Shown piece by piece: positions 1-64,000 of a DNA stretch of 64,000 nt. The position numbers were made by a program, and so were the translations under genes. Source of the stretch: Candidatus Bathyarchaeia archaeon (GTDB taxonomy: Archaea > Thermoproteota > Bathyarchaeia > TCS64). Each line of letters begins with the position of its first letter. Positions within the stretch are counted from its first letter, which is position 1. The notes under the pieces were generated by a model, which did no database searches, was not told the origin of the DNA, and saw nothing but the letters and a program-made list of their open reading frames with translations. Location of the stretch: assembly GCA_050014495.1 (NCBI GenBank), contig JBEKDF010000010.1, positions 20,094-84,093 of the forward strand, given 5' to 3'.

Positions 1-875
1 GCGGCTACCATGTGGGTGACTGATGGGACGTCCCAGCCCGTGCCGTCCTGTAGCCAGAGGCCTGGGTGGGTGGGGCGGTCGAATCGCTCCCAGTTGTTCT
101 GGAGTACGCCCTGTATGGGGCGGGTTCCCCCCTTTCTGATGGCGCCTAAACTCTTCTCCTCAATGGTTGTGAGGCCGCCATCTATGTTTCCGGCGCTCAT
201 CCACCTGCTGTCGATGCCTATGGCTTTGAGGCGCTCTTCGTCCTGGTCGATCATCTTGTAAACGTCTGCTGCGACCTTTTTGTTAACTGCCCTGCGTGCG
301 AGGATGTGTTGGGTTCCGATCATCTCTTGAGGCTCGCTGAAGATTACTGTGCCACCTTCGTCAATGAGTTTGTCGCAGGCGACTCCGACTGCAGGATTGG
401 CTGCGAGGCCGCTTGTGGCGTCGCTGCCGCCGCACTCTACGGCGAGGATGAGCTTGCTCACTGGGAAGGGCTCGGGCTTATACTCAGCTGTCTGCTGCGC
501 CCAACGCTGGAGGATGCGGACCGCCTTCTCCTTTGTCTTGAGGGTACCGCCCTCCTGTTGGATGACGAGGGTCTCCACGGGCTTACCACTCGGCTTTACC
601 CCGTCAGCCACGTTGTTGACGGTGAGGGACTCGCATCCTAGCCCTAGGATCAGGACAGCGGCGACGTTAGGGTTGAGAGCGGTTCCGACGAGGTTGTTAA
701 CGATGACGGGGTCGCTACCGCAACCGTGGTACTGAGTAATAGCTACTGCTCCGTCTACCTGAGCAGCTATCTTCTTCGCTGGCTCGAAGCTGCAGTCGAT
801 AGGGGCGAGGACAAGTAGGTGATTACGGACACCTACAGACTTGTCGGGGCGTGCGTAGCCCATGAACTGGGTCAC
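1..875 (-). CDS. UxaA/GarD-family dehydratase (altronate/galactarate dehydratase-like), large subunit; runs off window start
   Basis: Manual translation from GTG at 875: MTQFMGYARPDKSVGVRNHLLV...HGCG...LGLGCE...ECGGSDATSGLAANPAVG...GNIDGGLTTIEEKSLGA. Start overlaps the upstream stop (GTGA). Absent from the ORF track because it is partial. Confidence 0.9.
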   Translation of the reverse strand, partial: MTQFMGYARPDKSVGVRNHLLVLAPIDCSFEPAKKIAAQVDGAVAITQYHGCGSDPVIVNNLVGTALNPNVAAVLILGLGCESLTVNNVADGVKPSGKPVETLVIQQEGGTLKTKEKAVRILQRWAQQTAEYKPEPFPVSKLILAVECGGSDATSGLAANPAVGVACDKLIDEGGTVIFSEPQEMIGTQHILARRAVNKKVAADVYKMIDQDEERLKAIGIDSRWMSAGNIDGGLTTIEEKSLGAIRKGGTRPIQGVLQNNWERFDRPTHPGLWLQDGTGWDVPSVTHMVA

Positions 876-1183
876 AGTATCTCAGCCTCCTTACCGCTTG
901 TAGGCATACGTGCGCTGCCAACGTTGTGGGTATTCACCCAGGCCCCTGACTTTATGGGCTGTGTTGCGACGCCTATGACCTCGCCGTACTTGACGATGTT
1001 CTCACCCTTCTTAATTGTTTTAATAGCGAGCTTGTGACCGAAGGGAATGGGTTCCACTACCTTGGGCTTCAGTATCACAACCCCGTTGGGACTGATGACC
1101 TCAAGATTCTCCCCCATCTCAACCTCGCTGGTTGATGTGGCGACGTTGTCTTTCTCGTCGATCTGTATCGCCTTCTTGACCAT
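872..1183 (-). CDS. UxaA-family small (SAF domain) subunit
   Basis: KDNVAT...IPFGHKLA...IKKGENIVKYGEVIGVA...GAWVNTHNV. Probable start is the ATG at 1183. Confidence 0.85.
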   Translation of the reverse strand: MVKKAIQIDEKDNVATSTSEVEMGENLEVISPNGVVILKPKVVEPIPFGHKLAIKTIKKGENIVKYGEVIGVATQPIKSGAWVNTHNVGSARMPTSGKEAEIL

Positions 1184-1223
1184 AACGAGTCTATTGGGGT
1201 CCCTCGCTTCTAAATAATTGTAC

Positions 1224-1496
1224 CTAGTAGCCACCATCGATTACAGCACGGAGGATCTGAGTCCCCTTCTCTGTGAGATACAGCACCTTTCCATTTCTGT
1301 AGGTGCGACGGGAGTTGATTATGCCGAGGAGTCGAAGTTGCCTCAAGACACCGGGGGGAATGGTCTTGGTTAGGCGACGCACATCGATGTTACGGAGGTC
1401 ATCCGAGTAGAAGGCAACGAGGTTCCTAGTGCTCATCTCGGTGATCTGCTTCTCCAATTCGGGGGTTAGTTCAGCTAATGATTGGCCAGTCTCCAT
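1224..1496 (-). CDS. Hypothetical small winged-helix-like protein
   Basis: 90 aa. LRLLGII...YLTEKG resembles a wHTH wing; co-oriented in the operon. Confidence 0.55.
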   Translation of the reverse strand: METGQSLAELTPELEKQITEMSTRNLVAFYSDDLRNIDVRRLTKTIPPGVLRQLRLLGIINSRRTYRNGKVLYLTEKGTQILRAVIDGGY

Positions 1497-1506
1497 GTTA
1501 TTTCAC

Positions 1507-1899
1507 CTAGACTATATTCAGGGAACACGAGCAGCCCCTCACATCGATGAGACTGGGCATCGATTCCCTGTGTAGTTTGCAAACGAGCCCCTCGGAGCGA
1601 GCGACTGCACACGCCCTGCAGAGCTTGAGGAGTAGGACGTCGAGTGGGCTCTCCCCCGCTGCGATGTCTCGTGACAGCTCGTCGACTAGCTCCATAACCT
1701 TCCCACTGCCCTCGAGGAGGGTTGTGGCGGAGCCTCCTCTGACGTGGCTGAGGTACTGGGTAACAGCTGCTGGGGTGATGCCCATCTTCGCTGCTGCGTC
1801 GGACCTCTTCATCCCATATTTTTCGACAAGTTCCCTAGTGATCTCCAGTCGGAGTGCGGGGAGGATGTGTTGTACTACGACCATGCAGGGGGGCTTCAT
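1507..1899 (-). CDS. Archaeal HTH transcriptional regulator with Cys motif
   Basis: MKPPC..VVQHILPALR...AAAKMGITPAAVTQYL...CRAC...CKLH. Start reassigned to the ATG at 1899. Confidence 0.85.
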   Translation of the reverse strand: MKPPCMVVVQHILPALRLEITRELVEKYGMKRSDAAAKMGITPAAVTQYLSHVRGGSATTLLEGSGKVMELVDELSRDIAAGESPLDVLLLKLCRACAVARSEGLVCKLHRESMPSLIDVRGCSCSLNIV

Positions 1900-1913
1900 C
1901 GCCGCATGTTTAC

Positions 1914-1944
1914 TTAACGGCGTTAATATACCTGATGGCGTTAA
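1914..1944. promoter_or_regulatory. Candidate operator between divergent regulator and DapA-like gene
   Basis: Dyad TTAAC-GGC-GTTAA at 1914-1926, plus a second half-copy GGCGTTAA ending at 1944. Confidence 0.35.
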
Positions 1945-2009
1945 AACGACTTCTGTCGCAACCACTAAGTAATTTAAGGTAAAAGGTCGACGCTTCATCT
2001 GGTGTAAAC

Positions 2010-2891
2010 ATGAAGTCCCTCAGCGGTGTCATACCCCTCCCACCCACTCCCCTTACGAAGAAGGGGAGCGTGGATTCCGAGGACCTGAAGAAGCTCATCG
2101 ACTATCAGTTCGAAAATGGCTGCGATGGCGTTGGTGTCCTTGCCGGCATAGGCGAGGGCTACCTGATGGCACAGAAGGAATGGATGAATGTTGTAAAGAT
2201 TGCTGTCGACCATGTCAATGGTAGGGGTCCCCTCATTGTTGGTGCCGCCGCCATGGGGACGGATGCCTCAGTCGACCTCATTAAAGAGGCTGCAGACATT
2301 GGTGCTGATGCCATACTATCCTTTAACCCAATAGGGTATAGAAGGTATACGAATGAGGAGACTTATAGGCACTTTAAGACACAGGCAGAAGCAGCTGAGA
2401 TTACACTTGTCCCTTACGCGAGGGAGGACGATCTTATCGCCCCCGAGGTAATGAAGAGGCTCGTAGACGAAGGGCTCGTCAGCCACATGAAGTGGGCCTA
2501 TAGGAGCTGTAGCATACTCCAGCAACTTATCGCTACCAATGGTGATAAGCTATACCTGTTCTGCGGTGCCGACTCGTGGACACTCCGATACATCCTCCTG
2601 GGTTGCCAGGGGATAATGACGGCGACGGCCGCCGTCCTCCCCGCTGAGAACGTTGAGTTACTAAGACTGGTGAAGGCGAAGAAGATCAAAGAGGCACGGG
2701 AGTACTGGTATAAGAAATTCCTTCCATGGAACGATTCAGGCTTCTACGAGAATTGGCAGTGGGCGCATAAGTACGCGATGAAGCTGATGGGTGTCATGAA
2801 GACGGATGAGATGGTGGTCCCACAGGCGAAAGGTGCCGACTACCAGAAGGCGGAGATCGTGGCTTTGATGAAGTATCTTGATAAGATCTAA
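2010..2891 (+). CDS. Dihydrodipicolinate synthase/N-acetylneuraminate lyase family aldolase
   Basis: PTPLTKKGSVD, GxxGE (GIGE), catalytic Tyr (VPY) and Schiff-base Lys (HMK). Confidence 0.85.
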   Translation: MKSLSGVIPLPPTPLTKKGSVDSEDLKKLIDYQFENGCDGVGVLAGIGEGYLMAQKEWMNVVKIAVDHVNGRGPLIVGAAAMGTDASVDLIKEAADIGADAILSFNPIGYRRYTNEETYRHFKTQAEAAEITLVPYAREDDLIAPEVMKRLVDEGLVSHMKWAYRSCSILQQLIATNGDKLYLFCGADSWTLRYILLGCQGIMTATAAVLPAENVELLRLVKAKKIKEAREYWYKKFLPWNDSGFYENWQWAHKYAMKLMGVMKTDEMVVPQAKGADYQKAEIVALMKYLDKI

Positions 2892-3001
2892 CATCCTTTT
2901 CTGTCTCCCCATCGTAAACAAGATAAAATGAGGTGCTTGCACATCATTTGGTTGGTCTAGGATGAATTGAACCTATATTGCTTACCCGGATAGAGGATTG
3001 G

Positions 3002-4297
3002 TTAAGGTTCATATGTATTTGACGGGTCAGAGTTGGGACTAACTAGGTAGGAGGCCGGGATTCCACTTGTTCCATCGGGAAGGACCGCGACCCTTGGACT
3101 CCCTTTGTGGTACATCTTCAGCTCCTCTAAGACCTCGTCCCATCTCTTACACCATATAACTGTTCCCGGTGTACCCAACCTGTATTCCAGTGTCTTCATA
3201 GGGTAGGGGCTAAAGACGATGAGACGAGCGCCGCGGGTAAGGTTTCGTGCCTTGCCGCTCCAGAGGCTTGCTGCGGCGTACTTGCCGTGGTTGTTGAATA
3301 TCCAGTGGTTAATGTCACCCTCGGGGTCGTTACAGATCAGGACGACGGAGCCATCCTGCTTTACGGATTCCTGGGCAGGCCAAAGGCCGAGGTAGGGCTC
3401 GTTAGGGCGCATGTAACTGTTGACGACTACTATATCCATCTCCTTGGGGGACTCGGTGCTGTGCCAACGTTTGACGCCCTCGGAGGCCCTTCTGTGGGTC
3501 TGTACAAAGTCACCTGCATATGTTTCTATAGGGTCCCTCTTGAGGTTGAGTACGGAGTCTATCTTGAAGTCTAGGCCGGCGATGCGGGCGGTCTCCTCGA
3601 CGTCGAGACGAAGCACGTTCTCGTCGTTGCAGAGGTAGCCGGTTGTAGGGTGGGGCTTAAGACCAGGGCCGAATCCGCCGAGGGATCCATGGTTGGTACG
3701 GATTGTCTCAATCCCAGCAACGCCTGGGCTGATTATCTTGCCACCGCCACTGAAACCGCTCATCCTGTGGTAAAGGACGCTGCCTACACCTATCTTTAGG
3801 TCGCAGGCCATCACCTCAGAGTTAACCCATACTGGTGTCCCATAGCTTGTTGTGCCGATGTGTTTGCACATCTCGTAGGGATTGTGGTTGTAGACTGGGT
3901 ACCTGTCGAGTATATCCTCACCGAGTTTCTTAGCGAAGAACCGACGACTGAATGTTCCGTGGCTCCCCGGGGCGACTATAAACCGGATACAATCGTCCTT
4001 GATGCCGGCTTTCTTAATCTCCTCTAGCACAATGGGGGCGTATTGGTGGGTCTTCGTGGGTCGGGTGGAGTCGTCAAAGATAATTACCGCTTCTTTTCGG
4101 TCCTTCGCGAGCTTGGCTAAGGGTTTCGTACCGAGGGGGTTCCTGATCGCTTTCCTTATATGAGCCTTCGTGAGCCCCTTCTGATCCTCCCCTGCCATCC
4201 TGCACCGCTGGACCTTCCAGCTGAGTGGGAATGTGAGCTGGAGGGGTTTGTCCTTAAACCAAGGCTGACCAGGTACCTCAACGATTGTTTCTACCAA
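3002..4297 (-). CDS. LarA-family (lactate racemase domain) protein
   Basis: NPLGTKPL, IIFDDSTRPT, PGSHG, GTTSYGTPVWVN, GFSGGGKIISPG. Confidence 0.85.
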   Translation of the reverse strand: MVETIVEVPGQPWFKDKPLQLTFPLSWKVQRCRMAGEDQKGLTKAHIRKAIRNPLGTKPLAKLAKDRKEAVIIFDDSTRPTKTHQYAPIVLEEIKKAGIKDDCIRFIVAPGSHGTFSRRFFAKKLGEDILDRYPVYNHNPYEMCKHIGTTSYGTPVWVNSEVMACDLKIGVGSVLYHRMSGFSGGGKIISPGVAGIETIRTNHGSLGGFGPGLKPHPTTGYLCNDENVLRLDVEETARIAGLDFKIDSVLNLKRDPIETYAGDFVQTHRRASEGVKRWHSTESPKEMDIVVVNSYMRPNEPYLGLWPAQESVKQDGSVVLICNDPEGDINHWIFNNHGKYAAASLWSGKARNLTRGARLIVFSPYPMKTLEYRLGTPGTVIWCKRWDEVLEELKMYHKGSPRVAVLPDGTSGIPASYLVSPNSDPSNTYEP

Positions 4298-4360
4298 ATC
4301 AGTTCCTCACGGAATCTTACGAAGAAGATGCTACGTTGAGGGATATAATACCCTCTGGCA

Positions 4361-4963
4361 TCAGTCGTTGTACCGCTTTCTAAGGCTAGGGGTGGTTCTG
4401 AGAATGATTAGGGTTCGTTCAACGGCGTCGACCCACTCGACCAACTCAGTTTGCCTTGCAGCTGGGCTGAGGACGCCGTGATCTTTGCCTCTACCGATTT
4501 CCCGCGCCATACGACTTCGGTAGACACTGAGACTGCGATCACCTAGTCGATCTACCTCGAACCAGTCCTCGCTAAGGATGACGACTCGTGGTATCCTTGG
4601 AGCACCCATGATCTTAAGCTCGTCTCTTAGCTCATTGGAAGTGTCTCGGTCGATGATGCGCAGCTCCGCCTTCTCCCCAATGACTCCAACTATCCCCTTC
4701 AGGTAGGGGGCGACCCGTGCGCAATCAAGGCACCAAGGGGCACCCAGCATGAGCACATTGAGAGTCCGATTGTAGCCCTGCAGACGTGCTCTCTGATCAG
4801 TGGAAAGCTCCGGGGCTCTTTTAGCAGACTCCGCCCAACGCTGTACCTGGTCATGCGGCGCGCCTACGAGGAACTCGTCGATGGTCTTAGCTGCCTCCCA
4901 GCTCCTTCTCCACAGATCGGCGTGTATATCATAGTAAGCAGGATTTTCTCCCTGACCACTCAT
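4361..4963 (-). CDS. Thioredoxin-family protein
   Basis: WCLDC CxxC motif and cis-Pro RIP motif. Confidence 0.8.
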   Translation of the reverse strand: MSGQGENPAYYDIHADLWRRSWEAAKTIDEFLVGAPHDQVQRWAESAKRAPELSTDQRARLQGYNRTLNVLMLGAPWCLDCARVAPYLKGIVGVIGEKAELRIIDRDTSNELRDELKIMGAPRIPRVVILSEDWFEVDRLGDRSLSVYRSRMAREIGRGKDHGVLSPAARQTELVEWVDAVERTLIILRTTPSLRKRYND

Positions 4964-5000
4964 AATCGAAAAAAGGATACACGGGGATTATTAGGATTCC

Positions 5001-5741
5001 TTAAATTTCCGGTGGGACGAGCCTGCTTAAGCTTCTCTTCAGCCATCCCTCGTAGAGGATGTCAAGGGGACTCGGTATCATCTGGTCATGCCTTGCGTAT
5101 GTCTCGAAGATGGCACGCTTCCTATGGTAGGTGACATCTGGCAGGTTCGGGTGGGCTAAGTCGCAGTTGTAGCCCCTGAAAAGCATCTGATAAACTCCCG
5201 TCCTCCTTGCGGCTTCGACCGCAAAAAGCCCAGTGTAAAGGTGATCAATATGGTCACAGCCGGCGATCCAGCCATCTGGGTCATGTGTAGAGACCACATC
5301 GGCGTCAGCGAGGCGGATTATTTCGGCTAGAGCTGTGATCAGTCCCTCCCGCGTGTATTTTTCAGAGTAGTCCAAGGCATCCACCTCCTCACCGCCCATA
5401 TTCTCTCAAGCGCCTTGCTTGGTATCCGCTCTATGCTCATGCAGCCGCCGTCGGGAAGGCGAAGGAAAACTAGCCTGACCTCTCCATTGGCTGAGACAGA
5501 TGTCGCTATACTCCTCCCAGCAATGTGGAGTGTCTCGTCCCTCCATCCAAAGGATCCCATCGCAGAGTAGGCGACCCGCTCCCCCTCCTCACGCTCCCGC
5601 CAGTAATCCTCCAAGTCCCGCATCCCCCGCCATCACATAAACCGTCCACACACCTACACCGGATGCAAGATCCTCCATTAAGCACGGGCTCATGAAGATC
5701 AGATCATCATCCTGGTGCGCGGAGACATAGAGATGGGCCAT
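5001..5741 (-). pseudogene. PIG-L/LmbE-family deacetylase with two apparent frameshifts
   Basis: The N-terminus MAHLYVSAHQDDDLIFM...VYVMAGDAG (ATG at 5741), the middle YWREREEG...LVFLRLPDG and the C-terminus HDP...DHIDH...FRGYN lie in successive frames, shifting near 5610 and 5398. Confidence 0.75.
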
Positions 5742-5918
5742 AAAAGAGAATACGACTCCAAACTATCTAAGGATGACCTAGAAACCCAAACCCCCGGAAA
5801 AAATCATTTCTGAAGAATCGCATATGTAAGAAAAACAACAAGACGGGTAAATTGCGTTCTAAGAGCCTAGAAGGCCTCCTGAGCGCGTATGCAAAATCTC
5901 TTAACCATCGCATCCATT

Positions 5919-6743
5919 GTGTCTGAGATACCTTTGATCGAGATTCGCTTCCATGGCAGGGGAGGGCAGGGGGCCGTAACAGCCTCAAGGGTCCTCGCTA
6001 TAGCTGCTTTCCTGGAGGGGCATCATAGCCAATCAATCCCCATGTATGGGACCGAGAGGCGTGGGGCTCCTGTTACTGCCTTCGTCCGCATAGGGGAGAA
6101 GAGTAGGATGATCAGGAGTCTTGTCCACGAGCCTGATTATGTTGTCGTACTCGATTCCCTCCTCAGGAATACTGTGAACATAACAGAGGGATTGAAACCG
6201 GGTGGAATGATAATCATAAACAGTACCACTCCACCAGAGGAAATGGAGTTCACCTCAGAGTATAGGGTGGCCACAGTTGACGCCACAAAAGTGGCGCTCG
6301 AAACCATCGGCCGCCCAATCACTAACACTGCAATACTCGGCGCCTTCGCAAAGGGCACCGGCGAGGTAAAGCTCGAGTCACTGCTTAAAGCGGTTAAGAC
6401 TGAGATGTCGGGCCGCATGGCAGACACAAACGCCAAGGCAGTCGAGCAGGCGTATAACTCCACAATTGTTGGGAAGAACAAAGTCGTCAAGGAGCTGAAA
6501 AAGGTCGCCCAAGCCCCCGCAAACAGCCGAGCTGACTGGCGTACCTTCCGTCCAGTCGTAGACGCTTCCAAGTGCACAGGATGCCAAATCTGTTGGACCT
6601 TCTGTCCAGAGCACAGCATCAATATGGTGGAGAAGAAGAGCGCTATTGACTACATCTACTGCAAGGGCTGCGGTATCTGCGCTGAAGAGTGCCCAACGAA
6701 GGCCATCACCATGGTGATGGAGAGCGAGAAGAAGGAGGATTAG
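5919..6743 (+). CDS. porC: 2-oxoacid:ferredoxin oxidoreductase gamma subunit fused to delta (2x4Fe-4S) subunit
   Basis: [26 protein letters not shown]-terminal [22 protein letters not shown]...[13 protein letters not shown]. Start codon uncertain. Confidence 0.92.
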
Positions 6744-6746
6744 ACG

Positions 6747-7913
6747 ATGCCACACACTGAGCTTATGGTTGGAAACAAAGCTGTCGCGTATGGTGCTAAA
6801 CTAGCACGGGTCCAAGTGATATCTGCCTACCCGATTACGCCGCAGACGACTATTGTCCAGTACCTCGCAGAATTCATCGCCAACGGGGAGCTGAAAGCCA
6901 AGTTCATAGAGGTCGAATCTGAGCTTAGCGCTATGGTTGCTGTGCAGGGTGCAAGCTTCGCGGGCGCTCGCGTATTTACCGCAACCTCTGGTCCTGGCTT
7001 ATTCTTCATGCACCACCCTATGATGGAGGGGGCAGACCTCCCCGTCGTCATGGGTGTTGTTCACAGAAGTAATAAGAGCATGCAGCCCGACCACACTGAC
7101 CTCATGGCGCAGAGGGACAATGGCTGGATACAGCTTTACTGTGAGAATAACCAGGAGGCTCTTGATACAGCTCTTATGAGTTACAAGATTGCAGAGGATC
7201 CTCGTCTCTCAACGCCAACTGTCTTTGGCATAGACGGATATATCCTCAGCTACACAGCAGAGCCAGTTGAGATTCCTGACCAAGAGGCCGTCGATGAATG
7301 GTTACCACCCCTCAACGCCCCTTGGGCTCCAGATATCCATCTCCCAGTACAAGAGTGGAAGAAGAGGCAGGGACGCATGTATGGTAACCAAATGGCGTGG
7401 CTTAACCACGACACGAAATTTAGGAGCAGTCTCAAGGTGATCAATGAGGTAAACGCAGACTTCGAGAAGACCTTCGGACGAGGCTATGGCAATGGTCTCA
7501 TCGAAGAGCACAACTGCGATGGGGCCGAAGCGGTGATAATCGCTATGGGTACAATAGCATCGACTGCACGCGTGGTCATAGACGACATGAAGGCAGAGGG
7601 AAAGAAGGTAGGGCTCATCAAGCTCAAGTGCTATCGCCCATTCCCAGTCGACGAAATAAGAAATCTAGCCAAGAAGTATTACTCCATCGGAGTCATCGAC
7701 AGAAACGTCAGCCTTGGAGGAGGTGGCAACGTTCTCAACGAGACCAGGAGCGCCCTCTATGACATGTCGGAGAGGCCAAAGGTCCTCGGATTCCATACCG
7801 GCATGGCAGGAGATGAGGTCACACCACAGATGATCAAGAGAATAGCCGAGAAGACTCTCAAGGCAGTCAGGGATCCAGTTCCCACTGCCGTCGAGTGGAT
7901 AGGAGGCGCATAA
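6747..7913 (+). CDS. porA: 2-oxoacid:ferredoxin oxidoreductase alpha subunit
   Basis: AYPITPQT, VESELSA, TATSGPGL, YRPFP. Confidence 0.92.
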   Translation: MPHTELMVGNKAVAYGAKLARVQVISAYPITPQTTIVQYLAEFIANGELKAKFIEVESELSAMVAVQGASFAGARVFTATSGPGLFFMHHPMMEGADLPVVMGVVHRSNKSMQPDHTDLMAQRDNGWIQLYCENNQEALDTALMSYKIAEDPRLSTPTVFGIDGYILSYTAEPVEIPDQEAVDEWLPPLNAPWAPDIHLPVQEWKKRQGRMYGNQMAWLNHDTKFRSSLKVINEVNADFEKTFGRGYGNGLIEEHNCDGAEAVIIAMGTIASTARVVIDDMKAEGKKVGLIKLKCYRPFPVDEIRNLAKKYYSIGVIDRNVSLGGGGNVLNETRSALYDMSERPKVLGFHTGMAGDEVTPQMIKRIAEKTLKAVRDPVPTAVEWIGGA

Positions 7914-7914
7914 A

Positions 7915-8814
7915 ATGAGTAAACCAACACCTCTCCAGCGTGTCGAAGGCGAGGAGATCATGGCACTAGGCAATAGCAGCTGCCAAGGTTGTGGCCACGC
8001 TACGCTGGCTAGAATCACCTTCAGAGTGCTGGGGAGAAATACCGTCTACACATCTGTCCCCGGCTGCATCTGGATAGCTCTCCAAGGGAGTATCCCTCTA
8101 TACTGGCGGGGAACCGTCTTCGAGGGTGGAGGCGCCCTCATTAGTGGCATAACCAACGGCCTCGAAGCAGTGGGGAAGGATATGACCGTAGTAGGATTCT
8201 ATGGCGATGGCGGGACAGCGGATATTGGCCTCCAAGCCATGAGTGCGGCAGCGGAGAGGAATGAGAACGTCCTCTGGATATGCGCCGACAACGAAGCATA
8301 TATGAATACGGGAGGACAGCGTAGTGGCTTGACGCCCATATATGCGTCCACTACGACGACACCCGTCGCATCACAGAGCAGGGGGAAGAAGTCGAATAAG
8401 AAGAATGTTCCCTTCATCATGGCGGCTCACAACATCCCCTATGTCGCAACGGCCAGTATAGCTTACCCCAACGATCTCATTGGGAAACTCCAATACGCTA
8501 AGGGGCTAAAGGGCTTCAAGTACATTCACGTTCAGAGCCCCTGCCCAACGGGGTGGGGTTTTGACCCAGCTCGCACAATAAAGGTAGCGCGCCTAATGGT
8601 CGAGTCCGGGATATGGCCACTTTATGAGGTCACCGAGGGCAACAACTTCAAACTCACATACAAGCCCCGTGAGCTGAAGCCGGTAAGGGAGGCGCTTAGC
8701 TTACAGGGCAGGTTCAGACATCTTGATGACTCGGAGTACGAGTACATTCAGGGGCAAACCGTCGATAGGTGGAGACAGCTTCTCGACGTCGACGGTAAGA
8801 GACTCCCCATGTAA
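7915..8814 (+). CDS. porB: 2-oxoacid:ferredoxin oxidoreductase beta subunit (TPP-binding)
   Basis: CQGC, GDGGTADIG...DNEAYMNTG, SPCPTGW. Confidence 0.92.
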   Translation: MSKPTPLQRVEGEEIMALGNSSCQGCGHATLARITFRVLGRNTVYTSVPGCIWIALQGSIPLYWRGTVFEGGGALISGITNGLEAVGKDMTVVGFYGDGGTADIGLQAMSAAAERNENVLWICADNEAYMNTGGQRSGLTPIYASTTTTPVASQSRGKKSNKKNVPFIMAAHNIPYVATASIAYPNDLIGKLQYAKGLKGFKYIHVQSPCPTGWGFDPARTIKVARLMVESGIWPLYEVTEGNNFKLTYKPRELKPVREALSLQGRFRHLDDSEYEYIQGQTVDRWRQLLDVDGKRLPM

Positions 8815-8855
8815 TCTCTTTGACTGCATATCCTATTATTAGACACGTCTTAACT

Positions 8856-9947
8856 CTATTTTACTAGGTACCCTTCTAGGGCGTCCTCTCTCGGCTCGAG
8901 GCCGAGCCCAGGCTCCTCAGAGAGGGTTACCCATCCCTTCACCGGACTGGGTGGATCCTTGTAGATCGCGTCCCCGACTTTCCACATGAGATAGTGGAAC
9001 TCGACTCGCCACCCGTTTGGAGCTGCGGCCTGGAGGTGCATGTTATGATGGGGCCAACCGCCACCGTTAGCTATCAGTAGGTTAAATGCCTGTGCCATCG
9101 CCGCCACCTTCATACCCTCCGTATAGCCACCAACGTAGCAGACATTGGGCTGAAGGATGTCGACAGAGCTGTTTAGAAGAAGTTCGAGGTGGCGGAACTT
9201 TGAGCCTTCGTTCTGCCCAGCGGAGATCGGAATACTAGTTTTCCTGCGAAGGTCAGCGAGTAGACGCGGGTCGTTCCCATATAGGGGCTCCTCGAACCAA
9301 CTAATTTTATACGGTTCAGCTTTTTTCGCTAGCTCAAGCGCCCTGTTAAATGAAAAGAGGTAATTGGCGTCTATCATAAGCTGTACTTTATCGCCGATTG
9401 CGTCCCTAACCGCCTTAATACGGGAGGCGTCTTCTGCTGGGTCATCGGCGTCGTTGATGGCGACGACCATTTTAAGCTTGTCCTGCCCCTCCTTGACGAA
9501 GCGTGTAGCCATCTCGACGAGCTGATCCCTATCGAATTCGAGTAGACCGAAGGTGACGTAGGCTGGGACCTTCTTCTTTGCCCCCCCAAGTAGTCTCCAA
9601 ACAGGCTCGTCGTAGTGTTTTCCCTTCACGTCCCAGAGAGCAATGTCTATGGCGCTTATTGCGGAGCTCCACATCCCCGTTTGACTACGAGGATTGTGTG
9701 TGAGATACATCTGATTCCATAGAGCCTCGGTCTCAAGCGGGTTCTTCCCCTTCAGAAAGGGGGCTAGTTCCTTGTTGATGAATTCCTTTACCCCGTAGCG
9801 TTGTATGGCCCCAGTAAGGCCATACCCCGTTATTCCCTCGTCAGTCTCCAACCTGACGAATACTATTGGGCGATCATATTCTCTCTCTATGATCGGCACA
9901 TGGATGGGCACGTTGTAAATCTCAGCCTTAATCGAGGTAATCTTCAT
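8856..9947 (-). CDS. Mandelate racemase/muconate lactonizing enzyme family protein
   Basis: SAIDIALWDVKGK, KLK, MIDAN, WFEEP. Confidence 0.9.
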   Translation of the reverse strand: MKITSIKAEIYNVPIHVPIIEREYDRPIVFVRLETDEGITGYGLTGAIQRYGVKEFINKELAPFLKGKNPLETEALWNQMYLTHNPRSQTGMWSSAISAIDIALWDVKGKHYDEPVWRLLGGAKKKVPAYVTFGLLEFDRDQLVEMATRFVKEGQDKLKMVVAINDADDPAEDASRIKAVRDAIGDKVQLMIDANYLFSFNRALELAKKAEPYKISWFEEPLYGNDPRLLADLRRKTSIPISAGQNEGSKFRHLELLLNSSVDILQPNVCYVGGYTEGMKVAAMAQAFNLLIANGGGWPHHNMHLQAAAPNGWRVEFHYLMWKVGDAIYKDPPSPVKGWVTLSEEPGLGLEPREDALEGYLVK

Positions 9948-10043
9948 CCGAGGACACACTCGGATCAGTAATCAATCAACAACGGTTTATCACCTTCCAC
10001 GATATGGGTGATCTTTTCTACCCCGCTTAACCCTCTGCATATT

Positions 10044-11579
10044 ATGTCTGGAAGAGTCATCCTCGTGGTTAGAGACGGTTGGGGATACTCCGAGGAAACA
10101 TTCGGGAACGCCGTCCGGCAGGCGAAGGTACCCAATGATACGCGTTACATGTTAGAGTATCCCTGGACCCTGCTGAAGTGCACCGGGAACGCTGTCGGAC
10201 TCCCAGAGGGGACTCAGGGTGGCTCCGAGCCCGGCCACCTAACCATGGGTGTGGGTAGGATCGTCTGGCAGCCCTTAGAGGAGATTAACCAGGCCATTTA
10301 CAATGGCACATTCTACGAAAACCCAGCTCTAATGAGTGCGATCGATAATTGCAGGAAAAAGGAATCCGCCCTTCATCTCATGGGGCTACTTAGCGACCAG
10401 GGCATACATGGCTCAACCTTTCATCTTTACTCCCTGCTAGAACTTGCCAAGCGCCACGCCATCACCGAGGTATATATTCACTGCTTCCTTGATGGCCGTG
10501 ACGTCCCCGAGCGCTCAGCGAAAGGATTCATTGAGGAAACGCAGAGGCAGATTAAAGCAAAGGGTGTAGGTAGAATCGCAACCATGGTGGGCCGCTACTA
10601 CGCTATGGATCGGGACACAAACTGGGACAGGACCCTGAAGGCCTACGACCTCCTCACGTTGGGTGAGGGATGGAAGGAGACCAGCCCACTCGAAGCCATC
10701 GACCACGCCTATCAGAGAGGAGACCCAACCGATTATTACATCCAACCAATCGCGATGGTGGAGGACGGCAAACCAATCGCCACAATCGACGCCGAGGATG
10801 CTGTAATCTTCTGGAACTTCAGAAGCGACCGCGCAAGGCAAATAACTTACGCCCTGACACAGAATGGTTTCGACCATTTCCCACGTAAGAAATTCCCGCG
10901 AGTCCACTTCGTATGCATGAGCGGATACGACAAGCATCTCAACCTCCCTGTCGCCTTCCCACAGAATACTGTGGAAAATAACCTCGCTCAGATTCTCGCT
11001 ATAAATGGTCTCAGACAACTCCGGATTGCTGAGACAGAGAAGTACGCCCACGTCACATTCTTCTTTAATAGTCAAATTGAGGATCCCGTCCCCGGGGAAG
11101 ACAGGATACTAGTCCCTAGCCCTAAAGTCCCGAGCTACGAGGAGAAGCCGGAGATGAGCGCAGGTGAGATAACGAAGAAACTCCTCCCCGAGATAGCGAA
11201 GGGCATCTACGACTTCATCCTGGTTAACTACGCTAATTGTGACCTTGTCGGCCATTCTGCGAATATGTTCGCGGGGATTAAGGCATGCGAGGTTGTGGAT
11301 GATTGCGTGGGGCAAGTAGTCGACTCTGGGCTCTTAAAGGGATACACGATCCTAATTACTGGCGACCATGGCAACATCGAGACAATGTTCTACCCTAATG
11401 GAGAGCCTAACCCAAGCCATGGTACAAACCTAGTCCCATTCATACTCGTTAGTGATGATCCTAACCTACGAAAGGTCAAGCTCAAGGATGGTCTGGGCCT
11501 AAGCTGCGTATCGCCGACGATTCTCAAACTGATGGACATAAGGAAACCCCCTGAGATGACAGCTGATAGCCTTCTCTGA
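10044..11579 (+). CDS. gpmI: 2,3-bisphosphoglycerate-independent phosphoglycerate mutase (bacterial type)
   Basis: DGWG, GGSEPGH, GRYYAMDRD, NFRSDRARQ, AETEKYAHVTFFFN, DLVGH, DHGN. Confidence 0.95.
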   Translation: MSGRVILVVRDGWGYSEETFGNAVRQAKVPNDTRYMLEYPWTLLKCTGNAVGLPEGTQGGSEPGHLTMGVGRIVWQPLEEINQAIYNGTFYENPALMSAIDNCRKKESALHLMGLLSDQGIHGSTFHLYSLLELAKRHAITEVYIHCFLDGRDVPERSAKGFIEETQRQIKAKGVGRIATMVGRYYAMDRDTNWDRTLKAYDLLTLGEGWKETSPLEAIDHAYQRGDPTDYYIQPIAMVEDGKPIATIDAEDAVIFWNFRSDRARQITYALTQNGFDHFPRKKFPRVHFVCMSGYDKHLNLPVAFPQNTVENNLAQILAINGLRQLRIAETEKYAHVTFFFNSQIEDPVPGEDRILVPSPKVPSYEEKPEMSAGEITKKLLPEIAKGIYDFILVNYANCDLVGHSANMFAGIKACEVVDDCVGQVVDSGLLKGYTILITGDHGNIETMFYPNGEPNPSHGTNLVPFILVSDDPNLRKVKLKDGLGLSCVSPTILKLMDIRKPPEMTADSLL

Positions 11580-11612
11580 AAGCTTTAGAACTGTAGATCC
11601 CCAACATCACCC

Positions 11613-12139
11613 ATGAAGTTTCACTTGAGATGTGTAGACCGTGAAATCGAGGACACAAAAGCGCTCAAACGGATCCTACACTACTCGAAGCATTTCATCC
11701 TCAGCCTCGCCGACGGAGGAGAGCCCTATGCGGTACCGTTGGTTATGTCTACCACGAGGAAAATGCCGTCTACTTTCACTGCGCCAAGGATGGGAAGGAG
11801 ATCGAATTTATCAAGAGAAACCCGCGCGCCTTGGGACTTGTCGTGGTTGACAAGGGTATCATAGAGGGTGCATGCGTGAGCATGTACGCTTCAGCCATGT
11901 TCTCGGGCAGAGTCGAGTTCGTCGAAGATACTTCTGAGAAGATAAAAATTATGAATCTCTTCGCCGAGAGACTGAGTTCTGACGTCGAAGGCGCTAAGTC
12001 AAGGGTTCAGAAACTGTTCGGAGGTGATGGATCTGCACTTGGGAACGTTATTTTTGGTAAAATCAAGCTGGAGGAGCTAACTGGGAAGCGTTCCACGGAG
12101 ATGAGTATCGAGAAACTCCTCAAGATCACTGGGAAGTAG
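11613..12139 (+). pseudogene. Pyridoxamine 5'-phosphate oxidase/NimA-like flavin-binding protein with one frameshift
   Basis: DREIED...PYAVPL continues in another frame as GYVYHEENAVYFHCAKDGKEIEFIKRNP...YASAMFSG...KLEELTGK. One extra G near 11740 restores a single ORF. Confidence 0.75.
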
Positions 12140-12246
12140 CGAGGAACACATAGATCGCATTATTTTACACGCCTTTGTTATTTCACGACGAAGGGTTTAT
12201 AATCACGCCCTTTCCACGTTTGGTTCATTATGGGCAGGTCTCCCCC

Positions 12247-13875
12247 TTGACGAAGTACGTTTTTATTACCGGTGGGGTGCTCAGCGGTATAGGTAAGGGC
12301 TTAGTCACCTGCAGCGTCGGAAAGATGCTCCAGGTTCGTGGATTCGAAGTATCTGCGATAAAGTGCGACCCGTACCTGAACGTCGACGCGGGCACGATGA
12401 ACCCATACATCCACGGCGAGGTCTTCGTCCTCGACGACGGATATGAGGCGGACATGGACCTCGGCTCCTATGAGAGATTCCTAGGGGTCGAGCTAGGTGG
12501 GCTGAATAACATTACTAGCGGGCAGTTATACCAGCAGGTCATACGCCGCGAGCGTGAGGGTGGCTACCTTGGCAGATGCGTCCAGATAATCCCACATATT
12601 ACTGATGAGGTGAAACGCCGTATACGTCTAGTCGCGGAGAAGAGTAAAGCGGACGTCGTACTAGTTGAGTGTGGCGGAACCGTGGGTGACATCGAGAGTC
12701 TCCCCTTCCTTGAGGCGTTCCGCCAGATGAGACAGGAGGAAAAGCGCGGCGACACTCTCCTAATACATGTCACTCTCGTCCCAATCCTCGAGGCAGTGGG
12801 TGAACCAAAAACAAAGCCAACGCAGCATAGCGTCAAAGAGTTACGCGCCATCGGCCTTCAACCAGATATCATTGCGGCCAGATGCGAGGATGGCGAACTT
12901 CCGGTGGGGGCGAAGCAAAAAATCGCTCTATACTGCAGCGTTGAGGAGCGAGCTGTTTTTACAAGTGTAAACGTCCAGTCCATATACGAGCTTCCACTAG
13001 TCCTAGAAGGGCAGGGAATGGGCGACGTCGTCTCGGAGTATCTGGGCCTAGACAAGCCAAAGGCTGAATGGGAGGACTGGAGAAAGATGGTCACCAAGTA
13101 CAAGGAGCCGGAAGACTATGTCCGCATCGCAATGTGCGGTAAATATGCTGAGCTCAGGGACTGCTATGTAAGCGTAAATGAGGCCCTCCGCCATGCCGCG
13201 GCCGCGTCAGGCTGCAAGATAAACATCGATTGGATAGAAACCGAGGAGTTTGAGAAGCACCCCGAAAATGTGAAGGCACTCGAGGGCTTCGATGGTGTCA
13301 TCGTTCCTGGCGGCTTCGGTAAGCGTGGCGCTCTCGGAAAGGTGCGAACGATCGAGTATTGCAGGACACATGACAAACCATTCCTCGGCATCTGCTACGG
13401 TCTCCAGCTCAGCATAGTCGAGACGAGTCGAGATGTCCTCGGTCTCAAGGACGCGGATAGCACCGAGTGCGAGCCCCACACAACCAACCCTGTAATCGAT
13501 CTCCTCCCCGAACAGATAGGAGTGAACGAGATGGGAGGCACGATGCGCCTCGGCGCTCACCCGGTCCACATAAAGCCGGGCACAATCGCACACAAGCTCT
13601 ACGGCTCCGAGCTCATACACGAGCGTCACCGCCACAGGTGGGAGGTCAACCCTGAGTACTGGGAGCAACTTGAGAAAGCAGGTATAGTCTTCAGTGCATG
13701 GAGCACTGACGGACGCCGCAAGGAGATGATAGAGCTGCCGAGCAACTACTTCTTCTTTGGTACTCAATTCCACCCAGAGTTTAAGAGCCGCCCGTGGAAG
13801 CCGAGCCCCCCCTATTATGGGTTGGTAAAAGCGAGTTACGATAAGAAGAGGGGCAAACCACGCCCCGAGTTCTAG
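12247..13875 (+). CDS. pyrG: CTP synthase
   Basis: KYVFITGGVLSGIGKG, DPYLNVDAGTM, GGTVGDIE, KTKPTQHS, LGICYG, ERHRHR, QFHPE. Confidence 0.98.
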   Translation: MTKYVFITGGVLSGIGKGLVTCSVGKMLQVRGFEVSAIKCDPYLNVDAGTMNPYIHGEVFVLDDGYEADMDLGSYERFLGVELGGLNNITSGQLYQQVIRREREGGYLGRCVQIIPHITDEVKRRIRLVAEKSKADVVLVECGGTVGDIESLPFLEAFRQMRQEEKRGDTLLIHVTLVPILEAVGEPKTKPTQHSVKELRAIGLQPDIIAARCEDGELPVGAKQKIALYCSVEERAVFTSVNVQSIYELPLVLEGQGMGDVVSEYLGLDKPKAEWEDWRKMVTKYKEPEDYVRIAMCGKYAELRDCYVSVNEALRHAAAASGCKINIDWIETEEFEKHPENVKALEGFDGVIVPGGFGKRGALGKVRTIEYCRTHDKPFLGICYGLQLSIVETSRDVLGLKDADSTECEPHTTNPVIDLLPEQIGVNEMGGTMRLGAHPVHIKPGTIAHKLYGSELIHERHRHRWEVNPEYWEQLEKAGIVFSAWSTDGRRKEMIELPSNYFFFGTQFHPEFKSRPWKPSPPYYGLVKASYDKKRGKPRPEF

Positions 13876-14585
13876 TCCACGAAGTGTTTGTAGGTACCTT
13901 CTAGGAGCTTTTTGTAGACCGCATCGAGGACATCTGGTGGTGCCACCTTGAGCGCTTCAACGCCTATGGGTTGAGGAGTCCCCTTAAGGGTGCCCTTCGT
14001 CCACTGGTCTACCGCATACACCATGAGCTCGCCAGCGAGGGCGATGGTCTCCCAGCACAGCTTCTCATATGTGTCACCTCTATGAACGGGGATGATTTGC
14101 TTCTTGATTATTGGTCCAGTATCTATGTTCGGGTCAATGAAGTGGACGGTGCACCCTATTGGTATGTCAAAGTAGATACTCCAAGCTACGCTGGCGGAGC
14201 CCCTGCACTCTGGGAGTAGACCCGGGTGGCTGTTGACCATCCCATCCTTCGGAATGGATATGATAGATGGCTTTATGATCCTGGTCCCGCCTAGAACGAT
14301 AAAGTCTGGTTTTAACCCCTCAAGCATCTCCCGTGACTCTCTCTTGTTGTGATGGGGCACTGCATAACGCTCTATACTTCTATCCTTGAGCTGCTCCGTG
14401 AATGTCGAGGCAACGGGGAACCCCTTGATGCGGGTTAGAAACTTCTCCCTTTCCTCGTCCGCGATGGGTGAATCCTCCTCCACGATGGCCCTCGGCTCAT
14501 AACCTGATACGAGGAGCTGCCTAAGCATTTCCCTTCCATAGGGATGCTCTTTCAGCACCATGAAGACATAATTGAGCTTGGTCAT
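13872..14585 (-). CDS. Formyltransferase-family protein
   Basis: NSHPGLLP..RG, GCTVHFID..IDTGPII. Confidence 0.85.
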   Translation of the reverse strand: MTKLNYVFMVLKEHPYGREMLRQLLVSGYEPRAIVEEDSPIADEEREKFLTRIKGFPVASTFTEQLKDRSIERYAVPHHNKRESREMLEGLKPDFIVLGGTRIIKPSIISIPKDGMVNSHPGLLPECRGSASVAWSIYFDIPIGCTVHFIDPNIDTGPIIKKQIIPVHRGDTYEKLCWETIALAGELMVYAVDQWTKGTLKGTPQPIGVEALKVAPPDVLDAVYKKLLEGTYKHFVD

Positions 14586-14623
14586 GAAATAAATGGAGCT
14601 GGAAACGAATAAGAAGATTCCCG

Positions 14624-15421
14624 CTACAGCAACGCGAACTTAAGTGCGTCACAACAGCCACAGCTACGCTCCTGGGGCATATTAGGTAGGGCACCCATTA
14701 CGAGTTTTTTAAAGTTTGAAGCGTTCCGCTGCATAGTATCAATGACCTCAGCTGTCGACACGGGTTTTTCAGCCCAGACATCATAGTCCGTAACCATGGC
14801 AACTGTGACATAACAGATTTCCTGCTCTCGTGCGAGTACGACCTCTGGGTAAAGAGTCATACCGATAATATCACAGTTCCACTGTCTGAAGAGTCGGGAC
14901 TCCGCTCGCGTGCTAAATCTGGGACCCTGGACGCAGACATAAGTTCCCTTCTCGTGGACTGGTAGTTTGAGCTTCTTCGCGTAGCTGTAGAAGTAGTCGT
15001 GGAGTGTGGGGCAGATAGGATCAGCGCTACTTATGTGGCAGAGCTGCCCCCCTTCGTAGAAGGTATCTGGCCTGCTGTTCGTCCTGTCTATGAACTGGTC
15101 TGTGAGGACGAAGTCGCCTGGTTTGTAGTCTTCTCGGAGGCTTCCTACTGCACTCGAGGCTACTATCTGTTTGACCCCAAGCTCCTTAAGAGCCCAGATA
15201 TTCGCCCTCGAGTTGATCGCGTGTGGTGGAATAATGTGCCCTCTCCCATGCCGGGGGAGGAAGGCGACTCGCCTCCCCTTAAGGGTGCCAAGGGTTATCA
15301 TGTCCGAGGGCGACCCATAAGGGGTGTAAACTTTGACTTCCCTACGATCCTCAAGCATCTCGGGGTCGTAGACTCCAGTGCCTCCGATCACACCTATCTC
15401 TGCTCTATTGTCTCTTGACAC
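14624..15421 (-). CDS. mtnP: S-methyl-5'-thioadenosine phosphorylase
   Basis: IGVIGGTG, TPYG.PS, FLPRHG..H..PP, GPRFSTRAES, IGMT..PE, VTDYD. Confidence 0.93.
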   Translation of the reverse strand: MSRDNRAEIGVIGGTGVYDPEMLEDRREVKVYTPYGSPSDMITLGTLKGRRVAFLPRHGRGHIIPPHAINSRANIWALKELGVKQIVASSAVGSLREDYKPGDFVLTDQFIDRTNSRPDTFYEGGQLCHISSADPICPTLHDYFYSYAKKLKLPVHEKGTYVCVQGPRFSTRAESRLFRQWNCDIIGMTLYPEVVLAREQEICYVTVAMVTDYDVWAEKPVSTAEVIDTMQRNASNFKKLVMGALPNMPQERSCGCCDALKFALL

Positions 15422-15522
15422 ACAATGGTAATGTATGGTATTTATGATAAGTTTTTCACTTCAACCCCCATCGATAATCCTTAAGAAGAACATTAACATC
15501 CACATGCGTCCTAGTGGCAAGA

Positions 15523-16734
15523 ATGGAGAACAAACGCTGGTTCGCACTTGTACTACTCTTCTCCATCTGCATATCGTACTATGGGGAAAACTTCCTCAAG
15601 AGTGCTGCATCAGCGTTGTCTCCCGTCCTCATCCAGGAGTTGGGGATAAACAAGGGCACTATGGGTCTGCTAATCACTGCGTTTTACATTATCTACGGCA
15701 TAATGCAGATACCCGCTGGAATGTTCACGAATATTCTCGGGCCAAGGAAGACCATTCTTAGTTTTACAGCGCTCACCCTCACCGGAGTCTTCCTCTTCTG
15801 GATCAGCTTCAGGTTCGAGATGCTAGTCGTTGCCCAAATAATCATGGGCATAGGATGTAGTGTCTTCTACATCAATGCCGTCAGCCTAATCACGCAGTGG
15901 TTCCCTATCGAGCGGAAGGCAACAGCGATAGGGATCCTCAGCGCTGCTAGTGGCCTAGGTGGTTTTACAAGCTACATGGGATTTCCTCTCGCCAATGCCA
16001 ACTTCGGAGGGTGGAGAAACCTCTACATAATAATGGCAATAGTACTCCTAGCAAACTATGTCATGAACTTCTTTATTCTAAAAAACAACCCAAAAGGTAA
16101 TGAAATAGAGCACAAGTCCAATAAAAACCTCCTCAAGTCATTTGGCGACGTTCTAAGAGACAGAAGAATATACCCATTCATAGCGGGTTATATGCTTCTC
16201 AGCTTTGGCTGGGTTCTGATGGCGTGGATGCCAGCGTTCCTAACAGAGACTAAGGGCTTCACATACGTCGAAGCAGGCCTCATATCCAGCCTAGGGGGAA
16301 TAGCTGCGATACCTGGCTGTATCGCGATGGGTGCCATCTCAGACAGGCTCAGAAAGAGGAAGTTACCGCTTATTATATTCAGCTGCCTCTATGTCGTCGC
16401 AATCACAACGTTCATCTTCGCACCAGCTGGATTTCCGCTCGCCTTAATTGCCACACTCTCATTTAGCATGAGCTTCTGCTCCTCTATATGGGTCCTATTC
16501 TTCAGCATGGTACCTGAGGTCCTCCCGATGGAAAAGGCGAGCATTGGACTCGGATTAGTAAACGGGATCGGGACCATCGGCTACTCACTTATAACCCCGT
16601 TCTATGGTAGCCTAATAGATTCGACGGGCAGCTACTTCGCATCCAACATGGTCATCATAGCCACTTCCATCATCATGATGTTGACTATGGTCTTTTTCAC
16701 GAAGGAGACCTATGGGGGGTCTCAAGAAGACTAA
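15523..16734 (+). CDS. MFS transporter
   Basis: About 12 hydrophobic segments; QIPAG....LGPRK, WFP..RKATA, GAISDRL. Confidence 0.9.
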   Translation: MENKRWFALVLLFSICISYYGENFLKSAASALSPVLIQELGINKGTMGLLITAFYIIYGIMQIPAGMFTNILGPRKTILSFTALTLTGVFLFWISFRFEMLVVAQIIMGIGCSVFYINAVSLITQWFPIERKATAIGILSAASGLGGFTSYMGFPLANANFGGWRNLYIIMAIVLLANYVMNFFILKNNPKGNEIEHKSNKNLLKSFGDVLRDRRIYPFIAGYMLLSFGWVLMAWMPAFLTETKGFTYVEAGLISSLGGIAAIPGCIAMGAISDRLRKRKLPLIIFSCLYVVAITTFIFAPAGFPLALIATLSFSMSFCSSIWVLFFSMVPEVLPMEKASIGLGLVNGIGTIGYSLITPFYGSLIDSTGSYFASNMVIIATSIIMMLTMVFFTKETYGGSQED

Positions 16735-16761
16735 TTAGTCGAAGCACGCTCATCCCTCGTA

Positions 16762-17787
16762 ATGGACAAAAGCGAGACTATCAAGCGCCTCCCTAAGATC
16801 GAGCAACATGTACACATCGTGGGCTCGACTAAACCGGAGACCCTACTGAGCATAATCGAGGATAGCGGAGCAAAGACTCCCTTCAACTCCCTCGAGGACA
16901 TCCGTCAATTCTTTCAGTATCGAGACTTCCCTCACTTCATCTCGGTCTACAGTACTGTAAACGATTGCATAACGGATGAGAAGTATTACGAGAGGATCAC
17001 ATTTGAGATGCTGGAATCCGATGTCTCTTCCAACGTGAAGCATGTTGAGGCAATATTCTCCCCCAATGACCATGTGCGGCGTGGCCTCGATTATGGTAAG
17101 ATGCTCGACGCCGTGAACAAGGGCATCAGGAGAGCCAAGAAGAAGTTCGGAATAACCTGTACAATTAGGGTCGACCTCGTCCGGAATTATGGGCCGGAGA
17201 CGGCTATGAAGGAGCTCGATTGGATAAGGAAGAAGGGAGACAACATCGTCGCTATCGATATAGGTGGGAGTGAGGACGGCTTCCCACCAGAACCATATGA
17301 TCTGGTGTATAAAAAAGCGAAAGACCTTGGACTCCACCTTGTTGCCCACGCCGGTGAAGCAGCAGGACCAGAGAGCGTCTGGGGAGCGGTGAAGACACTA
17401 GATGTTGAGAGAATAGGACACGCAACAACCGCCGTCAAGGACCTCTCCCTTCTCAGGGAGATCAGAAAGAGGGGGATAACTATCGAAACATGCCCGGTCA
17501 GCAATCTGAGGACAGGAGCGATAAAGACGATAAAAGAGCACCCCATCAGGAGCTTCATTAGGCACGGCATAAGAGTCAGCGTCAACAGCGATGACCCGCC
17601 CATGTTCAACACCGATATGAACAACGAATACCTTCAACTCCATAGTGAACTCGGCTTTTCAGTTGACGAATTGATGAGAATAGGTTTAGACTCGGTGGAG
17701 ACGAGCTTCCTCCCAGCGAAGAAGAAGGGAGAACTGAGAGAGGAGTTCCTTAAAGAGTACCGTGAGTTAATTTCTCGGAAGTCCTAG
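16762..17787 (+). CDS. add: Adenosine/adenine deaminase
   Basis: LPKIEQHVH, HAGE, RIGH, CPVSN, NSDDP. Confidence 0.9.
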   Translation: MDKSETIKRLPKIEQHVHIVGSTKPETLLSIIEDSGAKTPFNSLEDIRQFFQYRDFPHFISVYSTVNDCITDEKYYERITFEMLESDVSSNVKHVEAIFSPNDHVRRGLDYGKMLDAVNKGIRRAKKKFGITCTIRVDLVRNYGPETAMKELDWIRKKGDNIVAIDIGGSEDGFPPEPYDLVYKKAKDLGLHLVAHAGEAAGPESVWGAVKTLDVERIGHATTAVKDLSLLREIRKRGITIETCPVSNLRTGAIKTIKEHPIRSFIRHGIRVSVNSDDPPMFNTDMNNEYLQLHSELGFSVDELMRIGLDSVETSFLPAKKKGELREEFLKEYRELISRKS

Positions 17788-18179
17788 ATCTCGAAGTGCA
17801 TCGATGAGAAGTCTAGGGGTATGGAGTAGTTCTGGGTGAGGTCCTCTCCTGTTGAGTGAATCGCCTTCACCTGCTCCTCAATCGTCTCAAAGATGTTATC
17901 GATGTATAGCGTGGGTGGGACAAATTTATTGTAGAGTATGCCAGCGGCTATAATCCCACAGCCGATCACATCCGAGACCAAGAACGGCTCAGGTATCATT
18001 ACAAGGGTGATGCCGAAGGATACTAGGCTCTTACCCGCCCCAGCATAGCCGTGATCATAGAGCTGGTTAACCTCACTCATCACCCCGTTCATCCCACTAA
18101 GTAGTCCAGCGGACTCAGAGTAGGTCTCGCCGAGCTCACTCGCTGCCTCGACTACATAATCCGTCCTCGGTTTATTCAT
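17784..18179 (-). CDS. Hypothetical protein with central hydrophobic hairpin
   Basis: 131 aa; GKSLVSFGITLVMIPEPFLVSDVIGCGIIAAGILY; starts 9 bp after the cdvC stop on the same strand. Confidence 0.75.
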   Translation of the reverse strand: MNKPRTDYVVEAASELGETYSESAGLLSGMNGVMSEVNQLYDHGYAGAGKSLVSFGITLVMIPEPFLVSDVIGCGIIAAGILYNKFVPPTLYIDNIFETIEEQVKAIHSTGEDLTQNYSIPLDFSSMHFEI

Positions 18180-18188
18180 CTCGTCACC

Positions 18189-19352
18189 CTAGAGCGCCTT
18201 GAATTGCTCGAACCACTTATCATACTCCTTAATCATCTCCCTACTCACACTCGGCTTCCTATTCACAATCGAACGCCTAAAATCCTCCATCGAAAGCGGA
18301 CGAGGCCTACAACTAACATCCTCCGCCCTACCCGACTCAAACAACTCCCGAATAACCTCCTGACGCACAACCTGACAAATATCCTTAATATCACTCCCAG
18401 TATAACCATCCGTCAACTGAGTCAAAACGTGCAGATCCACATCAGGAGTCAACTCAAGCTGCGAACTATTGATCTCAAACATCTGCAACCGCGTCGCATA
18501 ATCCGGCAACGGCACCATAATCCTCTTCTGGAAACGCCGGATAAACGCCCAATCCAGGTCCCACGGCTTATTCGTCGCCGCCACCACGTAGAGGTGATAA
18601 TTCTTCCCCTTATCCTGGAGACCATCCATCTCCTTCAGGAACTGGTTCCGCATCCGAACCTCACCACCCACCTCATTCGTGTGGACCCCCAGTATGCTAT
18701 CCACCTCATCCATGAAGATGATGACGGGCCTACCACCGATCGCGGTTCGCCTCGCGCCGCCGAAGACCTTCGCGACGTTCTGCTCCGCGGCGCCGAGCCA
18801 CTTCGACATTATGTTGGCGGGGTCGATCTGTATGAACTGGGCCTCGATCTCGTTTGCGACCGCGGCGGCGAGCAGCGTCTTGCCGCAGCCCGGTGGACCG
18901 AATAGTAGTAGTCCCCTTGACCACCCGAGTGGGAAGAGGTCGGGGCGCTTCACGGGGTAGACGATGACCTCCTTGATGGCCCTCTTCGCGTCCTCGAGGC
19001 CGGCGACCTCGCCCCACGTGACGTTGGGCTTCTCGGCTGGCTCCGACTCCTCGGCCTCCTCCGACGTCGTGGTGCCAGTCTGCTTGGTCTCGTAGCTGGT
19101 GAATTTCTCGATGCCGGTCTCCTCGCCGTCCTCTGATTTGAGGAATCGGATCCGCTCCTGGTACGTTGTGACTTTTTCTACGTAGAATTTGTTGAATGTG
19201 TAGTCTGGGTAGAGTTTTATGAGTCGCGTCAGTTGTTCTACTGCCCGTTTGTAGCTCTCTGCTGCCTTGTCCTTGTCTCCTAGTTTATCGTATTTGACGG
19301 CGTCTGCGGCGTACTTCATCGCCTCGTTTTCGAGCATTGTTGCTACGCTCAT
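18189..19352 (-). CDS. cdvC: Vps4-like AAA+ ATPase with N-terminal MIT domain
   Basis: MIT helices (A.KYAADAVKYDK.G...YKRA), Walker A GPPGCGKT, Walker B FMDEVD, ATNKPWDLD..FIRRFQKRI, C-terminal FKAL. Confidence 0.95.
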   Translation of the reverse strand: MSVATMLENEAMKYAADAVKYDKLGDKDKAAESYKRAVEQLTRLIKLYPDYTFNKFYVEKVTTYQERIRFLKSEDGEETGIEKFTSYETKQTGTTTSEEAEESEPAEKPNVTWGEVAGLEDAKRAIKEVIVYPVKRPDLFPLGWSRGLLLFGPPGCGKTLLAAAVANEIEAQFIQIDPANIMSKWLGAAEQNVAKVFGGARRTAIGGRPVIIFMDEVDSILGVHTNEVGGEVRMRNQFLKEMDGLQDKGKNYHLYVVAATNKPWDLDWAFIRRFQKRIMVPLPDYATRLQMFEINSSQLELTPDVDLHVLTQLTDGYTGSDIKDICQVVRQEVIRELFESGRAEDVSCRPRPLSMEDFRRSIVNRKPSVSREMIKEYDKWFEQFKAL

Positions 19353-20095
19353 GCTATTATCTCCTCCATCTTGAGGCGTCCCTTGGAGCCGATCTGGTCA
19401 AGCATCCTCACCACATCATCAGACAACACACTCCAATCGTTTGTGGTCTCGTTGGCCTTCGCGGAGCGTGGTGCGAACGTTTGTTCATAGCCGAAGGCGA
19501 CTTCCTCGGATTGCCTCTCATCAACCTTAGCCACCGCGACTGTGACAGGTGGCTCGGGGAAGCTCTCGTGGAGACTGTTCTCGACCATGCTGGAGACCTC
19601 CCTGAGGATGTCGGCACTCTCCTGGCTCTTGACACTAAACATTTCATCCAGGGCGGGTTGGCGGAAATCGATCGTCGTCTGCATCAAGGTCTCGTTTGCG
19701 ACTATGTTCAGCTGCTCGATACCAGATGCGAACTGAGGCATGACCTTCTGTACGTCGGCGGAGACCTCCTTGACGACTTCGGAGATGGGTTTCATTTCCT
19801 GTACGACCTGGTAGAGGTCTAGGAAGTTCTCCAGTCTGATCGTGATGCAGTCTATAGCGAGCTGACTCTGGGATATCACCTGTTTTATGTGGCGCACCCT
19901 ACTGAGTTCGGTCGCATAGATCTGTGCTCGTGCAGCATCTTTCTTCTGAACCGCTTTTCCAACCATGTCAAACAATACGCGGTCACGATCCCTAAGCTTG
20001 GAGTTGACCTGCTCGAGTCTCATGCTCTGACGCTTGAGCTCGTTTATTGATTCTGGGGTTGGAAGGATACTCTGCTGGCGGTTCAGTATGCCCAT
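19349..20095 (-). CDS. cdvB: ESCRT-III (Snf7/CdvB-family) protein
   Basis: RD..LF...DAARAQIYATEL...IRLE, C-terminal FPEPP; ATGA overlap with cdvC. Confidence 0.85.
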   Translation of the reverse strand: MGILNRQQSILPTPESINELKRQSMRLEQVNSKLRDRDRVLFDMVGKAVQKKDAARAQIYATELSRVRHIKQVISQSQLAIDCITIRLENFLDLYQVVQEMKPISEVVKEVSADVQKVMPQFASGIEQLNIVANETLMQTTIDFRQPALDEMFSVKSQESADILREVSSMVENSLHESFPEPPVTVAVAKVDERQSEEVAFGYEQTFAPRSAKANETTNDWSVLSDDVVRMLDQIGSKGRLKMEEIIA

Positions 20096-20222
20096 TCCTT
20101 CTATCTCCTTTAACAGATTAGGCTAGAAACTGGCCTGGTCACGCCCAGGCTGGGCGCCCCATCTAGTGGGGTGTTTAAAAAAGAGGGGGAGGGACGGTTT
20201 TCCATTTTTGACTCGCTCCTTT

Positions 20223-20867
20223 TTACACTCTGTCGCCTAGGCCTGTGCCGACCTTGCTCTGGCCGCCTGGCAGTTCTGGGAAGGTGTCCTTCATCCTTGA
20301 TTCGGCGATGGTCTGTGCCTCGTCCAATATCTTGGCAGAGTCCTCGTTCACCGACTCGAAGTTGATGGTCATTCCCGTCACTGCGCCTGCGTCGACGACG
20401 ATGCCACTGAGGAGGTTACCGATCTCACCAAGCTCCTTCTCGGCTTGTGGGCTGATTGCCGCCATGCCTGTCTTGATGTCGCTAATGACACCTACGACCG
20501 GTAGGAGGGTGACTGCGACGTCACCTAGTTCCGTGACGGTCTTGAGGCGTAGCGTGATCTGCTCCAAGGCGAGTTTTGCATGGAATATCATCTTCTCCAT
20601 CTTGCGGATCTCGGCGAGCTCATTTGCGAAGACGTTTGCGCGTGCTGTGTCGTGCTTGGCGTATGCGTCGACGATCCTGTTGAAAATGGTCTTGTCGCGT
20701 TCCTGGAAGCGGTTGCTGGCCTGGTCGAGGCGCTGGATCTGCATCTCGATCCGCTTAGTGGCCGCGTCGAGGCGGGGCTTGAGTGGGCCCGGTGGCCTGA
20801 CTGCGTCCTTTACCTTGTTTGATAAGGACGGGTCGTTGTTCTTCTCCCATCTGTTAGCAAAACTCAT
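20223..20867 (-). CDS. ESCRT-III (Snf7, CdvB1/2-like) protein
   Basis: PLKPRL...RDKTIF...RANVFANELAEIRK...LEQITLRL.T..ELGD...FPELP. Confidence 0.92.
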   Translation of the reverse strand: MSFANRWEKNNDPSLSNKVKDAVRPPGPLKPRLDAATKRIEMQIQRLDQASNRFQERDKTIFNRIVDAYAKHDTARANVFANELAEIRKMEKMIFHAKLALEQITLRLKTVTELGDVAVTLLPVVGVISDIKTGMAAISPQAEKELGEIGNLLSGIVVDAGAVTGMTINFESVNEDSAKILDEAQTIAESRMKDTFPELPGGQSKVGTGLGDRV

Positions 20868-21132
20868 TATCTATTACGCTCAAAGATACAAGCGAGCATA
20901 AAGAGCATCAAACTGTTGTCTCAACAATGTTATCAAATGCGTAGATTGTACTCTTATTTCATGGATGTTTTAACCTCTTTTTGTAATAGAACCTTTGGGC
21001 GGTGAGAGTAACTATTGCATCATTAAATCAAAAAACATAAGGGAGGTTATTCTTTTTTAATAAAATAAACATTTTCACTATACGGCACCCTTAATATATA
21101 AATAGGCTCATCCTTGACCAAGGTTGAATAGC

Positions 21133-21342
21133 ATGGCAGGTAGATTTACCGTTTTAGTGGTTTTCGCTGTTCTTGGCTTCGTCGGTGGTATAGTTGCAAA
21201 AATGGTGTACACACCACTAAGTCAATGGATATTGCAAATGTGGCCCAATTTCGGGTTAGATTGGATACTATCTGGCGCAGCCGGTACAGTGCTCACCCTA
21301 CTGATAGTGGTCATCTGGGCATCGTTCTCCCCTGATAAGTGA
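21133..21342 (+). CDS. Small two-TM membrane protein
   Basis: 69 aa with two hydrophobic Gly-rich helices; preceded by an AT-rich TATA-like tract (~21095). Confidence 0.7.
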   Translation: MAGRFTVLVVFAVLGFVGGIVAKMVYTPLSQWILQMWPNFGLDWILSGAAGTVLTLLIVVIWASFSPDK

Positions 21343-21424
21343 ATCATTGGGGAACCTATTTTTTCTCACCATTGTTTATTGGAAACATTTAATGGAGCCC
21401 CGCCGCTGTTCAATTGTCGTGGGC

Positions 21425-22081
21425 ATGGACAGGATATCTTTAAAGATTGATCTCCACGTTCACACTCGCTTTAGCAGAGATGCTATCAACTGTTTTTCTG
21501 ATATTAATGCAGCTTGTAAACGACTTGGCCTCGATGGATACGCCGTCTGCGATCACGATACCATAGAGGGTTTGAGGTCAAATGAGTCTGAAGGACTGGT
21601 TCTTGTTCCAGGGTTAGAGGTGTCGGCCCGAGGTGCTCATGTTCTCTGTCTTGACCCAGTAGAGGTCGTGCCTAGTGGGCTATCCATCGTTGAGACGGTT
21701 GAGAGAATTCACTCCCAGGGGGCTACCGCGGTTCTCGCCCATCCGAGGGCATTTCCTAGGAGTTTTGTCAGTCTCAGGAATGCGAGTGAGGTGGGTTTTG
21801 ATGCGGTGGAGGTTGCTAATGCCGCTCAGATCCCCTTCGGGTTGGTCATGAAATGGAATAGAGATTTAGCAAAAAAGCTTGGGTTGCCGGAGACGGGTGG
21901 GAGTGATGCTCACTTTCCTGAGACGATTGGAAGGTCGTATACGGTTATAGAGTCGGACTCGAGAAGTCCGGTGGATGTCATTCGTGCGATTAGGGAGGGG
22001 AGAACACGGGTCTTCGGTTCGGGGACCAAAGTGGGGGAGCGGCTTCTGAGGCTTGGGTATTCTTTGGGTAGCGATGTGTAG
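21425..22081 (+). CDS. PHP-domain phosphoesterase
   Basis: DLHVHT, CDHD, GLEVS, AHP, GGSDAH. Confidence 0.9.
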   Translation: MDRISLKIDLHVHTRFSRDAINCFSDINAACKRLGLDGYAVCDHDTIEGLRSNESEGLVLVPGLEVSARGAHVLCLDPVEVVPSGLSIVETVERIHSQGATAVLAHPRAFPRSFVSLRNASEVGFDAVEVANAAQIPFGLVMKWNRDLAKKLGLPETGGSDAHFPETIGRSYTVIESDSRSPVDVIRAIREGRTRVFGSGTKVGERLLRLGYSLGSDV

Positions 22082-22120
22082 GGTTATATTGTGGGTGTAT
22101 CCTCGTCTGTCTGAGGCGGC

Positions 22121-23404
22121 TTGGCTAGGGTTTATGTAGAGGTCTATGGGTGCAGCGCCAACAGGGCGGATGCCGAGATCGCTTCAGGCCTCCTCCTCGA
22201 GGCTGGGCACGAGATCGTTGACTTGGTTGACGACGCGGATGTCTCCGTGTTGCTGACCTGCATTGTTAAGACGCCAACTGAGCGTAAGGTGGTCAGGAGA
22301 CTCAGAGAACTAGGGGACAGGCATATCGTGGTCGCAGGCTGTATGCCAAAGGCTCAAAGGAGTCTTGTTGAAGAGGTTTCACCCAACGCTTGCCTGGTAG
22401 GACCAGATGATGTTGCGAGAATACCGGATGCCGTCTCCGCTGCTGCTGCTGGGGAGAAGATTGTGTGTCTCGACGGGACCTCACCGGACCGCACATGCTT
22501 ACCCAGGTTGAGGTTTAGTGGATTAGTTCACATCGCTCCAATTTCTGCTGGCTGCCTCGGTAACTGTAGCTATTGCATAGTCAAGTTGGCTCGCGGGAGA
22601 CTTAGATCATTCCCCGTGGAGAGAATCGTGAGAGACGCGGAGGAGGCAATCTCATCGGGGTGTAAGGAGATCTGGGTCACTGCGGAGGACACCGCAGCTT
22701 ATGATTACAGTGGAGTAAGGCTACCAGACCTGCTTAGGAGTCTGGAGAAGATTGATGGTGACTTCATGATACGTGTCGGCATGATGACTCCCAACTCGGC
22801 GCTGCCTATAGTGGATGACCTCGTCGACGCCTTCAGGGGAGAGAAGGTTTTCCAATTTCTCCATGCACCAGTTCAGGCGGGGAGCGACGACGTTCTGGCG
22901 AGGATGCGGAGGAGATACAGTGTCACCGATTTCAAGGAGCTAGTCACACGCTTCAGGGAAGGAGTGCCCGGCATCGGTGTTTCTACGGATATCATATGTG
23001 GCTTCCCAGGGGAGTCTGAGGAGCAGTTCAAGGAGAGTCTGTTCCTAGTCGAGTGGCTCCGCCCTGATGCATTGAATATGAATAGGTTTTGGCCAAGGCC
23101 TGGGACGGAGGCCGTAGAGCTTGAGGGGCAGCTGAACGGACGCATCACGAAGTATAGATCGAGGAGACTCGACGAGCTGTGGACGAAGGTTGGGAGAGAA
23201 GCGAATAAGTCGTGGCTCGGTTGGGAAGGGGAGATTCTACTCGACGAATTAGGTCATAGTGGCGCGAAGATGGGCAGGACTCGCTCGTATAAGGCAGTCA
23301 CCGTTGTGACGAAGGCTCGCATCGGGGAGTGGATCAGAGTAAAGATCACAGGTGCTGAGAGGGCGTACCTGTTTGGTGAGGATATTAGGAATAAAATTAA
23401 GTAG
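22121..23404 (+). CDS. Radical-SAM tRNA methylthiotransferase (MiaB/MtaB-like, t6A37 C2)
   Basis: YGCSAN, LTCIVK, AGCMP, GCLGNCSYC, TDIICGFPGE, C-terminal TRAM domain. Confidence 0.92.
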   Translation: MARVYVEVYGCSANRADAEIASGLLLEAGHEIVDLVDDADVSVLLTCIVKTPTERKVVRRLRELGDRHIVVAGCMPKAQRSLVEEVSPNACLVGPDDVARIPDAVSAAAAGEKIVCLDGTSPDRTCLPRLRFSGLVHIAPISAGCLGNCSYCIVKLARGRLRSFPVERIVRDAEEAISSGCKEIWVTAEDTAAYDYSGVRLPDLLRSLEKIDGDFMIRVGMMTPNSALPIVDDLVDAFRGEKVFQFLHAPVQAGSDDVLARMRRRYSVTDFKELVTRFREGVPGIGVSTDIICGFPGESEEQFKESLFLVEWLRPDALNMNRFWPRPGTEAVELEGQLNGRITKYRSRRLDELWTKVGREANKSWLGWEGEILLDELGHSGAKMGRTRSYKAVTVVTKARIGEWIRVKITGAERAYLFGEDIRNKIK

Positions 23405-23454
23405 CTATGGATGCGCAGACGACTGTAAGTCTACCCAATTCATGCTGGTTAAGA

Positions 23455-23727
23455 CTATTTGGCTTTCTTCAGGGGACTAGTGCTAAGGATAACTCCGAGT
23501 ATTAGATAGAGAATGAACGTCCAGAAGGCGACGTCGAGTGCGAGGTTTAGCCAGTCGTAACTGGGGAACTGTGTTGGGATTACTCGGGTTGAGTACGCTA
23601 GTGGGGCTCCGTAGCTCACGATGTCGATCTGTATTCTCACGAATGGAGTTGGAAACATGCCTGTGCCCCAAGTAAGGAGAATCCCAAGGAGAACGGATAA
23701 GGCCGCAGCGAATAGTCTGCTTGCCAT
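23455..23727 (-). CDS. Hypothetical small membrane protein
   Basis: Two hydrophobic segments with YGAPL..., LALDVAFW; probable ATG at 23727. Confidence 0.65.
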   Translation of the reverse strand: MASRLFAAALSVLLGILLTWGTGMFPTPFVRIQIDIVSYGAPLAYSTRVIPTQFPSYDWLNLALDVAFWTFILYLILGVILSTSPLKKAK

Positions 23728-23817
23728 ATTTCTCGCGACTTCGAAGCGAGCCGTCTTGGATAAACCTTGGTCGCTTAAGCGCCTATTTATTAGAGGATGG
23801 GCATCGATATTGTGACC

Positions 23818-23988
23818 ATGAGCGCTGCGAGTAGGCAGGGAGTGGGGAAGAAATGCGGGCAGTGTAGGAAGTATTCGCGGAACACATTCTACTGCTCTAG
23901 GGAGCATAAGGTGCTCGATCAGAATAAGGAGGCGTGTGCTTCATTTGCGCCTAGGGAGTCACATCGCCCAAGGATGAGAAAGTTCTAG
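23818..23988 (+). CDS. Small Cys-rich (putative Zn-binding) basic protein
   Basis: KKCGQCRKY....YC...H........AC..F pattern; 56 aa. Confidence 0.55.
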   Translation: MSAASRQGVGKKCGQCRKYSRNTFYCSREHKVLDQNKEACASFAPRESHRPRMRKF

Positions 23989-23994
23989 AGAAAA

Positions 23995-24345
23995 TCAGTG
24001 GTTATCAGCGAGATGTAGATTTGCAACTATCGGTTCCTGCAAGATACATAAGATGCCCCTAATCTTAGTAGAGATTCTCCTACCTCTATCAGTCAGCCTA
24101 ATCATTTTCAATCTACGTTTCCTTACCTTCCTATCGGTGACCTCAACTAAACCGGCATCCAGCAACGCCTTATAGGAAGAATTTGTGGCTGGTCTCCCGA
24201 CTCCAAATCTCTCACTCATTTCACCATATAGTGCCGTCACGTTCAGCCCCTCAGAATGAATGCTTAACTGAATCAGAACCCTAAGCGCCGCCTTCGGTTC
24301 ATCAAGGGGATCCATAATTGGGCGCACGCGTGTTTGTTTTTCCAT
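23995..24345 (-). CDS. Winged-helix (MarR/ArsR-like) DNA-binding protein
   Basis: LLDAGLVE......RRLKMIRLTDRG wing motif. Confidence 0.75.
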   Translation of the reverse strand: MEKQTRVRPIMDPLDEPKAALRVLIQLSIHSEGLNVTALYGEMSERFGVGRPATNSSYKALLDAGLVEVTDRKVRKRRLKMIRLTDRGRRISTKIRGILCILQEPIVANLHLADNH

Positions 24346-24665
24346 AGATTAGCTATCGTGTGAAGTTAATTAAATTCTATCGTCAAAGTCAAGGATTCAG
24401 ACAATTATGTACAATGCATGATACCGATATTAGACATTCTATCTCTTAATACACTTCTTATGTAATAGAATGATTGTCTATTACATACATCGTACATTAC
24501 TAGCAATTTATTTGATCCATGCGTGAGCATCAATCGCGTTCTTAATCATCCACTGCTGGAGCGCATCACTGCCCAGCGCCTCGAAGCGTTCACCTCCGGG
24601 ACCAGGTGCACTGTTAATCCTGTTAAGTGTTTTTTGTTCGGGTGTTGTGTGCACCTCATCACCTT

Positions 24666-24695
24666 CATCGTGCACATCACGCACATCGTGCACAT
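24666..24695. repeat. 9-bp tandem repeat (CACATCRYG)
   Basis: CATCGTG-CACATCACG-CACATCGTG-CACAT. Confidence 0.7.
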
Positions 24696-24733
24696 TAGCT
24701 GTAGTATCTCTGGACCCCTTACTATAGCGTGCT

Positions 24734-25072
24734 TTCCAGCAGGCGTAGCTGCAGAGAGTACGCGTTGTGCATGCTGTGTTGTGCTACCTGCACCTGCTAC
24801 CTGCTCAAGAGGTACAACCCAATCAGATATCTGACTGCCAACGAAGCGTGTGCACGCGTGTTAAATTTGTGGAAGCATCCTGAGCAGGCAGAGCATGCAC
24901 AGCAGGCTCACCTCCTCCGCACCCTGCTCTATAGCAGGGGTTCCAACAGGTATGGCTGCAGGTGGTGCACGCTGTGCTTGCTCAGCTATGCTACCTGCAC
25001 CCGCTCCCGCTCCTGCAACAGATACCCGCTCAAGAGGCGCTACCCATTTAGGTATCTGCTTATCAAGGAAGC
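24734..25072. repeat. Degenerate direct duplication of ~115-130 bp (24734-24847 and 24941-25072)
   Basis: Shared blocks in the same order: TTCCARCAGG, GCTGCAG, TGCTACCTGCACC, GCTCAAGAGG, TATCTG, GAAGC. Confidence 0.75.
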
Positions 25073-25184
25073 CGAGATCATGCAGCTCCTTCCGCTTCGA
25101 GCCGCTCGTCTTCAGCGTCGTGATGTAGCCACCCAGAGCACACGCGCGCAACGGGAGTCGACAAAGGGGGCCCTATTCAGTAAA

Positions 25185-25199
25185 TGGCGGGCCCGGTGG
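25185..25199 (-). repeat. att-like copy 1 of tRNA-Arg 3' end
   Basis: TGGCGGGCCCGGTGG, 15/15 identical to 32339-32353. Confidence 0.8.
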
Positions 25200-25286
25200 T
25201 ATCCACCTAAAAGATTATTCCATAAGTATGCACGCGCGCGCAAGTACACGCTAGGGTTAAAAAAGGCATTAATCTAACTGTAGTTT

Positions 25287-26444
25287 ATGGCATCGATGAA
25301 GATTCTGGACGACATTCGAGTCGTGGATCTAACTGATCACTGGTTTGGCCCATGGTGCACCCTCCTCCTAGCAGAACTAGGGGCTGATGTGATTAAAGTT
25401 GAGCCGACGTGGGGAGCCACGGCGAGAATCGGAGGTGGACAACGCCTGGGTGGTTCAGACCCAGTCTTTCACTACCTGAATATGAACAAGAAGAGCCTCT
25501 CCATCAACCTGAAGGCAGATCAGGGCCACATGATCTTCATGGAGCTCGTGAAGAGGTCAGACATCGTTGTCCAGAACTATCTCCCCGGCGTAATGGAGAG
25601 ACTCGGCCTAGGATACGACGCCCTCAGGGAGGCTAATCCTAGAATCATCTATGCAGCCCTCAGTGGCTTCGGTCAGTACGGGCCCTACTCAAATAGAGCC
25701 TCATTCGACGTCGTAGCTGAGGCCATGAGCGGCCACACTCGCTTGACCGGGGACCTAGTTGACCCAAATGGTCCGCCTCTTAACATGGCTGAGAGCTATG
25801 GGGACCTCGGACCTGGAACCGTTGCAGCTTATTGCATCATGGCAGCGATCCGAAACAGGGATAGAAAGGGAATCGGGCAGATGTTGGATGTAGCGCAGGC
25901 CGATTGCATGGTCGCCTTGAACCCGGCTATAGTTGAATATTCGATGACGGGTCTGCTGCCGTGGCAGATCCGTGAGAGGTACCCTACGACTCATATCAGC
26001 GGGATAGTTAAGGCGAGTGATGGGTGGGTTCAGGTAGCCGGATTCAGACCGAGGGCCCTCGACGCCCTCAAGGAGAAGCTGGGTGTGGAGGTTGTGACGC
26101 TGGCTGCTGTGAAGGAGATGGTGAGCGGTATGACGCGAGATGAGGCTGTGGAGTACTTCGTGGATATCGGCATGCCCGTCGCCCCCGTTTACCAGGTGAA
26201 CGAGAGCCTTGAAGACCCTCATCTTAATGCGAGAGGCATGTTCATCGAGGTTGAGCATAGTAAGGTGGGGAAATTTAGGACGGTGAACTTCCCCGTCAAG
26301 TTCTCTGACACGCCAGGTGAGGTGAAGTCCGCCGCCCCGCTCATTGGGCAGCATAACAGGGAGATCCTCAAGGGGCTGCTGGGCTACGATGAAGAGCGAA
26401 TCGTGGAGCTTGAGAAAGGAGGCATCATCTATACGGACAAATAG
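25287..26444 (+). CDS. CaiB/BaiF family III CoA-transferase
   Basis: LAELGADVIKVE, NKKSLSINLK, QNYLPGVMERLGLGY, SGFGQYGPY, AP.IGQHN. Confidence 0.93.
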   Translation: MASMKILDDIRVVDLTDHWFGPWCTLLLAELGADVIKVEPTWGATARIGGGQRLGGSDPVFHYLNMNKKSLSINLKADQGHMIFMELVKRSDIVVQNYLPGVMERLGLGYDALREANPRIIYAALSGFGQYGPYSNRASFDVVAEAMSGHTRLTGDLVDPNGPPLNMAESYGDLGPGTVAAYCIMAAIRNRDRKGIGQMLDVAQADCMVALNPAIVEYSMTGLLPWQIRERYPTTHISGIVKASDGWVQVAGFRPRALDALKEKLGVEVVTLAAVKEMVSGMTRDEAVEYFVDIGMPVAPVYQVNESLEDPHLNARGMFIEVEHSKVGKFRTVNFPVKFSDTPGEVKSAAPLIGQHNREILKGLLGYDEERIVELEKGGIIYTDK

Positions 26445-26965
26445 AGGACAAAAGCGTATTTTATACCCTATTTCGGGGATTTTTTCTGTGTGTTTTTCAG
26501 CCCTATATATCATTAACTAACATTACACAAGAGTGTGTGCGCGCATGTCAAGCATTAATCTTCACAGTTGAGCATCAAATGGAAGTGAGGATAAGCGCGC
26601 GCGGGGAGTGCTTAGAGTTTATCAGTGAATTTGCAGACTTTTGGTCAACTTGTCGTTGTAAGCATTTTAAGCGGGTTTATACCGTAGACCGTAAGAATAA
26701 TAAGTGCCATTCAAAGCTTTCATCTATAAAGATACTAGAATAAGAATGAGGAAAAGGAGCTCGATAAGAAAATAAGAAAAATGTTTAAACAGAATATCCG
26801 GAAAAAGAAGCATAGCAGGACCAGGGTTAACGTAATTGTTGCAGCGAGGGTTGCCACAGCCAAAACCCTGACAAAAAATGATGCGCTCAGCCTCGGACAA
26901 TAATGAAAAAGCGTTATGTGGAGCTACGAGAGTGTCTCATGGGAGTCTTAGAGGAGGGCTGAGAG

Positions 26966-27538
26966 ATGAGTGAAACAAGTCCTTATGATGTGGAGATACA
27001 GAACGTCGTCGCGTCGGTGACCCTCGACCAGAAGATAAACCTTCTCGACATCATGAAGGTCTTCAGGAACGTGGAGTATAGGCCAAAGCAATTCCCTGGA
27101 CTCGTCTTCAGGCTTAAGCGGCCGAAGACAGCGACCCTCATATTCGGCAGTGGTAAGATGGTCTGCACGGGGGCGAAGTCGGAGAAGCAGGCGAGGAGCG
27201 CGGTGAAGAAGGTGGTCAGGGAGCTGAAGACGAACGGGATCATCATACTCGGGAAGCCAAAGATAGTGATCCAGAACATGGTCGCCTCCGCGAACCTCCA
27301 CGGCAAAGTAGACCTGGAGACGATGTCTGACGTCCTGGAGCACGTTATGTACGAGCCTGAGCAGTTCCCCGGCGCCATCTATAGGATGACGGAGCCCAAG
27401 GTGGTCCTGCTGGTATTCGCCTCGGGGAAGCTCGTGATCACCGGGGCCAAGAGGGAGGAGCAGGTTCATGAGGCCGCTGACAAGATCAGAGCCATCCTGA
27501 TCGATTACGATCTGCTTTTCTTGGGAGAAGATCTCTAG
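26966..27538 (+). CDS. tbp: TATA-box-binding protein
   Basis: Two TBP repeats: IQNVVAS...Y.P.QFPGL...LIFGSGKMVCTGAKS and IQNMVAS...YEPEQFPG...LVFASGKLVITGAK. Confidence 0.97.
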   Translation: MSETSPYDVEIQNVVASVTLDQKINLLDIMKVFRNVEYRPKQFPGLVFRLKRPKTATLIFGSGKMVCTGAKSEKQARSAVKKVVRELKTNGIIILGKPKIVIQNMVASANLHGKVDLETMSDVLEHVMYEPEQFPGAIYRMTEPKVVLLVFASGKLVITGAKREEQVHEAADKIRAILIDYDLLFLGEDL

Positions 27539-27671
27539 TACTAGCTCGCGTGCACCCATTCTTTATCTATGAATCAGAGTACTCTCACCTAAGAAGTTGA
27601 GGCTCTTCATGCGCGCGCGATTCTCGCCTGCCTTGAAAATACCCTGATCATGAACTGAGGTGTAGGATTAG

Positions 27672-27695
27672 TGGCGGGCTCGGTGGGATTTGAAC
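27672..27695 (-). repeat. att-like copy 2 of tRNA-Arg 3' end
   Basis: TGGCGGGCTCGGTGGGATTTGAAC, 23/24 match to 32339-32362. Confidence 0.88.
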
Positions 27696-27775
27696 GCGTA
27701 GATTCGTGGAGATGTCACCCGCAAATCCCATTTTTTTTATTATTCTGAATAAATAATCAGCGTATTTTACCACGG

Positions 27776-29866
27776 TTAAATAGGTGTCACCTGGCATAGC
27801 TGCGATTTATATGCGGGGAAACCTGATATCGGGTCCAAGTTTTTATCATCGCATAGAAGATTCACGTTTAATTCGTCTGGCCATAGATGGGGTAGATGCA
27901 CTACACCTGGTAATGTCGTGTCTGTTATGTTGGCCTTTACTATTACGCTGCCCCTAGAAGAGCTGACCATTACCCTTTGTCTTTGCTCGATTTTTCTCTT
28001 CTCGGCGTCATCGGGGTGGATCTCTAGGAGTGGCTCTGGTACCATTTCTCGAAGCTTCTTTATGTTTCTATACTGGGAGTTGGTGAAGTTGACCGTCCGT
28101 GCCCCTGTTGTGAGCACCAGCGGATATTTTTCCGCTAACTTTGGTGTACTTATGGGGCTCTCAGCTGGTTCCCTATAGATGGGTAGGGGTTCGTACCCAT
28201 GCTTTCTTAATATGCTGGACTCGATCTCAACCTTCCCTGAAGGTGTCTTGAAGCCCGTCGCTTCATATTGTTTAATCGACTTAGCTGGCATAGGGTACAT
28301 GATCCCGTCGGGAGTTTTCCTGAGTTTCTTCACGGTGAGCCCTATCGGCTCTAGAATTTCATTGAAGCACTTCTCTATGTCGCCGTTCCAGTACTCATCG
28401 TCTAATCCTAGTCGTTTCGCCAACTCATAGTATATTTTCCACTCCGGCCAGGATTCGCCTACTGGCTCTATAGAGGGTTCGATGAGCCATACATGTCCCC
28501 CTTCTCTGGTTAAGAGTATGTCTCGTTCTAGCCATGTGGATATTGGCAGAACTATATCGCTAATTCGTGTGGCGGGTGTGTGGAAGAAGTCGATGTCGAC
28601 GATTAGTTCTAGTTGTTTTAGTGTGTCTTCTAGCCTACGGCTGTTGGGGAAGAACTGTAGATTCAATCCCGCTGCCACTAGGGCTCTTATTGGGTAGGGT
28701 TTGCTGGTTAGGATCTGTTCCACTATTGCGTTCGCCTGCATCTCCTCAAAGAGCTCTGTGAAGACTGGGAAACGCTGTGCCCCAACCCCTTGAGGCATGT
28801 CTTTTACCTTCTCTTGCAGGGTGATCTGCTTTGTTGGTGGTTTTTCGGGGGAGCTTCTGTTACCTCCCGGGACTTCAATGTTTCCTAGTATGGCCGGTAT
28901 CAGGTAGATTGCTCGAGTGTTCTGCACTCCATTCTGGTGGTGTACAGTGGCTTCCGGACTCGTCATGATCTTGCTTGGAGTATTTTTAGCGAACATCAAA
29001 GCTGCTTCTCGGATTTTTTCTGCTGGGACCCAGGTGATTTTCTCCACTTTCTTTGGTGGATAGTCCTGTACGAGTTCTCTAAGTTTATCGAAGCCCACCG
29101 TCCATTTGTTCACGAATTCTTTGTCGTAAAGATTTTCGTTTATGATGATATTCATCATTCCGAGTGCAAGGGCGCCATCTGTTCCCGGGCGCAGCTGGAG
29201 ATGTATGTCGGCGATGCCTGCTATCTGAGTCTTCCTGGGATCAACGACGATGTATTTTAGTCTCCTCTCCTTAGCGTCGAGGCAGTTCTTCCAGTTGAGT
29301 GGAGTAGAGTGTCTCACGGCGGAGCCCCAAATCATCATGCATTTACATTCCGGATCTATCTGCCTCGAGTTTACGAGGAAGTTCCCATAGTCTTTACCGA
29401 AGTTCAGTGTAGCGGCGAGCCAGGTCGCCGAGAAGCAGCTGCTTGTCTCAGTAGTGTAGTTAGGGGACCCGTAGGCGTGTACGAGGCGGCGAAGGTATGG
29501 TCGTGGCTCCTTGGTATATGCCACGTAGAAGACAGTTTCCTCTGGTCCACTCTCCTTTTTAATTTCCAGTAATTTTTTGGCGACTGTATCCAGGGCTTCA
29601 CTCCACGAGATTTCTTTAAACTCCCCTGTCCCTCTCTCGCCTACTCGCTTCAAGGGATGTAGAATGCGTTCAGGATGATAGACGAAGTCAAGCTGCGCCT
29701 TCCATCTAGGACAGAACTCTCTCGCTTGTTCGTTAAGCATCTCAATTTTTTTCGCTTTCCCATTGACTACATGGACTTTTATTGGGCAATAGCTGTCACA
29801 CATGTAGCAGGCGCCTGGCTTAAGTGAGGTGCCTAGCTTCTCCAGAGGCGACTTTTCATTTGCCAT
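27776..29866 (-). CDS. Molybdopterin (DMSO reductase family) oxidoreductase catalytic subunit
   Basis: CYMCDSYC...FCPR Fe-S motif, ERILHPLKRVGERG, SWSEALD, PGTDGAL, TPSGKVE, C-terminal molydop-binding domain. Confidence 0.92.
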   Translation of the reverse strand: MANEKSPLEKLGTSLKPGACYMCDSYCPIKVHVVNGKAKKIEMLNEQAREFCPRWKAQLDFVYHPERILHPLKRVGERGTGEFKEISWSEALDTVAKKLLEIKKESGPEETVFYVAYTKEPRPYLRRLVHAYGSPNYTTETSSCFSATWLAATLNFGKDYGNFLVNSRQIDPECKCMMIWGSAVRHSTPLNWKNCLDAKERRLKYIVVDPRKTQIAGIADIHLQLRPGTDGALALGMMNIIINENLYDKEFVNKWTVGFDKLRELVQDYPPKKVEKITWVPAEKIREAALMFAKNTPSKIMTSPEATVHHQNGVQNTRAIYLIPAILGNIEVPGGNRSSPEKPPTKQITLQEKVKDMPQGVGAQRFPVFTELFEEMQANAIVEQILTSKPYPIRALVAAGLNLQFFPNSRRLEDTLKQLELIVDIDFFHTPATRISDIVLPISTWLERDILLTREGGHVWLIEPSIEPVGESWPEWKIYYELAKRLGLDDEYWNGDIEKCFNEILEPIGLTVKKLRKTPDGIMYPMPAKSIKQYEATGFKTPSGKVEIESSILRKHGYEPLPIYREPAESPISTPKLAEKYPLVLTTGARTVNFTNSQYRNIKKLREMVPEPLLEIHPDDAEKRKIEQRQRVMVSSSRGSVIVKANITDTTLPGVVHLPHLWPDELNVNLLCDDKNLDPISGFPAYKSQLCQVTPI

Positions 29867-29928
29867 AGTTAATGATTAACGTGGTCTAGTAATTATTTAC
29901 TTTGCGCGCGCATAGTGTGAGGATAAGA

Positions 29929-30172
29929 TTATTGAGTAGAAGGAGTTTCAGTTTTAAAGGTATCCTGAGAAGGAGAAGCAAAAAGCATCTCTGGGTGATC
30001 CTTCTCATACTCTTTTAATCGATTATAGAGGTACTCAGTATCATAGCCAATCCGCGGAAAATTGTATTCCTTCCTTATCGCCTTAATCCCCTTTTCTATA
30101 TGCTCCCAAACATTAACCGTGCTACCCCCCATCAGCTTAGCCACGAACCTTATGTCTATGAGACCCTCGCCG
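29929..30172 (-). pseudogene. C-terminal fragment of a DUF4760-like protein
   Basis: EGLIDIRFVAKLMGG....WE......IR......R....TEYLY..LK resembles the C-terminal half of that family (recognised by eye). The resemblance ends at the CG tract at 30173-30182. Confidence 0.55.
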
Positions 30173-30250
30173 ACACGCGCACGATGGCAGTCGAATAAAA
30201 CAAGCCTTGTCCCGTACAAACGTCATTGAAAGCGGGTCCTGTTCAGTAAA

Positions 30251-30275
30251 TAGCGGGCCTGGTGGGATTCGAACC
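30251..30275 (-). repeat. att-like copy 3 of tRNA-Arg 3' end
   Basis: TAGCGGGCCTGGTGGGATTCGAACC, 22/25 match to 32339-32363. Confidence 0.85.
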
Positions 30276-30343
30276 GCGCGCGCACATGCGAGCTAATTTA
30301 CAAATAGACGCTTTAAAAAGTGGTAAAATCAATGGCACCCGTA

Positions 30344-31129
30344 TTATTTTTTACCTGCAAATCTTTCCATTTTTTTAAGGATCCTTTGCATTTCTAATTC
30401 CGGATTAGAAATTCTCTCTTTAATACTCTTCACTATGCTTTTTAAATCATCACTTTTCAGAGTGTATGGTTCAACACCATTAGAGTATGATCTTGTATAC
30501 ATAAATGAATCACCCATTAACTCATCTGCAACGGTTTTCTTCACTGAAGCATTTTCAATCATTAAGTGATAATAATCAGGATTTTTATCCCAATTAATAT
30601 GTTTAAGTAAAAGCATTTTTAATCTATTAGGTATTTCCTGCACCAAATTATAGAGAAATATATTCAAAGCCAACGTTTCCTTAGTGATGACCATATAATA
30701 ATTATCGCCATCAAAATCTAACTTCTCTGATTTAGGTAAAGATAAGCTTTCTAGAATTATATAATCAACATGTGATCTTAGTGAAATCTCCTCAAACTGT
30801 TTATTCTTAACTTTAATCTCATTATTTAATAATGATATTTTAAAATCTCTATTTGATAACTCTCTCTTTAGCTCATCTATAATTGAACCGCTAATATCTA
30901 CTAAGTTACCGCTATTGATGAACATGTTGTATAGTTGCGCAACCCTATTTGCGATAATTGGAGTAATCTCTGTGTCACCTAAAATCGAGTACGACTCACC
31001 CTTTGCGAAACCTTTTGGCCTTCCAAGACTTCTAAAACTAATTACTTTCAAATCCAGATCTATGGCATCTGGGTTTAGAGTCGATAACGCCGCGTATTTT
31101 CCGCATAGAGGGCAGACTAGGTGACTCAT
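30344..31129 (-). CDS. Hypothetical AT-rich protein with N-terminal CxxC and coiled coil
   Basis: HLVCPLCGK; very low GC compared with flanking genes. Confidence 0.7.
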   Translation of the reverse strand: MSHLVCPLCGKYAALSTLNPDAIDLDLKVISFRSLGRPKGFAKGESYSILGDTEITPIIANRVAQLYNMFINSGNLVDISGSIIDELKRELSNRDFKISLLNNEIKVKNKQFEEISLRSHVDYIILESLSLPKSEKLDFDGDNYYMVITKETLALNIFLYNLVQEIPNRLKMLLLKHINWDKNPDYYHLMIENASVKKTVADELMGDSFMYTRSYSNGVEPYTLKSDDLKSIVKSIKERISNPELEMQRILKKMERFAGKK

Positions 31130-31211
31130 GAAGGAGATGTTAAGTAATCTGGAATAAATCATTTCTAATATTTATCTTCAATTTGGAAAATTATAATAGT
31201 TGAAAAAGATA

Positions 31212-31763
31212 TTACCCGGTTTTTTGCTTTATATGTGAATTTAGATAGGCAAGTATCGCTTCATCAAGAAAGGCAGGGCAGACCTCGCAAACAACTGCGT
31301 TGGACATCATAAGCCACACAGGAGTTTTATCGCCCGATCCCTTCACCTTTTTTAACAACATTTTCAATTCTTTCTCATTAAGCTCTTCAGAATACTTGGG
31401 TGGTCTATCCATACGCCAGTAATCGCAGAACCCATCAGCATCTATATGTAGACATCGAATCATTTTATGCTTAATTAAATCGTCCTTTATATTTTCCAAG
31501 AACTTGATAAATGGATCATATTTTTCATCTGGTTTTATTTGAGTATTAACGGGCTCCTTAGTAAACTCGTTGCGACCAGTTGGATTTCGGGTCGCATCCT
31601 CGATCAAGGTCCATAATTCGTCACTATAACGCCCAAGTCCATACTCCTTCGTTCCCTTACGTCTACTAATATATTGAATACCTTTTCGCATTTTTTTCCT
31701 AAACGTCCAACCTTCAACAACGAATGCTCGTAAATCCTCCTTACTGACGAGTCGTTTAGACAT
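31212..31763 (-). CDS. Hypothetical basic protein with Cys motifs
   Basis: GWTFRKK..KG..YI..RKG..E..LG; C..H...GFC..W ... CEVCP. Confidence 0.7.
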   Translation of the reverse strand: MSKRLVSKEDLRAFVVEGWTFRKKMRKGIQYISRRKGTKEYGLGRYSDELWTLIEDATRNPTGRNEFTKEPVNTQIKPDEKYDPFIKFLENIKDDLIKHKMIRCLHIDADGFCDYWRMDRPPKYSEELNEKELKMLLKKVKGSGDKTPVWLMMSNAVVCEVCPAFLDEAILAYLNSHIKQKTG

Positions 31764-31859
31764 AGAGATTCAATGTAGATTATTAACCGATGCCGATTAA
31801 AAGTTGATCAGATATATAAAACACAGTTCACTTCGCTCTCCTGAAAAGCCGATCTATCA

Positions 31860-32207
31860 GTCCCCCCTTGTCTCCCAGAGTCCCCCAATGATATTATTAA
31901 GAATTACAAGGTACTGAAGTCGTTGTACAAATGTAATAGAATTCAGCTTTCACTTTTACGTCCCCCTGATTCCCCGGACATTATGGGGGACAACGCCGAT
32001 CATATGGAGGAGAAGAACATATTTTTTTCTTATTCCGGTCCCCCAATACGGGGGGCTAGAATAAATAGGGTACCCTAAATTTATTTTAGGCTGGGGGACA
32101 ACTAGGGGTTCTACAAAAAAATTTCAAACAGTTTAAATTTAGTACGGGGAAGCGTACATATATAACGAGTAAATATTTAACATGGATTTTAGTCCCCCAT
32201 GTCCCCC
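31860..32207. repeat. Cluster of GTCCCCC heptamers (iteron-like)
   Basis: Plus strand at 31860, 31880, 31960, 32038, 32192, 32201; minus strand at 31985-31991 and 32093-32099; all in AT-rich non-coding DNA. Confidence 0.7.
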
Positions 32208-32338
32208 GATGTCTTAAGAGAAAATCGAATATATTATACCGAGAAGGAAACTAATGTGATAAGTTAGGTGGTTTGAATCCTATCTCATTATTCTTTGTTT
32301 TAGGTGCAAATTTTAGATTGTAAATGGGACAATTTTGA

Positions 32339-32416
32339 TGGCGGGCCCGGTGGGATTTGAACCCACGACCCCAGACTTAGGAGGCCTGTGCTCTATCCGT
32401 GCTGAGCTACGGGTCC
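32339..32416 (-). tRNA. tRNA-Arg (anticodon CCT), intronless, CCA encoded
   Basis: Reverse complement GGACCCG TAGCTCAGCACGGATAGAGC A CAGGC CT CCT AA GTCTG GGGTC GTGGG TTCAAAT CCCAC CGGGCCC GCCA folds as a cloverleaf. Confidence 0.95.
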
Positions 32417-32434
32417 ACGAACCCGCCTAACCTA

Positions 32435-34282
32435 CTAACTGCCCCAATTTAAAAATAGCCCTGCAGGAGCCACACGAACCCCACCGCCTCCTCCACCGAA
32501 TCCACCGCCACCACCGAACCCGCCTCCGCCACCGTGGAACCCTCCACCGCTTCCGCTACGACTAGCCGGCGGTGTAGCGATGATGATTGGCCTAAACCAC
32601 AGCGGCATTATGGGGGCAAATCGAGCCATGTCGATATTGACGTTGAGTTCCCTCATGGCCTGCGCGACTCGATCACCCACCCCAAGGGCCGTCCCATAGA
32701 CGAGCCAGTCACCCCACATTGAGATGTCCTCCGTCGGATACTTTCTCAGCTGCGCTAGGTCCCCAAGGTGGTTTCTGAAGGCGCCCCACTCGAGCTTCTC
32801 CTTGAACATCCCTGGACGCCACTTGCCAAAGAGTGTCGAGGGGAAGACGAGGGCAATGACGCATTGCACCACTGCTATCGTCCCGAGAACGAACGGAGTC
32901 ACTAGAAGGTAGCCAACAATTGGTGATGTCGCGATAATTAGGATAGATGCCGCGAAGACTGCGACACCTAGGAGGGCAACTGGAAGGATCTTGAGCCTGC
33001 CACCTACAGCGAAGTCCTTAACGACGCTCCCATCAACGTGGTGCGTCAAACCGTCGAGGTCGTCCTTGATCACTAGGGCCTGCGTCTCGCTTCCCCTACC
33101 ATTGCTGATGTCATGGGCAAGGTCGCGGAGAGTATCGGTGTCAAACACACCGTTAACCGCGAGCTTCTGGAGGAATCCAATCACTCTACCCTCATAGGGG
33201 TCGTCCACGTTCCCGTCGAGTATGTGGATCTTCATGCCATGCTCCCTAGGCTCCAGCTGCAGCTTCTTCCTCAGGTGCAGGTCCAGTAGCGTGGCGTAGA
33301 AACCGTCCTCATCGAAATCGTAGATCTCCTTCCTGAAGATGAGGTTGACTAACCAGGGTTTCCGATCCTTGTTCGGAACAGTGCTCAGGTAGGTTGGTAC
33401 AGTCGCCTCCTCTTCGCGCCCGAATCTCATGTATACCCAGATTAGCAGGAGTGGCACTGCGAAGACAACTATAATCGCAGCGTAGCCGAGCCAATTCGCC
33501 GCGCTGTACTGGAGACTGGTCCAGAAGTTGGCGCTATCGGTCTTCCCCTTAACGTCTGGTACAGGTGACCTGAACGCGTCGAAGTGGCTCGCCCCCGGGG
33601 TCATCAGCAGCTCGACCTCGAGCAACTCGTTCTCCGCCGAGCTACCCGTTATTATAATCTGATCGCCGGTTCGGGTCACGCTTAGGCTAGGCGGATGCTG
33701 ATAAACTTCTACCACATAGGAGGCGTTCTCGATGACAATCTTCACATTATTGTAAGGGACGTGAACATCTGCGAATAGCAGGTTTAGGTGGTCATAGCTT
33801 GAGTCATACTCTATAGGGGGGTATAGGTTGAAAGTGTATCCTATATGGTAGCTACCCGGGAGAAACTGTTGGGGATAGAAACAGCCAATTTCATTCAAAT
33901 CGGCCAAGCTGTCGATCGTGTCGCTCACGATCGGGCCTGCATTGGGTGACTCTACAGTGACTTGCCCCAACCAGTCCTTTACATACGCCACCGACCCCGC
34001 CGGCGGATCTATTTTCACGGGCTTGATGTATGGTTGATCCAGAGACGTAAGGGAAACCGGAGCCTCCCAGCTACGGTACAGCATCCTGTACTGCTGCACA
34101 GTGAAGGTGTATGTGTAATCCTCCCTGAGGGTTCCGTTGCTCATGAAGTGGGCCTCGTAGCTACTCACAACAGCAGGCCCCGTCTTTGTGTAACCCTCGA
34201 GCGCCGATGTGGCCGCTACCCCAACTATTGCGAGGGCGAGACCCAACACGACGATTATAGCTATCTGTCTGCTCTCATCCAT
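32435..34282 (-). CDS. DUF2207-family membrane protein
   Basis: Large extracellular domain, TM segments, WGDWLVYGTALG, Gly-rich GGGFGGGGGG tail; paired with LemA. Confidence 0.88.
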   Translation of the reverse strand: MDESRQIAIIVVLGLALAIVGVAATSALEGYTKTGPAVVSSYEAHFMSNGTLREDYTYTFTVQQYRMLYRSWEAPVSLTSLDQPYIKPVKIDPPAGSVAYVKDWLGQVTVESPNAGPIVSDTIDSLADLNEIGCFYPQQFLPGSYHIGYTFNLYPPIEYDSSYDHLNLLFADVHVPYNNVKIVIENASYVVEVYQHPPSLSVTRTGDQIIITGSSAENELLEVELLMTPGASHFDAFRSPVPDVKGKTDSANFWTSLQYSAANWLGYAAIIVVFAVPLLLIWVYMRFGREEEATVPTYLSTVPNKDRKPWLVNLIFRKEIYDFDEDGFYATLLDLHLRKKLQLEPREHGMKIHILDGNVDDPYEGRVIGFLQKLAVNGVFDTDTLRDLAHDISNGRGSETQALVIKDDLDGLTHHVDGSVVKDFAVGGRLKILPVALLGVAVFAASILIIATSPIVGYLLVTPFVLGTIAVVQCVIALVFPSTLFGKWRPGMFKEKLEWGAFRNHLGDLAQLRKYPTEDISMWGDWLVYGTALGVGDRVAQAMRELNVNIDMARFAPIMPLWFRPIIIATPPASRSGSGGGFHGGGGGFGGGGGFGGGGGGVRVAPAGLFLNWGS

Positions 34283-34853
34283 TCGGACCAATCCCCGTTG
34301 CCTTTGGTGGAGTCTCTATCTCGTCGCCAAACTTCAGATAGTCAAGTTTCTTCAAGCCTAGGGCTCCTGCGACGAAGTTGGTGGGGATCGTGTCGACCAT
34401 CGTGTTGAACTCCTGCACTACATTATTGTAGGTGTACCTCTGTCGCCCGATCTCCTCCTCAAGACTCGCAATAGCGTCCATCAGCTTCTTCACAGTCTCC
34501 GAGGCCTTGAGGTCGGGATAGGCCTCAGCTACGGCGCGAATGCTTCCGAAGAGGTTTGCGCTCTCCTTCTGTATGTCGGCTAGATTCGCTGGCCCAGCGT
34601 TCACAACCTGTGCACGAAGTTCCGCGACTTTTTCAAATACATCCCTCTCGAACTTCGTGTACCCCTGAACTGCCCCTAGGAGCTGTTCGATCATGTCGAA
34701 CCTCTTCTTCATTGCGACCCTGATCTGGCCCAGCTCAGCATCAGCTGCGTTCCTGAAACGGAATAGGCGGTTGTAAGCAGAAATGAAGAGCCATATGATG
34801 GCTAGTAGTATGACTAAAATTACTCCGATTAGGATCAAAGTAAAAGTATCCAC
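34275..34853 (-). CDS. lemA: LemA family protein
   Basis: N-terminal TM, YNRL, KRFDMI.QL, AVAEAYPDLKAS, YNNVV.EFN. Confidence 0.93.
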   Translation of the reverse strand: MDTFTLILIGVILVILLAIIWLFISAYNRLFRFRNAADAELGQIRVAMKKRFDMIEQLLGAVQGYTKFERDVFEKVAELRAQVVNAGPANLADIQKESANLFGSIRAVAEAYPDLKASETVKKLMDAIASLEEEIGRQRYTYNNVVQEFNTMVDTIPTNFVAGALGLKKLDYLKFGDEIETPPKATGIGPNG

Positions 34854-35037
34854 GGTTATCCCCCGATGTTATATAGTTGTTCATATGTTAAAAGCGATAC
34901 GCATTACTCATTTGCAATTTGATAACTGAACCATCTAAAACGTGAAATATTTAACTAATTTCACTTCAATCTTCATCGATCTGAGCAATTTCAGTATAAT
35001 TAAAGCCTAATAAGGCTGAGAGGCCTAAGGAGTCGAC

Positions 35038-35331
35038 ATGGAGCCTGCTCTGAGGGGCATCATAGAGAAGGTAATTGATGAGGAACTCAGCGAGGACAAG
35101 CTTAGCAGTAACTTCGGCGTCTTCACAGCCTTCATGAACCGCGGCCTCATTGATTCAGTCAGCAGCGCCATGTTCGGTCGCGTCTACATGCGTGCCTACC
35201 AAGCATGGCTAGACTACAAGGCGAACCACGCCGAGGAGCCACGCCCAGAGGAAGCAGTGGAACTCGTCAGAATATTTGAGTCTCGAGCCATAGAGATCAA
35301 ATCAAAAATAAGTGAGATAGCGAGCCTCTAA
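35038..35331 (+). CDS. Hypothetical protein
   Basis: 97-aa helical ORF preceded by an AGGAG RBS-like sequence. Confidence 0.7.
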   Translation: MEPALRGIIEKVIDEELSEDKLSSNFGVFTAFMNRGLIDSVSSAMFGRVYMRAYQAWLDYKANHAEEPRPEEAVELVRIFESRAIEIKSKISEIASL

Positions 35332-35375
35332 AAGGAAAGCGTTAATCACGATCATTCATCTTACTAATAATAACC

Positions 35376-36155
35376 TTGGCTCTCGAGGAGAAGTACGTCC
35401 CTGAGGGGGATTATGAGGATTACGCATCCAGGCTTGATGGGCTCAGGGCTAGGGTCGTCGCAGTGCTACCTCTCGAGCCGAGGATGAGGGTCCTCGATGT
35501 CGCGACTGGTTCGGCGCTCTTTGCTATCGAGCTCGCGAAACGAGACCCAACCCTAAAGATCGTGGCCATAGACGTATCCGATAAGGCTATCAAAATCGCG
35601 GACCGCCGCATCAGGGAGAGGTGGCTTGACCCACATGTCACCACCATGAAGATGGATGCCACCCGTCTAGAGTTCCAGGGTGGAAGCTTTGGTCTAGCCA
35701 CTAATTTCATGGGACTCGACGACGTGGACATGACCCGGGGTGATCAGGGGGTTCGGCAGGCGTTTCACGAGGTGGCGCGTGTCCTCAAGCCAAGGGGATT
35801 CTTCTGCTTCACCGTGATCCCTCCTGAGGAGGCCGAGACTGCAGCGCAGAGACTGGAATCTGAGGTCTACGCCTACGCATCTGGTGCGAAGTGGCTCCCA
35901 GCTATCCGCTATCAAGAGTATCTGAGGGGCGCTGGCTTCACCCTAGTAAAGAGGGAGGTCTTCTACACCGGTAAGAAGCTAGGTGCAGCACAGGCACGTC
36001 TGGAGATCGAGGCTTCAATAGAGAACGCGAGGAGCCACGACGTGGAAGCTCTACCATTTGAGGAGGTGTGGAAGAAGTACGGTAAAGAAATTGAGAAGAA
36101 TGGCCTCGGCCACGCTTCCCGAGTCGTCCTCATGATAACTAGGAGGAACATCTAG
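35376..36155 (+). CDS. Class I SAM-dependent methyltransferase
   Basis: VLDVATGSA, AIDVS, MDA, RVLKP.G. Confidence 0.9.
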   Translation: MALEEKYVPEGDYEDYASRLDGLRARVVAVLPLEPRMRVLDVATGSALFAIELAKRDPTLKIVAIDVSDKAIKIADRRIRERWLDPHVTTMKMDATRLEFQGGSFGLATNFMGLDDVDMTRGDQGVRQAFHEVARVLKPRGFFCFTVIPPEEAETAAQRLESEVYAYASGAKWLPAIRYQEYLRGAGFTLVKREVFYTGKKLGAAQARLEIEASIENARSHDVEALPFEEVWKKYGKEIEKNGLGHASRVVLMITRRNI

Positions 36156-37330
36156 AGCAAGTAGATTGTTCTCTCGGTATTCGTTAGGAGCTTTAACCCC
36201 TTCTTAGTCACCATGACCGTGTCCTCCATCTCTATCCCTCCCCAACCTAGATCTAGGAACGGCACGTCGATGTTCAGCACCATCCCCTCCTCTATCTTGG
36301 TCTTTTCTCCCAGACACACCCAAGGCCGCTCGTTGGCTTCTGTACCTAAACAGTGGCCAAGGCTCATGCTACACTCCTTCACACCACCCTTCTCGAGTTC
36401 CTTCTGGGCGCTTGCATAGACATCGCCGAAGGTGGCACCGGGACGTGCGGAGTCGAAAGCGGCCTCCTGAGCGTCTATGACGGTCTTTAACCTCTTCTCG
36501 ACCTCTGGAGAGGCCTTCCCCATTACCGCGGTTCGGGTCACATTGCCGTTGTAGTGGCCCCAATCGGATCCGAGGCTCATCCGGATCAGGTCCCCTTTTC
36601 TGAGCTGAAGCGTGGTCGGTATAGGGTTCGGGTAAGCACTCCTCTCCCCAAAACCTATTTGACCACTGGTCACGATCCCACCATCCTCAGCGACACTGTA
36701 GCTGTACATCTTGCTCATGTCGAGCTCCATAATATCCGGTTGAGCAATCTCGAGGGCATCCTCCATCGACTTCTCCGTTACCTCTACTGCCTTCTTTATG
36801 AGATCTATCTCCTCGAAGGTCTTCACAGCTCTAATCTCATCGAGGATCGCAGAACCTTCGACGATCTTTGCATCAGGAAGGTTGCGTTTTATGTTCTCCC
36901 AGCGGATAGAGTTTATGCCACGATTGTCAACAGCTATTGTCTTTTTAGCAAGACCCCTGTTAGTGACAGCTATTACAAGGGAGTCGCAAGGGGTCTGCTC
37001 AGCACTCGCCTTAGTCGCCTCAATTATCATCCGCGTTATATCTGATGCCGTCGAGTTCTCGGAGGTATTTACCTTAAGACAACCGTACCAGTGGATATCC
37101 TTAATCCAGCTTCTGCTCTCGGCAACTAGGTCGGCCTCGGAGAGCGGGGCCATGAGAGCAGGCTCAGCATCTAGTGGGAGGAGGGCGTAACCCTGCGATC
37201 CGCACCCAAGTTGCATACCAGTACCAAAATAGTCTGAGACATAGAACACATTCGCCGGGGAGGCAGCGAGGATGGCATCCACACCCACCCTCTCCATGAC
37301 CTGCTTGGCTCTCTCTTTATTTAGGGGCAT
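36152..37330 (-). CDS. Xaa-Pro peptidase (M24) family protein
   Basis: NVFYVS, RAVKT.EEI, LGHCLG...E.P, GGIEMEDT. Several metal ligands are diverged. Confidence 0.85.
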   Translation of the reverse strand: MPLNKERAKQVMERVGVDAILAASPANVFYVSDYFGTGMQLGCGSQGYALLPLDAEPALMAPLSEADLVAESRSWIKDIHWYGCLKVNTSENSTASDITRMIIEATKASAEQTPCDSLVIAVTNRGLAKKTIAVDNRGINSIRWENIKRNLPDAKIVEGSAILDEIRAVKTFEEIDLIKKAVEVTEKSMEDALEIAQPDIMELDMSKMYSYSVAEDGGIVTSGQIGFGERSAYPNPIPTTLQLRKGDLIRMSLGSDWGHYNGNVTRTAVMGKASPEVEKRLKTVIDAQEAAFDSARPGATFGDVYASAQKELEKGGVKECSMSLGHCLGTEANERPWVCLGEKTKIEEGMVLNIDVPFLDLGWGGIEMEDTVMVTKKGLKLLTNTERTIYLL

Positions 37331-37921
37331 TGCTGGACATCTACTTGTTACCTCGATAGTTTTTAAAATAAGCGCCAAGAAAATCGGTTTAAAACTATTT
37401 CAGAACCCAATCCGAGCCTCTCTCCGTCCACACGATAAGGCTTTAGGATCCTTAGAGATGAGCGCGCAAAAAAAAGGGTCGCGATTCAATAACTTTTAGC
37501 TTGGATAGAGTAGGGTCTATAGCGAGAAAATGTCTTCATTACACGATTTTGCTTCGAAAGGTCTCCTAATCGGGTTCATTTTTTAGCCTATTTTAGTAAA
37601 TAGAGTCTTTAATGCGCGATTTAGGGTACACCCTACTACACTTTTTAAAACACGGCATTTTCAAGCTTTCCTAACGACCTCTAAATATTGAATGAGGAAT
37701 GCAGAAGGCTATAATAATTTTCGGTGCCGCGCGCGCAAGCCTAGATAGCCACAAACATGGACACAAAGCCGGATGACTCAAGCACTAAGGAGCTTCTCAA
37801 CATTCCGTCGACTCCTATGGCTACCCACACCGATAATAGAGGGAATATTTTTTTCGACACCTTTTGTTTTGACATATCCATTATGTTAAATCTACTCCTC
37901 GCCTTCATCGACGGCTCATCA

Positions 37922-38950
37922 TCATAATATGGGTGAAGGATCACTCTCAGAGTGAGTGACCCCTCCCTCATACCTTCCGTGGGCACCCTCATTGAGGATC
38001 CTCTCCATGAGTTCAGTGACCTCATTGGAATTAGACGTTGAATGGATGTCCTCACGGAGGCTCCTTAGGTTCTTACACCCAGAGAAGTACTTCGGAAGTA
38101 TCCTTCGCATCCTAACCGCTCCGCCTTTGTCTCCGTAATACTCGCAGAGATACTTCATGTGGAGCAGGCAGGTTTCCTTCCTATCCTCTATGGTTGGTTG
38201 ATTGTAGTCCTTACCGTTGAGGGCAGCGGTTATCTCGAGGGCTATCCAAGGGTTCCCAATTAGCCCTCTCCCCGGCATAACTCCTGCGGCTCCTGTCTTC
38301 TCTATCATTTTCTTGGCGTCCTCGCCATTGAATACGCCACCGTTTCCCAAAACCGGGATTCCAAGCGCTGCTACTACTTGTTTAATTCCATTGTAGTCGA
38401 CGGGCAAGCCCCACTTCTTCTCCCCACTCCTACCATGGATCGTTAAAGCAGCGACACCTATTTCCTCCAACCTCTTTGAAAGGTTCACTGCGTTGAGACT
38501 ACTCCTGTTCATCCCAAGTCTCATCTTGCAGGTTACGGGGATGTGGACCATGTCTATAATTGCAGAGGCGACCCTACAGGCTCTATCCACATCCCCCATG
38601 AGAGAGATCCCAGCCCCCTGTCTGGCAACTTTGTTTATGGTGCACCCCATGTTTATATCGACGTAATCAAACCCGAGTTCCTCCACCATTCTCGCGGCTG
38701 AGGCCATCGAGTCCGGCTCGGCACCAACCAGCTGAACACCTTCACATCTGACCCCAACGACTTTCGCTAACATCCGACGCGTCTTCGCACCACCATGAAT
38801 TAGGGCGTTAGCACTGATCATCTCGGTAACGATAAAGGGTGGGTCAAACTTTGCCATAACGCGGCGAAAGGGGTAATCCGTGTAATCGGCGAGGGGTGGT
38901 AGCATAAGCCTCGCCTCCCTAATGCTAGTCTCGAATTCTTTGATATTCAT
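37922..38950 (-). CDS. tRNA-dihydrouridine synthase family protein
   Basis: PLADYTDYPFR, TEMISA, DINMGC, KMRLG, IHGR, GNGG, GRG..GNPW. Confidence 0.9.
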   Translation of the reverse strand: MNIKEFETSIREARLMLPPLADYTDYPFRRVMAKFDPPFIVTEMISANALIHGGAKTRRMLAKVVGVRCEGVQLVGAEPDSMASAARMVEELGFDYVDINMGCTINKVARQGAGISLMGDVDRACRVASAIIDMVHIPVTCKMRLGMNRSSLNAVNLSKRLEEIGVAALTIHGRSGEKKWGLPVDYNGIKQVVAALGIPVLGNGGVFNGEDAKKMIEKTGAAGVMPGRGLIGNPWIALEITAALNGKDYNQPTIEDRKETCLLHMKYLCEYYGDKGGAVRMRRILPKYFSGCKNLRSLREDIHSTSNSNEVTELMERILNEGAHGRYEGGVTHSESDPSPIL

Positions 38951-39179
38951 TTCATGAGCACGGCGTCTCTCTTAATCGCTGTGAAGCTCAAATATAACCG
39001 GGTTGCTCAACTGCTCCGAAACATTAACGCCATTCCAAACTTTTGCTTCATTCTCGAAAAAGAGATTATTCGCATCAACAAACATTTGATTAAATTGCGA
39101 GCGCGCAATGAGTAAGGATTCTCCGAAAGTATAGTCGAGTGATTAGGTTCTCGCTAAATTATTTAGAAAAACCTAGTTT

Positions 39180-39353
39180 CTAAGCTGGTCTATGCTTCGA
39201 GAAACAATCTCTACAATACACTGGCCGACCTGCTGTAGGCTTGAACGGAACTTCGCAAACCTTACCACAATCCGAACATGTTACCTTCGTTGCTTCACGG
39301 GAACGTTCCCTGGGTTCACTGCCAGGCTTTCTTTTATCAAAGTATACTGTCAT
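39180..39353 (-). CDS. CxxC-x17-CxxC zinc-ribbon protein (57 aa, missing from ORF track)
   Basis: Manual translation: MTVYFDKRKPGSEPRERSREATKVTCSDCGKVCEVPFKPTAGRPVYCRDCFSKHRPA. Confidence 0.88.
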   Translation of the reverse strand: MTVYFDKRKPGSEPRERSREATKVTCSDCGKVCEVPFKPTAGRPVYCRDCFSKHRPA

Positions 39354-39606
39354 TTTCACATTTCACCGCATATAGGTTACCCCTGAGGCTCCCTGTAGCA
39401 GAGTACGGAGGCGTGCTAGAGGTTAAACCTATGTAATTTACCAACGCGCGCACTTTGAGCCAACGAGACTCAATATGCTGGTTAGGATGATATGGATGGG
39501 CATAACAAGTTCATTTTTCTTAAAAGAATAACAAAAACATTCCGCAAGTTTCTTTTATAAAAAGAGGTTTTTTTAACTTCGGCTACAGAGAAAGACGTGA
39601 TCAAGT

Positions 39607-40071
39607 TTGAACCTCGATAAACCAATCAGGGAGTTCATGAAGCAGAAACCAATCTTCGTAACCACCACCAACACCCTTGGCGAGGTCGCCAAGGCCATGA
39701 GCAATGGGCGAAAGGATGTCGCAGTCGTAAAGGACAAGAAGGGTGAAGTTCAGGGCATAGTCACAAGCCACGACCTCTTCGATGCAATGGTAACTTGGGT
39801 TCTTCAGAAGGATATGCTCGAGCAGATACCACGCGATATCAGGGAGCTTAAGGTCACAAGCATCCTCAAGGGAGCCTATACTAAGGAGTTCATGGAGGCT
39901 TGCGGTCTCACCGGCACTAACGTCTGCATTACCCTCGGTGAGGATGACAAGCTCGCCAATGCAATAAGGGTCATGGCAGTCACCGGCCTCGACCACATAC
40001 TCATAAATGGCGAGGGCGGCGTCGTTGGAACATTAAGTGACGATGACCTAATCAAGGCATTCGAGGATTAG
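39607..40071 (+). CDS. CBS-domain protein
   Basis: Paired CBS motifs VQGIVTSHDL and VVGTLSDDDL. Confidence 0.85.
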   Translation: MNLDKPIREFMKQKPIFVTTTNTLGEVAKAMSNGRKDVAVVKDKKGEVQGIVTSHDLFDAMVTWVLQKDMLEQIPRDIRELKVTSILKGAYTKEFMEACGLTGTNVCITLGEDDKLANAIRVMAVTGLDHILINGEGGVVGTLSDDDLIKAFED

Positions 40072-40078
40072 AGAACGA

Positions 40079-41395
40079 TTATAGGGCCAATATTCCCGCG
40101 CCTTCCCTATAGTTGACTTCGGTCCCATAGAGGCTGGATAAGTGCGCGAGATCCTCGATTATCTTCTTAGCCTGTTTTCCCCTTGCGAGTCGAGGGACAC
40201 CCGCAGTCGTTCTCTGCTCACTCAGTGGCTTCTTCTGATCGTAGTCAAGGATGATAGGGATCAAGCGTATTTCACTCAGTTTTCCCTCCTCATAATCGAC
40301 TTCAGCGATGAAACTCTCCCAGTAAGAGGGGTCGTCAAAGAATACCGCTGGAGGCGCCTCCCGCTTCTCATAGAGCTCAACAGTTGACCGCTCCCCCGTT
40401 AGGCCCCAAAGGTCGAAGAGGTCGCTTGGCTGCCTCCTGATGAGGGTACTCTGGAAGACGAAGTTACCAAGACTGTAGAATATTGGTTTACCCTTGTAGA
40501 TCTCGATCCCCCTCATGACATGGGGGCCGTGACCCAGATAGGCATCGGCACCGACGTCGATTACCTTATGCGCGAAGTCCCTGACCTCATCAGGCGGGAG
40601 GTCGAGGTTTCTATACCCCTTCGCGGCATGGACGCCCATGCAGTGATCGTGGAGACTAAAGAAGCTCCAGTCGCTAAGTGAGCGTGCGTCACTGACAGCG
40701 CGGAGGTTCCCCTCAACATCAACCTTCCTGGGCACATATTCCCTTCTCGTCTCCTCCCCCTTCAGAAACTTCGTCTCCCTATCCGGGAACCTAATGAGCT
40801 TGGGCTCAGCTACAAAGATGTCCGCTGCGTGGTCTAGCGCGCCAACAATTTCCTTGAACTGATCCCAGTGCTGGGGTTTAAGGTGATAGACTGTGTCGAG
40901 GTGTAGAGGGTTAATTCCCGGCCGCCCAGGGAGATTTTTACGCTGATGACTGGCTACGCCCAGATCCCAAGTGCACGCTGAGACGAGGCTAATAACGCCC
41001 TTGGGAGTGTCGAGGAAAGCAGGCTCTCTCGCCTCGGCTAGATTTATCCCCGAACCAGAATGAGCGAGGCCGACCCTGTCAAGGTTACTTATGGTGGTTC
41101 TGAGACCCCCCTCGCTGTAGTCCATCGCGTGATTGTTAGCGCAGCTGCAGATGTCGAAGCCTATCTCCTTCAAATCGTCCGCTACAACTGGGTCCGCCTG
41201 TCCATAGGCATCATACTTACCCTCACCAATGGGATATCCCTCGTAACTGTGTATGGCGATCTCTAGGTTGATGAATGAGACGTCAGCGTTCCTAATCCTT
41301 TTGAAGAGAGGAGCCACATCTGCCTCACCTCCATAGACGCCTATGCGGCGAGCGATAAAGGCGTCGCCGACGCATAGTAACCTAAGGTCCTTCAT
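40079..41395 (-). CDS. CapA (poly-gamma-glutamate synthesis) family metallophosphoesterase
   Basis: VGDA, INLE, ANNHAMDY, GHGPHV, YSLGNF. Confidence 0.9.
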   Translation of the reverse strand: MKDLRLLCVGDAFIARRIGVYGGEADVAPLFKRIRNADVSFINLEIAIHSYEGYPIGEGKYDAYGQADPVVADDLKEIGFDICSCANNHAMDYSEGGLRTTISNLDRVGLAHSGSGINLAEAREPAFLDTPKGVISLVSACTWDLGVASHQRKNLPGRPGINPLHLDTVYHLKPQHWDQFKEIVGALDHAADIFVAEPKLIRFPDRETKFLKGEETRREYVPRKVDVEGNLRAVSDARSLSDWSFFSLHDHCMGVHAAKGYRNLDLPPDEVRDFAHKVIDVGADAYLGHGPHVMRGIEIYKGKPIFYSLGNFVFQSTLIRRQPSDLFDLWGLTGERSTVELYEKREAPPAVFFDDPSYWESFIAEVDYEEGKLSEIRLIPIILDYDQKKPLSEQRTTAGVPRLARGKQAKKIIEDLAHLSSLYGTEVNYREGAGILAL

Positions 41396-41493
41396 GGCAC
41401 AGCATAATCCTCGTTGGAGTTAAAGGATATCTGATTGTCATCTTAAAACCATTAACGCAGAGTGTTCGCTCGTGGAGTGGGTTAACACTTCAC

Positions 41494-41811
41494 TTACCCA
41501 CGATATCTCTCGTTTCTTCCTCGTTTGCGCTCGTCCTTCGCGTACTCCTGCTTCCTCTGCCCCTCAATACGTGCTCGCCTGAAGCTACTGCCCTTATCGG
41601 CTCCCTGTATGTGCTGGTTGATGATGTTGTAGAATAATCCATAGTCCATCTTGCCGTCGTGGAGCTTCGTGATGGTATCATTCAGCTCCCCCTTCACGGT
41701 TAGTTCCGCCCCGTCAAATGCTTTGCTGTAAGCCTCATAGGCGGCTGTGAATTTGAAATCGACTTTATCACTGAACGCTATCTTCTCGGGGGCTTGCTCT
41801 TCCGCCGACAC
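41494..41811 (-). CDS. Hypothetical protein with basic C-terminus
   Basis: Probable GTG at 41811; ends RRARIEGQRKQEYAKDERKRGRNERYRG. Confidence 0.65.
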   Translation of the reverse strand: MSAEEQAPEKIAFSDKVDFKFTAAYEAYSKAFDGAELTVKGELNDTITKLHDGKMDYGLFYNIINQHIQGADKGSSFRRARIEGQRKQEYAKDERKRGRNERYRG

Positions 41812-41911
41812 CCTGTCAGTCCTCACCCTCAAACTAGGGGTTTCATGATATAAACCCCTACCCCTCAGAGTATCGGGGAGGTTTATATTCGAAGGCTCTG
41901 AGGCTTCCTTG

Positions 41912-42997
41912 ATGTCGGGCATCTCGGACAGATTCAGGGACGGTGACACCGCGAAAAAGGTCGTCAAACTCATCAAGGAGTTGGCGGGCCAAAGACGCAT
42001 AAGGATAGTCCACGTCTGTGGCACACACGAGGATGCTATAACAAAATATGGGCTTAGGAGTATGCTCCCCCGGAACGTGGAGGTCCTCATGGGACCTGGG
42101 TGTCCTGTATGTACCGTACCGCCAAATCGCATCGACTTCGCAATAAGACTCGCTGAATCCGGCGCCGTCCTGACTACCTTTGGGGATATGATTAGGGTCC
42201 CGTCGGGTCTTGGAAGTCTAGCCGACGCGAAGGCGAGAGGAGCCGACGTGAGGATCGTATACAGTATTCATGATGCCGCGAAGATGGCCACTTGTACAAC
42301 TAAGGATGTCGTCCACTTTGGTGTAGGCTTCGAGACGACAGCGCCGACCACCGCCTCCGAGCTGCTCGCTAACCCGCCCGATAATTTTAGCGTCTACAGC
42401 GCCCACATTCTCATACCACCGGCCATGATACACCTCCTAAAATCTGGGGAGACACCAGTCGATGGTTTCATAGACCCTGGCCACGTCAGCGCCATAATAG
42501 GAGAGGTCGGGTACCACGAGGTCACAGATCACTACAAAGTACCGCAGGTCATCGCTGGTTTTGAGCCCCTCGACATCCTCTTCTCGGTGGCTATGATCTG
42601 CAGACAGTTGAAAGAGGGACGGGGAGAGCTGGAAAACGCTTACAAAAGAATAGTACGTCCTGAGGGAAACCCACACGCGATTAGCCTAATGGAAGAGGTG
42701 TTTGAGAGACGGGATGCACCATGGAGAGGAATTGGAACAATCCCGGACTCAGGCCTCGCCCTAAAGAAAGAGTTCGAGGACCACGATGCCTCAAAGAGGT
42801 TCGATTTCGAATCTGAGGCTAACTACGAGATGCCTCATGGTTGTCGCTGTGGCGAAGTCCTCAGAGCTGTCTGCTACCCATGGGACTGTCCACTCTTCAA
42901 CAAGAGCTGTACACCCGAATCCCCTATAGGCCCATGCATGGTTAGCCATGAGGGGAGCTGCTTCATATCCGCGAAATACGGAGTTGAACAACCATGA
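41912..42997 (+). CDS. hypD: Hydrogenase maturation protein HypD
   Basis: VCGTHE, GPGCPVC, GFETTAP, PGHVS, CRCGEVL...CPLF..CTP..P.GPCMVS.EG.C. Confidence 0.96.
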   Translation: MSGISDRFRDGDTAKKVVKLIKELAGQRRIRIVHVCGTHEDAITKYGLRSMLPRNVEVLMGPGCPVCTVPPNRIDFAIRLAESGAVLTTFGDMIRVPSGLGSLADAKARGADVRIVYSIHDAAKMATCTTKDVVHFGVGFETTAPTTASELLANPPDNFSVYSAHILIPPAMIHLLKSGETPVDGFIDPGHVSAIIGEVGYHEVTDHYKVPQVIAGFEPLDILFSVAMICRQLKEGRGELENAYKRIVRPEGNPHAISLMEEVFERRDAPWRGIGTIPDSGLALKKEFEDHDASKRFDFESEANYEMPHGCRCGEVLRAVCYPWDCPLFNKSCTPESPIGPCMVSHEGSCFISAKYGVEQP

Positions 42998-43263
42998 TCT
43001 CCGCCCATATAACCGTATTAGGACGTGTCCAAGGTGTCGGATTCAGGGTCAACGCTAAAAGGAGAGCTGATCACCTCGGTCTAAACGGCTGGGTCAAAAA
43101 CCTCCCCGATGGCTCCGTGGAGATAATTGCCGAGGGCCCTGAGGTGTATATTGAGGAGTTCATTAAGTGGTGCCGCGTCGGACCCTCGGGTGCCATCGTC
43201 GACAAAATAGACGTTGAGAGGAAACCCGCGAAGGGTGAACTCAGCGGCTTCCAAAGAAACTAA
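42994..43263 (+). CDS. acyP: Acylphosphatase
   Basis: GRVQGVGFR, GWVKNL.DGSVE; ATGA overlap with hypD. Confidence 0.93.
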   Translation: MISAHITVLGRVQGVGFRVNAKRRADHLGLNGWVKNLPDGSVEIIAEGPEVYIEEFIKWCRVGPSGAIVDKIDVERKPAKGELSGFQRN

Positions 43264-43359
43264 AGTCATTGGGCTCAAAGGAATTCTTCCTTCGCACTCA
43301 CGAAAATGGGACTAATCTAGGAGTTAAGGCTTTAACGTTAGGGAGGGGGCTATCCCCCC

Positions 43360-43725
43360 ATGGAAAGGCCATTCGGAGTCACCCTACTCGCCTCCTTCTT
43401 CTTAATCCAGAGTGTCATCAACGTCGTTATAGTGTTTGGCTACTACACTGTAGGTGGGCCATTATATACAACGGGTTACTATGTGGTCGCCTCGATTGCG
43501 GGCTTCGCCATCGCTTACGGATTGTGGGGCGGTCATAAATGGGGGAAATTGGGTATGATGGCGTGGTCGGGTTGGGAGATACTACTTGGATTTCTTGAAT
43601 TGTTTATCACTCTGGGTATTGAGCCTGCGTCCCCCGTACAAGCGATGACGAAGGTGATCGTTTACGCCATAGTCATCTATTTCCTAAATAGGCCGGAGAT
43701 AGCGGATTATTTTAAGAGTAGTTGA
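43360..43725 (+). CDS. Hypothetical membrane protein
   Basis: RPFGVT, YGLW....WG, four hydrophobic segments, FL.RPE...YF. Confidence 0.75.
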   Translation: MERPFGVTLLASFFLIQSVINVVIVFGYYTVGGPLYTTGYYVVASIAGFAIAYGLWGGHKWGKLGMMAWSGWEILLGFLELFITLGIEPASPVQAMTKVIVYAIVIYFLNRPEIADYFKSS

Positions 43726-43727
43726 GG

Positions 43728-44819
43728 TTAAGGGCTAAGCTCCTTATAGACCTCTTTGAGAGCGTCGAGCATCTGGTTTATGCTCAGGTCAGGTATGTAG
43801 CCCATGTTACCTATTCGATAGGTTGTATCCTTGAGGGCTCCGTATCCCTGCGCTAGCTCGAACCCCTTTGCCCTCATAGCCTCATAGACCTTTGGGCCAC
43901 TGGCGCTCTTGGGGGCCTTCACGCAACTTACAGTCGGACTCTCTGATCCTCTCTTCGGGTATACAGGGGTTCCGAGTCGCTTGACAGCACGGCGTATCTT
44001 CGTGTTCCTCTTCTTATAGAGGTTGAAGTACCATTGCTTACCGCCCTTCTCTTCGACCATCTTTAGGGCAGCGTTGAGCCCTGCGATCTGAGGGATAACC
44101 GACGTGACGGGAGTCCCTTGCCCCCTCTCATGATCCTTCTGCCAGAGGAGGAGATCAAAATAGTAGCCCCGGTTCGGAATCTTCTCGGCGATTTCCAGGC
44201 ATTTTTTGCTCACTGACCCTATGCCGAGACCTGGTGGGACGCCAAAGCACTTCTGGCTGCTACTGAAGCAGATGTCTATACCCCACTCATCGACCTTGAT
44301 CTCTGTGCCGCCCATACTACTGACGGCATCTACGAATACGAGCTTGCCATACTTTTTCGCGACAGCGCAGAGGTCCTTTAAGGGATTTATGAGTCCAGCA
44401 CTAGTCTCATTATGGGTGATGGCAACAGCCTCAGTCTCGGGGTGGCTTCGAAGAGCGTCCTCCAACTGAGCGGGTGTGACGGGCTCCCCCATCGGAGGTT
44501 CAACGAGTACCGTATTTCTCCCATTCGCTTTTGAGACATCGGCGAAGCGCTTACCAAAGTCGCCGTTTACACAGACTACAAGACTATCTCTCACGCAGTT
44601 CCTAACCGCAGCTTCCATGAAACCGGTCCCCGTCGCGCTGAACAGGTAGACGGGGTTCTGGGTCTCTAAATATAATTGGAGGCGCCCCACGGTGTCGTAG
44701 TGGAGCTTCTTGTACTCGGCGCTCCTATGGCTATACATCTGCTCCCCCATAGCCTTGAGCACTACGGGGTAGCAAGCCACGGGGCCCACCGTGAACAACT
44801 TCAAATCTAGGTCCCTCAT
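43728..44819 (-). CDS. Class V PLP aminotransferase (serine-pyruvate/alanine-glyoxylate type)
   Basis: SHRS, THNETSAG, VDAVSS, SSQKC(PLP Lys)..PPG, RIGNMG. Confidence 0.92.
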   Translation of the reverse strand: MRDLDLKLFTVGPVACYPVVLKAMGEQMYSHRSAEYKKLHYDTVGRLQLYLETQNPVYLFSATGTGFMEAAVRNCVRDSLVVCVNGDFGKRFADVSKANGRNTVLVEPPMGEPVTPAQLEDALRSHPETEAVAITHNETSAGLINPLKDLCAVAKKYGKLVFVDAVSSMGGTEIKVDEWGIDICFSSSQKCFGVPPGLGIGSVSKKCLEIAEKIPNRGYYFDLLLWQKDHERGQGTPVTSVIPQIAGLNAALKMVEEKGGKQWYFNLYKKRNTKIRRAVKRLGTPVYPKRGSESPTVSCVKAPKSASGPKVYEAMRAKGFELAQGYGALKDTTYRIGNMGYIPDLSINQMLDALKEVYKELSP

Positions 44820-44904
44820 TGAGGAATTATGATATTCAGAATAAAAGTTTAGGGTTTTAGGGGGCAGCGATGGGGATAAAAGTAGCCATTATAAGGGTTC
44901 AAGC

Positions 44905-45129
44905 ATGGAGAACAGAGTCCTCAAAGGAGAGGATGCAGACAATCTCATACTCCAACTCCTCAGAGACGCGGGGCACCCCCTCACTACTAGAGAGGTGCAG
45001 CAAGAAACACAGAAGAGGCTTGTTCGCTGCCCCGATTCGACAGCGGTCTTCCTTAACAAGCTACGCCTCCGCGGCGATATCCATGGGGAGATGTCCAAGG
45101 AAAGACGCGGCTGGATATGGTGGGTCTAG
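44905..45129 (+). CDS. Small winged-helix protein
   Basis: ILQLL....PLTTREV...LNKLR..G.I.G......GWIWW. Confidence 0.7.
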   Translation: MENRVLKGEDADNLILQLLRDAGHPLTTREVQQETQKRLVRCPDSTAVFLNKLRLRGDIHGEMSKERRGWIWWV

Positions 45130-45401
45130 GTCCAACAAGCAGTCTTATTGCAATACTCTAGTAGTTTCACCCAGCCATCATAGTCCACGATCTCTAAACC
45201 TACAACCGGCTTCTGAATGTCTTCCTTCAACGCGAACAACCTAGCAAAGTTCAAGCTTTCTATCATGTTGGGATTCTCGGCAAGGCGACAGCCATCACCA
45301 GTAAATAGGATTAGCAGTTTCTTCCCTTGAATCGCCACTCTACGCGCAATTCTGAATACCTCACCGTACTCCTCAATCCCAATCTGAAGTAGTATAATCA
45401 A
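45126..45401 (-). CDS. DsrH/TusB-like protein
   Basis: LFTGDG, FALKED, IVDYDGWV.L......W. Confidence 0.7.
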   Translation of the reverse strand: MIILLQIGIEEYGEVFRIARRVAIQGKKLLILFTGDGCRLAENPNMIESLNFARLFALKEDIQKPVVGLEIVDYDGWVKLLEYCNKTACWT

Positions 45402-45413
45402 CCAAACGACCTC

Positions 45414-45761
45414 CTAGAAGATAGCCACAACCCTATTTTCGGCGAGTCGGTCGGCGAGCTCGTCTATGGTTATCATCTTGACATTTAGCTCTGGGTCAAG
45501 GTCATTGAGTGTTAGGTGGACTTCCTCCATGGCAGTGTTTAGGACGAAGATGCCTGCAAGGTCGGCGGTAGTCTTCAAATATTCCCAGAGCTGTCGGAGC
45601 GGAAGGGCATTAGGCAGAAGACCTGGAACAGCATCGTCCATGAAGACTATGAGAGGAATGTGGTCCATACCGACGAAAGCAGCACTGAGGCGGAGCCCCT
45701 CCCAGAATCTGCTCCCTGGCTCCACCCGACTCCTGAAGATGAAGGTAGTCTCTTCGCTCAA
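45414..45761 (-). CDS. DsrF/TusC-like protein
   Basis: EGLRLSAA, VFMDDAV, C-terminal V..F; in operon with its neighbours. Confidence 0.7.
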   Translation of the reverse strand: MSEETTFIFRSRVEPGSRFWEGLRLSAAFVGMDHIPLIVFMDDAVPGLLPNALPLRQLWEYLKTTADLAGIFVLNTAMEEVHLTLNDLDPELNVKMITIDELADRLAENRVVAIF

Positions 45762-46063
45762 CCCAGGAACACCACTTTATCATCCCCCTCCAATTGATCC
45801 ACGAGCTCAGCGAGACTACTCATCCTCGCGTTGACTGCCATGTTCTCCTTAGTTATCTGGTATTCTAAGGCGCTCGCCTGGCAGGCTAGTAGATCGGCGT
45901 ATAGGTTTTCGACGGGACTTGGGTTCTTGAGAAGTTGAACCGACTCCTCATTGAAAAAGACGGTTACATTGTGACCAGCCTTAGCTGCGGCTTTACTCAG
46001 CTCCTTCACATCTCGAAGCTTCTTTACCGTTGAGATAACTAGTAGGAGACGCATTGTTGGCAT
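45758..46063 (-). CDS. DsrE/TusD-like protein
   Basis: GHNVTVFF.EESV, ACQASA (conserved Cys), SLAELVD....DKVVF. Confidence 0.75.
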   Translation of the reverse strand: MPTMRLLLVISTVKKLRDVKELSKAAAKAGHNVTVFFNEESVQLLKNPSPVENLYADLLACQASALEYQITKENMAVNARMSSLAELVDQLEGDDKVVFLG

Positions 46064-46136
46064 GGAATGTAACACCCGCGAGATATTAAGAAAAGCGTCT
46101 ACAACAATGACAATGTAGAGAAAGTTGAAGAGGCGC

Positions 46137-47339
46137 TTAATGTGACTTGAAGTAGTTTCGCGCTTCCTTGAGTAGCTCTGGCTTAGCCAGTAACTCCACG
46201 ATCGTCATGGCGAGAGCCTTAGTTCCGATCACCATGGCGTCGAGCCCTTCCTTTGATACACTGCAGTCGGCTAGCTGCCTACTATGCCCAGGTGTACCCT
46301 CGGGGCCGATGCCGATGTAACTACCCGTTGAGGGGCATCTCTGGCTCACATCACCAAAGTCGGTGGAAGCCATCGGTATACCTGTTTGAGTCTCCTGCCA
46401 ATCGTCCACCTTAACACCCTGGTCCACATAGTTCTGGTAAAGAACCTTGACAAGGGGAATATTCGGCTTCATGCTGCTGTAGAGTTTATGCTTCGTCACA
46501 ACGACTTGCGCACCGGTGGCGATCGCTGCTCCCTCCGCGCATTTCTCCACCTTATCCACCATCGTGACAAGGTACCTCTCATCACTGCTTCGGACGCCAA
46601 ACTCGCAGACGGCTCTATCGGGAATAATATTCGAGGCTAGACCACCCTCCGTGATAATGCCATGGATGACGAGGTTCGCGTCGCGGCGTGCTTCCTGTCG
46701 GAGCATATGGGTCGCCATGTAAGCAAGAGTGGTAGCGTTAAGCGCGTTAATCCCCCTATCGGGGGAAGCTGCAGCGTGGCTTGTCTGTCCCTTGAACTCC
46801 ATCTTTAATTGCCAGATGCCAAGGGCTTTGCCACCGACTCCGTAGTGGGTGGCGGGGTGTAGCATTAATGCAGCATCGACATCGTCCCAGAACCCCTTAT
46901 TGGCCAGTATGACCTTGCTACCCGCACTCGGTCCCCTACCCTCCTCAGCGGGGGTCCCAACGACCAAAATCTCCCCAGGCAGGTCTTTAGCTGCCCTCGC
47001 AGCGGCGACACCGGAACCTATCGCAGAGGCAGCTATGAGGTTGTGACCACAGCCGTGGCCAACGCCTGGTAGGGCGTCGTACTCTGCGAGGACGGCGACC
47101 TTAGGTCCATCCTTCTTTCCCTTGAAGGAGGCGGCAAAAGCAGTTGGTATCCCGAGGAGCTCCTTCTTCACATTCGCTCCCTGCTTCTCCAACTCCTTCG
47201 TTAAGAGGGCATAAGTCTTGTACTCTTCCGATCCTAGTTCGGGATTTTCATACATCCACTTCGCTATCTCGATAAGACGACTCTTCTGGGAGTCAACTTC
47301 CTTCTTAGCCGATTCCTTCAGGACCTTTAAGTCGACCAA
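46137..47339 (-). CDS. M20-family amidohydrolase
   Basis: NPELG.EE, AEYDALP..GHGCGHN, TPAEEG, HAA, ASTDFGDVS. Confidence 0.92.
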   Translation of the reverse strand: MVDLKVLKESAKKEVDSQKSRLIEIAKWMYENPELGSEEYKTYALLTKELEKQGANVKKELLGIPTAFAASFKGKKDGPKVAVLAEYDALPGVGHGCGHNLIAASAIGSGVAAARAAKDLPGEILVVGTPAEEGRGPSAGSKVILANKGFWDDVDAALMLHPATHYGVGGKALGIWQLKMEFKGQTSHAAASPDRGINALNATTLAYMATHMLRQEARRDANLVIHGIITEGGLASNIIPDRAVCEFGVRSSDERYLVTMVDKVEKCAEGAAIATGAQVVVTKHKLYSSMKPNIPLVKVLYQNYVDQGVKVDDWQETQTGIPMASTDFGDVSQRCPSTGSYIGIGPEGTPGHSRQLADCSVSKEGLDAMVIGTKALAMTIVELLAKPELLKEARNYFKSH

Positions 47340-47532
47340 CTCGATCCAGTAGAAATCCACCAATGGGCTGATAGCATTTACGAGACTCTTTAGAGAATGT
47401 TAATAGTCAACATGGGCGCGATTGATAGTTGATGGATGGTTTTCCATACCTGACTCACTTTCACTCGACTCTCCCTTCGCAACATGTGCGTACGCGTTAT
47501 AAGTGATAGTACCCCCCAGCGAATCGATCAAG

Positions 47533-48492
47533 ATGGCCGAGGAAGTCGAGAAGACCGACCCGATAGAATTAGAAGGCGTATCCAGCACTACCATGGCGAA
47601 GCTGAGGAAGGCCGGCCTCAGTACTTACGAATCCATAGCTGTAACCCCGAGTAGGGAGATAGAAGAGCTAACGGGTATGGGCGCCGATACCGCCCAGAAG
47701 GTCAATCAACTCGCACGCGATAAGGTAGACCTCGGCTTCATCCCCGCCACAGAAGTCCTAGAAAAGAGAATGCATATGCTCCGCTGCAACACGGGTAGCC
47801 CAGACTTGAACAGGATCCTCGGCGGAGGCATAGAAACCGACGCCATCACTGAACTCATCGGTGAATTCGGTTCAGGTAAGACCCAGATCTGCTTCACCCT
47901 AAGTGTCCTAGCACAACAACCCGTAGACCAAGGTGGCTTCGGAAGTAAGGTTTGCGTAATAGACACAGAAGGAACCTTCCTCCCCGAACGCATCAAACAG
48001 ATTGCGGAGGCCCGCGGCCTCGACTCGACCCAGATCCTTCAAAACGTCCTCGTCGCCCGCGCCTTCAACAGCGAGCACCAGACCATACTCATCAAGAACC
48101 TCCCCCAAGTCGTCCAGGAGAACAACGTAAAACTCGTCATCGTGGACAGCATGATCGGCCACTTCCGCGGGGAGTACATCGGCAGGGGAACCCTCAGCGA
48201 CCGCCAGCAGAAAATAGGCTCCTGTCTAGCCGCCCTCCTCAGAGTAGCGGAGGCGTTCAACCTCGCGGTGGTCCTCACAAATCAGGTTCAAGCCAAGCCT
48301 GATACATCCTACGGTGACCCAAACAGGCCAACAGGCGGCCACGTAATGGCCCACGCCTGCACCCACCGCATCTACCTCAGGAAAGGAAAAGAGAACACAC
48401 GCATCGCACAGGTCATAGACTCACCCTATCTCCCAGAGGAGAAGGCCCGCTTCGCAGTCGACGCAGCAGGCGTCGTGGGCTGCGAGCAGTAA
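47533..48492 (+). CDS. radA: DNA repair/recombination protein RadA
   Basis: HhH N-domain, LGGGIET, GEFGSGKTQ, IDTEGTF, LVIVDS, RQQ, TNQV, DSP.LPE. Confidence 0.93.
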   Translation: MAEEVEKTDPIELEGVSSTTMAKLRKAGLSTYESIAVTPSREIEELTGMGADTAQKVNQLARDKVDLGFIPATEVLEKRMHMLRCNTGSPDLNRILGGGIETDAITELIGEFGSGKTQICFTLSVLAQQPVDQGGFGSKVCVIDTEGTFLPERIKQIAEARGLDSTQILQNVLVARAFNSEHQTILIKNLPQVVQENNVKLVIVDSMIGHFRGEYIGRGTLSDRQQKIGSCLAALLRVAEAFNLAVVLTNQVQAKPDTSYGDPNRPTGGHVMAHACTHRIYLRKGKENTRIAQVIDSPYLPEEKARFAVDAAGVVGCEQ

Positions 48493-48493
48493 G

Positions 48494-49084
48494 CTACCTT
48501 ATGAGCTCGAATGGTTTTTGAAAACCCCTCAGGGCCAGCCTCTTTCTCACCTCGTCTTTAAGAGCACCGACACCCTCGTCGGTCCGGGCACTCACTGGGA
48601 AGACGGGGATTGATGGACCCAGTCCCTCCTTGATTGCGTCGATATTGTCCCCGATGTAATCCTTGGGTCCCTTGTCTATCTTATTCAATGCCACTAGAAC
48701 TGTGACGCCGAGGTCCCTCTTCATGAAGTGGACCATCTCAATATCCAAGGGGATGAATCCCTTTTTTGCAAGACGGGATTCGGTTTCTAGGAAGGTGCTT
48801 ATATTAACGACGTGGACGGCGAGAGCGATGCTCCCCGCGTTGAGCTCGAGGAAGTCGAGAATATTATCCTTCGTCTCCTCCTCCCTTGTGCGACTATTGC
48901 GTAGGCTCTTCCCGTAGCCGGGCATGTCGATGAGGGTTAAGCCTTCGCCGAGGGGGTAACGTTCGATACGCTGTGTTGTGCCTGGGTCTTTACCGATCTC
49001 TACCTTAAGGCCGGTAACTGACCGGATTATGCTACTCTTGCCCGCATTTGGTCTGCCCGTAAAGACGAGGAACTGATCACCCAT
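48494..49084 (-). CDS. engB: GTP-binding protein EngB
   Basis: GRPNAGKSS, PGTT, DMPGYG, NKID, SA. Confidence 0.88.
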   Translation of the reverse strand: MGDQFLVFTGRPNAGKSSIIRSVTGLKVEIGKDPGTTQRIERYPLGEGLTLIDMPGYGKSLRNSRTREEETKDNILDFLELNAGSIALAVHVVNISTFLETESRLAKKGFIPLDIEMVHFMKRDLGVTVLVALNKIDKGPKDYIGDNIDAIKEGLGPSIPVFPVSARTDEGVGALKDEVRKRLALRGFQKPFELIR

Positions 49085-49123
49085 GAGGAGTCAACGAACA
49101 AGAAGTAGGGGTTGGATAAAGAC

Positions 49124-50047
49124 TTAGAGGCTTACAGTGAAATCGAGGCGCTGGGCGAGTTCCTTGTAGCGGTTCCTTATGGTTACCTCAGTCACTTGAG
49201 CCTCCTTCGCTATCTCACCCTGTGTGCGTCGCTCGTCTGTTAGTTGGCTGCTGATGTAGATGCAGGCAGCGGCGATCCCTGAGGGGCCCCTGCCGCTCGT
49301 TAGACGGAGGTTAGAAGCCTTCTTCAGAATTCCCATTGCGAGCATCTCAGTCTCACCTGTGAGTGCGAGTTTGTTTACGATCTTACTTATGTATCCGTGG
49401 GGGTCGACCTGCGGGACGTCGGGTTGGAGTTCTCTCAGGAGGAACCTGTAGTTACGGGCTGCCTCCTTCTTTGTGATATTGGCGGCTACGGCGACGTCTT
49501 CAAGTGTTCTTATAACATTACACTGTCGACATGCCATGTAGATGCTTGCGACAGCAACACTTTGGATTGTACGACCCCTAATAAGCTGTTTTTGGATAGC
49601 GCGGCGATAGATCATGCTTGAGGTCTCGATGACGTTTCGTGGTAAGTTGAGCTTATAGGCAATCTTGCTCATTTCACTGAGGGCGTGGGCGAGGTTACGT
49701 TGTGTGGAGTCGCTGACCTTGCTTCGACGCTGCCACTTACGGAGGCGGTAGAGTCTAGCGCGCTCCTCAGGACTTAAGCGTCGTCCAGAGGCGTCTCTAT
49801 CCTGCCAGCCGATGGTCGTACTAAGTCCCTTATCGTGGATCGTCCAGGTGACGGGAGCACCGACCCGTGGCAGCTTGTCCCTTTGCTCCTGGTCGAAGGC
49901 CCTCCACTCGGGTCCCTGATCGATCAGTGTGGTAGATAGTACATAACCACACTTTTCACAAACGAGTTCGCCCGAGTCGTAGTCACGAAGGAGGCTCGTA
50001 CTACCGCACTCGGTACAGACAGTCTTACTCCGCAGTGTCGCTGCCAA
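49124..50047 (-). CDS. tfb: Transcription initiation factor IIB
   Basis: Zn ribbon CTECG...CEKCG, GPEWRAF, HDKGLST, RLRKWQ, VTEVTIRNRYKEL. Confidence 0.97.
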   Translation of the reverse strand: MAATLRSKTVCTECGSTSLLRDYDSGELVCEKCGYVLSTTLIDQGPEWRAFDQEQRDKLPRVGAPVTWTIHDKGLSTTIGWQDRDASGRRLSPEERARLYRLRKWQRRSKVSDSTQRNLAHALSEMSKIAYKLNLPRNVIETSSMIYRRAIQKQLIRGRTIQSVAVASIYMACRQCNVIRTLEDVAVAANITKKEAARNYRFLLRELQPDVPQVDPHGYISKIVNKLALTGETEMLAMGILKKASNLRLTSGRGPSGIAAACIYISSQLTDERRTQGEIAKEAQVTEVTIRNRYKELAQRLDFTVSL

Positions 50048-50310
50048 AGAACCACTCCGAAAGACTAATATATGGAATCTGGCGGTGTTTATAACTCTTT
50101 CTGAAATGCTGCAGAATTGGCAGAAAGTGGGCATATTTAGCGAAACTGGGCTAAATATTCAGCTAATTTCGGCGAATAATTCGTAAAAATGACTGAAATT
50201 AGAAATGTTATCAATTCGTTGAATATTAAAGATGACTCTGATGAGGAGTTGTTTAAGGTACATTTATGAACCTCATGTGCTTCAAGTCTTGCATCTGAGA
50301 GTTGACATCA

Positions 50311-52959
50311 ATGGTAAAGCGTGTCTACGACTTCGCTGAGGGCAATAAGGATATGAAGGACCTCCTTGGGGGAAAGGGGGCGAATCTCGCTGAAATGGCT
50401 AACATGGGCCTCCGAGTGCCTCCCGGTTTCACGATCACAACCAAGACCTGCGCTGAATTCTTCGCGGCGAAAGGAAACTTCCCGGAGGGCCTCTGGGATG
50501 AGGCGTTGCTACACTTGAAGAAAGTCGAGAAGGCGACGGGGAAGAAGTTTGGGGATGCCAAGAATCCTCTCCTATTCTCGGTCCGAAGCGGTGCACCCCT
50601 CAGTATGCCGGGAATGATGGACACCGTCCTCAACCTTGGCATGAATGACTCCGTCGCCATCAGTCTTTCAAAGCTTACAAAAGATGAGCGTTTCGTCTAC
50701 GATGCCTATAGGCGCTTTGTCACGATGTTCGCCGACGTCGTCATGGGAGCGGATAGAAAGGAATTTGACAGGATCCATGAGGCATGGAAGGAGAAGGAAG
50801 GTGCGAAGAGCGATCCTGAGCTCAGTGCCGAAGCACTCAAGAACGTAGTTGTAGAGCAAAAGAAACTCTTCAATAAGATAGTGAAAAAGGAGTTCCCCGA
50901 GGACCCCTACGAGCAGCTCAAACTCGCAATCGCTGCAGTCTTCAATAGTTGGAATACCCCCCGCGCCATCACATACAGAAAGATCGAGAACATACCCGAT
51001 GACATGGGGACCGCTTGCAACGTGCAGACAATGGTATTTGGCAACTTAGGCAACGACTCGGGTAGCGGTGTACTATTTACACGTGACCCAAGTAGTGGGG
51101 AGAAGAAGATACTAGGTGAACTGCTCTTCAACGCCCAGGGGGAGGACGTCGTCGCGGGAATTCGCACCCCCATAGGCATAGATGACCTGAAAAAACAGAT
51201 GCCGAAGATCCACAACGAGCTTATCGATATCGTTGAGAAACTTGAGTCCCACTACAAGGACATGCAGGATGTTGAGTTCACAATCGAAAGGGGTGTACTC
51301 TACATGTTGCAGTGCCGTAATGCGAAGAGGACAGCTAAGGCGGCAGTGAAGTGCGCAGTCGACATGGTGGAGGAGAATCTCATAGACGAGAAGGAGGCCA
51401 TCCTCCGCGTCGAGCCGAAACAGATCGAGTTGCTGCTCCATAAGACGATTGACCCTAAGACGAGTAGGAAGGCGCTAGCAAGAGGACTACCTGCAAGTCC
51501 AGGCGCAGCCACTGGGCAAACAGTCTTCGTCCCGAAGGAGGCGGAAGAGTGGAAAGCCGCGGGTAAGAAAGTCATCCTCGTACGACCAGAGACGACGCCC
51601 GAGGACATAGCGGGAATGGTCGCCGCGGAGGGCGTCCTAACGAGTAGGGGAGGAATGACGAGCCACGCAGCAATCGTCGCCCGAGGCATCGGTAAGCCGG
51701 CGATAGTCGGCTGCGAGGCACTCCACATCGACCTAGATAAGGAACTATTCAAGGTCGGGGAAGTAACGGTGAAGAAGGGGGACATCATCACCATAGATGG
51801 ACTCACAGCGGACGTCTACGTTGGTGAGGTGGAGTTCATCGAGCCTAAGGTGGGCGGTGAGGTTGCGACCCTGCTTAGCTGGGCGGATAAGTACAGGCGC
51901 CTCGGTGTTTGGGCGAACGCCAACGATGAGAAAGACGCCTCGAAGGCCTACGAGAACGGTGCTGCAGGCATCGGCCTTACCCGCACTGAGCGCATGTTCC
52001 TCGGTGTGGAGCGTGTCGCCCTGGTCCGCGAGATGATCATGGCTGACACGAAGGAGGACCGCCAAAAGGTGTTGGATAAGCTTCTACCCATGCAGAAGAA
52101 GGACTTCAAGAGCCTCCTTAGGGCGATGCACGGGAAGCCGGTGCAGATCAGACTCCTCGACCCGCCACTCCACGAGTTCATGCCCCATGAGGTCGACGTT
52201 GTGACGGAGATCTTCGAATTGGAGAAGGCGAATGCTCCAAAGAAGGAGATCGAGGCAAAGAGGGTCATCCTCGGTAAGGTACGCAGAATTCAGGAGGCAA
52301 ACCCTATGATCGGACTTCGCGCTTGCCGAGTTGGCGTCCTATACCCGGAGATATACGAGACTCAGGCCCGCGCCATCTTCGAGGCGGCTTGTGAGTTGAA
52401 GAAGGAGGGCGACGATCCGCACCCTGAGGTCATGATCCCTGGAACCATCACATGGAGAGAGTTAGCATACCTGAAACCCTTCGTGGTCAAGGCCTACGAC
52501 GAGGCGATGAAGAAGTATGGGGAGAAGATAATCTTCAAGTACGGAACGATGATAGAAATGCCACGCGCTGCGTTGACGGCTGACGAAATGGCGAAGGAGT
52601 GCGACTTCTTCAGTTTCGGTACCAACGACCTGACACAGACGGGAATGGGGCTGAGTAGGGATGACGCCCAGGGCACCTTCCTGCCAATCTACATTGAGAA
52701 GAAGATCCTGTCGGATGACCCATTCCAGACCCTCGACAAAAAAGGCGTAGGCAGTCTGGTGAAGACATGTGTACAATTGGCTCGGCCGGCGAACCCAAAG
52801 ATCAAGATTGGGATCTGCGGTGAACATGGAGGCGACCCGGAAAGCATCTACTTCTTCCACGAGGCAGGGCTCGACTACGTGAGCTGCAGCCCCTTCCGTA
52901 TACCGGTGGCACGCCTCGCAGCTGCTAGGATCGCCATTCTTAGCGAAAAGAAAAAGTAA
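50311..52959 (+). CDS. ppdK: Pyruvate, phosphate dikinase
   Basis: LLGGKGANLAEM, SVRSGA..SMPGMMDT, GGMTSHAA, RLLDPPLHEF, SFGTNDLTQ, GICGEHGG. Confidence 0.98.
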   Translation: MVKRVYDFAEGNKDMKDLLGGKGANLAEMANMGLRVPPGFTITTKTCAEFFAAKGNFPEGLWDEALLHLKKVEKATGKKFGDAKNPLLFSVRSGAPLSMPGMMDTVLNLGMNDSVAISLSKLTKDERFVYDAYRRFVTMFADVVMGADRKEFDRIHEAWKEKEGAKSDPELSAEALKNVVVEQKKLFNKIVKKEFPEDPYEQLKLAIAAVFNSWNTPRAITYRKIENIPDDMGTACNVQTMVFGNLGNDSGSGVLFTRDPSSGEKKILGELLFNAQGEDVVAGIRTPIGIDDLKKQMPKIHNELIDIVEKLESHYKDMQDVEFTIERGVLYMLQCRNAKRTAKAAVKCAVDMVEENLIDEKEAILRVEPKQIELLLHKTIDPKTSRKALARGLPASPGAATGQTVFVPKEAEEWKAAGKKVILVRPETTPEDIAGMVAAEGVLTSRGGMTSHAAIVARGIGKPAIVGCEALHIDLDKELFKVGEVTVKKGDIITIDGLTADVYVGEVEFIEPKVGGEVATLLSWADKYRRLGVWANANDEKDASKAYENGAAGIGLTRTERMFLGVERVALVREMIMADTKEDRQKVLDKLLPMQKKDFKSLLRAMHGKPVQIRLLDPPLHEFMPHEVDVVTEIFELEKANAPKKEIEAKRVILGKVRRIQEANPMIGLRACRVGVLYPEIYETQARAIFEAACELKKEGDDPHPEVMIPGTITWRELAYLKPFVVKAYDEAMKKYGEKIIFKYGTMIEMPRAALTADEMAKECDFFSFGTNDLTQTGMGLSRDDAQGTFLPIYIEKKILSDDPFQTLDKKGVGSLVKTCVQLARPANPKIKIGICGEHGGDPESIYFFHEAGLDYVSCSPFRIPVARLAAARIAILSEKKK

Positions 52960-53232
52960 CCAACTTTAAATTACGAAATTAAAGTATTTTTTAGTCATGG
53001 CGCGAACGATTCGACTTTTATTCAGACCGACATGAGTCACCCTATGGAGATAAAACTTGTCGGTGAGGAGAGAATGGTGTGCTCGCGCTCGTGAATACGA
53101 TAGAATAGACAAGTTCACATATTTCCAACATTACAAGCCCTGAAGCAACGCGCGTTCGTAGTAGGGAGGCTCATGCGCCTCTGCCACTGAGGCGAGAAAA
53201 CCTCATCTATCTAACGCCACATATCCATCCCC

Positions 53233-53598
53233 ATGTCATATCTAGACCACTGCGGAGTGTATGTTAAGGACTTGGAGAAGTCCCTGGCATTCTATAAGGA
53301 TATATTCAATTGGAAGGAGAAGACCAGCTGGACTTCCGGCGAGGCGAAGATCGCCGTCCTAGACATAGGAAAGGGACTGATGGAACTTGTGCAACGCCCC
53401 GGTTCACCCTGTCCACCCCCGAGCGGAAACTGGACCCACCTCGCCCTACACGTTGAAGACTGGCACGACAAGGTCAAGAAGCTTGAAGCTATGGGCCTAG
53501 AACTGAGGAAAGTCTCAATGAACGGGGGCAACATCGCCTTCTTCAAGGATCCCGACGGCCACACAATAGAGATAATGGAAAAGGGCCTCTCCCTGTAA
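53233..53598 (+). CDS. VOC/glyoxalase family protein
   Basis: LDHCG.YV.DLEKS..FY, HLAL.V, FFKDPDG..IE. Confidence 0.9.
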   Translation: MSYLDHCGVYVKDLEKSLAFYKDIFNWKEKTSWTSGEAKIAVLDIGKGLMELVQRPGSPCPPPSGNWTHLALHVEDWHDKVKKLEAMGLELRKVSMNGGNIAFFKDPDGHTIEIMEKGLSL

Positions 53599-53645
53599 CC
53601 TAGCCATCCAAACGTATTTCTCCCAGCTTCTACTAGAGTGAAGGG

Positions 53646-53885
53646 ATGTCGAGCCCCATCTACATCAGGTGTCCGAACCCTAAGTGCCGTAAGCTCAACC
53701 CAATCCAATCTAATGACTCCGGGAAGGAACACACCTGCGTATTCTGCGGCTGCATCATAGAGCCCGAGAAGACTAACAAAATCGATGAGGCTTCCATAAA
53801 GAGCAAGGGCAAGAACAGACGCTTCCCACTACAGCAGTCTGAGAGTAAGCCCATAAATAGAAACCAGAGAAAACCCATGTTCTAA
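53646..53885 (+). CDS. Small zinc-ribbon protein
   Basis: RCPNPKC...N ... CVFCG. Confidence 0.55.
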   Translation: MSSPIYIRCPNPKCRKLNPIQSNDSGKEHTCVFCGCIIEPEKTNKIDEASIKSKGKNRRFPLQQSESKPINRNQRKPMF

Positions 53886-54158
53886 GCGAGTCAGTTTATT
53901 TCTATTTCTTTTCCCGAACGAGGAGCATTAATGTGATGACTCCAACGCACACGCTGTCAGGAACCATTACACGGGCGAATAAGAGCCCGTTATGTCTACT
54001 ATGTACCCGAAGATCGGGGACCCGCAATATTTCCTATTAGCAGAATCATCAGAAAAGCCCATAGCGAGGCCCGTGTTTATCATCTGTGTCGACTCCGAGA
54101 CGTGTGCGCAACCTACTCCCTGAAAGCGTTATCTTCCGAATCGATCCCTAATACCCCC

Positions 54159-54773
54159 GTGTCGGGCATAGAGGTGCGGGAGCTGAGAAGAGAGGACATA
54201 CCTCGCCTCTCCGAGGTCCTCGCACAGGCATTCAGCACCGACCCCGTCCTCGACTGGGCCATGCGCCCCGACGATGGAAGGATCAGCGCCCTCCGAGACA
54301 TGTTCCGCAGGGGGATGCAGGGGAATCTCCGATATGGAGTGGAGACGACAACAACCGACCTCAACGCTTGCGCCATCTGGGCACCGCCCGAGGCGCTGAA
54401 TGAGTCACGCAGCCCATTAGACCCGATCCTCACCCTCCCCTACCTAATCGGTTACTCCGGCTTCGGCAGGCTTCGTAGAATGATCGCCTTTTCCAACGCC
54501 TGCGACGAGAAGAGACCACATGCCCCCCACCAGTACCTAGACTTCATCGGAGTCCACCCTGACAAGCAGGGGCAGGGCTACGCCTCCGCACTTCTCCGCT
54601 ACACACTCACAAGACTCGATATGAATGGCGTTCCAGCCTACCTCGAGAGCAGCAACCCTAGAAACAACCCCCTTTACCAGCGCCACGGTTTCAAGATAAT
54701 TGAAGAGATCCAGCTCCCAGATGGTCCCACACTCTGGTGTATGTGGAGAGAAACAGCTCAAAAGACGACGTAA
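54159..54773 (+). CDS. GNAT N-acetyltransferase
   Basis: AF..DP, YLDFIGV.P..QGQG.AS, AYLESS..RN..LY.RHGF. Confidence 0.9.
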   Translation: MSGIEVRELRREDIPRLSEVLAQAFSTDPVLDWAMRPDDGRISALRDMFRRGMQGNLRYGVETTTTDLNACAIWAPPEALNESRSPLDPILTLPYLIGYSGFGRLRRMIAFSNACDEKRPHAPHQYLDFIGVHPDKQGQGYASALLRYTLTRLDMNGVPAYLESSNPRNNPLYQRHGFKIIEEIQLPDGPTLWCMWRETAQKTT

Positions 54774-55071
54774 AAAATATAGTTCGCATAGTTTAAAAAA
54801 TTGGGTGAACAAGCCAAAAAATAACTCTATTTTCGAAAAGAGTGCATAAAAAGTCCCTAACGAGGATCATTTTTTTAGGATAAGGTACCATCGCCAAGCA
54901 AAAAAAGCGTCAAAAATAGGATAAAATTGACACGTTTCGAGCCGCAATCTCCAAGGGGGGCAGCTCAAACAGCTGAATTTAAGCTATAATTTCACTACTC
55001 GAGGACGTCTGACACCTATAGTCACCGAGGCACCATTATAGAGGAGACCCCCCTATACACATCCACTAGCG

Positions 55072-55632
55072 ATGAGCTCAGACACCCCGACCCTTAACGA
55101 GGCCATTGCCGCAACAAATACGAGACTCAAGCAGGTCCTAGGAACAGATTGTACAATACAAATCCACCACAAATTGAATGACTCGCTCATCCAGACTATA
55201 CTCAAGGTTGACGCCCAGAAGTTCAGAGAGGAACTTAGATATAGACACGAGGAGGTCCTCGAACATAGCAGTATCCCAGGCTTCCTACTTATACTCGCCG
55301 AGTGTGGTGGTCAGCCTACCGGCATCGTCTATGGCTATGATGAGCCGCGGAATGGGTTTTTCCTCGACACACTCGCTTCTATGGTTGAGCAAAAGGGTAT
55401 CGGACACATTTTGGCGACGCTTATCGTCATCCACGCTCAAAACAAAGGCTACACACATGTAACACTGTATACTGAGGAGCAAGACGAGAAGGGCCGCCAA
55501 CTCAGGAAGTTCTATGAGAAGATGGGTTTTGTCTACCTCGGAACCGAACCCCGCAAAGGAGATGTGATGAAACTCCAGGTCACTCCTGAAGGTACTAGGG
55601 AGCTTTACCAAAGGTATATCGCAAAGAACTAG
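55072..55632 (+). CDS. GNAT N-acetyltransferase
   Basis: FLDTLAS...QKGIG, FYEKMGF. Confidence 0.85.
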   Translation: MSSDTPTLNEAIAATNTRLKQVLGTDCTIQIHHKLNDSLIQTILKVDAQKFREELRYRHEEVLEHSSIPGFLLILAECGGQPTGIVYGYDEPRNGFFLDTLASMVEQKGIGHILATLIVIHAQNKGYTHVTLYTEEQDEKGRQLRKFYEKMGFVYLGTEPRKGDVMKLQVTPEGTRELYQRYIAKN

Positions 55633-55698
55633 CTAAAGAGTTCCATCCCAAGCTTCTATCTTAAGTAATGTAAACTCATATAGATCAATCTGGTAATC

Positions 55699-56331
55699 AT
55701 GGAAGTTCTCAAGGGAGTCCACAGCATAGATAACTCTGAGAAGAAAGATCACAGCATGGAATGCTGGATACTCGACTGCAAAGAGGGCATAGTACTTGTT
55801 GACGGCGGCATGACCCCACAGGCCGTCGAAAATATCTCAGCCGAACTGAAGTCGATGAAGAAGGAGTGGAAGGATGTGAAACTCATCCTCGTCACCCACA
55901 AACATGGCGACCACACAAATAACCTCCCCGAGCTCAAAAAGCTCACAGGAGCCCCAATAAAGGCTCAGAAGCTAGAAGCGCCACTCATCGAGAAGGCTAT
56001 CGGGGTCAAGGTCGAGGGCCTCAATGACGGAGAGGTCGTACCTTTCTGCGGTGGGATTGAGGTGATCTGGGTCCCTGGTCATAGCGAGGGTAACTCAAGC
56101 TATTATCTCAGGAAGCATAAGGCGATCATCGCAGGGGACACGATCTTCGGTGACGCCGAGGGGAACCTGATGGTGCCTCCAGAAAAGTACTGCCTCGACA
56201 CAAAACAGGCTACGAAGGAGATTGAGAGGCTTCTTAGATATGACTTCGACTATCTACTCTACACCCACGGGAAAGATATAATGGGAGGGGCTAAGGCAAA
56301 AGTAAAGGAGCTCGTCGATAAGACCCGATGA
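55699..56331 (+). CDS. Metallo-beta-lactamase fold hydrolase
   Basis: LVDGG, THKHGDH, PGHSEG, AGD, HG. Confidence 0.9.
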   Translation: MEVLKGVHSIDNSEKKDHSMECWILDCKEGIVLVDGGMTPQAVENISAELKSMKKEWKDVKLILVTHKHGDHTNNLPELKKLTGAPIKAQKLEAPLIEKAIGVKVEGLNDGEVVPFCGGIEVIWVPGHSEGNSSYYLRKHKAIIAGDTIFGDAEGNLMVPPEKYCLDTKQATKEIERLLRYDFDYLLYTHGKDIMGGAKAKVKELVDKTR

Positions 56332-56441
56332 AACGGACAAAACCCACATTTCCTCAAGATAATCAAAGCTAAATGGAATAACGAGGGCTAACTCAACTCG
56401 ATCACGAAAGTGTAAAAAGGGAGTGAAGCCATTACTTCAGC

Positions 56442-57461
56442 TCAGACTAAGTCGAAGTACTCGAGTAGGCTTATTGAGTCCTCAGCCTCTGTGAGCTGCT
56501 TAGGGAGCGCTAAGTCGTATGAGTCCCTGTTCGTGAGTATTATTAAGGCTAGTTTCTTCTCGGGTACACGGATAAACTTGTGTTGAAAGCCAGCTGTCTC
56601 ACCGGTGTGATGGAGAATCTTCACCCCCCCTCTTTTTGCTATGAACCAACCGAAACCATACTCCGTCGGACTGCCATCTGTAAGCCTACCTGCAGTGAAA
56701 GCTGCCTCAAGAAGGTCTTTATCGACGAGTTCGTCCGAGTTCAGAGCCCGATCCCACTTCATTAGATCTTGAATCGAGGAGTAAACACATCCATCCCCGA
56801 GTGTAGCGCTCGTCTTGCTCTGGTCGTTGAATCTAAAAACGCTGGCACTCCTAGTGTAACCATATGCACGATCCTTGATCTTTACACCCTCGCCCTCGTA
56901 GAGTCTCGAACCAGTCATGCCCAGTGGTTTGAATATCTCACGCTCCACGTACCTCGGGAAGGGAACACCAGAAACACGTTCGACGATGACGGCGAGGAGC
57001 ACATAAGCAGTGTCGCTGTATTGGAACTTCGATCCCGGAGGAAAGTAGGTGGAGGGAAGACTCCTCACCTTCTCCACCACATAATCCTCGTGAACCTGTC
57101 CGGGGTAGTTCACGGGGACATCGTTCTCGTAGTCTCCAAGACCAGAGGTGTGGCCGAGCATCTGCCTCACAGTGATATCGTCAGCGTAACCTGGTAAATT
57201 TGGTATGAATGCGGATAACTTATCCTCGAGGCCCATCTTCCCCCCTTCGACAAGTTTGAGGACACATATGGCGGTGAAAGCCTTTGTTACCGAGGCTAAT
57301 CGGAAATTCGTTGAAGATTTTACTAGAGTTCCAGTGGAAACCTCAGCCAATCCATAGCTTCTACTAATTAATTCGTCATCCTTGACAACGGCGAAGGATG
57401 CACCTGGCACAGCGCCAGTATACTCGGAGAAAAGGGCATCAATCCTGTCACCAAGGCTCAT
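56442..57461 (-). CDS. Serine hydrolase, beta-lactamase/PBP-related family
   Basis: ASVTK (SxxK), HTSGL, YSD (YxN-like), HTG. Confidence 0.9.
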   Translation of the reverse strand: MSLGDRIDALFSEYTGAVPGASFAVVKDDELISRSYGLAEVSTGTLVKSSTNFRLASVTKAFTAICVLKLVEGGKMGLEDKLSAFIPNLPGYADDITVRQMLGHTSGLGDYENDVPVNYPGQVHEDYVVEKVRSLPSTYFPPGSKFQYSDTAYVLLAVIVERVSGVPFPRYVEREIFKPLGMTGSRLYEGEGVKIKDRAYGYTRSASVFRFNDQSKTSATLGDGCVYSSIQDLMKWDRALNSDELVDKDLLEAAFTAGRLTDGSPTEYGFGWFIAKRGGVKILHHTGETAGFQHKFIRVPEKKLALIILTNRDSYDLALPKQLTEAEDSISLLEYFDLV

Positions 57462-57621
57462 ACCCGTAACAACCCAACACGAGGATAATTAATTTGCTCA
57501 GAAGATGATGCCTACGGGAATAGAACTTTTTCTACAAATCTCGGTGACCCTATTCGTGACCTCACAGTAATAATCCAGATTCAGGAGCGAGGGTAGCGCG
57601 CAAAAGACTTCGCCAAGTTGA

Positions 57622-58401
57622 TCAGGTAGACTCACCCAGCTTACGTCTTAGATCCTCCTCAATGGGCTTCCTCTCGTCTGGAGTCTCTCTCCACTTCTTC
57701 TCGAGACCACGCCGCTCCTCCGCGGACACCAACCCTATCTTACGCGCCCTGTTGAGAAGATCGATGAACTCACGATACATCACAGCATCATCCACCGGCT
57801 TCGCAATCCTCGAATGAATCAACTCTCTCTGAGTCTTAATTTCTGTAAGAATAGTTATAACAGGCATCATCTCAAACAGTGTCCTCCTCAATTCACACTC
57901 ATCGGATTTAATCTGGGCATAAACCACCTGCAAAATTGGGGTGGCGGGAGCTTCGTAAACACTCTGACCACTCAATGTTCGTCTCCCACCGGATCTTATC
58001 ACCTCAGCCTCCTCGATGAGACGTGAGAGCATCGCTGTGTCTACTCGACTAGCGAGATACTTCTTCTGAATAATGAAGCTGGCCTCCTTGAAACCCCGCA
58101 TCGATAGACGTGTCTCGAAGAAGACTGGGAGCTGCCTCATCGCCGCATTAAAGAAACCCTGTTCCTCCAATTGGCTCGGATGAAGTATATTTCTTAGGTG
58201 TCTCAGACTCTCGGCGTCTCGATACACGACAGATACAATCAGCTGCTCCCCGAACTCCTCAACTTCAATGACAGGTTGGGGTCGCTTCTCCCTATCCAAC
58301 CTAGATAGAGGGATCGTGAGAAGCTTATCATCAGACACGTATTCCATAACGTCGACATCGGTAAGGTCCTTTACGAGATTGTTCAATGTGATCTTGGCCA
58401 T
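57622..58401 (-). CDS. Hypothetical protein
   Basis: 259-aa ORF with normal codon usage; no motif recognised. Confidence 0.7.
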   Translation of the reverse strand: MAKITLNNLVKDLTDVDVMEYVSDDKLLTIPLSRLDREKRPQPVIEVEEFGEQLIVSVVYRDAESLRHLRNILHPSQLEEQGFFNAAMRQLPVFFETRLSMRGFKEASFIIQKKYLASRVDTAMLSRLIEEAEVIRSGGRRTLSGQSVYEAPATPILQVVYAQIKSDECELRRTLFEMMPVITILTEIKTQRELIHSRIAKPVDDAVMYREFIDLLNRARKIGLVSAEERRGLEKKWRETPDERKPIEEDLRRKLGEST

Positions 58402-58577
58402 TTTATACCAGGGAATAAAGCGCGACCTCGACGTCAAAGGAATCCAAATCAGATAGTAATTGGCTCTCTATTCAACTATTCGCATTTTTCAGAAACGCAC
58501 GAAAATCGGTTATTTGAAATTGAAACAAATACATAAAGGAATTCACTAGCTATAAATCTGGGAGAGCCAAGAAGTGT

Positions 58578-59978
58578 ATGTTCAAGATGGATTCTAGAGG
58601 CACCTATGGTACGAAGGTCATTGAAGCCCACAGCATCGGAGACCTCTACATCCACGGATTCGATGAGCAGGGAGGGTACTGGGCATCATGGGATTGCACA
58701 AGCATAGTTGGCATAGACTCCGGAAAAAGTCTTGAAGACAAATGGAAGAGCCTCGACGTCTTTCTAAAAGGATCTGGACGCGAATGGCACAGCTTCCAAA
58801 GACTGAATGATTTATCTACTCTTGTGAAAACGTATGGCAACGAACAGGAATATCTAGCCAACTTCATAAAGAGAGCCTGCGATCACGAATTAAACATAAA
58901 AACTCCATATTTGTACCTAGGTTTTAGCGAGCAACCTCAAGGGTTCTTAGGATCAATCTTCAATGTTTTGCTTAATTTGGATGGATTGGGGAATCGAATC
59001 ATCACTCCAGTTGTAAACCTATCCAACGATTATAGTTGGCTAGATGAGGATCTCCCATTGTTCGAGGCGGCTTCGTCCCTGAGTTCACCGATATTCATTA
59101 ATAAAGAGCACAAAGTTGAGTATGAAATAAGGAATCCATGGTTGGATGGAGGCGCTCCAGGAGTTAATACAGGTGTCATCGGAGCCATAACACCGAATCT
59201 CCCAAGGTCAGCTCACAACGCTGAAAACGAGGAGATCTTCTTCGAGAGGGTAGAGAAGCAAATAGATATAGCTGTCGAGGGATTGGAGTCTAAGCGATCT
59301 CATCTCGAGATGGAGCTAAAGGAGGGACACATGCCATTTACAGCCTCCGTTGTGGACTCCTTCGATGACTACTTTGGTGCGGTTGGCGTCGTGGGGGTAA
59401 ATGAAGCCCTCCTAAACCTGCTTGGGAAAGGGATCGAGTCGATGAAGGGAAAAGCGGTCACATACAAGATCATAGAGACGATGCGTGATAGACTCGAGGA
59501 TTATGAGAATGACACAGGACATCGCTTCTGCCTTGAAGCGGAGCCTTCTGGGGGCGTAGGTCATCGCCTTGCGAAATTAGATAGGGAAAGGTTCCCTGAG
59601 GTCCTTACATCGGGCATCGAGGCCCCCTTCTACACATGCTCCACCTGCCTACCAATGGACTACACCGACGATCTCTGGGATGCCCTTGAGCACCAGAAGA
59701 AGCTCCAGAGCATGTACACTGGAAGGTCAATTTTCAACATCCCCTTAGAGAGAGGAATATCAGACCCCAACGAGTGCAAGATGCTGGTGAAAAGGATATT
59801 CGAGAGGACCCAAATGCCCTGTTTCGCCATCAGCCCGAGGATAAATCTTCCCTCGACCTCAGGCATGGAACAATACGAGAGAATTGGGTACACATACAGA
59901 GCAGTCTCCGAGATGGAAGCTGGTGAGAGAGAGGAGGTGAAGCTACGCAAACCCTTCGCCGTACTAAGCGGGTGGTAA
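58578..59978 (+). CDS. Class III ribonucleotide reductase (NrdD)-like protein, catalytic motifs degenerate
   Basis: AH..GD.YIH, TG.IG..T.NLPR, G.VG.NEA..N, LEA.P..G...RLA..D, FYT.ST.LP, AL.HQ..LQ..YTG. Confidence 0.8.
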   Translation: MFKMDSRGTYGTKVIEAHSIGDLYIHGFDEQGGYWASWDCTSIVGIDSGKSLEDKWKSLDVFLKGSGREWHSFQRLNDLSTLVKTYGNEQEYLANFIKRACDHELNIKTPYLYLGFSEQPQGFLGSIFNVLLNLDGLGNRIITPVVNLSNDYSWLDEDLPLFEAASSLSSPIFINKEHKVEYEIRNPWLDGGAPGVNTGVIGAITPNLPRSAHNAENEEIFFERVEKQIDIAVEGLESKRSHLEMELKEGHMPFTASVVDSFDDYFGAVGVVGVNEALLNLLGKGIESMKGKAVTYKIIETMRDRLEDYENDTGHRFCLEAEPSGGVGHRLAKLDRERFPEVLTSGIEAPFYTCSTCLPMDYTDDLWDALEHQKKLQSMYTGRSIFNIPLERGISDPNECKMLVKRIFERTQMPCFAISPRINLPSTSGMEQYERIGYTYRAVSEMEAGEREEVKLRKPFAVLSGW

Positions 59979-60679
59979 GCCAGGGCCTCCCCATCGTGGG
60001 AATCCAAAGGCTCAGCTTGAGCGATTACCCAGGAAAAATATGCGCCAACCTAATTATCCCAGGTTGCAACTTTAGATGTCCCTATTGCTCCGAAGGAAAA
60101 CTCATATTCGAATTTATCCCAATGCCGAAGATACCAGAGGATGATGTAATCGCGTTCCTCCACCCCCGACTCGGGTTCCTCGACGGCGTCTGCATAACAG
60201 GCGGCGAACCTACAATACACAGAGATCTCCCCGCATTCCTTGGGAGACTCAAATCAATAGGGAGCCTCGTTAAGCTAGACACAAACGGCTCACACCCTGG
60301 AAGACTCGCCCACGCCCTCGGGAAAAAACTCGTAGACTATGTGGCCATGGACGTCAAATTCCCCCTAAAGAAGTATGAGGAGAAAGCAGGGTACAGAATT
60401 ACCCCAGAGGAGCTACTGGATAGCATACAGCTAATACGAAGAAGCGGCGTCGACTACGAGTTCAGAACGACACTTGTGCCTGGCATAGTCGATGAAAAGG
60501 ATCTCTTGGAGATCGCTGAGACTCTAAGGGGATCGAAGAGGTATGTGCTCCAAGGCTTCAAGAATGGGTCGACGCTTTCAAAAGAATGTGAGGATGTGAA
60601 GCCCTATAGCCTCTCAGAGATGGAGGAGTTCAGGGACCTTGTAGAGCCCTTTGTGGGTGAGGCAAAGCTCAGATTTTAA
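59972..60679 (+). CDS. nrdG: Anaerobic RNR activase-like radical SAM enzyme
   Basis: SL.DYPG, GCNFRCPYC, ITGGEPT, KLDTNG, DYVAMDVK, YEFRTT. Confidence 0.9.
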   Translation: MVSQGLPIVGIQRLSLSDYPGKICANLIIPGCNFRCPYCSEGKLIFEFIPMPKIPEDDVIAFLHPRLGFLDGVCITGGEPTIHRDLPAFLGRLKSIGSLVKLDTNGSHPGRLAHALGKKLVDYVAMDVKFPLKKYEEKAGYRITPEELLDSIQLIRRSGVDYEFRTTLVPGIVDEKDLLEIAETLRGSKRYVLQGFKNGSTLSKECEDVKPYSLSEMEEFRDLVEPFVGEAKLRF

Positions 60680-60839
60680 TAGAACGAGCGGAAGTTCTGC
60701 GACAAACCCTCAGGAGTGTAACTTGGCAGACCTGAGTTTAACCGCTCGTCCGATTCGGAGAAGAGTACCCAGAAATATATACTTTATCGATTAGTAAAAG
60801 GAATGGTTAATTCAGTATATACTCAATAATCCCTGTTTT

Positions 60840-61280
60840 TTAGATAAGCTCAAGGGTCTTCGCTGCGGTCCAATCAACGTATTCATCGCAATGGGACTCG
60901 CCTCTGGCTCGGAGGTCTTCTCCCCGCTTAAATCTCTCTTCCGGAGTGCATCCCTCACAGCCGAGAAGACTACGACAGGCGACGTGCCCCCACTTCTTAT
61001 TGAATTCCTCGATGAGTTCCTGAGTCATCTTACGTTCCCTGAGCCGCATATCGTTGAACTGCTGTTCGGCTTCGTTGCCGTTTGTACCATATTTGAGGCC
61101 GATAGTCATCGCTCCCCCCAGCAGGGCACCACATATGTCCCCCCAGCCAGCTATGCCACCACCGAGGTTGGAAGCCACTCTGAGTATATTCGTGTCGTAA
61201 CTCGTTAGGGGGTGCTTTTCGTTAATGATCATAAGGGTGCTTTCGCAGCAGTTGAACCTGTGTCCATCTTTAACGATCAT
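60840..61280 (-). CDS. C-GCAxxG-C-C family putative redox protein
   Basis: FNCCES, GGG......CGAL.GG, C..L, HC. Confidence 0.85.
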   Translation of the reverse strand: MIVKDGHRFNCCESTLMIINEKHPLTSYDTNILRVASNLGGGIAGWGDICGALLGGAMTIGLKYGTNGNEAEQQFNDMRLRERKMTQELIEEFNKKWGHVACRSLLGCEGCTPEERFKRGEDLRARGESHCDEYVDWTAAKTLELI

Positions 61281-61312
61281 ATCCCTAGAATTTGCTTTGC
61301 TTAACTAAAAGG

Positions 61313-61933
61313 TTAGGCATGCCCGAAGAGAATAATCACTAATGGAGTAATAGTGACCTCAATCACTGCGGCGAGGATTAGAAGAGGGAAGACGCGGGTG
61401 ATGAAGAAACCTAGGGCGGTTTTCGCTTCTTTGATTACACTTCCCTGACCTCTTAGACTATTTAGCATAGTGTATCCTAGACTCATTCCCATGGACATAG
61501 AGAGGAGTATTGCTGGTATCTCGATTATACCGTGCGGAGTAAGCCCGGCGATGATGTAACCAAGTCCCTGCGTGGCTCCCAGATCATATGCTACCCACCC
61601 AACAGTGAATCCGTTAAAAATCACGAAGAAGAGTGGGAGTACTCCGCCTAGAAGCCCGCCGAACATGAAGAGGAGGCTCTTCAATATGTTGTTGGCAGCG
61701 ATAAAGGCAAAAAGTTCAAGTAAGGACATACTGGATATATTTGGAAAAGTCCCGAGTAGGTCCTGCAGAGCATTATCGTTCATGTTCCCTCCAAGAGCGT
61801 AACCCATGGCTAGGCTGAAGATGAAGAGGAAGCAGCAGATGAAGAAGATGGGCTTAAGTCTTCTCGCATAGTCTGCGTACTGCCCGAAGAATGCCTTTGT
61901 GAGCCCCTTTCGCTCGGGTTGCTGGTCGGTCAA
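61313..61933 (-). CDS. SpoIIM-family membrane protein
   Basis: IAANN, FNG..VG, PHGIIEIPA, AAVIE..ITP. Confidence 0.88.
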   Translation of the reverse strand: MTDQQPERKGLTKAFFGQYADYARRLKPIFFICCFLFIFSLAMGYALGGNMNDNALQDLLGTFPNISSMSLLELFAFIAANNILKSLLFMFGGLLGGVLPLFFVIFNGFTVGWVAYDLGATQGLGYIIAGLTPHGIIEIPAILLSMSMGMSLGYTMLNSLRGQGSVIKEAKTALGFFITRVFPLLILAAVIEVTITPLVIILFGHA

Positions 61934-62169
61934 ATTTTCCGCTCTCTTTCCATCTCCCTGAGACGAGCGGCCCTGATATCTCTTTCTAAAACGGTTTTTC
62001 TGTTATCGTTTCTAGCGTTCTCGGCGGCAGCTTCGGCAATTCTCAGGGCTAGCTCCCCTACAGTGCGCCTCATCTCCTCAGCGGCTTCCTCGCTAATTCT
62101 TAGGTCGCCTTGCTTCTTGATGAGCCTTCTCATAGGAGCGAGTGTAAACTCCTCAGCCAATTTTGACAC
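61930..62169 (-). CDS. Archaeal histone-fold protein (divergent)
   Basis: LAPMRRLIK..G..RIS..A...RKTV...DI; ATGA overlap with the spoIIM-like gene. Confidence 0.88.
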   Translation of the reverse strand: MSKLAEEFTLAPMRRLIKKQGDLRISEEAAEEMRRTVGELALRIAEAAAENARNDNRKTVLERDIRAARLREMERERKI

Positions 62170-62342
62170 CTGCCTGAATAGCTGTGTATGGGTTATTGAA
62201 GATTCTGAGGGGTTGCATCTACGATACTATTCGCGCGCGAAAATGTGTCTAATCAACTTGAATGGCTGTCGTAATGGTGCGCGTAAAGTCGAATAATGTC
62301 CCTGAAACTGTTATTATCCGGGCCCCCTTCATTACCTGAGAT

Positions 62343-63020
62343 ATGCTTAATCTTCTCTTCGTCGAAGCCTCGCTGGAGCTCGTCCCACGGCGGATCGCCC
62401 ACCACCCATCCGTTACGCGGAATGCGAAGAGAGAGGGAAAAAAACCAGAACAAGTCCTCCTAGATAGGAGCCTCCACCATCACGCGATGCTGAGTCTCCC
62501 AGAGGTGGAGAAGAGGGGTAGACCCGACATAATTCACTTCTGCCTACTTGAGGCTCTCGGGTCACCACTCAACAAAGTGGGGAGGTTGAAAACCCTAGTT
62601 CACACCCTCAACGGTGACCTCCTAGATATATCCCCAGAACTGAGGCTACCGCGCGACTGCTACCGTTTCAGGAGTCTTATGGAGCAGCTCTTCATGATAG
62701 GGCGTGTTCCACCAGAAGGAGAACCCCTAATAACGTTGTCGATAAAGAGCATTGGGGAAGTAAAAAAAGAGTGTAGCCCCAGCCATACAGTGGCACTCAC
62801 GAGCCACGGTAAGAGGAGAAGGCTAAGCGAACTGTGCAAGTCATTAGTTGCTGAACCCAATCCACTCGTTTTCATCGGCGCTTATCCTCACGGGGCGATG
62901 AAAGAGGAGACCCTCACCGAAGCGGATGAGTCGATAAGTATCTACCCTGACGCTCTGGAGGCTTGGGTTGTCACATCTCGACTCATCTATGAGTATGAGA
63001 AAGCATCGGGGTTAGAGTAG
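62343..63020 (+). CDS. nep1: 16S rRNA pseudouridine methyltransferase Nep1/Emg1
   Basis: EASLELVP, LLDRSLHH, RGRPDI.H..LL, R.PR...RF..LMEQL, IGAYPHG. Confidence 0.93.
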   Translation: MLNLLFVEASLELVPRRIAHHPSVTRNAKREGKKPEQVLLDRSLHHHAMLSLPEVEKRGRPDIIHFCLLEALGSPLNKVGRLKTLVHTLNGDLLDISPELRLPRDCYRFRSLMEQLFMIGRVPPEGEPLITLSIKSIGEVKKECSPSHTVALTSHGKRRRLSELCKSLVAEPNPLVFIGAYPHGAMKEETLTEADESISIYPDALEAWVVTSRLIYEYEKASGLE

Positions 63021-63644
63021 ACGCTCCGCAAATTCGTTGAGATCATGGACAACGTCAACACCCCTCAGTTCTCCCGATCTGTCCAAGTGATACGCCTCAA
63101 CGCCGAGCTGCTTTGGTGCAGTATAGTCAAACTCTGCATGGTCACCTACATGAGCGAGTTCAGTTGGTTCAATTTCGAGTATATCGCAAACTCGTTGATA
63201 GAAGTCTGGAGCCTTTTTAACTGATCGGAAATCCGTGGGGGCGGAGAAGACCCTGCTAAAGTGATAATCAATACATTTTAACTGTACATTAAGGAATTCC
63301 CTTATGGTGTTTGATGAGACGATGAGGGGATAGTGTTTCCCTAAGCGCATCAGGACGTTGGGTACATCAGGGTAAACGTTACAGTCCCCTTTGCGTCGCT
63401 TTGGGAGGTCTCGCCAATAATGGGGGAGTCCAAAGCGCTTCCACCAATAACCTACATCATACCACTCAGGCTGCCCCTCACCTACTTCGGAGTACTCGGC
63501 GAGGACACGCTTCCGTGCCTCCTCCAGAGTGAGGCCATGGGCCTCGGCATAGAGGGCTGGGATATCACCCTCCCAGATTTGTTTGCTGTAGGCATGGTCG
63601 ATGAGAGTACCCTCCATGTCGAAACTTACTACCCGTATCGGCAT
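63012..63644 (-). CDS. HAD-family hydrolase
   Basis: SFDMEGTL, SSN, K, HVGD...D. Confidence 0.9.
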   Translation of the reverse strand: MPIRVVSFDMEGTLIDHAYSKQIWEGDIPALYAEAHGLTLEEARKRVLAEYSEVGEGQPEWYDVGYWWKRFGLPHYWRDLPKRRKGDCNVYPDVPNVLMRLGKHYPLIVSSNTIREFLNVQLKCIDYHFSRVFSAPTDFRSVKKAPDFYQRVCDILEIEPTELAHVGDHAEFDYTAPKQLGVEAYHLDRSGELRGVDVVHDLNEFAERLL

Positions 63645-63733
63645 GCTTCTAGTGATTGTGATTCCTATTGAAAAGGGCGGCGACTACTCACAACCGTTAA
63701 AATCGGTTGAGAAACTCAATATGTGGACTTCTT

Positions 63734-64000
63734 ATGGCTAAGATGATAATTACAGCAGCGGTAACTGGGGGGGAACCAGTTCATAAAGGGATGACTCCCT
63801 TCGTTCCGAGTTCCCCGGAGGAGATAGCGGATGAGACATATAGGTGCTGGGAGGCGGGAGCATCAATTGTACACCTGCATGCTAAGGATCCAATAACAGG
63901 TAAGCCTGCTGCGGATCCCAACCCCTTCTTCAAACAGTATGCTAAACTGATCCGGGATCGTTGCGACATTGTGATTAATATGACAACGGGGGGGGGGGCA
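63734..64000 (+). CDS. 3-keto-5-aminohexanoate cleavage (BKACE/DUF849) family protein; runs off window end
   Basis: Manual translation: MAKMIITAAVTGG......TPFVP.SPEEIA.E...C..AGASIVHLHAKDP...IN.TTGG. Confidence 0.88.
   Translation, partial: MAKMIITAAVTGGEPVHKGMTPFVPSSPEEIADETYRCWEAGASIVHLHAKDPITGKPAADPNPFFKQYAKLIRDRCDIVINMTTGGGA

What the first reader, a model, noticed from the sequence alone, without database searches (positions are those of the whole stretch)
25143..62239. (CG)n tracts mark module junctions and truncation points: possible unrecognised recombination or deletion system
Seen (manual scan): all seven pure CG runs of 8 bp or more are outside genes, mostly in AT-rich spacers (25233, 26595, 27611, 29904, 30275, 37728, 62232). 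Shorter alternating tracts also lie in spacers (25143, 26533-26548, 30173, 37462, 39101, 39445, 53149, 57596). They coincide with breakpoints. att copy 3 stops matching the tRNA exactly at CGCGCGCGC (30275), and att copy 2 stops at ACGCGT (27694). The DUF4760-like fragment loses its N-terminus at ACACGCGCAC (30173). Each att remnant, the CoA transferase, tbp, the Mo enzyme, dus and the CxxC-x17-CxxC gene is individually bracketed by such tracts. Established: alternating CG can adopt Z-DNA. Inference: these are crossover or target scars of a recombinase or transposase that shuffles single-gene cassettes, or of Z-DNA-triggered deletion.
Basis: partly seen in the sequence, partly recalled or inferred. 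Interest (0 to 1): 0.8.

Follow-up and report, generated by a model that had tools for sequence, protein, structure and literature searches.

The report
Written GC-repeat scars at DNA joins
In this peat archaeon, short GCGCGCGC runs sit where DNA was lost or rejoined and are missing from the intact versions of the same places, so they are likely self-pairing filler written by a still unidentified break-repair enzyme, which a family of jumping genes appears to use afterwards as landing sites.

Summary
Observation confirmed. The window has 7 CG runs of 8 bp or more (shuffle mean 1); the genome has 459 (shuffles 30-45), 88% outside genes and nearly all 8-10 bp. Independent metagenomes bridge them.

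They are not pre-existing recombination sites or Z-DNA triggers. At four places in this window, the longer strain allele lacks the run and the shorter allele has it at the join. In 87 of 92 junction sides with an in-genome homologue, the parent matches at most 2 bases of the run.

An IS5/IS1182-like clade sits in such runs with a 4-bp duplication (fits 42 of 47 elements), but it was found in only 8 of 32 run-rich genomes outside the family. One run-rich genome where no such element was found also carries non-parental TAGC-unit filler.

Best reading (0.68): end joining with polymerase-written, self-complementary filler, with the IS as a later user. The enzyme was not found: Ku/LigD, PolX, reverse transcriptase, Y-family polymerase and a second Mre11 operon do not track the trait; primase is a weak guess.

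The scan noted these runs before on other DNA, split between filler and transposon scar. I found no paper on it.

The parts
24149..24373 (.). 225 bp present here and replaced by GCGCGCGC in a strain in run X15; cuts an ORF whose paralogue spans the left break
   Evidence: tables 5 and 5c (one contig, depth 4.9, 39 letters on the short side); paralogue match 24036-24315
25143..25149 (.). 7-bp CG run inside a 13-bp purine/pyrimidine alternation
25185..25199 (-). att remnant 1 (tRNA-Arg 3' end); ends without a run
25233..25241 (.). 9-bp run upstream of the CoA-transferase gene (25287-26444)
26533..26548 (.). 16-bp purine/pyrimidine alternation with a GCGCGC core
26595..26603 (.). 9-bp run that cuts a copy of the DUF4760-array spacer repeat; the parent repeat matches 1 base of the run
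   Evidence: row C10_46688
26643..27550 (+). tbp segment; its 87% copy on contig C51 is bounded at both ends by runs that the window copy lacks at those positions
27611..27619 (.). 9-bp run; strain X9 has 24 more letters here and no alternating run
   Evidence: table 4
27672..27695 (-). att remnant 2; stops before GCGT (weak)
29904..29911 (.). 8-bp run between the molybdopterin enzyme gene and the DUF4760 fragment
29929..30183 (-). C-terminal DUF4760-like fragment, cut at the alternating tract 30173-30183
   Evidence: (E 8e-4, under the cut-off)
30252..30283 (-). att remnant 3, ending in the 9-bp run 30275-30283 that the tRNA lacks
32339..32416 (-). tRNA-Arg(CCT), the parent of the att remnants
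37462..37467 (.). 6-bp run
37728..37736 (.). 9-bp run; strain X9 has 58 other letters in place of 37724-37739
   Evidence: table 5
39101..39106 (.). 6-bp run on one side of the CxxC-x17-CxxC gene (39180-39353, minus strand)
39445..39451 (.). 7-bp run; strain X9 has 151 other letters in place of 39449-39452
   Evidence: table 5
53149..53154 (.). 6-bp intergenic run; parent not seen
57596..57601 (.). 6-bp intergenic run; parent not seen
62232..62239 (.). 8-bp run between a histone gene (61930-62160) and emg1; parent not seen

Best explanation
The runs mark joins where DNA was lost or captured and are absent from the parent sequences, so they are likely filler written onto broken ends by a cellular polymerase during end joining, where self-pairing GC tails would act as universal sticky ends. 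Shown: the enrichment; the position at junctions; the absence from parent alleles; replaced lengths of 7 to 455 bp; lineage-specific filler (GC units here, GC plus TA units in G094). Inferred: that a break comes first, that each 3' end receives a tail that mostly starts with G, that the two tails anneal and are ligated, and that the IS5/IS1182-like clade later inserts into finished runs with a 4-bp duplication. The enzyme is not identified. The replicative primase PriSL is my best guess (about 0.25 overall), from published terminal-transfer and GC-pairing activity in another archaeon, not from any test here.
For: Strains: four places in 22000-40000 where the longer allele lacks the run and the shorter has it at the join (X15 at 24148/24374; X9 at 27611, 37728, 39445). 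Paralogues: 142 of 1290 flanks had a homologue up to the run; 37 were IS ends; of the other 105, 13 share the run, and of the remaining 92 the parent matches 0, 1 or 2 bases in 41, 35 and 11, and 4 or more in 3. A stricter repeat gave 53 of 55 at 2 or fewer. Two-sided in-genome cases: 7 bp replaced by 7 bp at C9:85303, and 455 bp of a transposase gene replaced at C33:31598. G094 has 432 runs of 8 or more, mostly G...C even-mers (160, 104, 15 against 8, 10, 1 that start with C), no hit to 11 IS proteins and no repeated 12-mer next to the runs, and no PF01609 hit. Its filler has a different alphabet: a non-parental A before the run in 9 of 24 junctions, and TAGC-unit runs that are non-parental in about 10 of 34 testable flanks and form the commonest non-coding period-4 repeat (286). 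That flavour is lineage-bound: G115 354, G086 187, G094 146, G000 3. A GCGC-duplicating element cannot leave such filler. PMC12019639 (abstract and passages): archaeal PriSL does terminal transfer, anneals ends through 2-4 GC pairs and repairs breaks with C/G-biased insertions.
Against: No writer was found. Ku is present in run-free G001 and G010 and was not found in run-rich G021 or G094. PolX is in nearly all of the family, run-free members included. PriS follows taxonomy; the trait needs 7 changes on its tree and no column separates rich from poor genomes, so a plain PriS variant does not explain the patchiness. The published PriSL indels are mostly 1-2 bp, not 8-10. G094 is a scaffold with 306 gaps, so an IS could be unassembled. 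The IS is somewhat commoner in run-rich genomes (8 of 32 against 23 of 208, hand count). At C5 the IS-free allele has only a 6-bp run plus 54 other letters while the IS allele has 9 and 8 bp, which also fits junctions written at IS insertion. Left and right run lengths at IS ends show no negative correlation (rho 0.04). The direction of change is clear at 24148 (paralogue spans the break) but is assumed from length at the three X9 sites. The X15 joint rests on one low-depth contig; letters were not shown for 37728 and 39445. The drop from 111 ten-mers to 5 eleven-mers is unexplained.
Confidence: 0.68

Rival explanations
1. Transposon scars: the IS5/IS1182-like clade carries or creates GCGC(GC) at its tips, inserts with a deletion of the target, and leaves 6-10 bp when it is excised.
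For: Three terminal-repeat types all abut GCGCGC (48 ends in G000). The C5 insertion coincides with loss of 54 bp and with longer runs than the empty allele. IS still sit in 6-8 bp runs in genomes with 0-3 nine-mers. IS1272 of the IS1182 family replaces its target (PMC5678879, passages), and an IS5/IS1182 move with a deletion and no duplication is reported (10.1101/2024.06.02.596822, passages). Two G114 copies share an A at the same tip.
Against: A 4-bp direct repeat fits 42 of 47 complete elements and a 6-bp one only 28; one copy duplicates ACGC, so the tip letters come from the target. Parents at scars lack GCGC (3 of 92 sides). IS not found in 24 of 32 run-rich genomes outside the family, and found in genomes with 0-3 nine-mers. 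It does not account for the TAGC filler.
Confidence: 0.17
2. Templated capture: broken ends copy a few bases from an existing run, or from a short fixed template of about 10 nt, by template switching, so the runs spread themselves without a tailing enzyme.
For: Excess of 1-2 nt matches between parent and run (46 of 92 sides against about a quarter by chance) and the sharp limit at 10 bp in G000.
Against: No bases next to a donor run are carried along. The limit is looser in G094 and G021. No reverse transcriptase in 5 of 5 genomes searched.
Confidence: 0.08
3. One reading: crossover sites of a recombinase that shuffles single-gene cassettes.
For: Segments bounded by runs at both ends occur in two places (tbp on C51; a 213-bp segment twice on C25).
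Against: The sites are missing from parents, have no binding arms, and cut genes, tRNA remnants and transposases internally.
Confidence: 0.04
4. One reading: Z-DNA formed by the runs triggers deletions.
For: Alternating CG can form Z-DNA (established); runs above 10 bp are scarce, which may reflect instability.
Against: The runs appear after the deletion, not before. The Z-alpha search was uninformative because its control did not ring.
Confidence: 0.02
5. Assembly or library artefact.
For: All genomes used are metagenome assemblies; only contigs, no raw reads, were laid.
Against: Identical bridging in run X6 and gap-free alignment of strain X9 across 29904-30283; the trait recurs in dozens of unrelated assemblies with lineage-bound flavour.
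Confidence: 0.01

Closest known systems
Primase (PriSL)-mediated microhomology end joining in Saccharolobus islandicus (PMC12019639; abstract and passages seen)
   Same: Archaeal break repair with terminal transfer, annealing through a few GC pairs and C/G-biased insertions.
   Different: Reported indels are mostly 1-2 bp; no stereotyped 8-10 bp alternating filler in the passages seen; here PriS does not track the trait.
Ku/LigD non-homologous end joining of bacteria and Methanocella; N-nucleotides of TdT and Pol mu (recalled, apart from the introduction of PMC12019639)
   Same: Deletion plus non-parental bases at the join; G000 encodes LigD polymerase, Ku and ligase.
   Different: Filler here is regular and self-complementary; Ku is present in run-free and not found in several run-rich genomes.
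Ab initio synthesis of short palindromic repeats by thermophilic polymerases (PMC10520511; passages seen)
   Same: Products are tandem self-complementary units, like (GC)n and (TAGC)n.
   Different: An in vitro reaction; not known as a junction filler in cells.
IS1182/IS5-family elements: IS1272 target replacement (PMC5678879) and IS-with-deletion events (10.1101/2024.06.02.596822); passages seen
   Same: DDE_Tnp_1 plus DUF772 transposase, terminal inverted repeats, palindromic targets, deletions next to insertions.
   Different: This clade duplicates 4 bp in the middle of an alternating GC run, and scores below the NCBIfam cut-offs of IS1182 and IS5.
HIP1 octamer of cyanobacteria (recalled)
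   Same: A short palindrome far above chance in a patchy set of lineages.
   Different: HIP1 is common in coding DNA; these runs are 88% non-coding and sit at rearrangement joins.

Membership tests
Ku/LigD NHEJ scar | Ku, LigD polymerase and ligase encoded | tested here: met
   G000 C3 locus
Ku/LigD NHEJ scar | Scars occur with Ku/LigD and not without | tested here: not met
   Ku in G001 and G010 (0 and 1 nine-mers), not found in G021 or G094
PriSL-type microhomology end joining | PriS and PriL present | tested here: met
   PriS in 5 of 5 and 29 of 30 genomes; PriL seen in G094 with a G000 homologue
PriSL-type microhomology end joining | Short G/C microhomology at joins | tested here: inconclusive
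   1-2 nt match to the run in 46 of 92 sides, none in 41
PriSL-type microhomology end joining | A PriS variant tracks the trait | tested here: not met
   7 changes on the PriS tree, 116 of 500 shuffles as low, no separating column
PriSL-type microhomology end joining | The enzyme writes the filler in vitro or in vivo | not testable with these tools
   needs purified enzyme
Transposon excision footprint | Parent site holds the duplicated target | tested here: not met
   4 or more matching bases in 3 of 92 sides; none at the X15 join or at 27611 in X9
Transposon excision footprint | Scars occur with the element | tested here: not met
   8 of 32 run-rich genomes outside the family carry it; assemblies are incomplete
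IS5/IS1182 family (the element in the runs) | DDE_Tnp_1 and DUF772 domains, terminal inverted repeats, target duplication | tested here: met
IS5/IS1182 family (the element in the runs) | Reaches the curated family cut-off | tested here: not met
   IS1182 91-108 bits against 270; IS5_4 65-69 against 140
Site-specific cassette recombination (attC, pdif, att) | Site present on both partners before the event | tested here: not met
Site-specific cassette recombination (attC, pdif, att) | Conserved binding arms around the core | tested here: not met
   flank base frequencies flat beyond position 2
Z-DNA deletion hot spot | Tract present before the deletion | tested here: not met
HIP1-type iterated palindrome | Spread through coding and non-coding DNA alike | tested here: not met
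   57 of 459 in called genes, which cover 81% of the genome

The most novel reading that the evidence does not exclude
Bathyarchaeia have a dedicated, patchily inherited tailing enzyme that adds alternating self-complementary DNA tails (GC units in one lineage, GC and TA units in another) to any broken end without a nucleic-acid template. Every fragment can then be ligated to any other: a natural tailing-and-cloning system that drives island turnover, with a transposon clade specialised on its scars.
Probability: 0.3. Interest if true: 0.9.

Novelty: new variant of a known kind. Interest (0 to 1): 0.72.

Why it matters
How most archaea rejoin broken DNA without Ku is an open question. These runs are a countable record of each join, with before and after alleles in public metagenomes, and the lineage-bound filler alphabet gives a sequence-level prediction for any candidate enzyme. 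Alternating GC is usually suppressed in prokaryotic genomes (PMC4060949, passages), so a more than tenfold excess is surprising in itself. A polymerase that writes self-pairing tails would also be a useful tool. The IS clade with a 4-bp duplication inside GC runs is a separate, testable case of a transposon aiming at repair scars.

Tried and rejected
Candidate writers.
- Ku/LigD: does not track the trait.
- Reverse transcriptase: 0 of 5 genomes.
- PolX: 83 of 301; in run-free members of the family; full-length hits in only 5 of the 32 run-rich genomes outside it.
- PolB: no pattern in 5 genomes.
- Y-family polymerase: not found in G000 or G094.
- Prim-Pol PF09250: 0 of 5.
- PriS paralogue on C20: one short fragment in 5 genomes.
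- Mobile AEP on C53: 12 of 301; 3 of its 4 hits outside the family are in run-rich genomes, but 4 of 7 in-family hits are in poor ones. Kept as a weak lead only.
- Second Mre11 operon: present in run-free G001, G010, G025 and G027; a close hit in only 1 of 30 run-rich genomes outside the family.
- PriS residues and tree: nothing.
- Methyltransferase link: by motif only one Dam-like gene in G000 and none in G094; the motif scan is crude.
- Z-alpha: uninformative, control did not ring.
- Pfam scan of 256 of the 451 low-copy proteins shared by G000 and G094; I dropped by eye those that looked core or metabolic, and 23 crossed locus borders. No special polymerase; 67 of 256 had no family at 1e-12. 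Multi-copy and unshared proteins were not scanned.

Other tests.
- Whether the hexamer at IS tips varies more than element DNA: inconclusive, 8 of 258 against 49 of 1290.
- Negative correlation of left and right run lengths: not seen.
- G094 was first taken as a closed genome; it has 306 gaps.
- The search for related loci gave only 3 loci.
- Rfam: only the tRNA in 23000-40000.
- Stretches without read cover were not used as evidence.

Literature searches that found no description of these runs. Most subscription papers are not in that library. No supplements were read.
Full report
Setting. The window is G000:C10:20094-84093 of a 3.1-Mb, 92-contig archaeal assembly held by peat, wetland and freshwater metagenomes. 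Record titles of related IS loci name the class Bathyarchaeia; the order name TCS64 comes only from an earlier scan note and was not checked.

The observation. Shuffles give 0.98 on average and at most 4 in 100. The genome holds 459, with lengths 8:192, 9:144, 10:111, 11:5 and 7 longer, against 30, 39 and 45 in three shuffles; other dinucleotide alternations fall off smoothly. Only 57 of 459 lie in genes called by my own simple caller, which cover 81% of the genome. Of 909 clustered ends of repeated segments, 52 fall within 5 bp of a run of 8 or more, a zone of 0.28% of the genome; IS ends are included in that count. Contigs of run X6 bridge eight of the listed places with no difference, so they are not chimeras.

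The runs are not in the parents. Laying four runs on 22000-40000 showed four before/after pairs. In X15, 225 bp are replaced by GCGCGCGC, and neither break in the window has a GC run; a paralogue spans the left break, so the window is the older state. This rests on one contig of depth 4.9. In X9, the run at 27611 is replaced by a stretch 24 letters longer with no alternating run; 58 letters stand for 16 at 37728 and 151 for 4 at 39445 (letters not shown for these two). Inside G000, 142 of 1290 flanks of runs of 7 or more had a homologue reaching the run. After setting aside 37 IS ends and 13 sides that share the run, the parent matched 0, 1, 2, 3, 4 and 5 bases of the run in 41, 35, 11, 2, 2 and 1 of 92; a stricter version gave 53 of 55 at 2 or fewer. 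The tbp copy on C51 is clipped at both ends by runs that the window copy lacks. Runs cut a tRNA remnant, a DUF4760 gene, spacer repeats and a transposase gene internally. This excludes crossover sites and Z-DNA triggers, which must exist before the event.

The transposon. An element of about 1.1-1.3 kb with a DDE_Tnp_1 plus DUF772 transposase, nearest to IS1182 and IS5 but under both cut-offs, and its MITEs sit in the runs; 48 ends match in G000. Among 47 complete elements from G000 and fetched loci, a 4-bp direct repeat fits 42 and a 6-bp one 28. One copy duplicates ACGC. The inferred target is 8-10 bp in 27 of 42. Of the five misfits, one is an end misplaced by a base, one has an IS110 inserted, and three have a changed flank. 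So the tip letters come from the target. Against a clean picture: left and right lengths do not anticorrelate, the hexamer-variation test was inconclusive, elements in nearly run-free genomes still sit in 6-8 bp runs (most on small contigs that may be misbinned), and at C5 the empty allele in four runs has a 6-bp run plus 54-62 other letters where the IS allele has 9 and 8 bp. The last fits either a scar followed by insertion or junctions written at insertion.

Distribution. In 301 genomes of the class the nine-mer count runs from 0 to 508 and is patchy within genera; a control nine-mer of the same make-up shows this is not GC content (G094 508 against 2, G271 190 against 1). By hand count, 32 of 240 genomes outside the family have at least 12 hits and at least twice the control; 8 of them carry the IS, against 23 of the other 208. 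The IS was thus not found in most run-rich genomes and is not sufficient, though incomplete assemblies and kinship weaken both statements.

A second alphabet. I read all of G094 (1.98 Mb, 39.6% GC, 306 gaps). It has 432 runs of 8 or more, mostly even-length and starting with G. It gave no hit to the IS, IS110, Ku or LigD polymerase, and no 12-mer next to a run occurs more than twice. Its runs are framed by TA, and the A is non-parental in 9 of 24 junctions. It also has runs of TAGC units up to 28 bp, non-parental in about 10 of 34 testable flanks, most of the rest being duplicate copies; they are the commonest non-coding period-4 repeat (286, then CGCG 200, then 64). This flavour is strong in G115, G086 and G094, weak in G156 and G036, and absent from G000 (50 genomes chosen by me). 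Filler built from two self-complementary dinucleotides is what a polymerase could write and a fixed-target transposon could not.

Mechanism. Most likely a break is trimmed, each 3' end receives an alternating tail, the tails pair because they are self-complementary, and the join is filled and ligated. These steps are inferred. Repeated rounds would leave single genes and att stubs bracketed by runs, as in the island next to tRNA-Arg here. The writer was not found: Ku/LigD, reverse transcriptase, PolX, PolB, Y-family, Prim-Pol, two extra AEPs and a second Mre11 operon do not track the trait, and a Pfam scan of 256 of 451 shared low-copy proteins showed no special polymerase. PriSL is the best guess because in Saccharolobus it does terminal transfer, pairs ends through 2-4 GC pairs and repairs breaks with C/G-biased insertions (PMC12019639, abstract and passages), but its tree and alignment do not separate rich from poor genomes. 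The 10-bp limit in G000 is unexplained.

What is known. Papers seen: PMC12019639 (abstract, passages), PMC5678879, 10.1101/2024.06.02.596822, PMC10520511 and PMC4060949 (passages), PMC3333859 (search listing only). TdT N-nucleotides, HIP1 and excision footprints are recalled. Nine searches found no description of these runs; the library lacks most subscription papers. Earlier notes of this scan report the same runs on other pieces of this genome and in other genomes, split between filler and transposon scar. I began at 50% transposon and 35% filler; moved me to filler. A word search of those notes for the TAGC flavour returned nothing.

Verdict. A real, non-artefactual scar of DNA joining; a new variant of end joining with filler; enzyme unknown; interest 0.72.

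Noticed in passing
G000 contigs C24, C50, C72, C74, C75, C77, C84, C86 and others; remnants at window 26580-26595 and 29915-29936: A spacer repeat of about 40 bp (171 copies, 0 in G094) separates head-to-tail DUF4760-like genes in arrays, between a stop codon and the next start, like an integron cassette array but with no obvious attC hairpin; no integrase was looked for.
   Followed up: partly
L059:959-2300 (G000 C17); also C48, and L010 and L034 in G012: An IS110-family element (NF033542 above cut-off) sits exactly between the GC run and the terminal repeat of the IS5-like element, at a CT core, in at least four loci: a likely RNA-guided element aimed at another transposon's end.
   Followed up: partly
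G104 and G039 (control columns): GATC-unit repeats are raised (28 and 10 hits), a possible third filler flavour; G036 has AGCT-unit repeats (15) but almost no GC runs.
   Followed up: no
window 26966-27538 and 49124-50134 against G000 C51:7553-8460 and 13261-14248: Contig C51 carries second copies of both tbp (87%) and tfb (75%), the tbp copy clipped by runs.
   Followed up: partly
window 27672-27741: att remnant 2 is followed by a stretch that matches tRNA-like sequence at high depth in all four runs laid and recurs at the start of C75; it may be a collapsed tRNA-like gene, not a plain att site.
   Followed up: no
window 24508-25151: Low-complexity Pro/Ala-rich reading frame with several small indels against strain X9, probably a decaying gene.
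   Followed up: no
window 30865-32338: Strain X9 joins 31094 to the tRNA end at 32338 and lacks cover between, so the low-GC block next to the tRNA differs between strains.
   Followed up: no
L057:1284-3365 (G000 C53): A stand-alone PriS-like AEP next to an integrase-like gene in an integrated element; 12 of 301 genomes, often as broken fragments.
   Followed up: partly
G094:C1:720082-726017: The only NurA-HerA-Mre11-Rad50 operon found has a short 677-aa Rad50 and is about 24% identical to both operons of G000.
   Followed up: no
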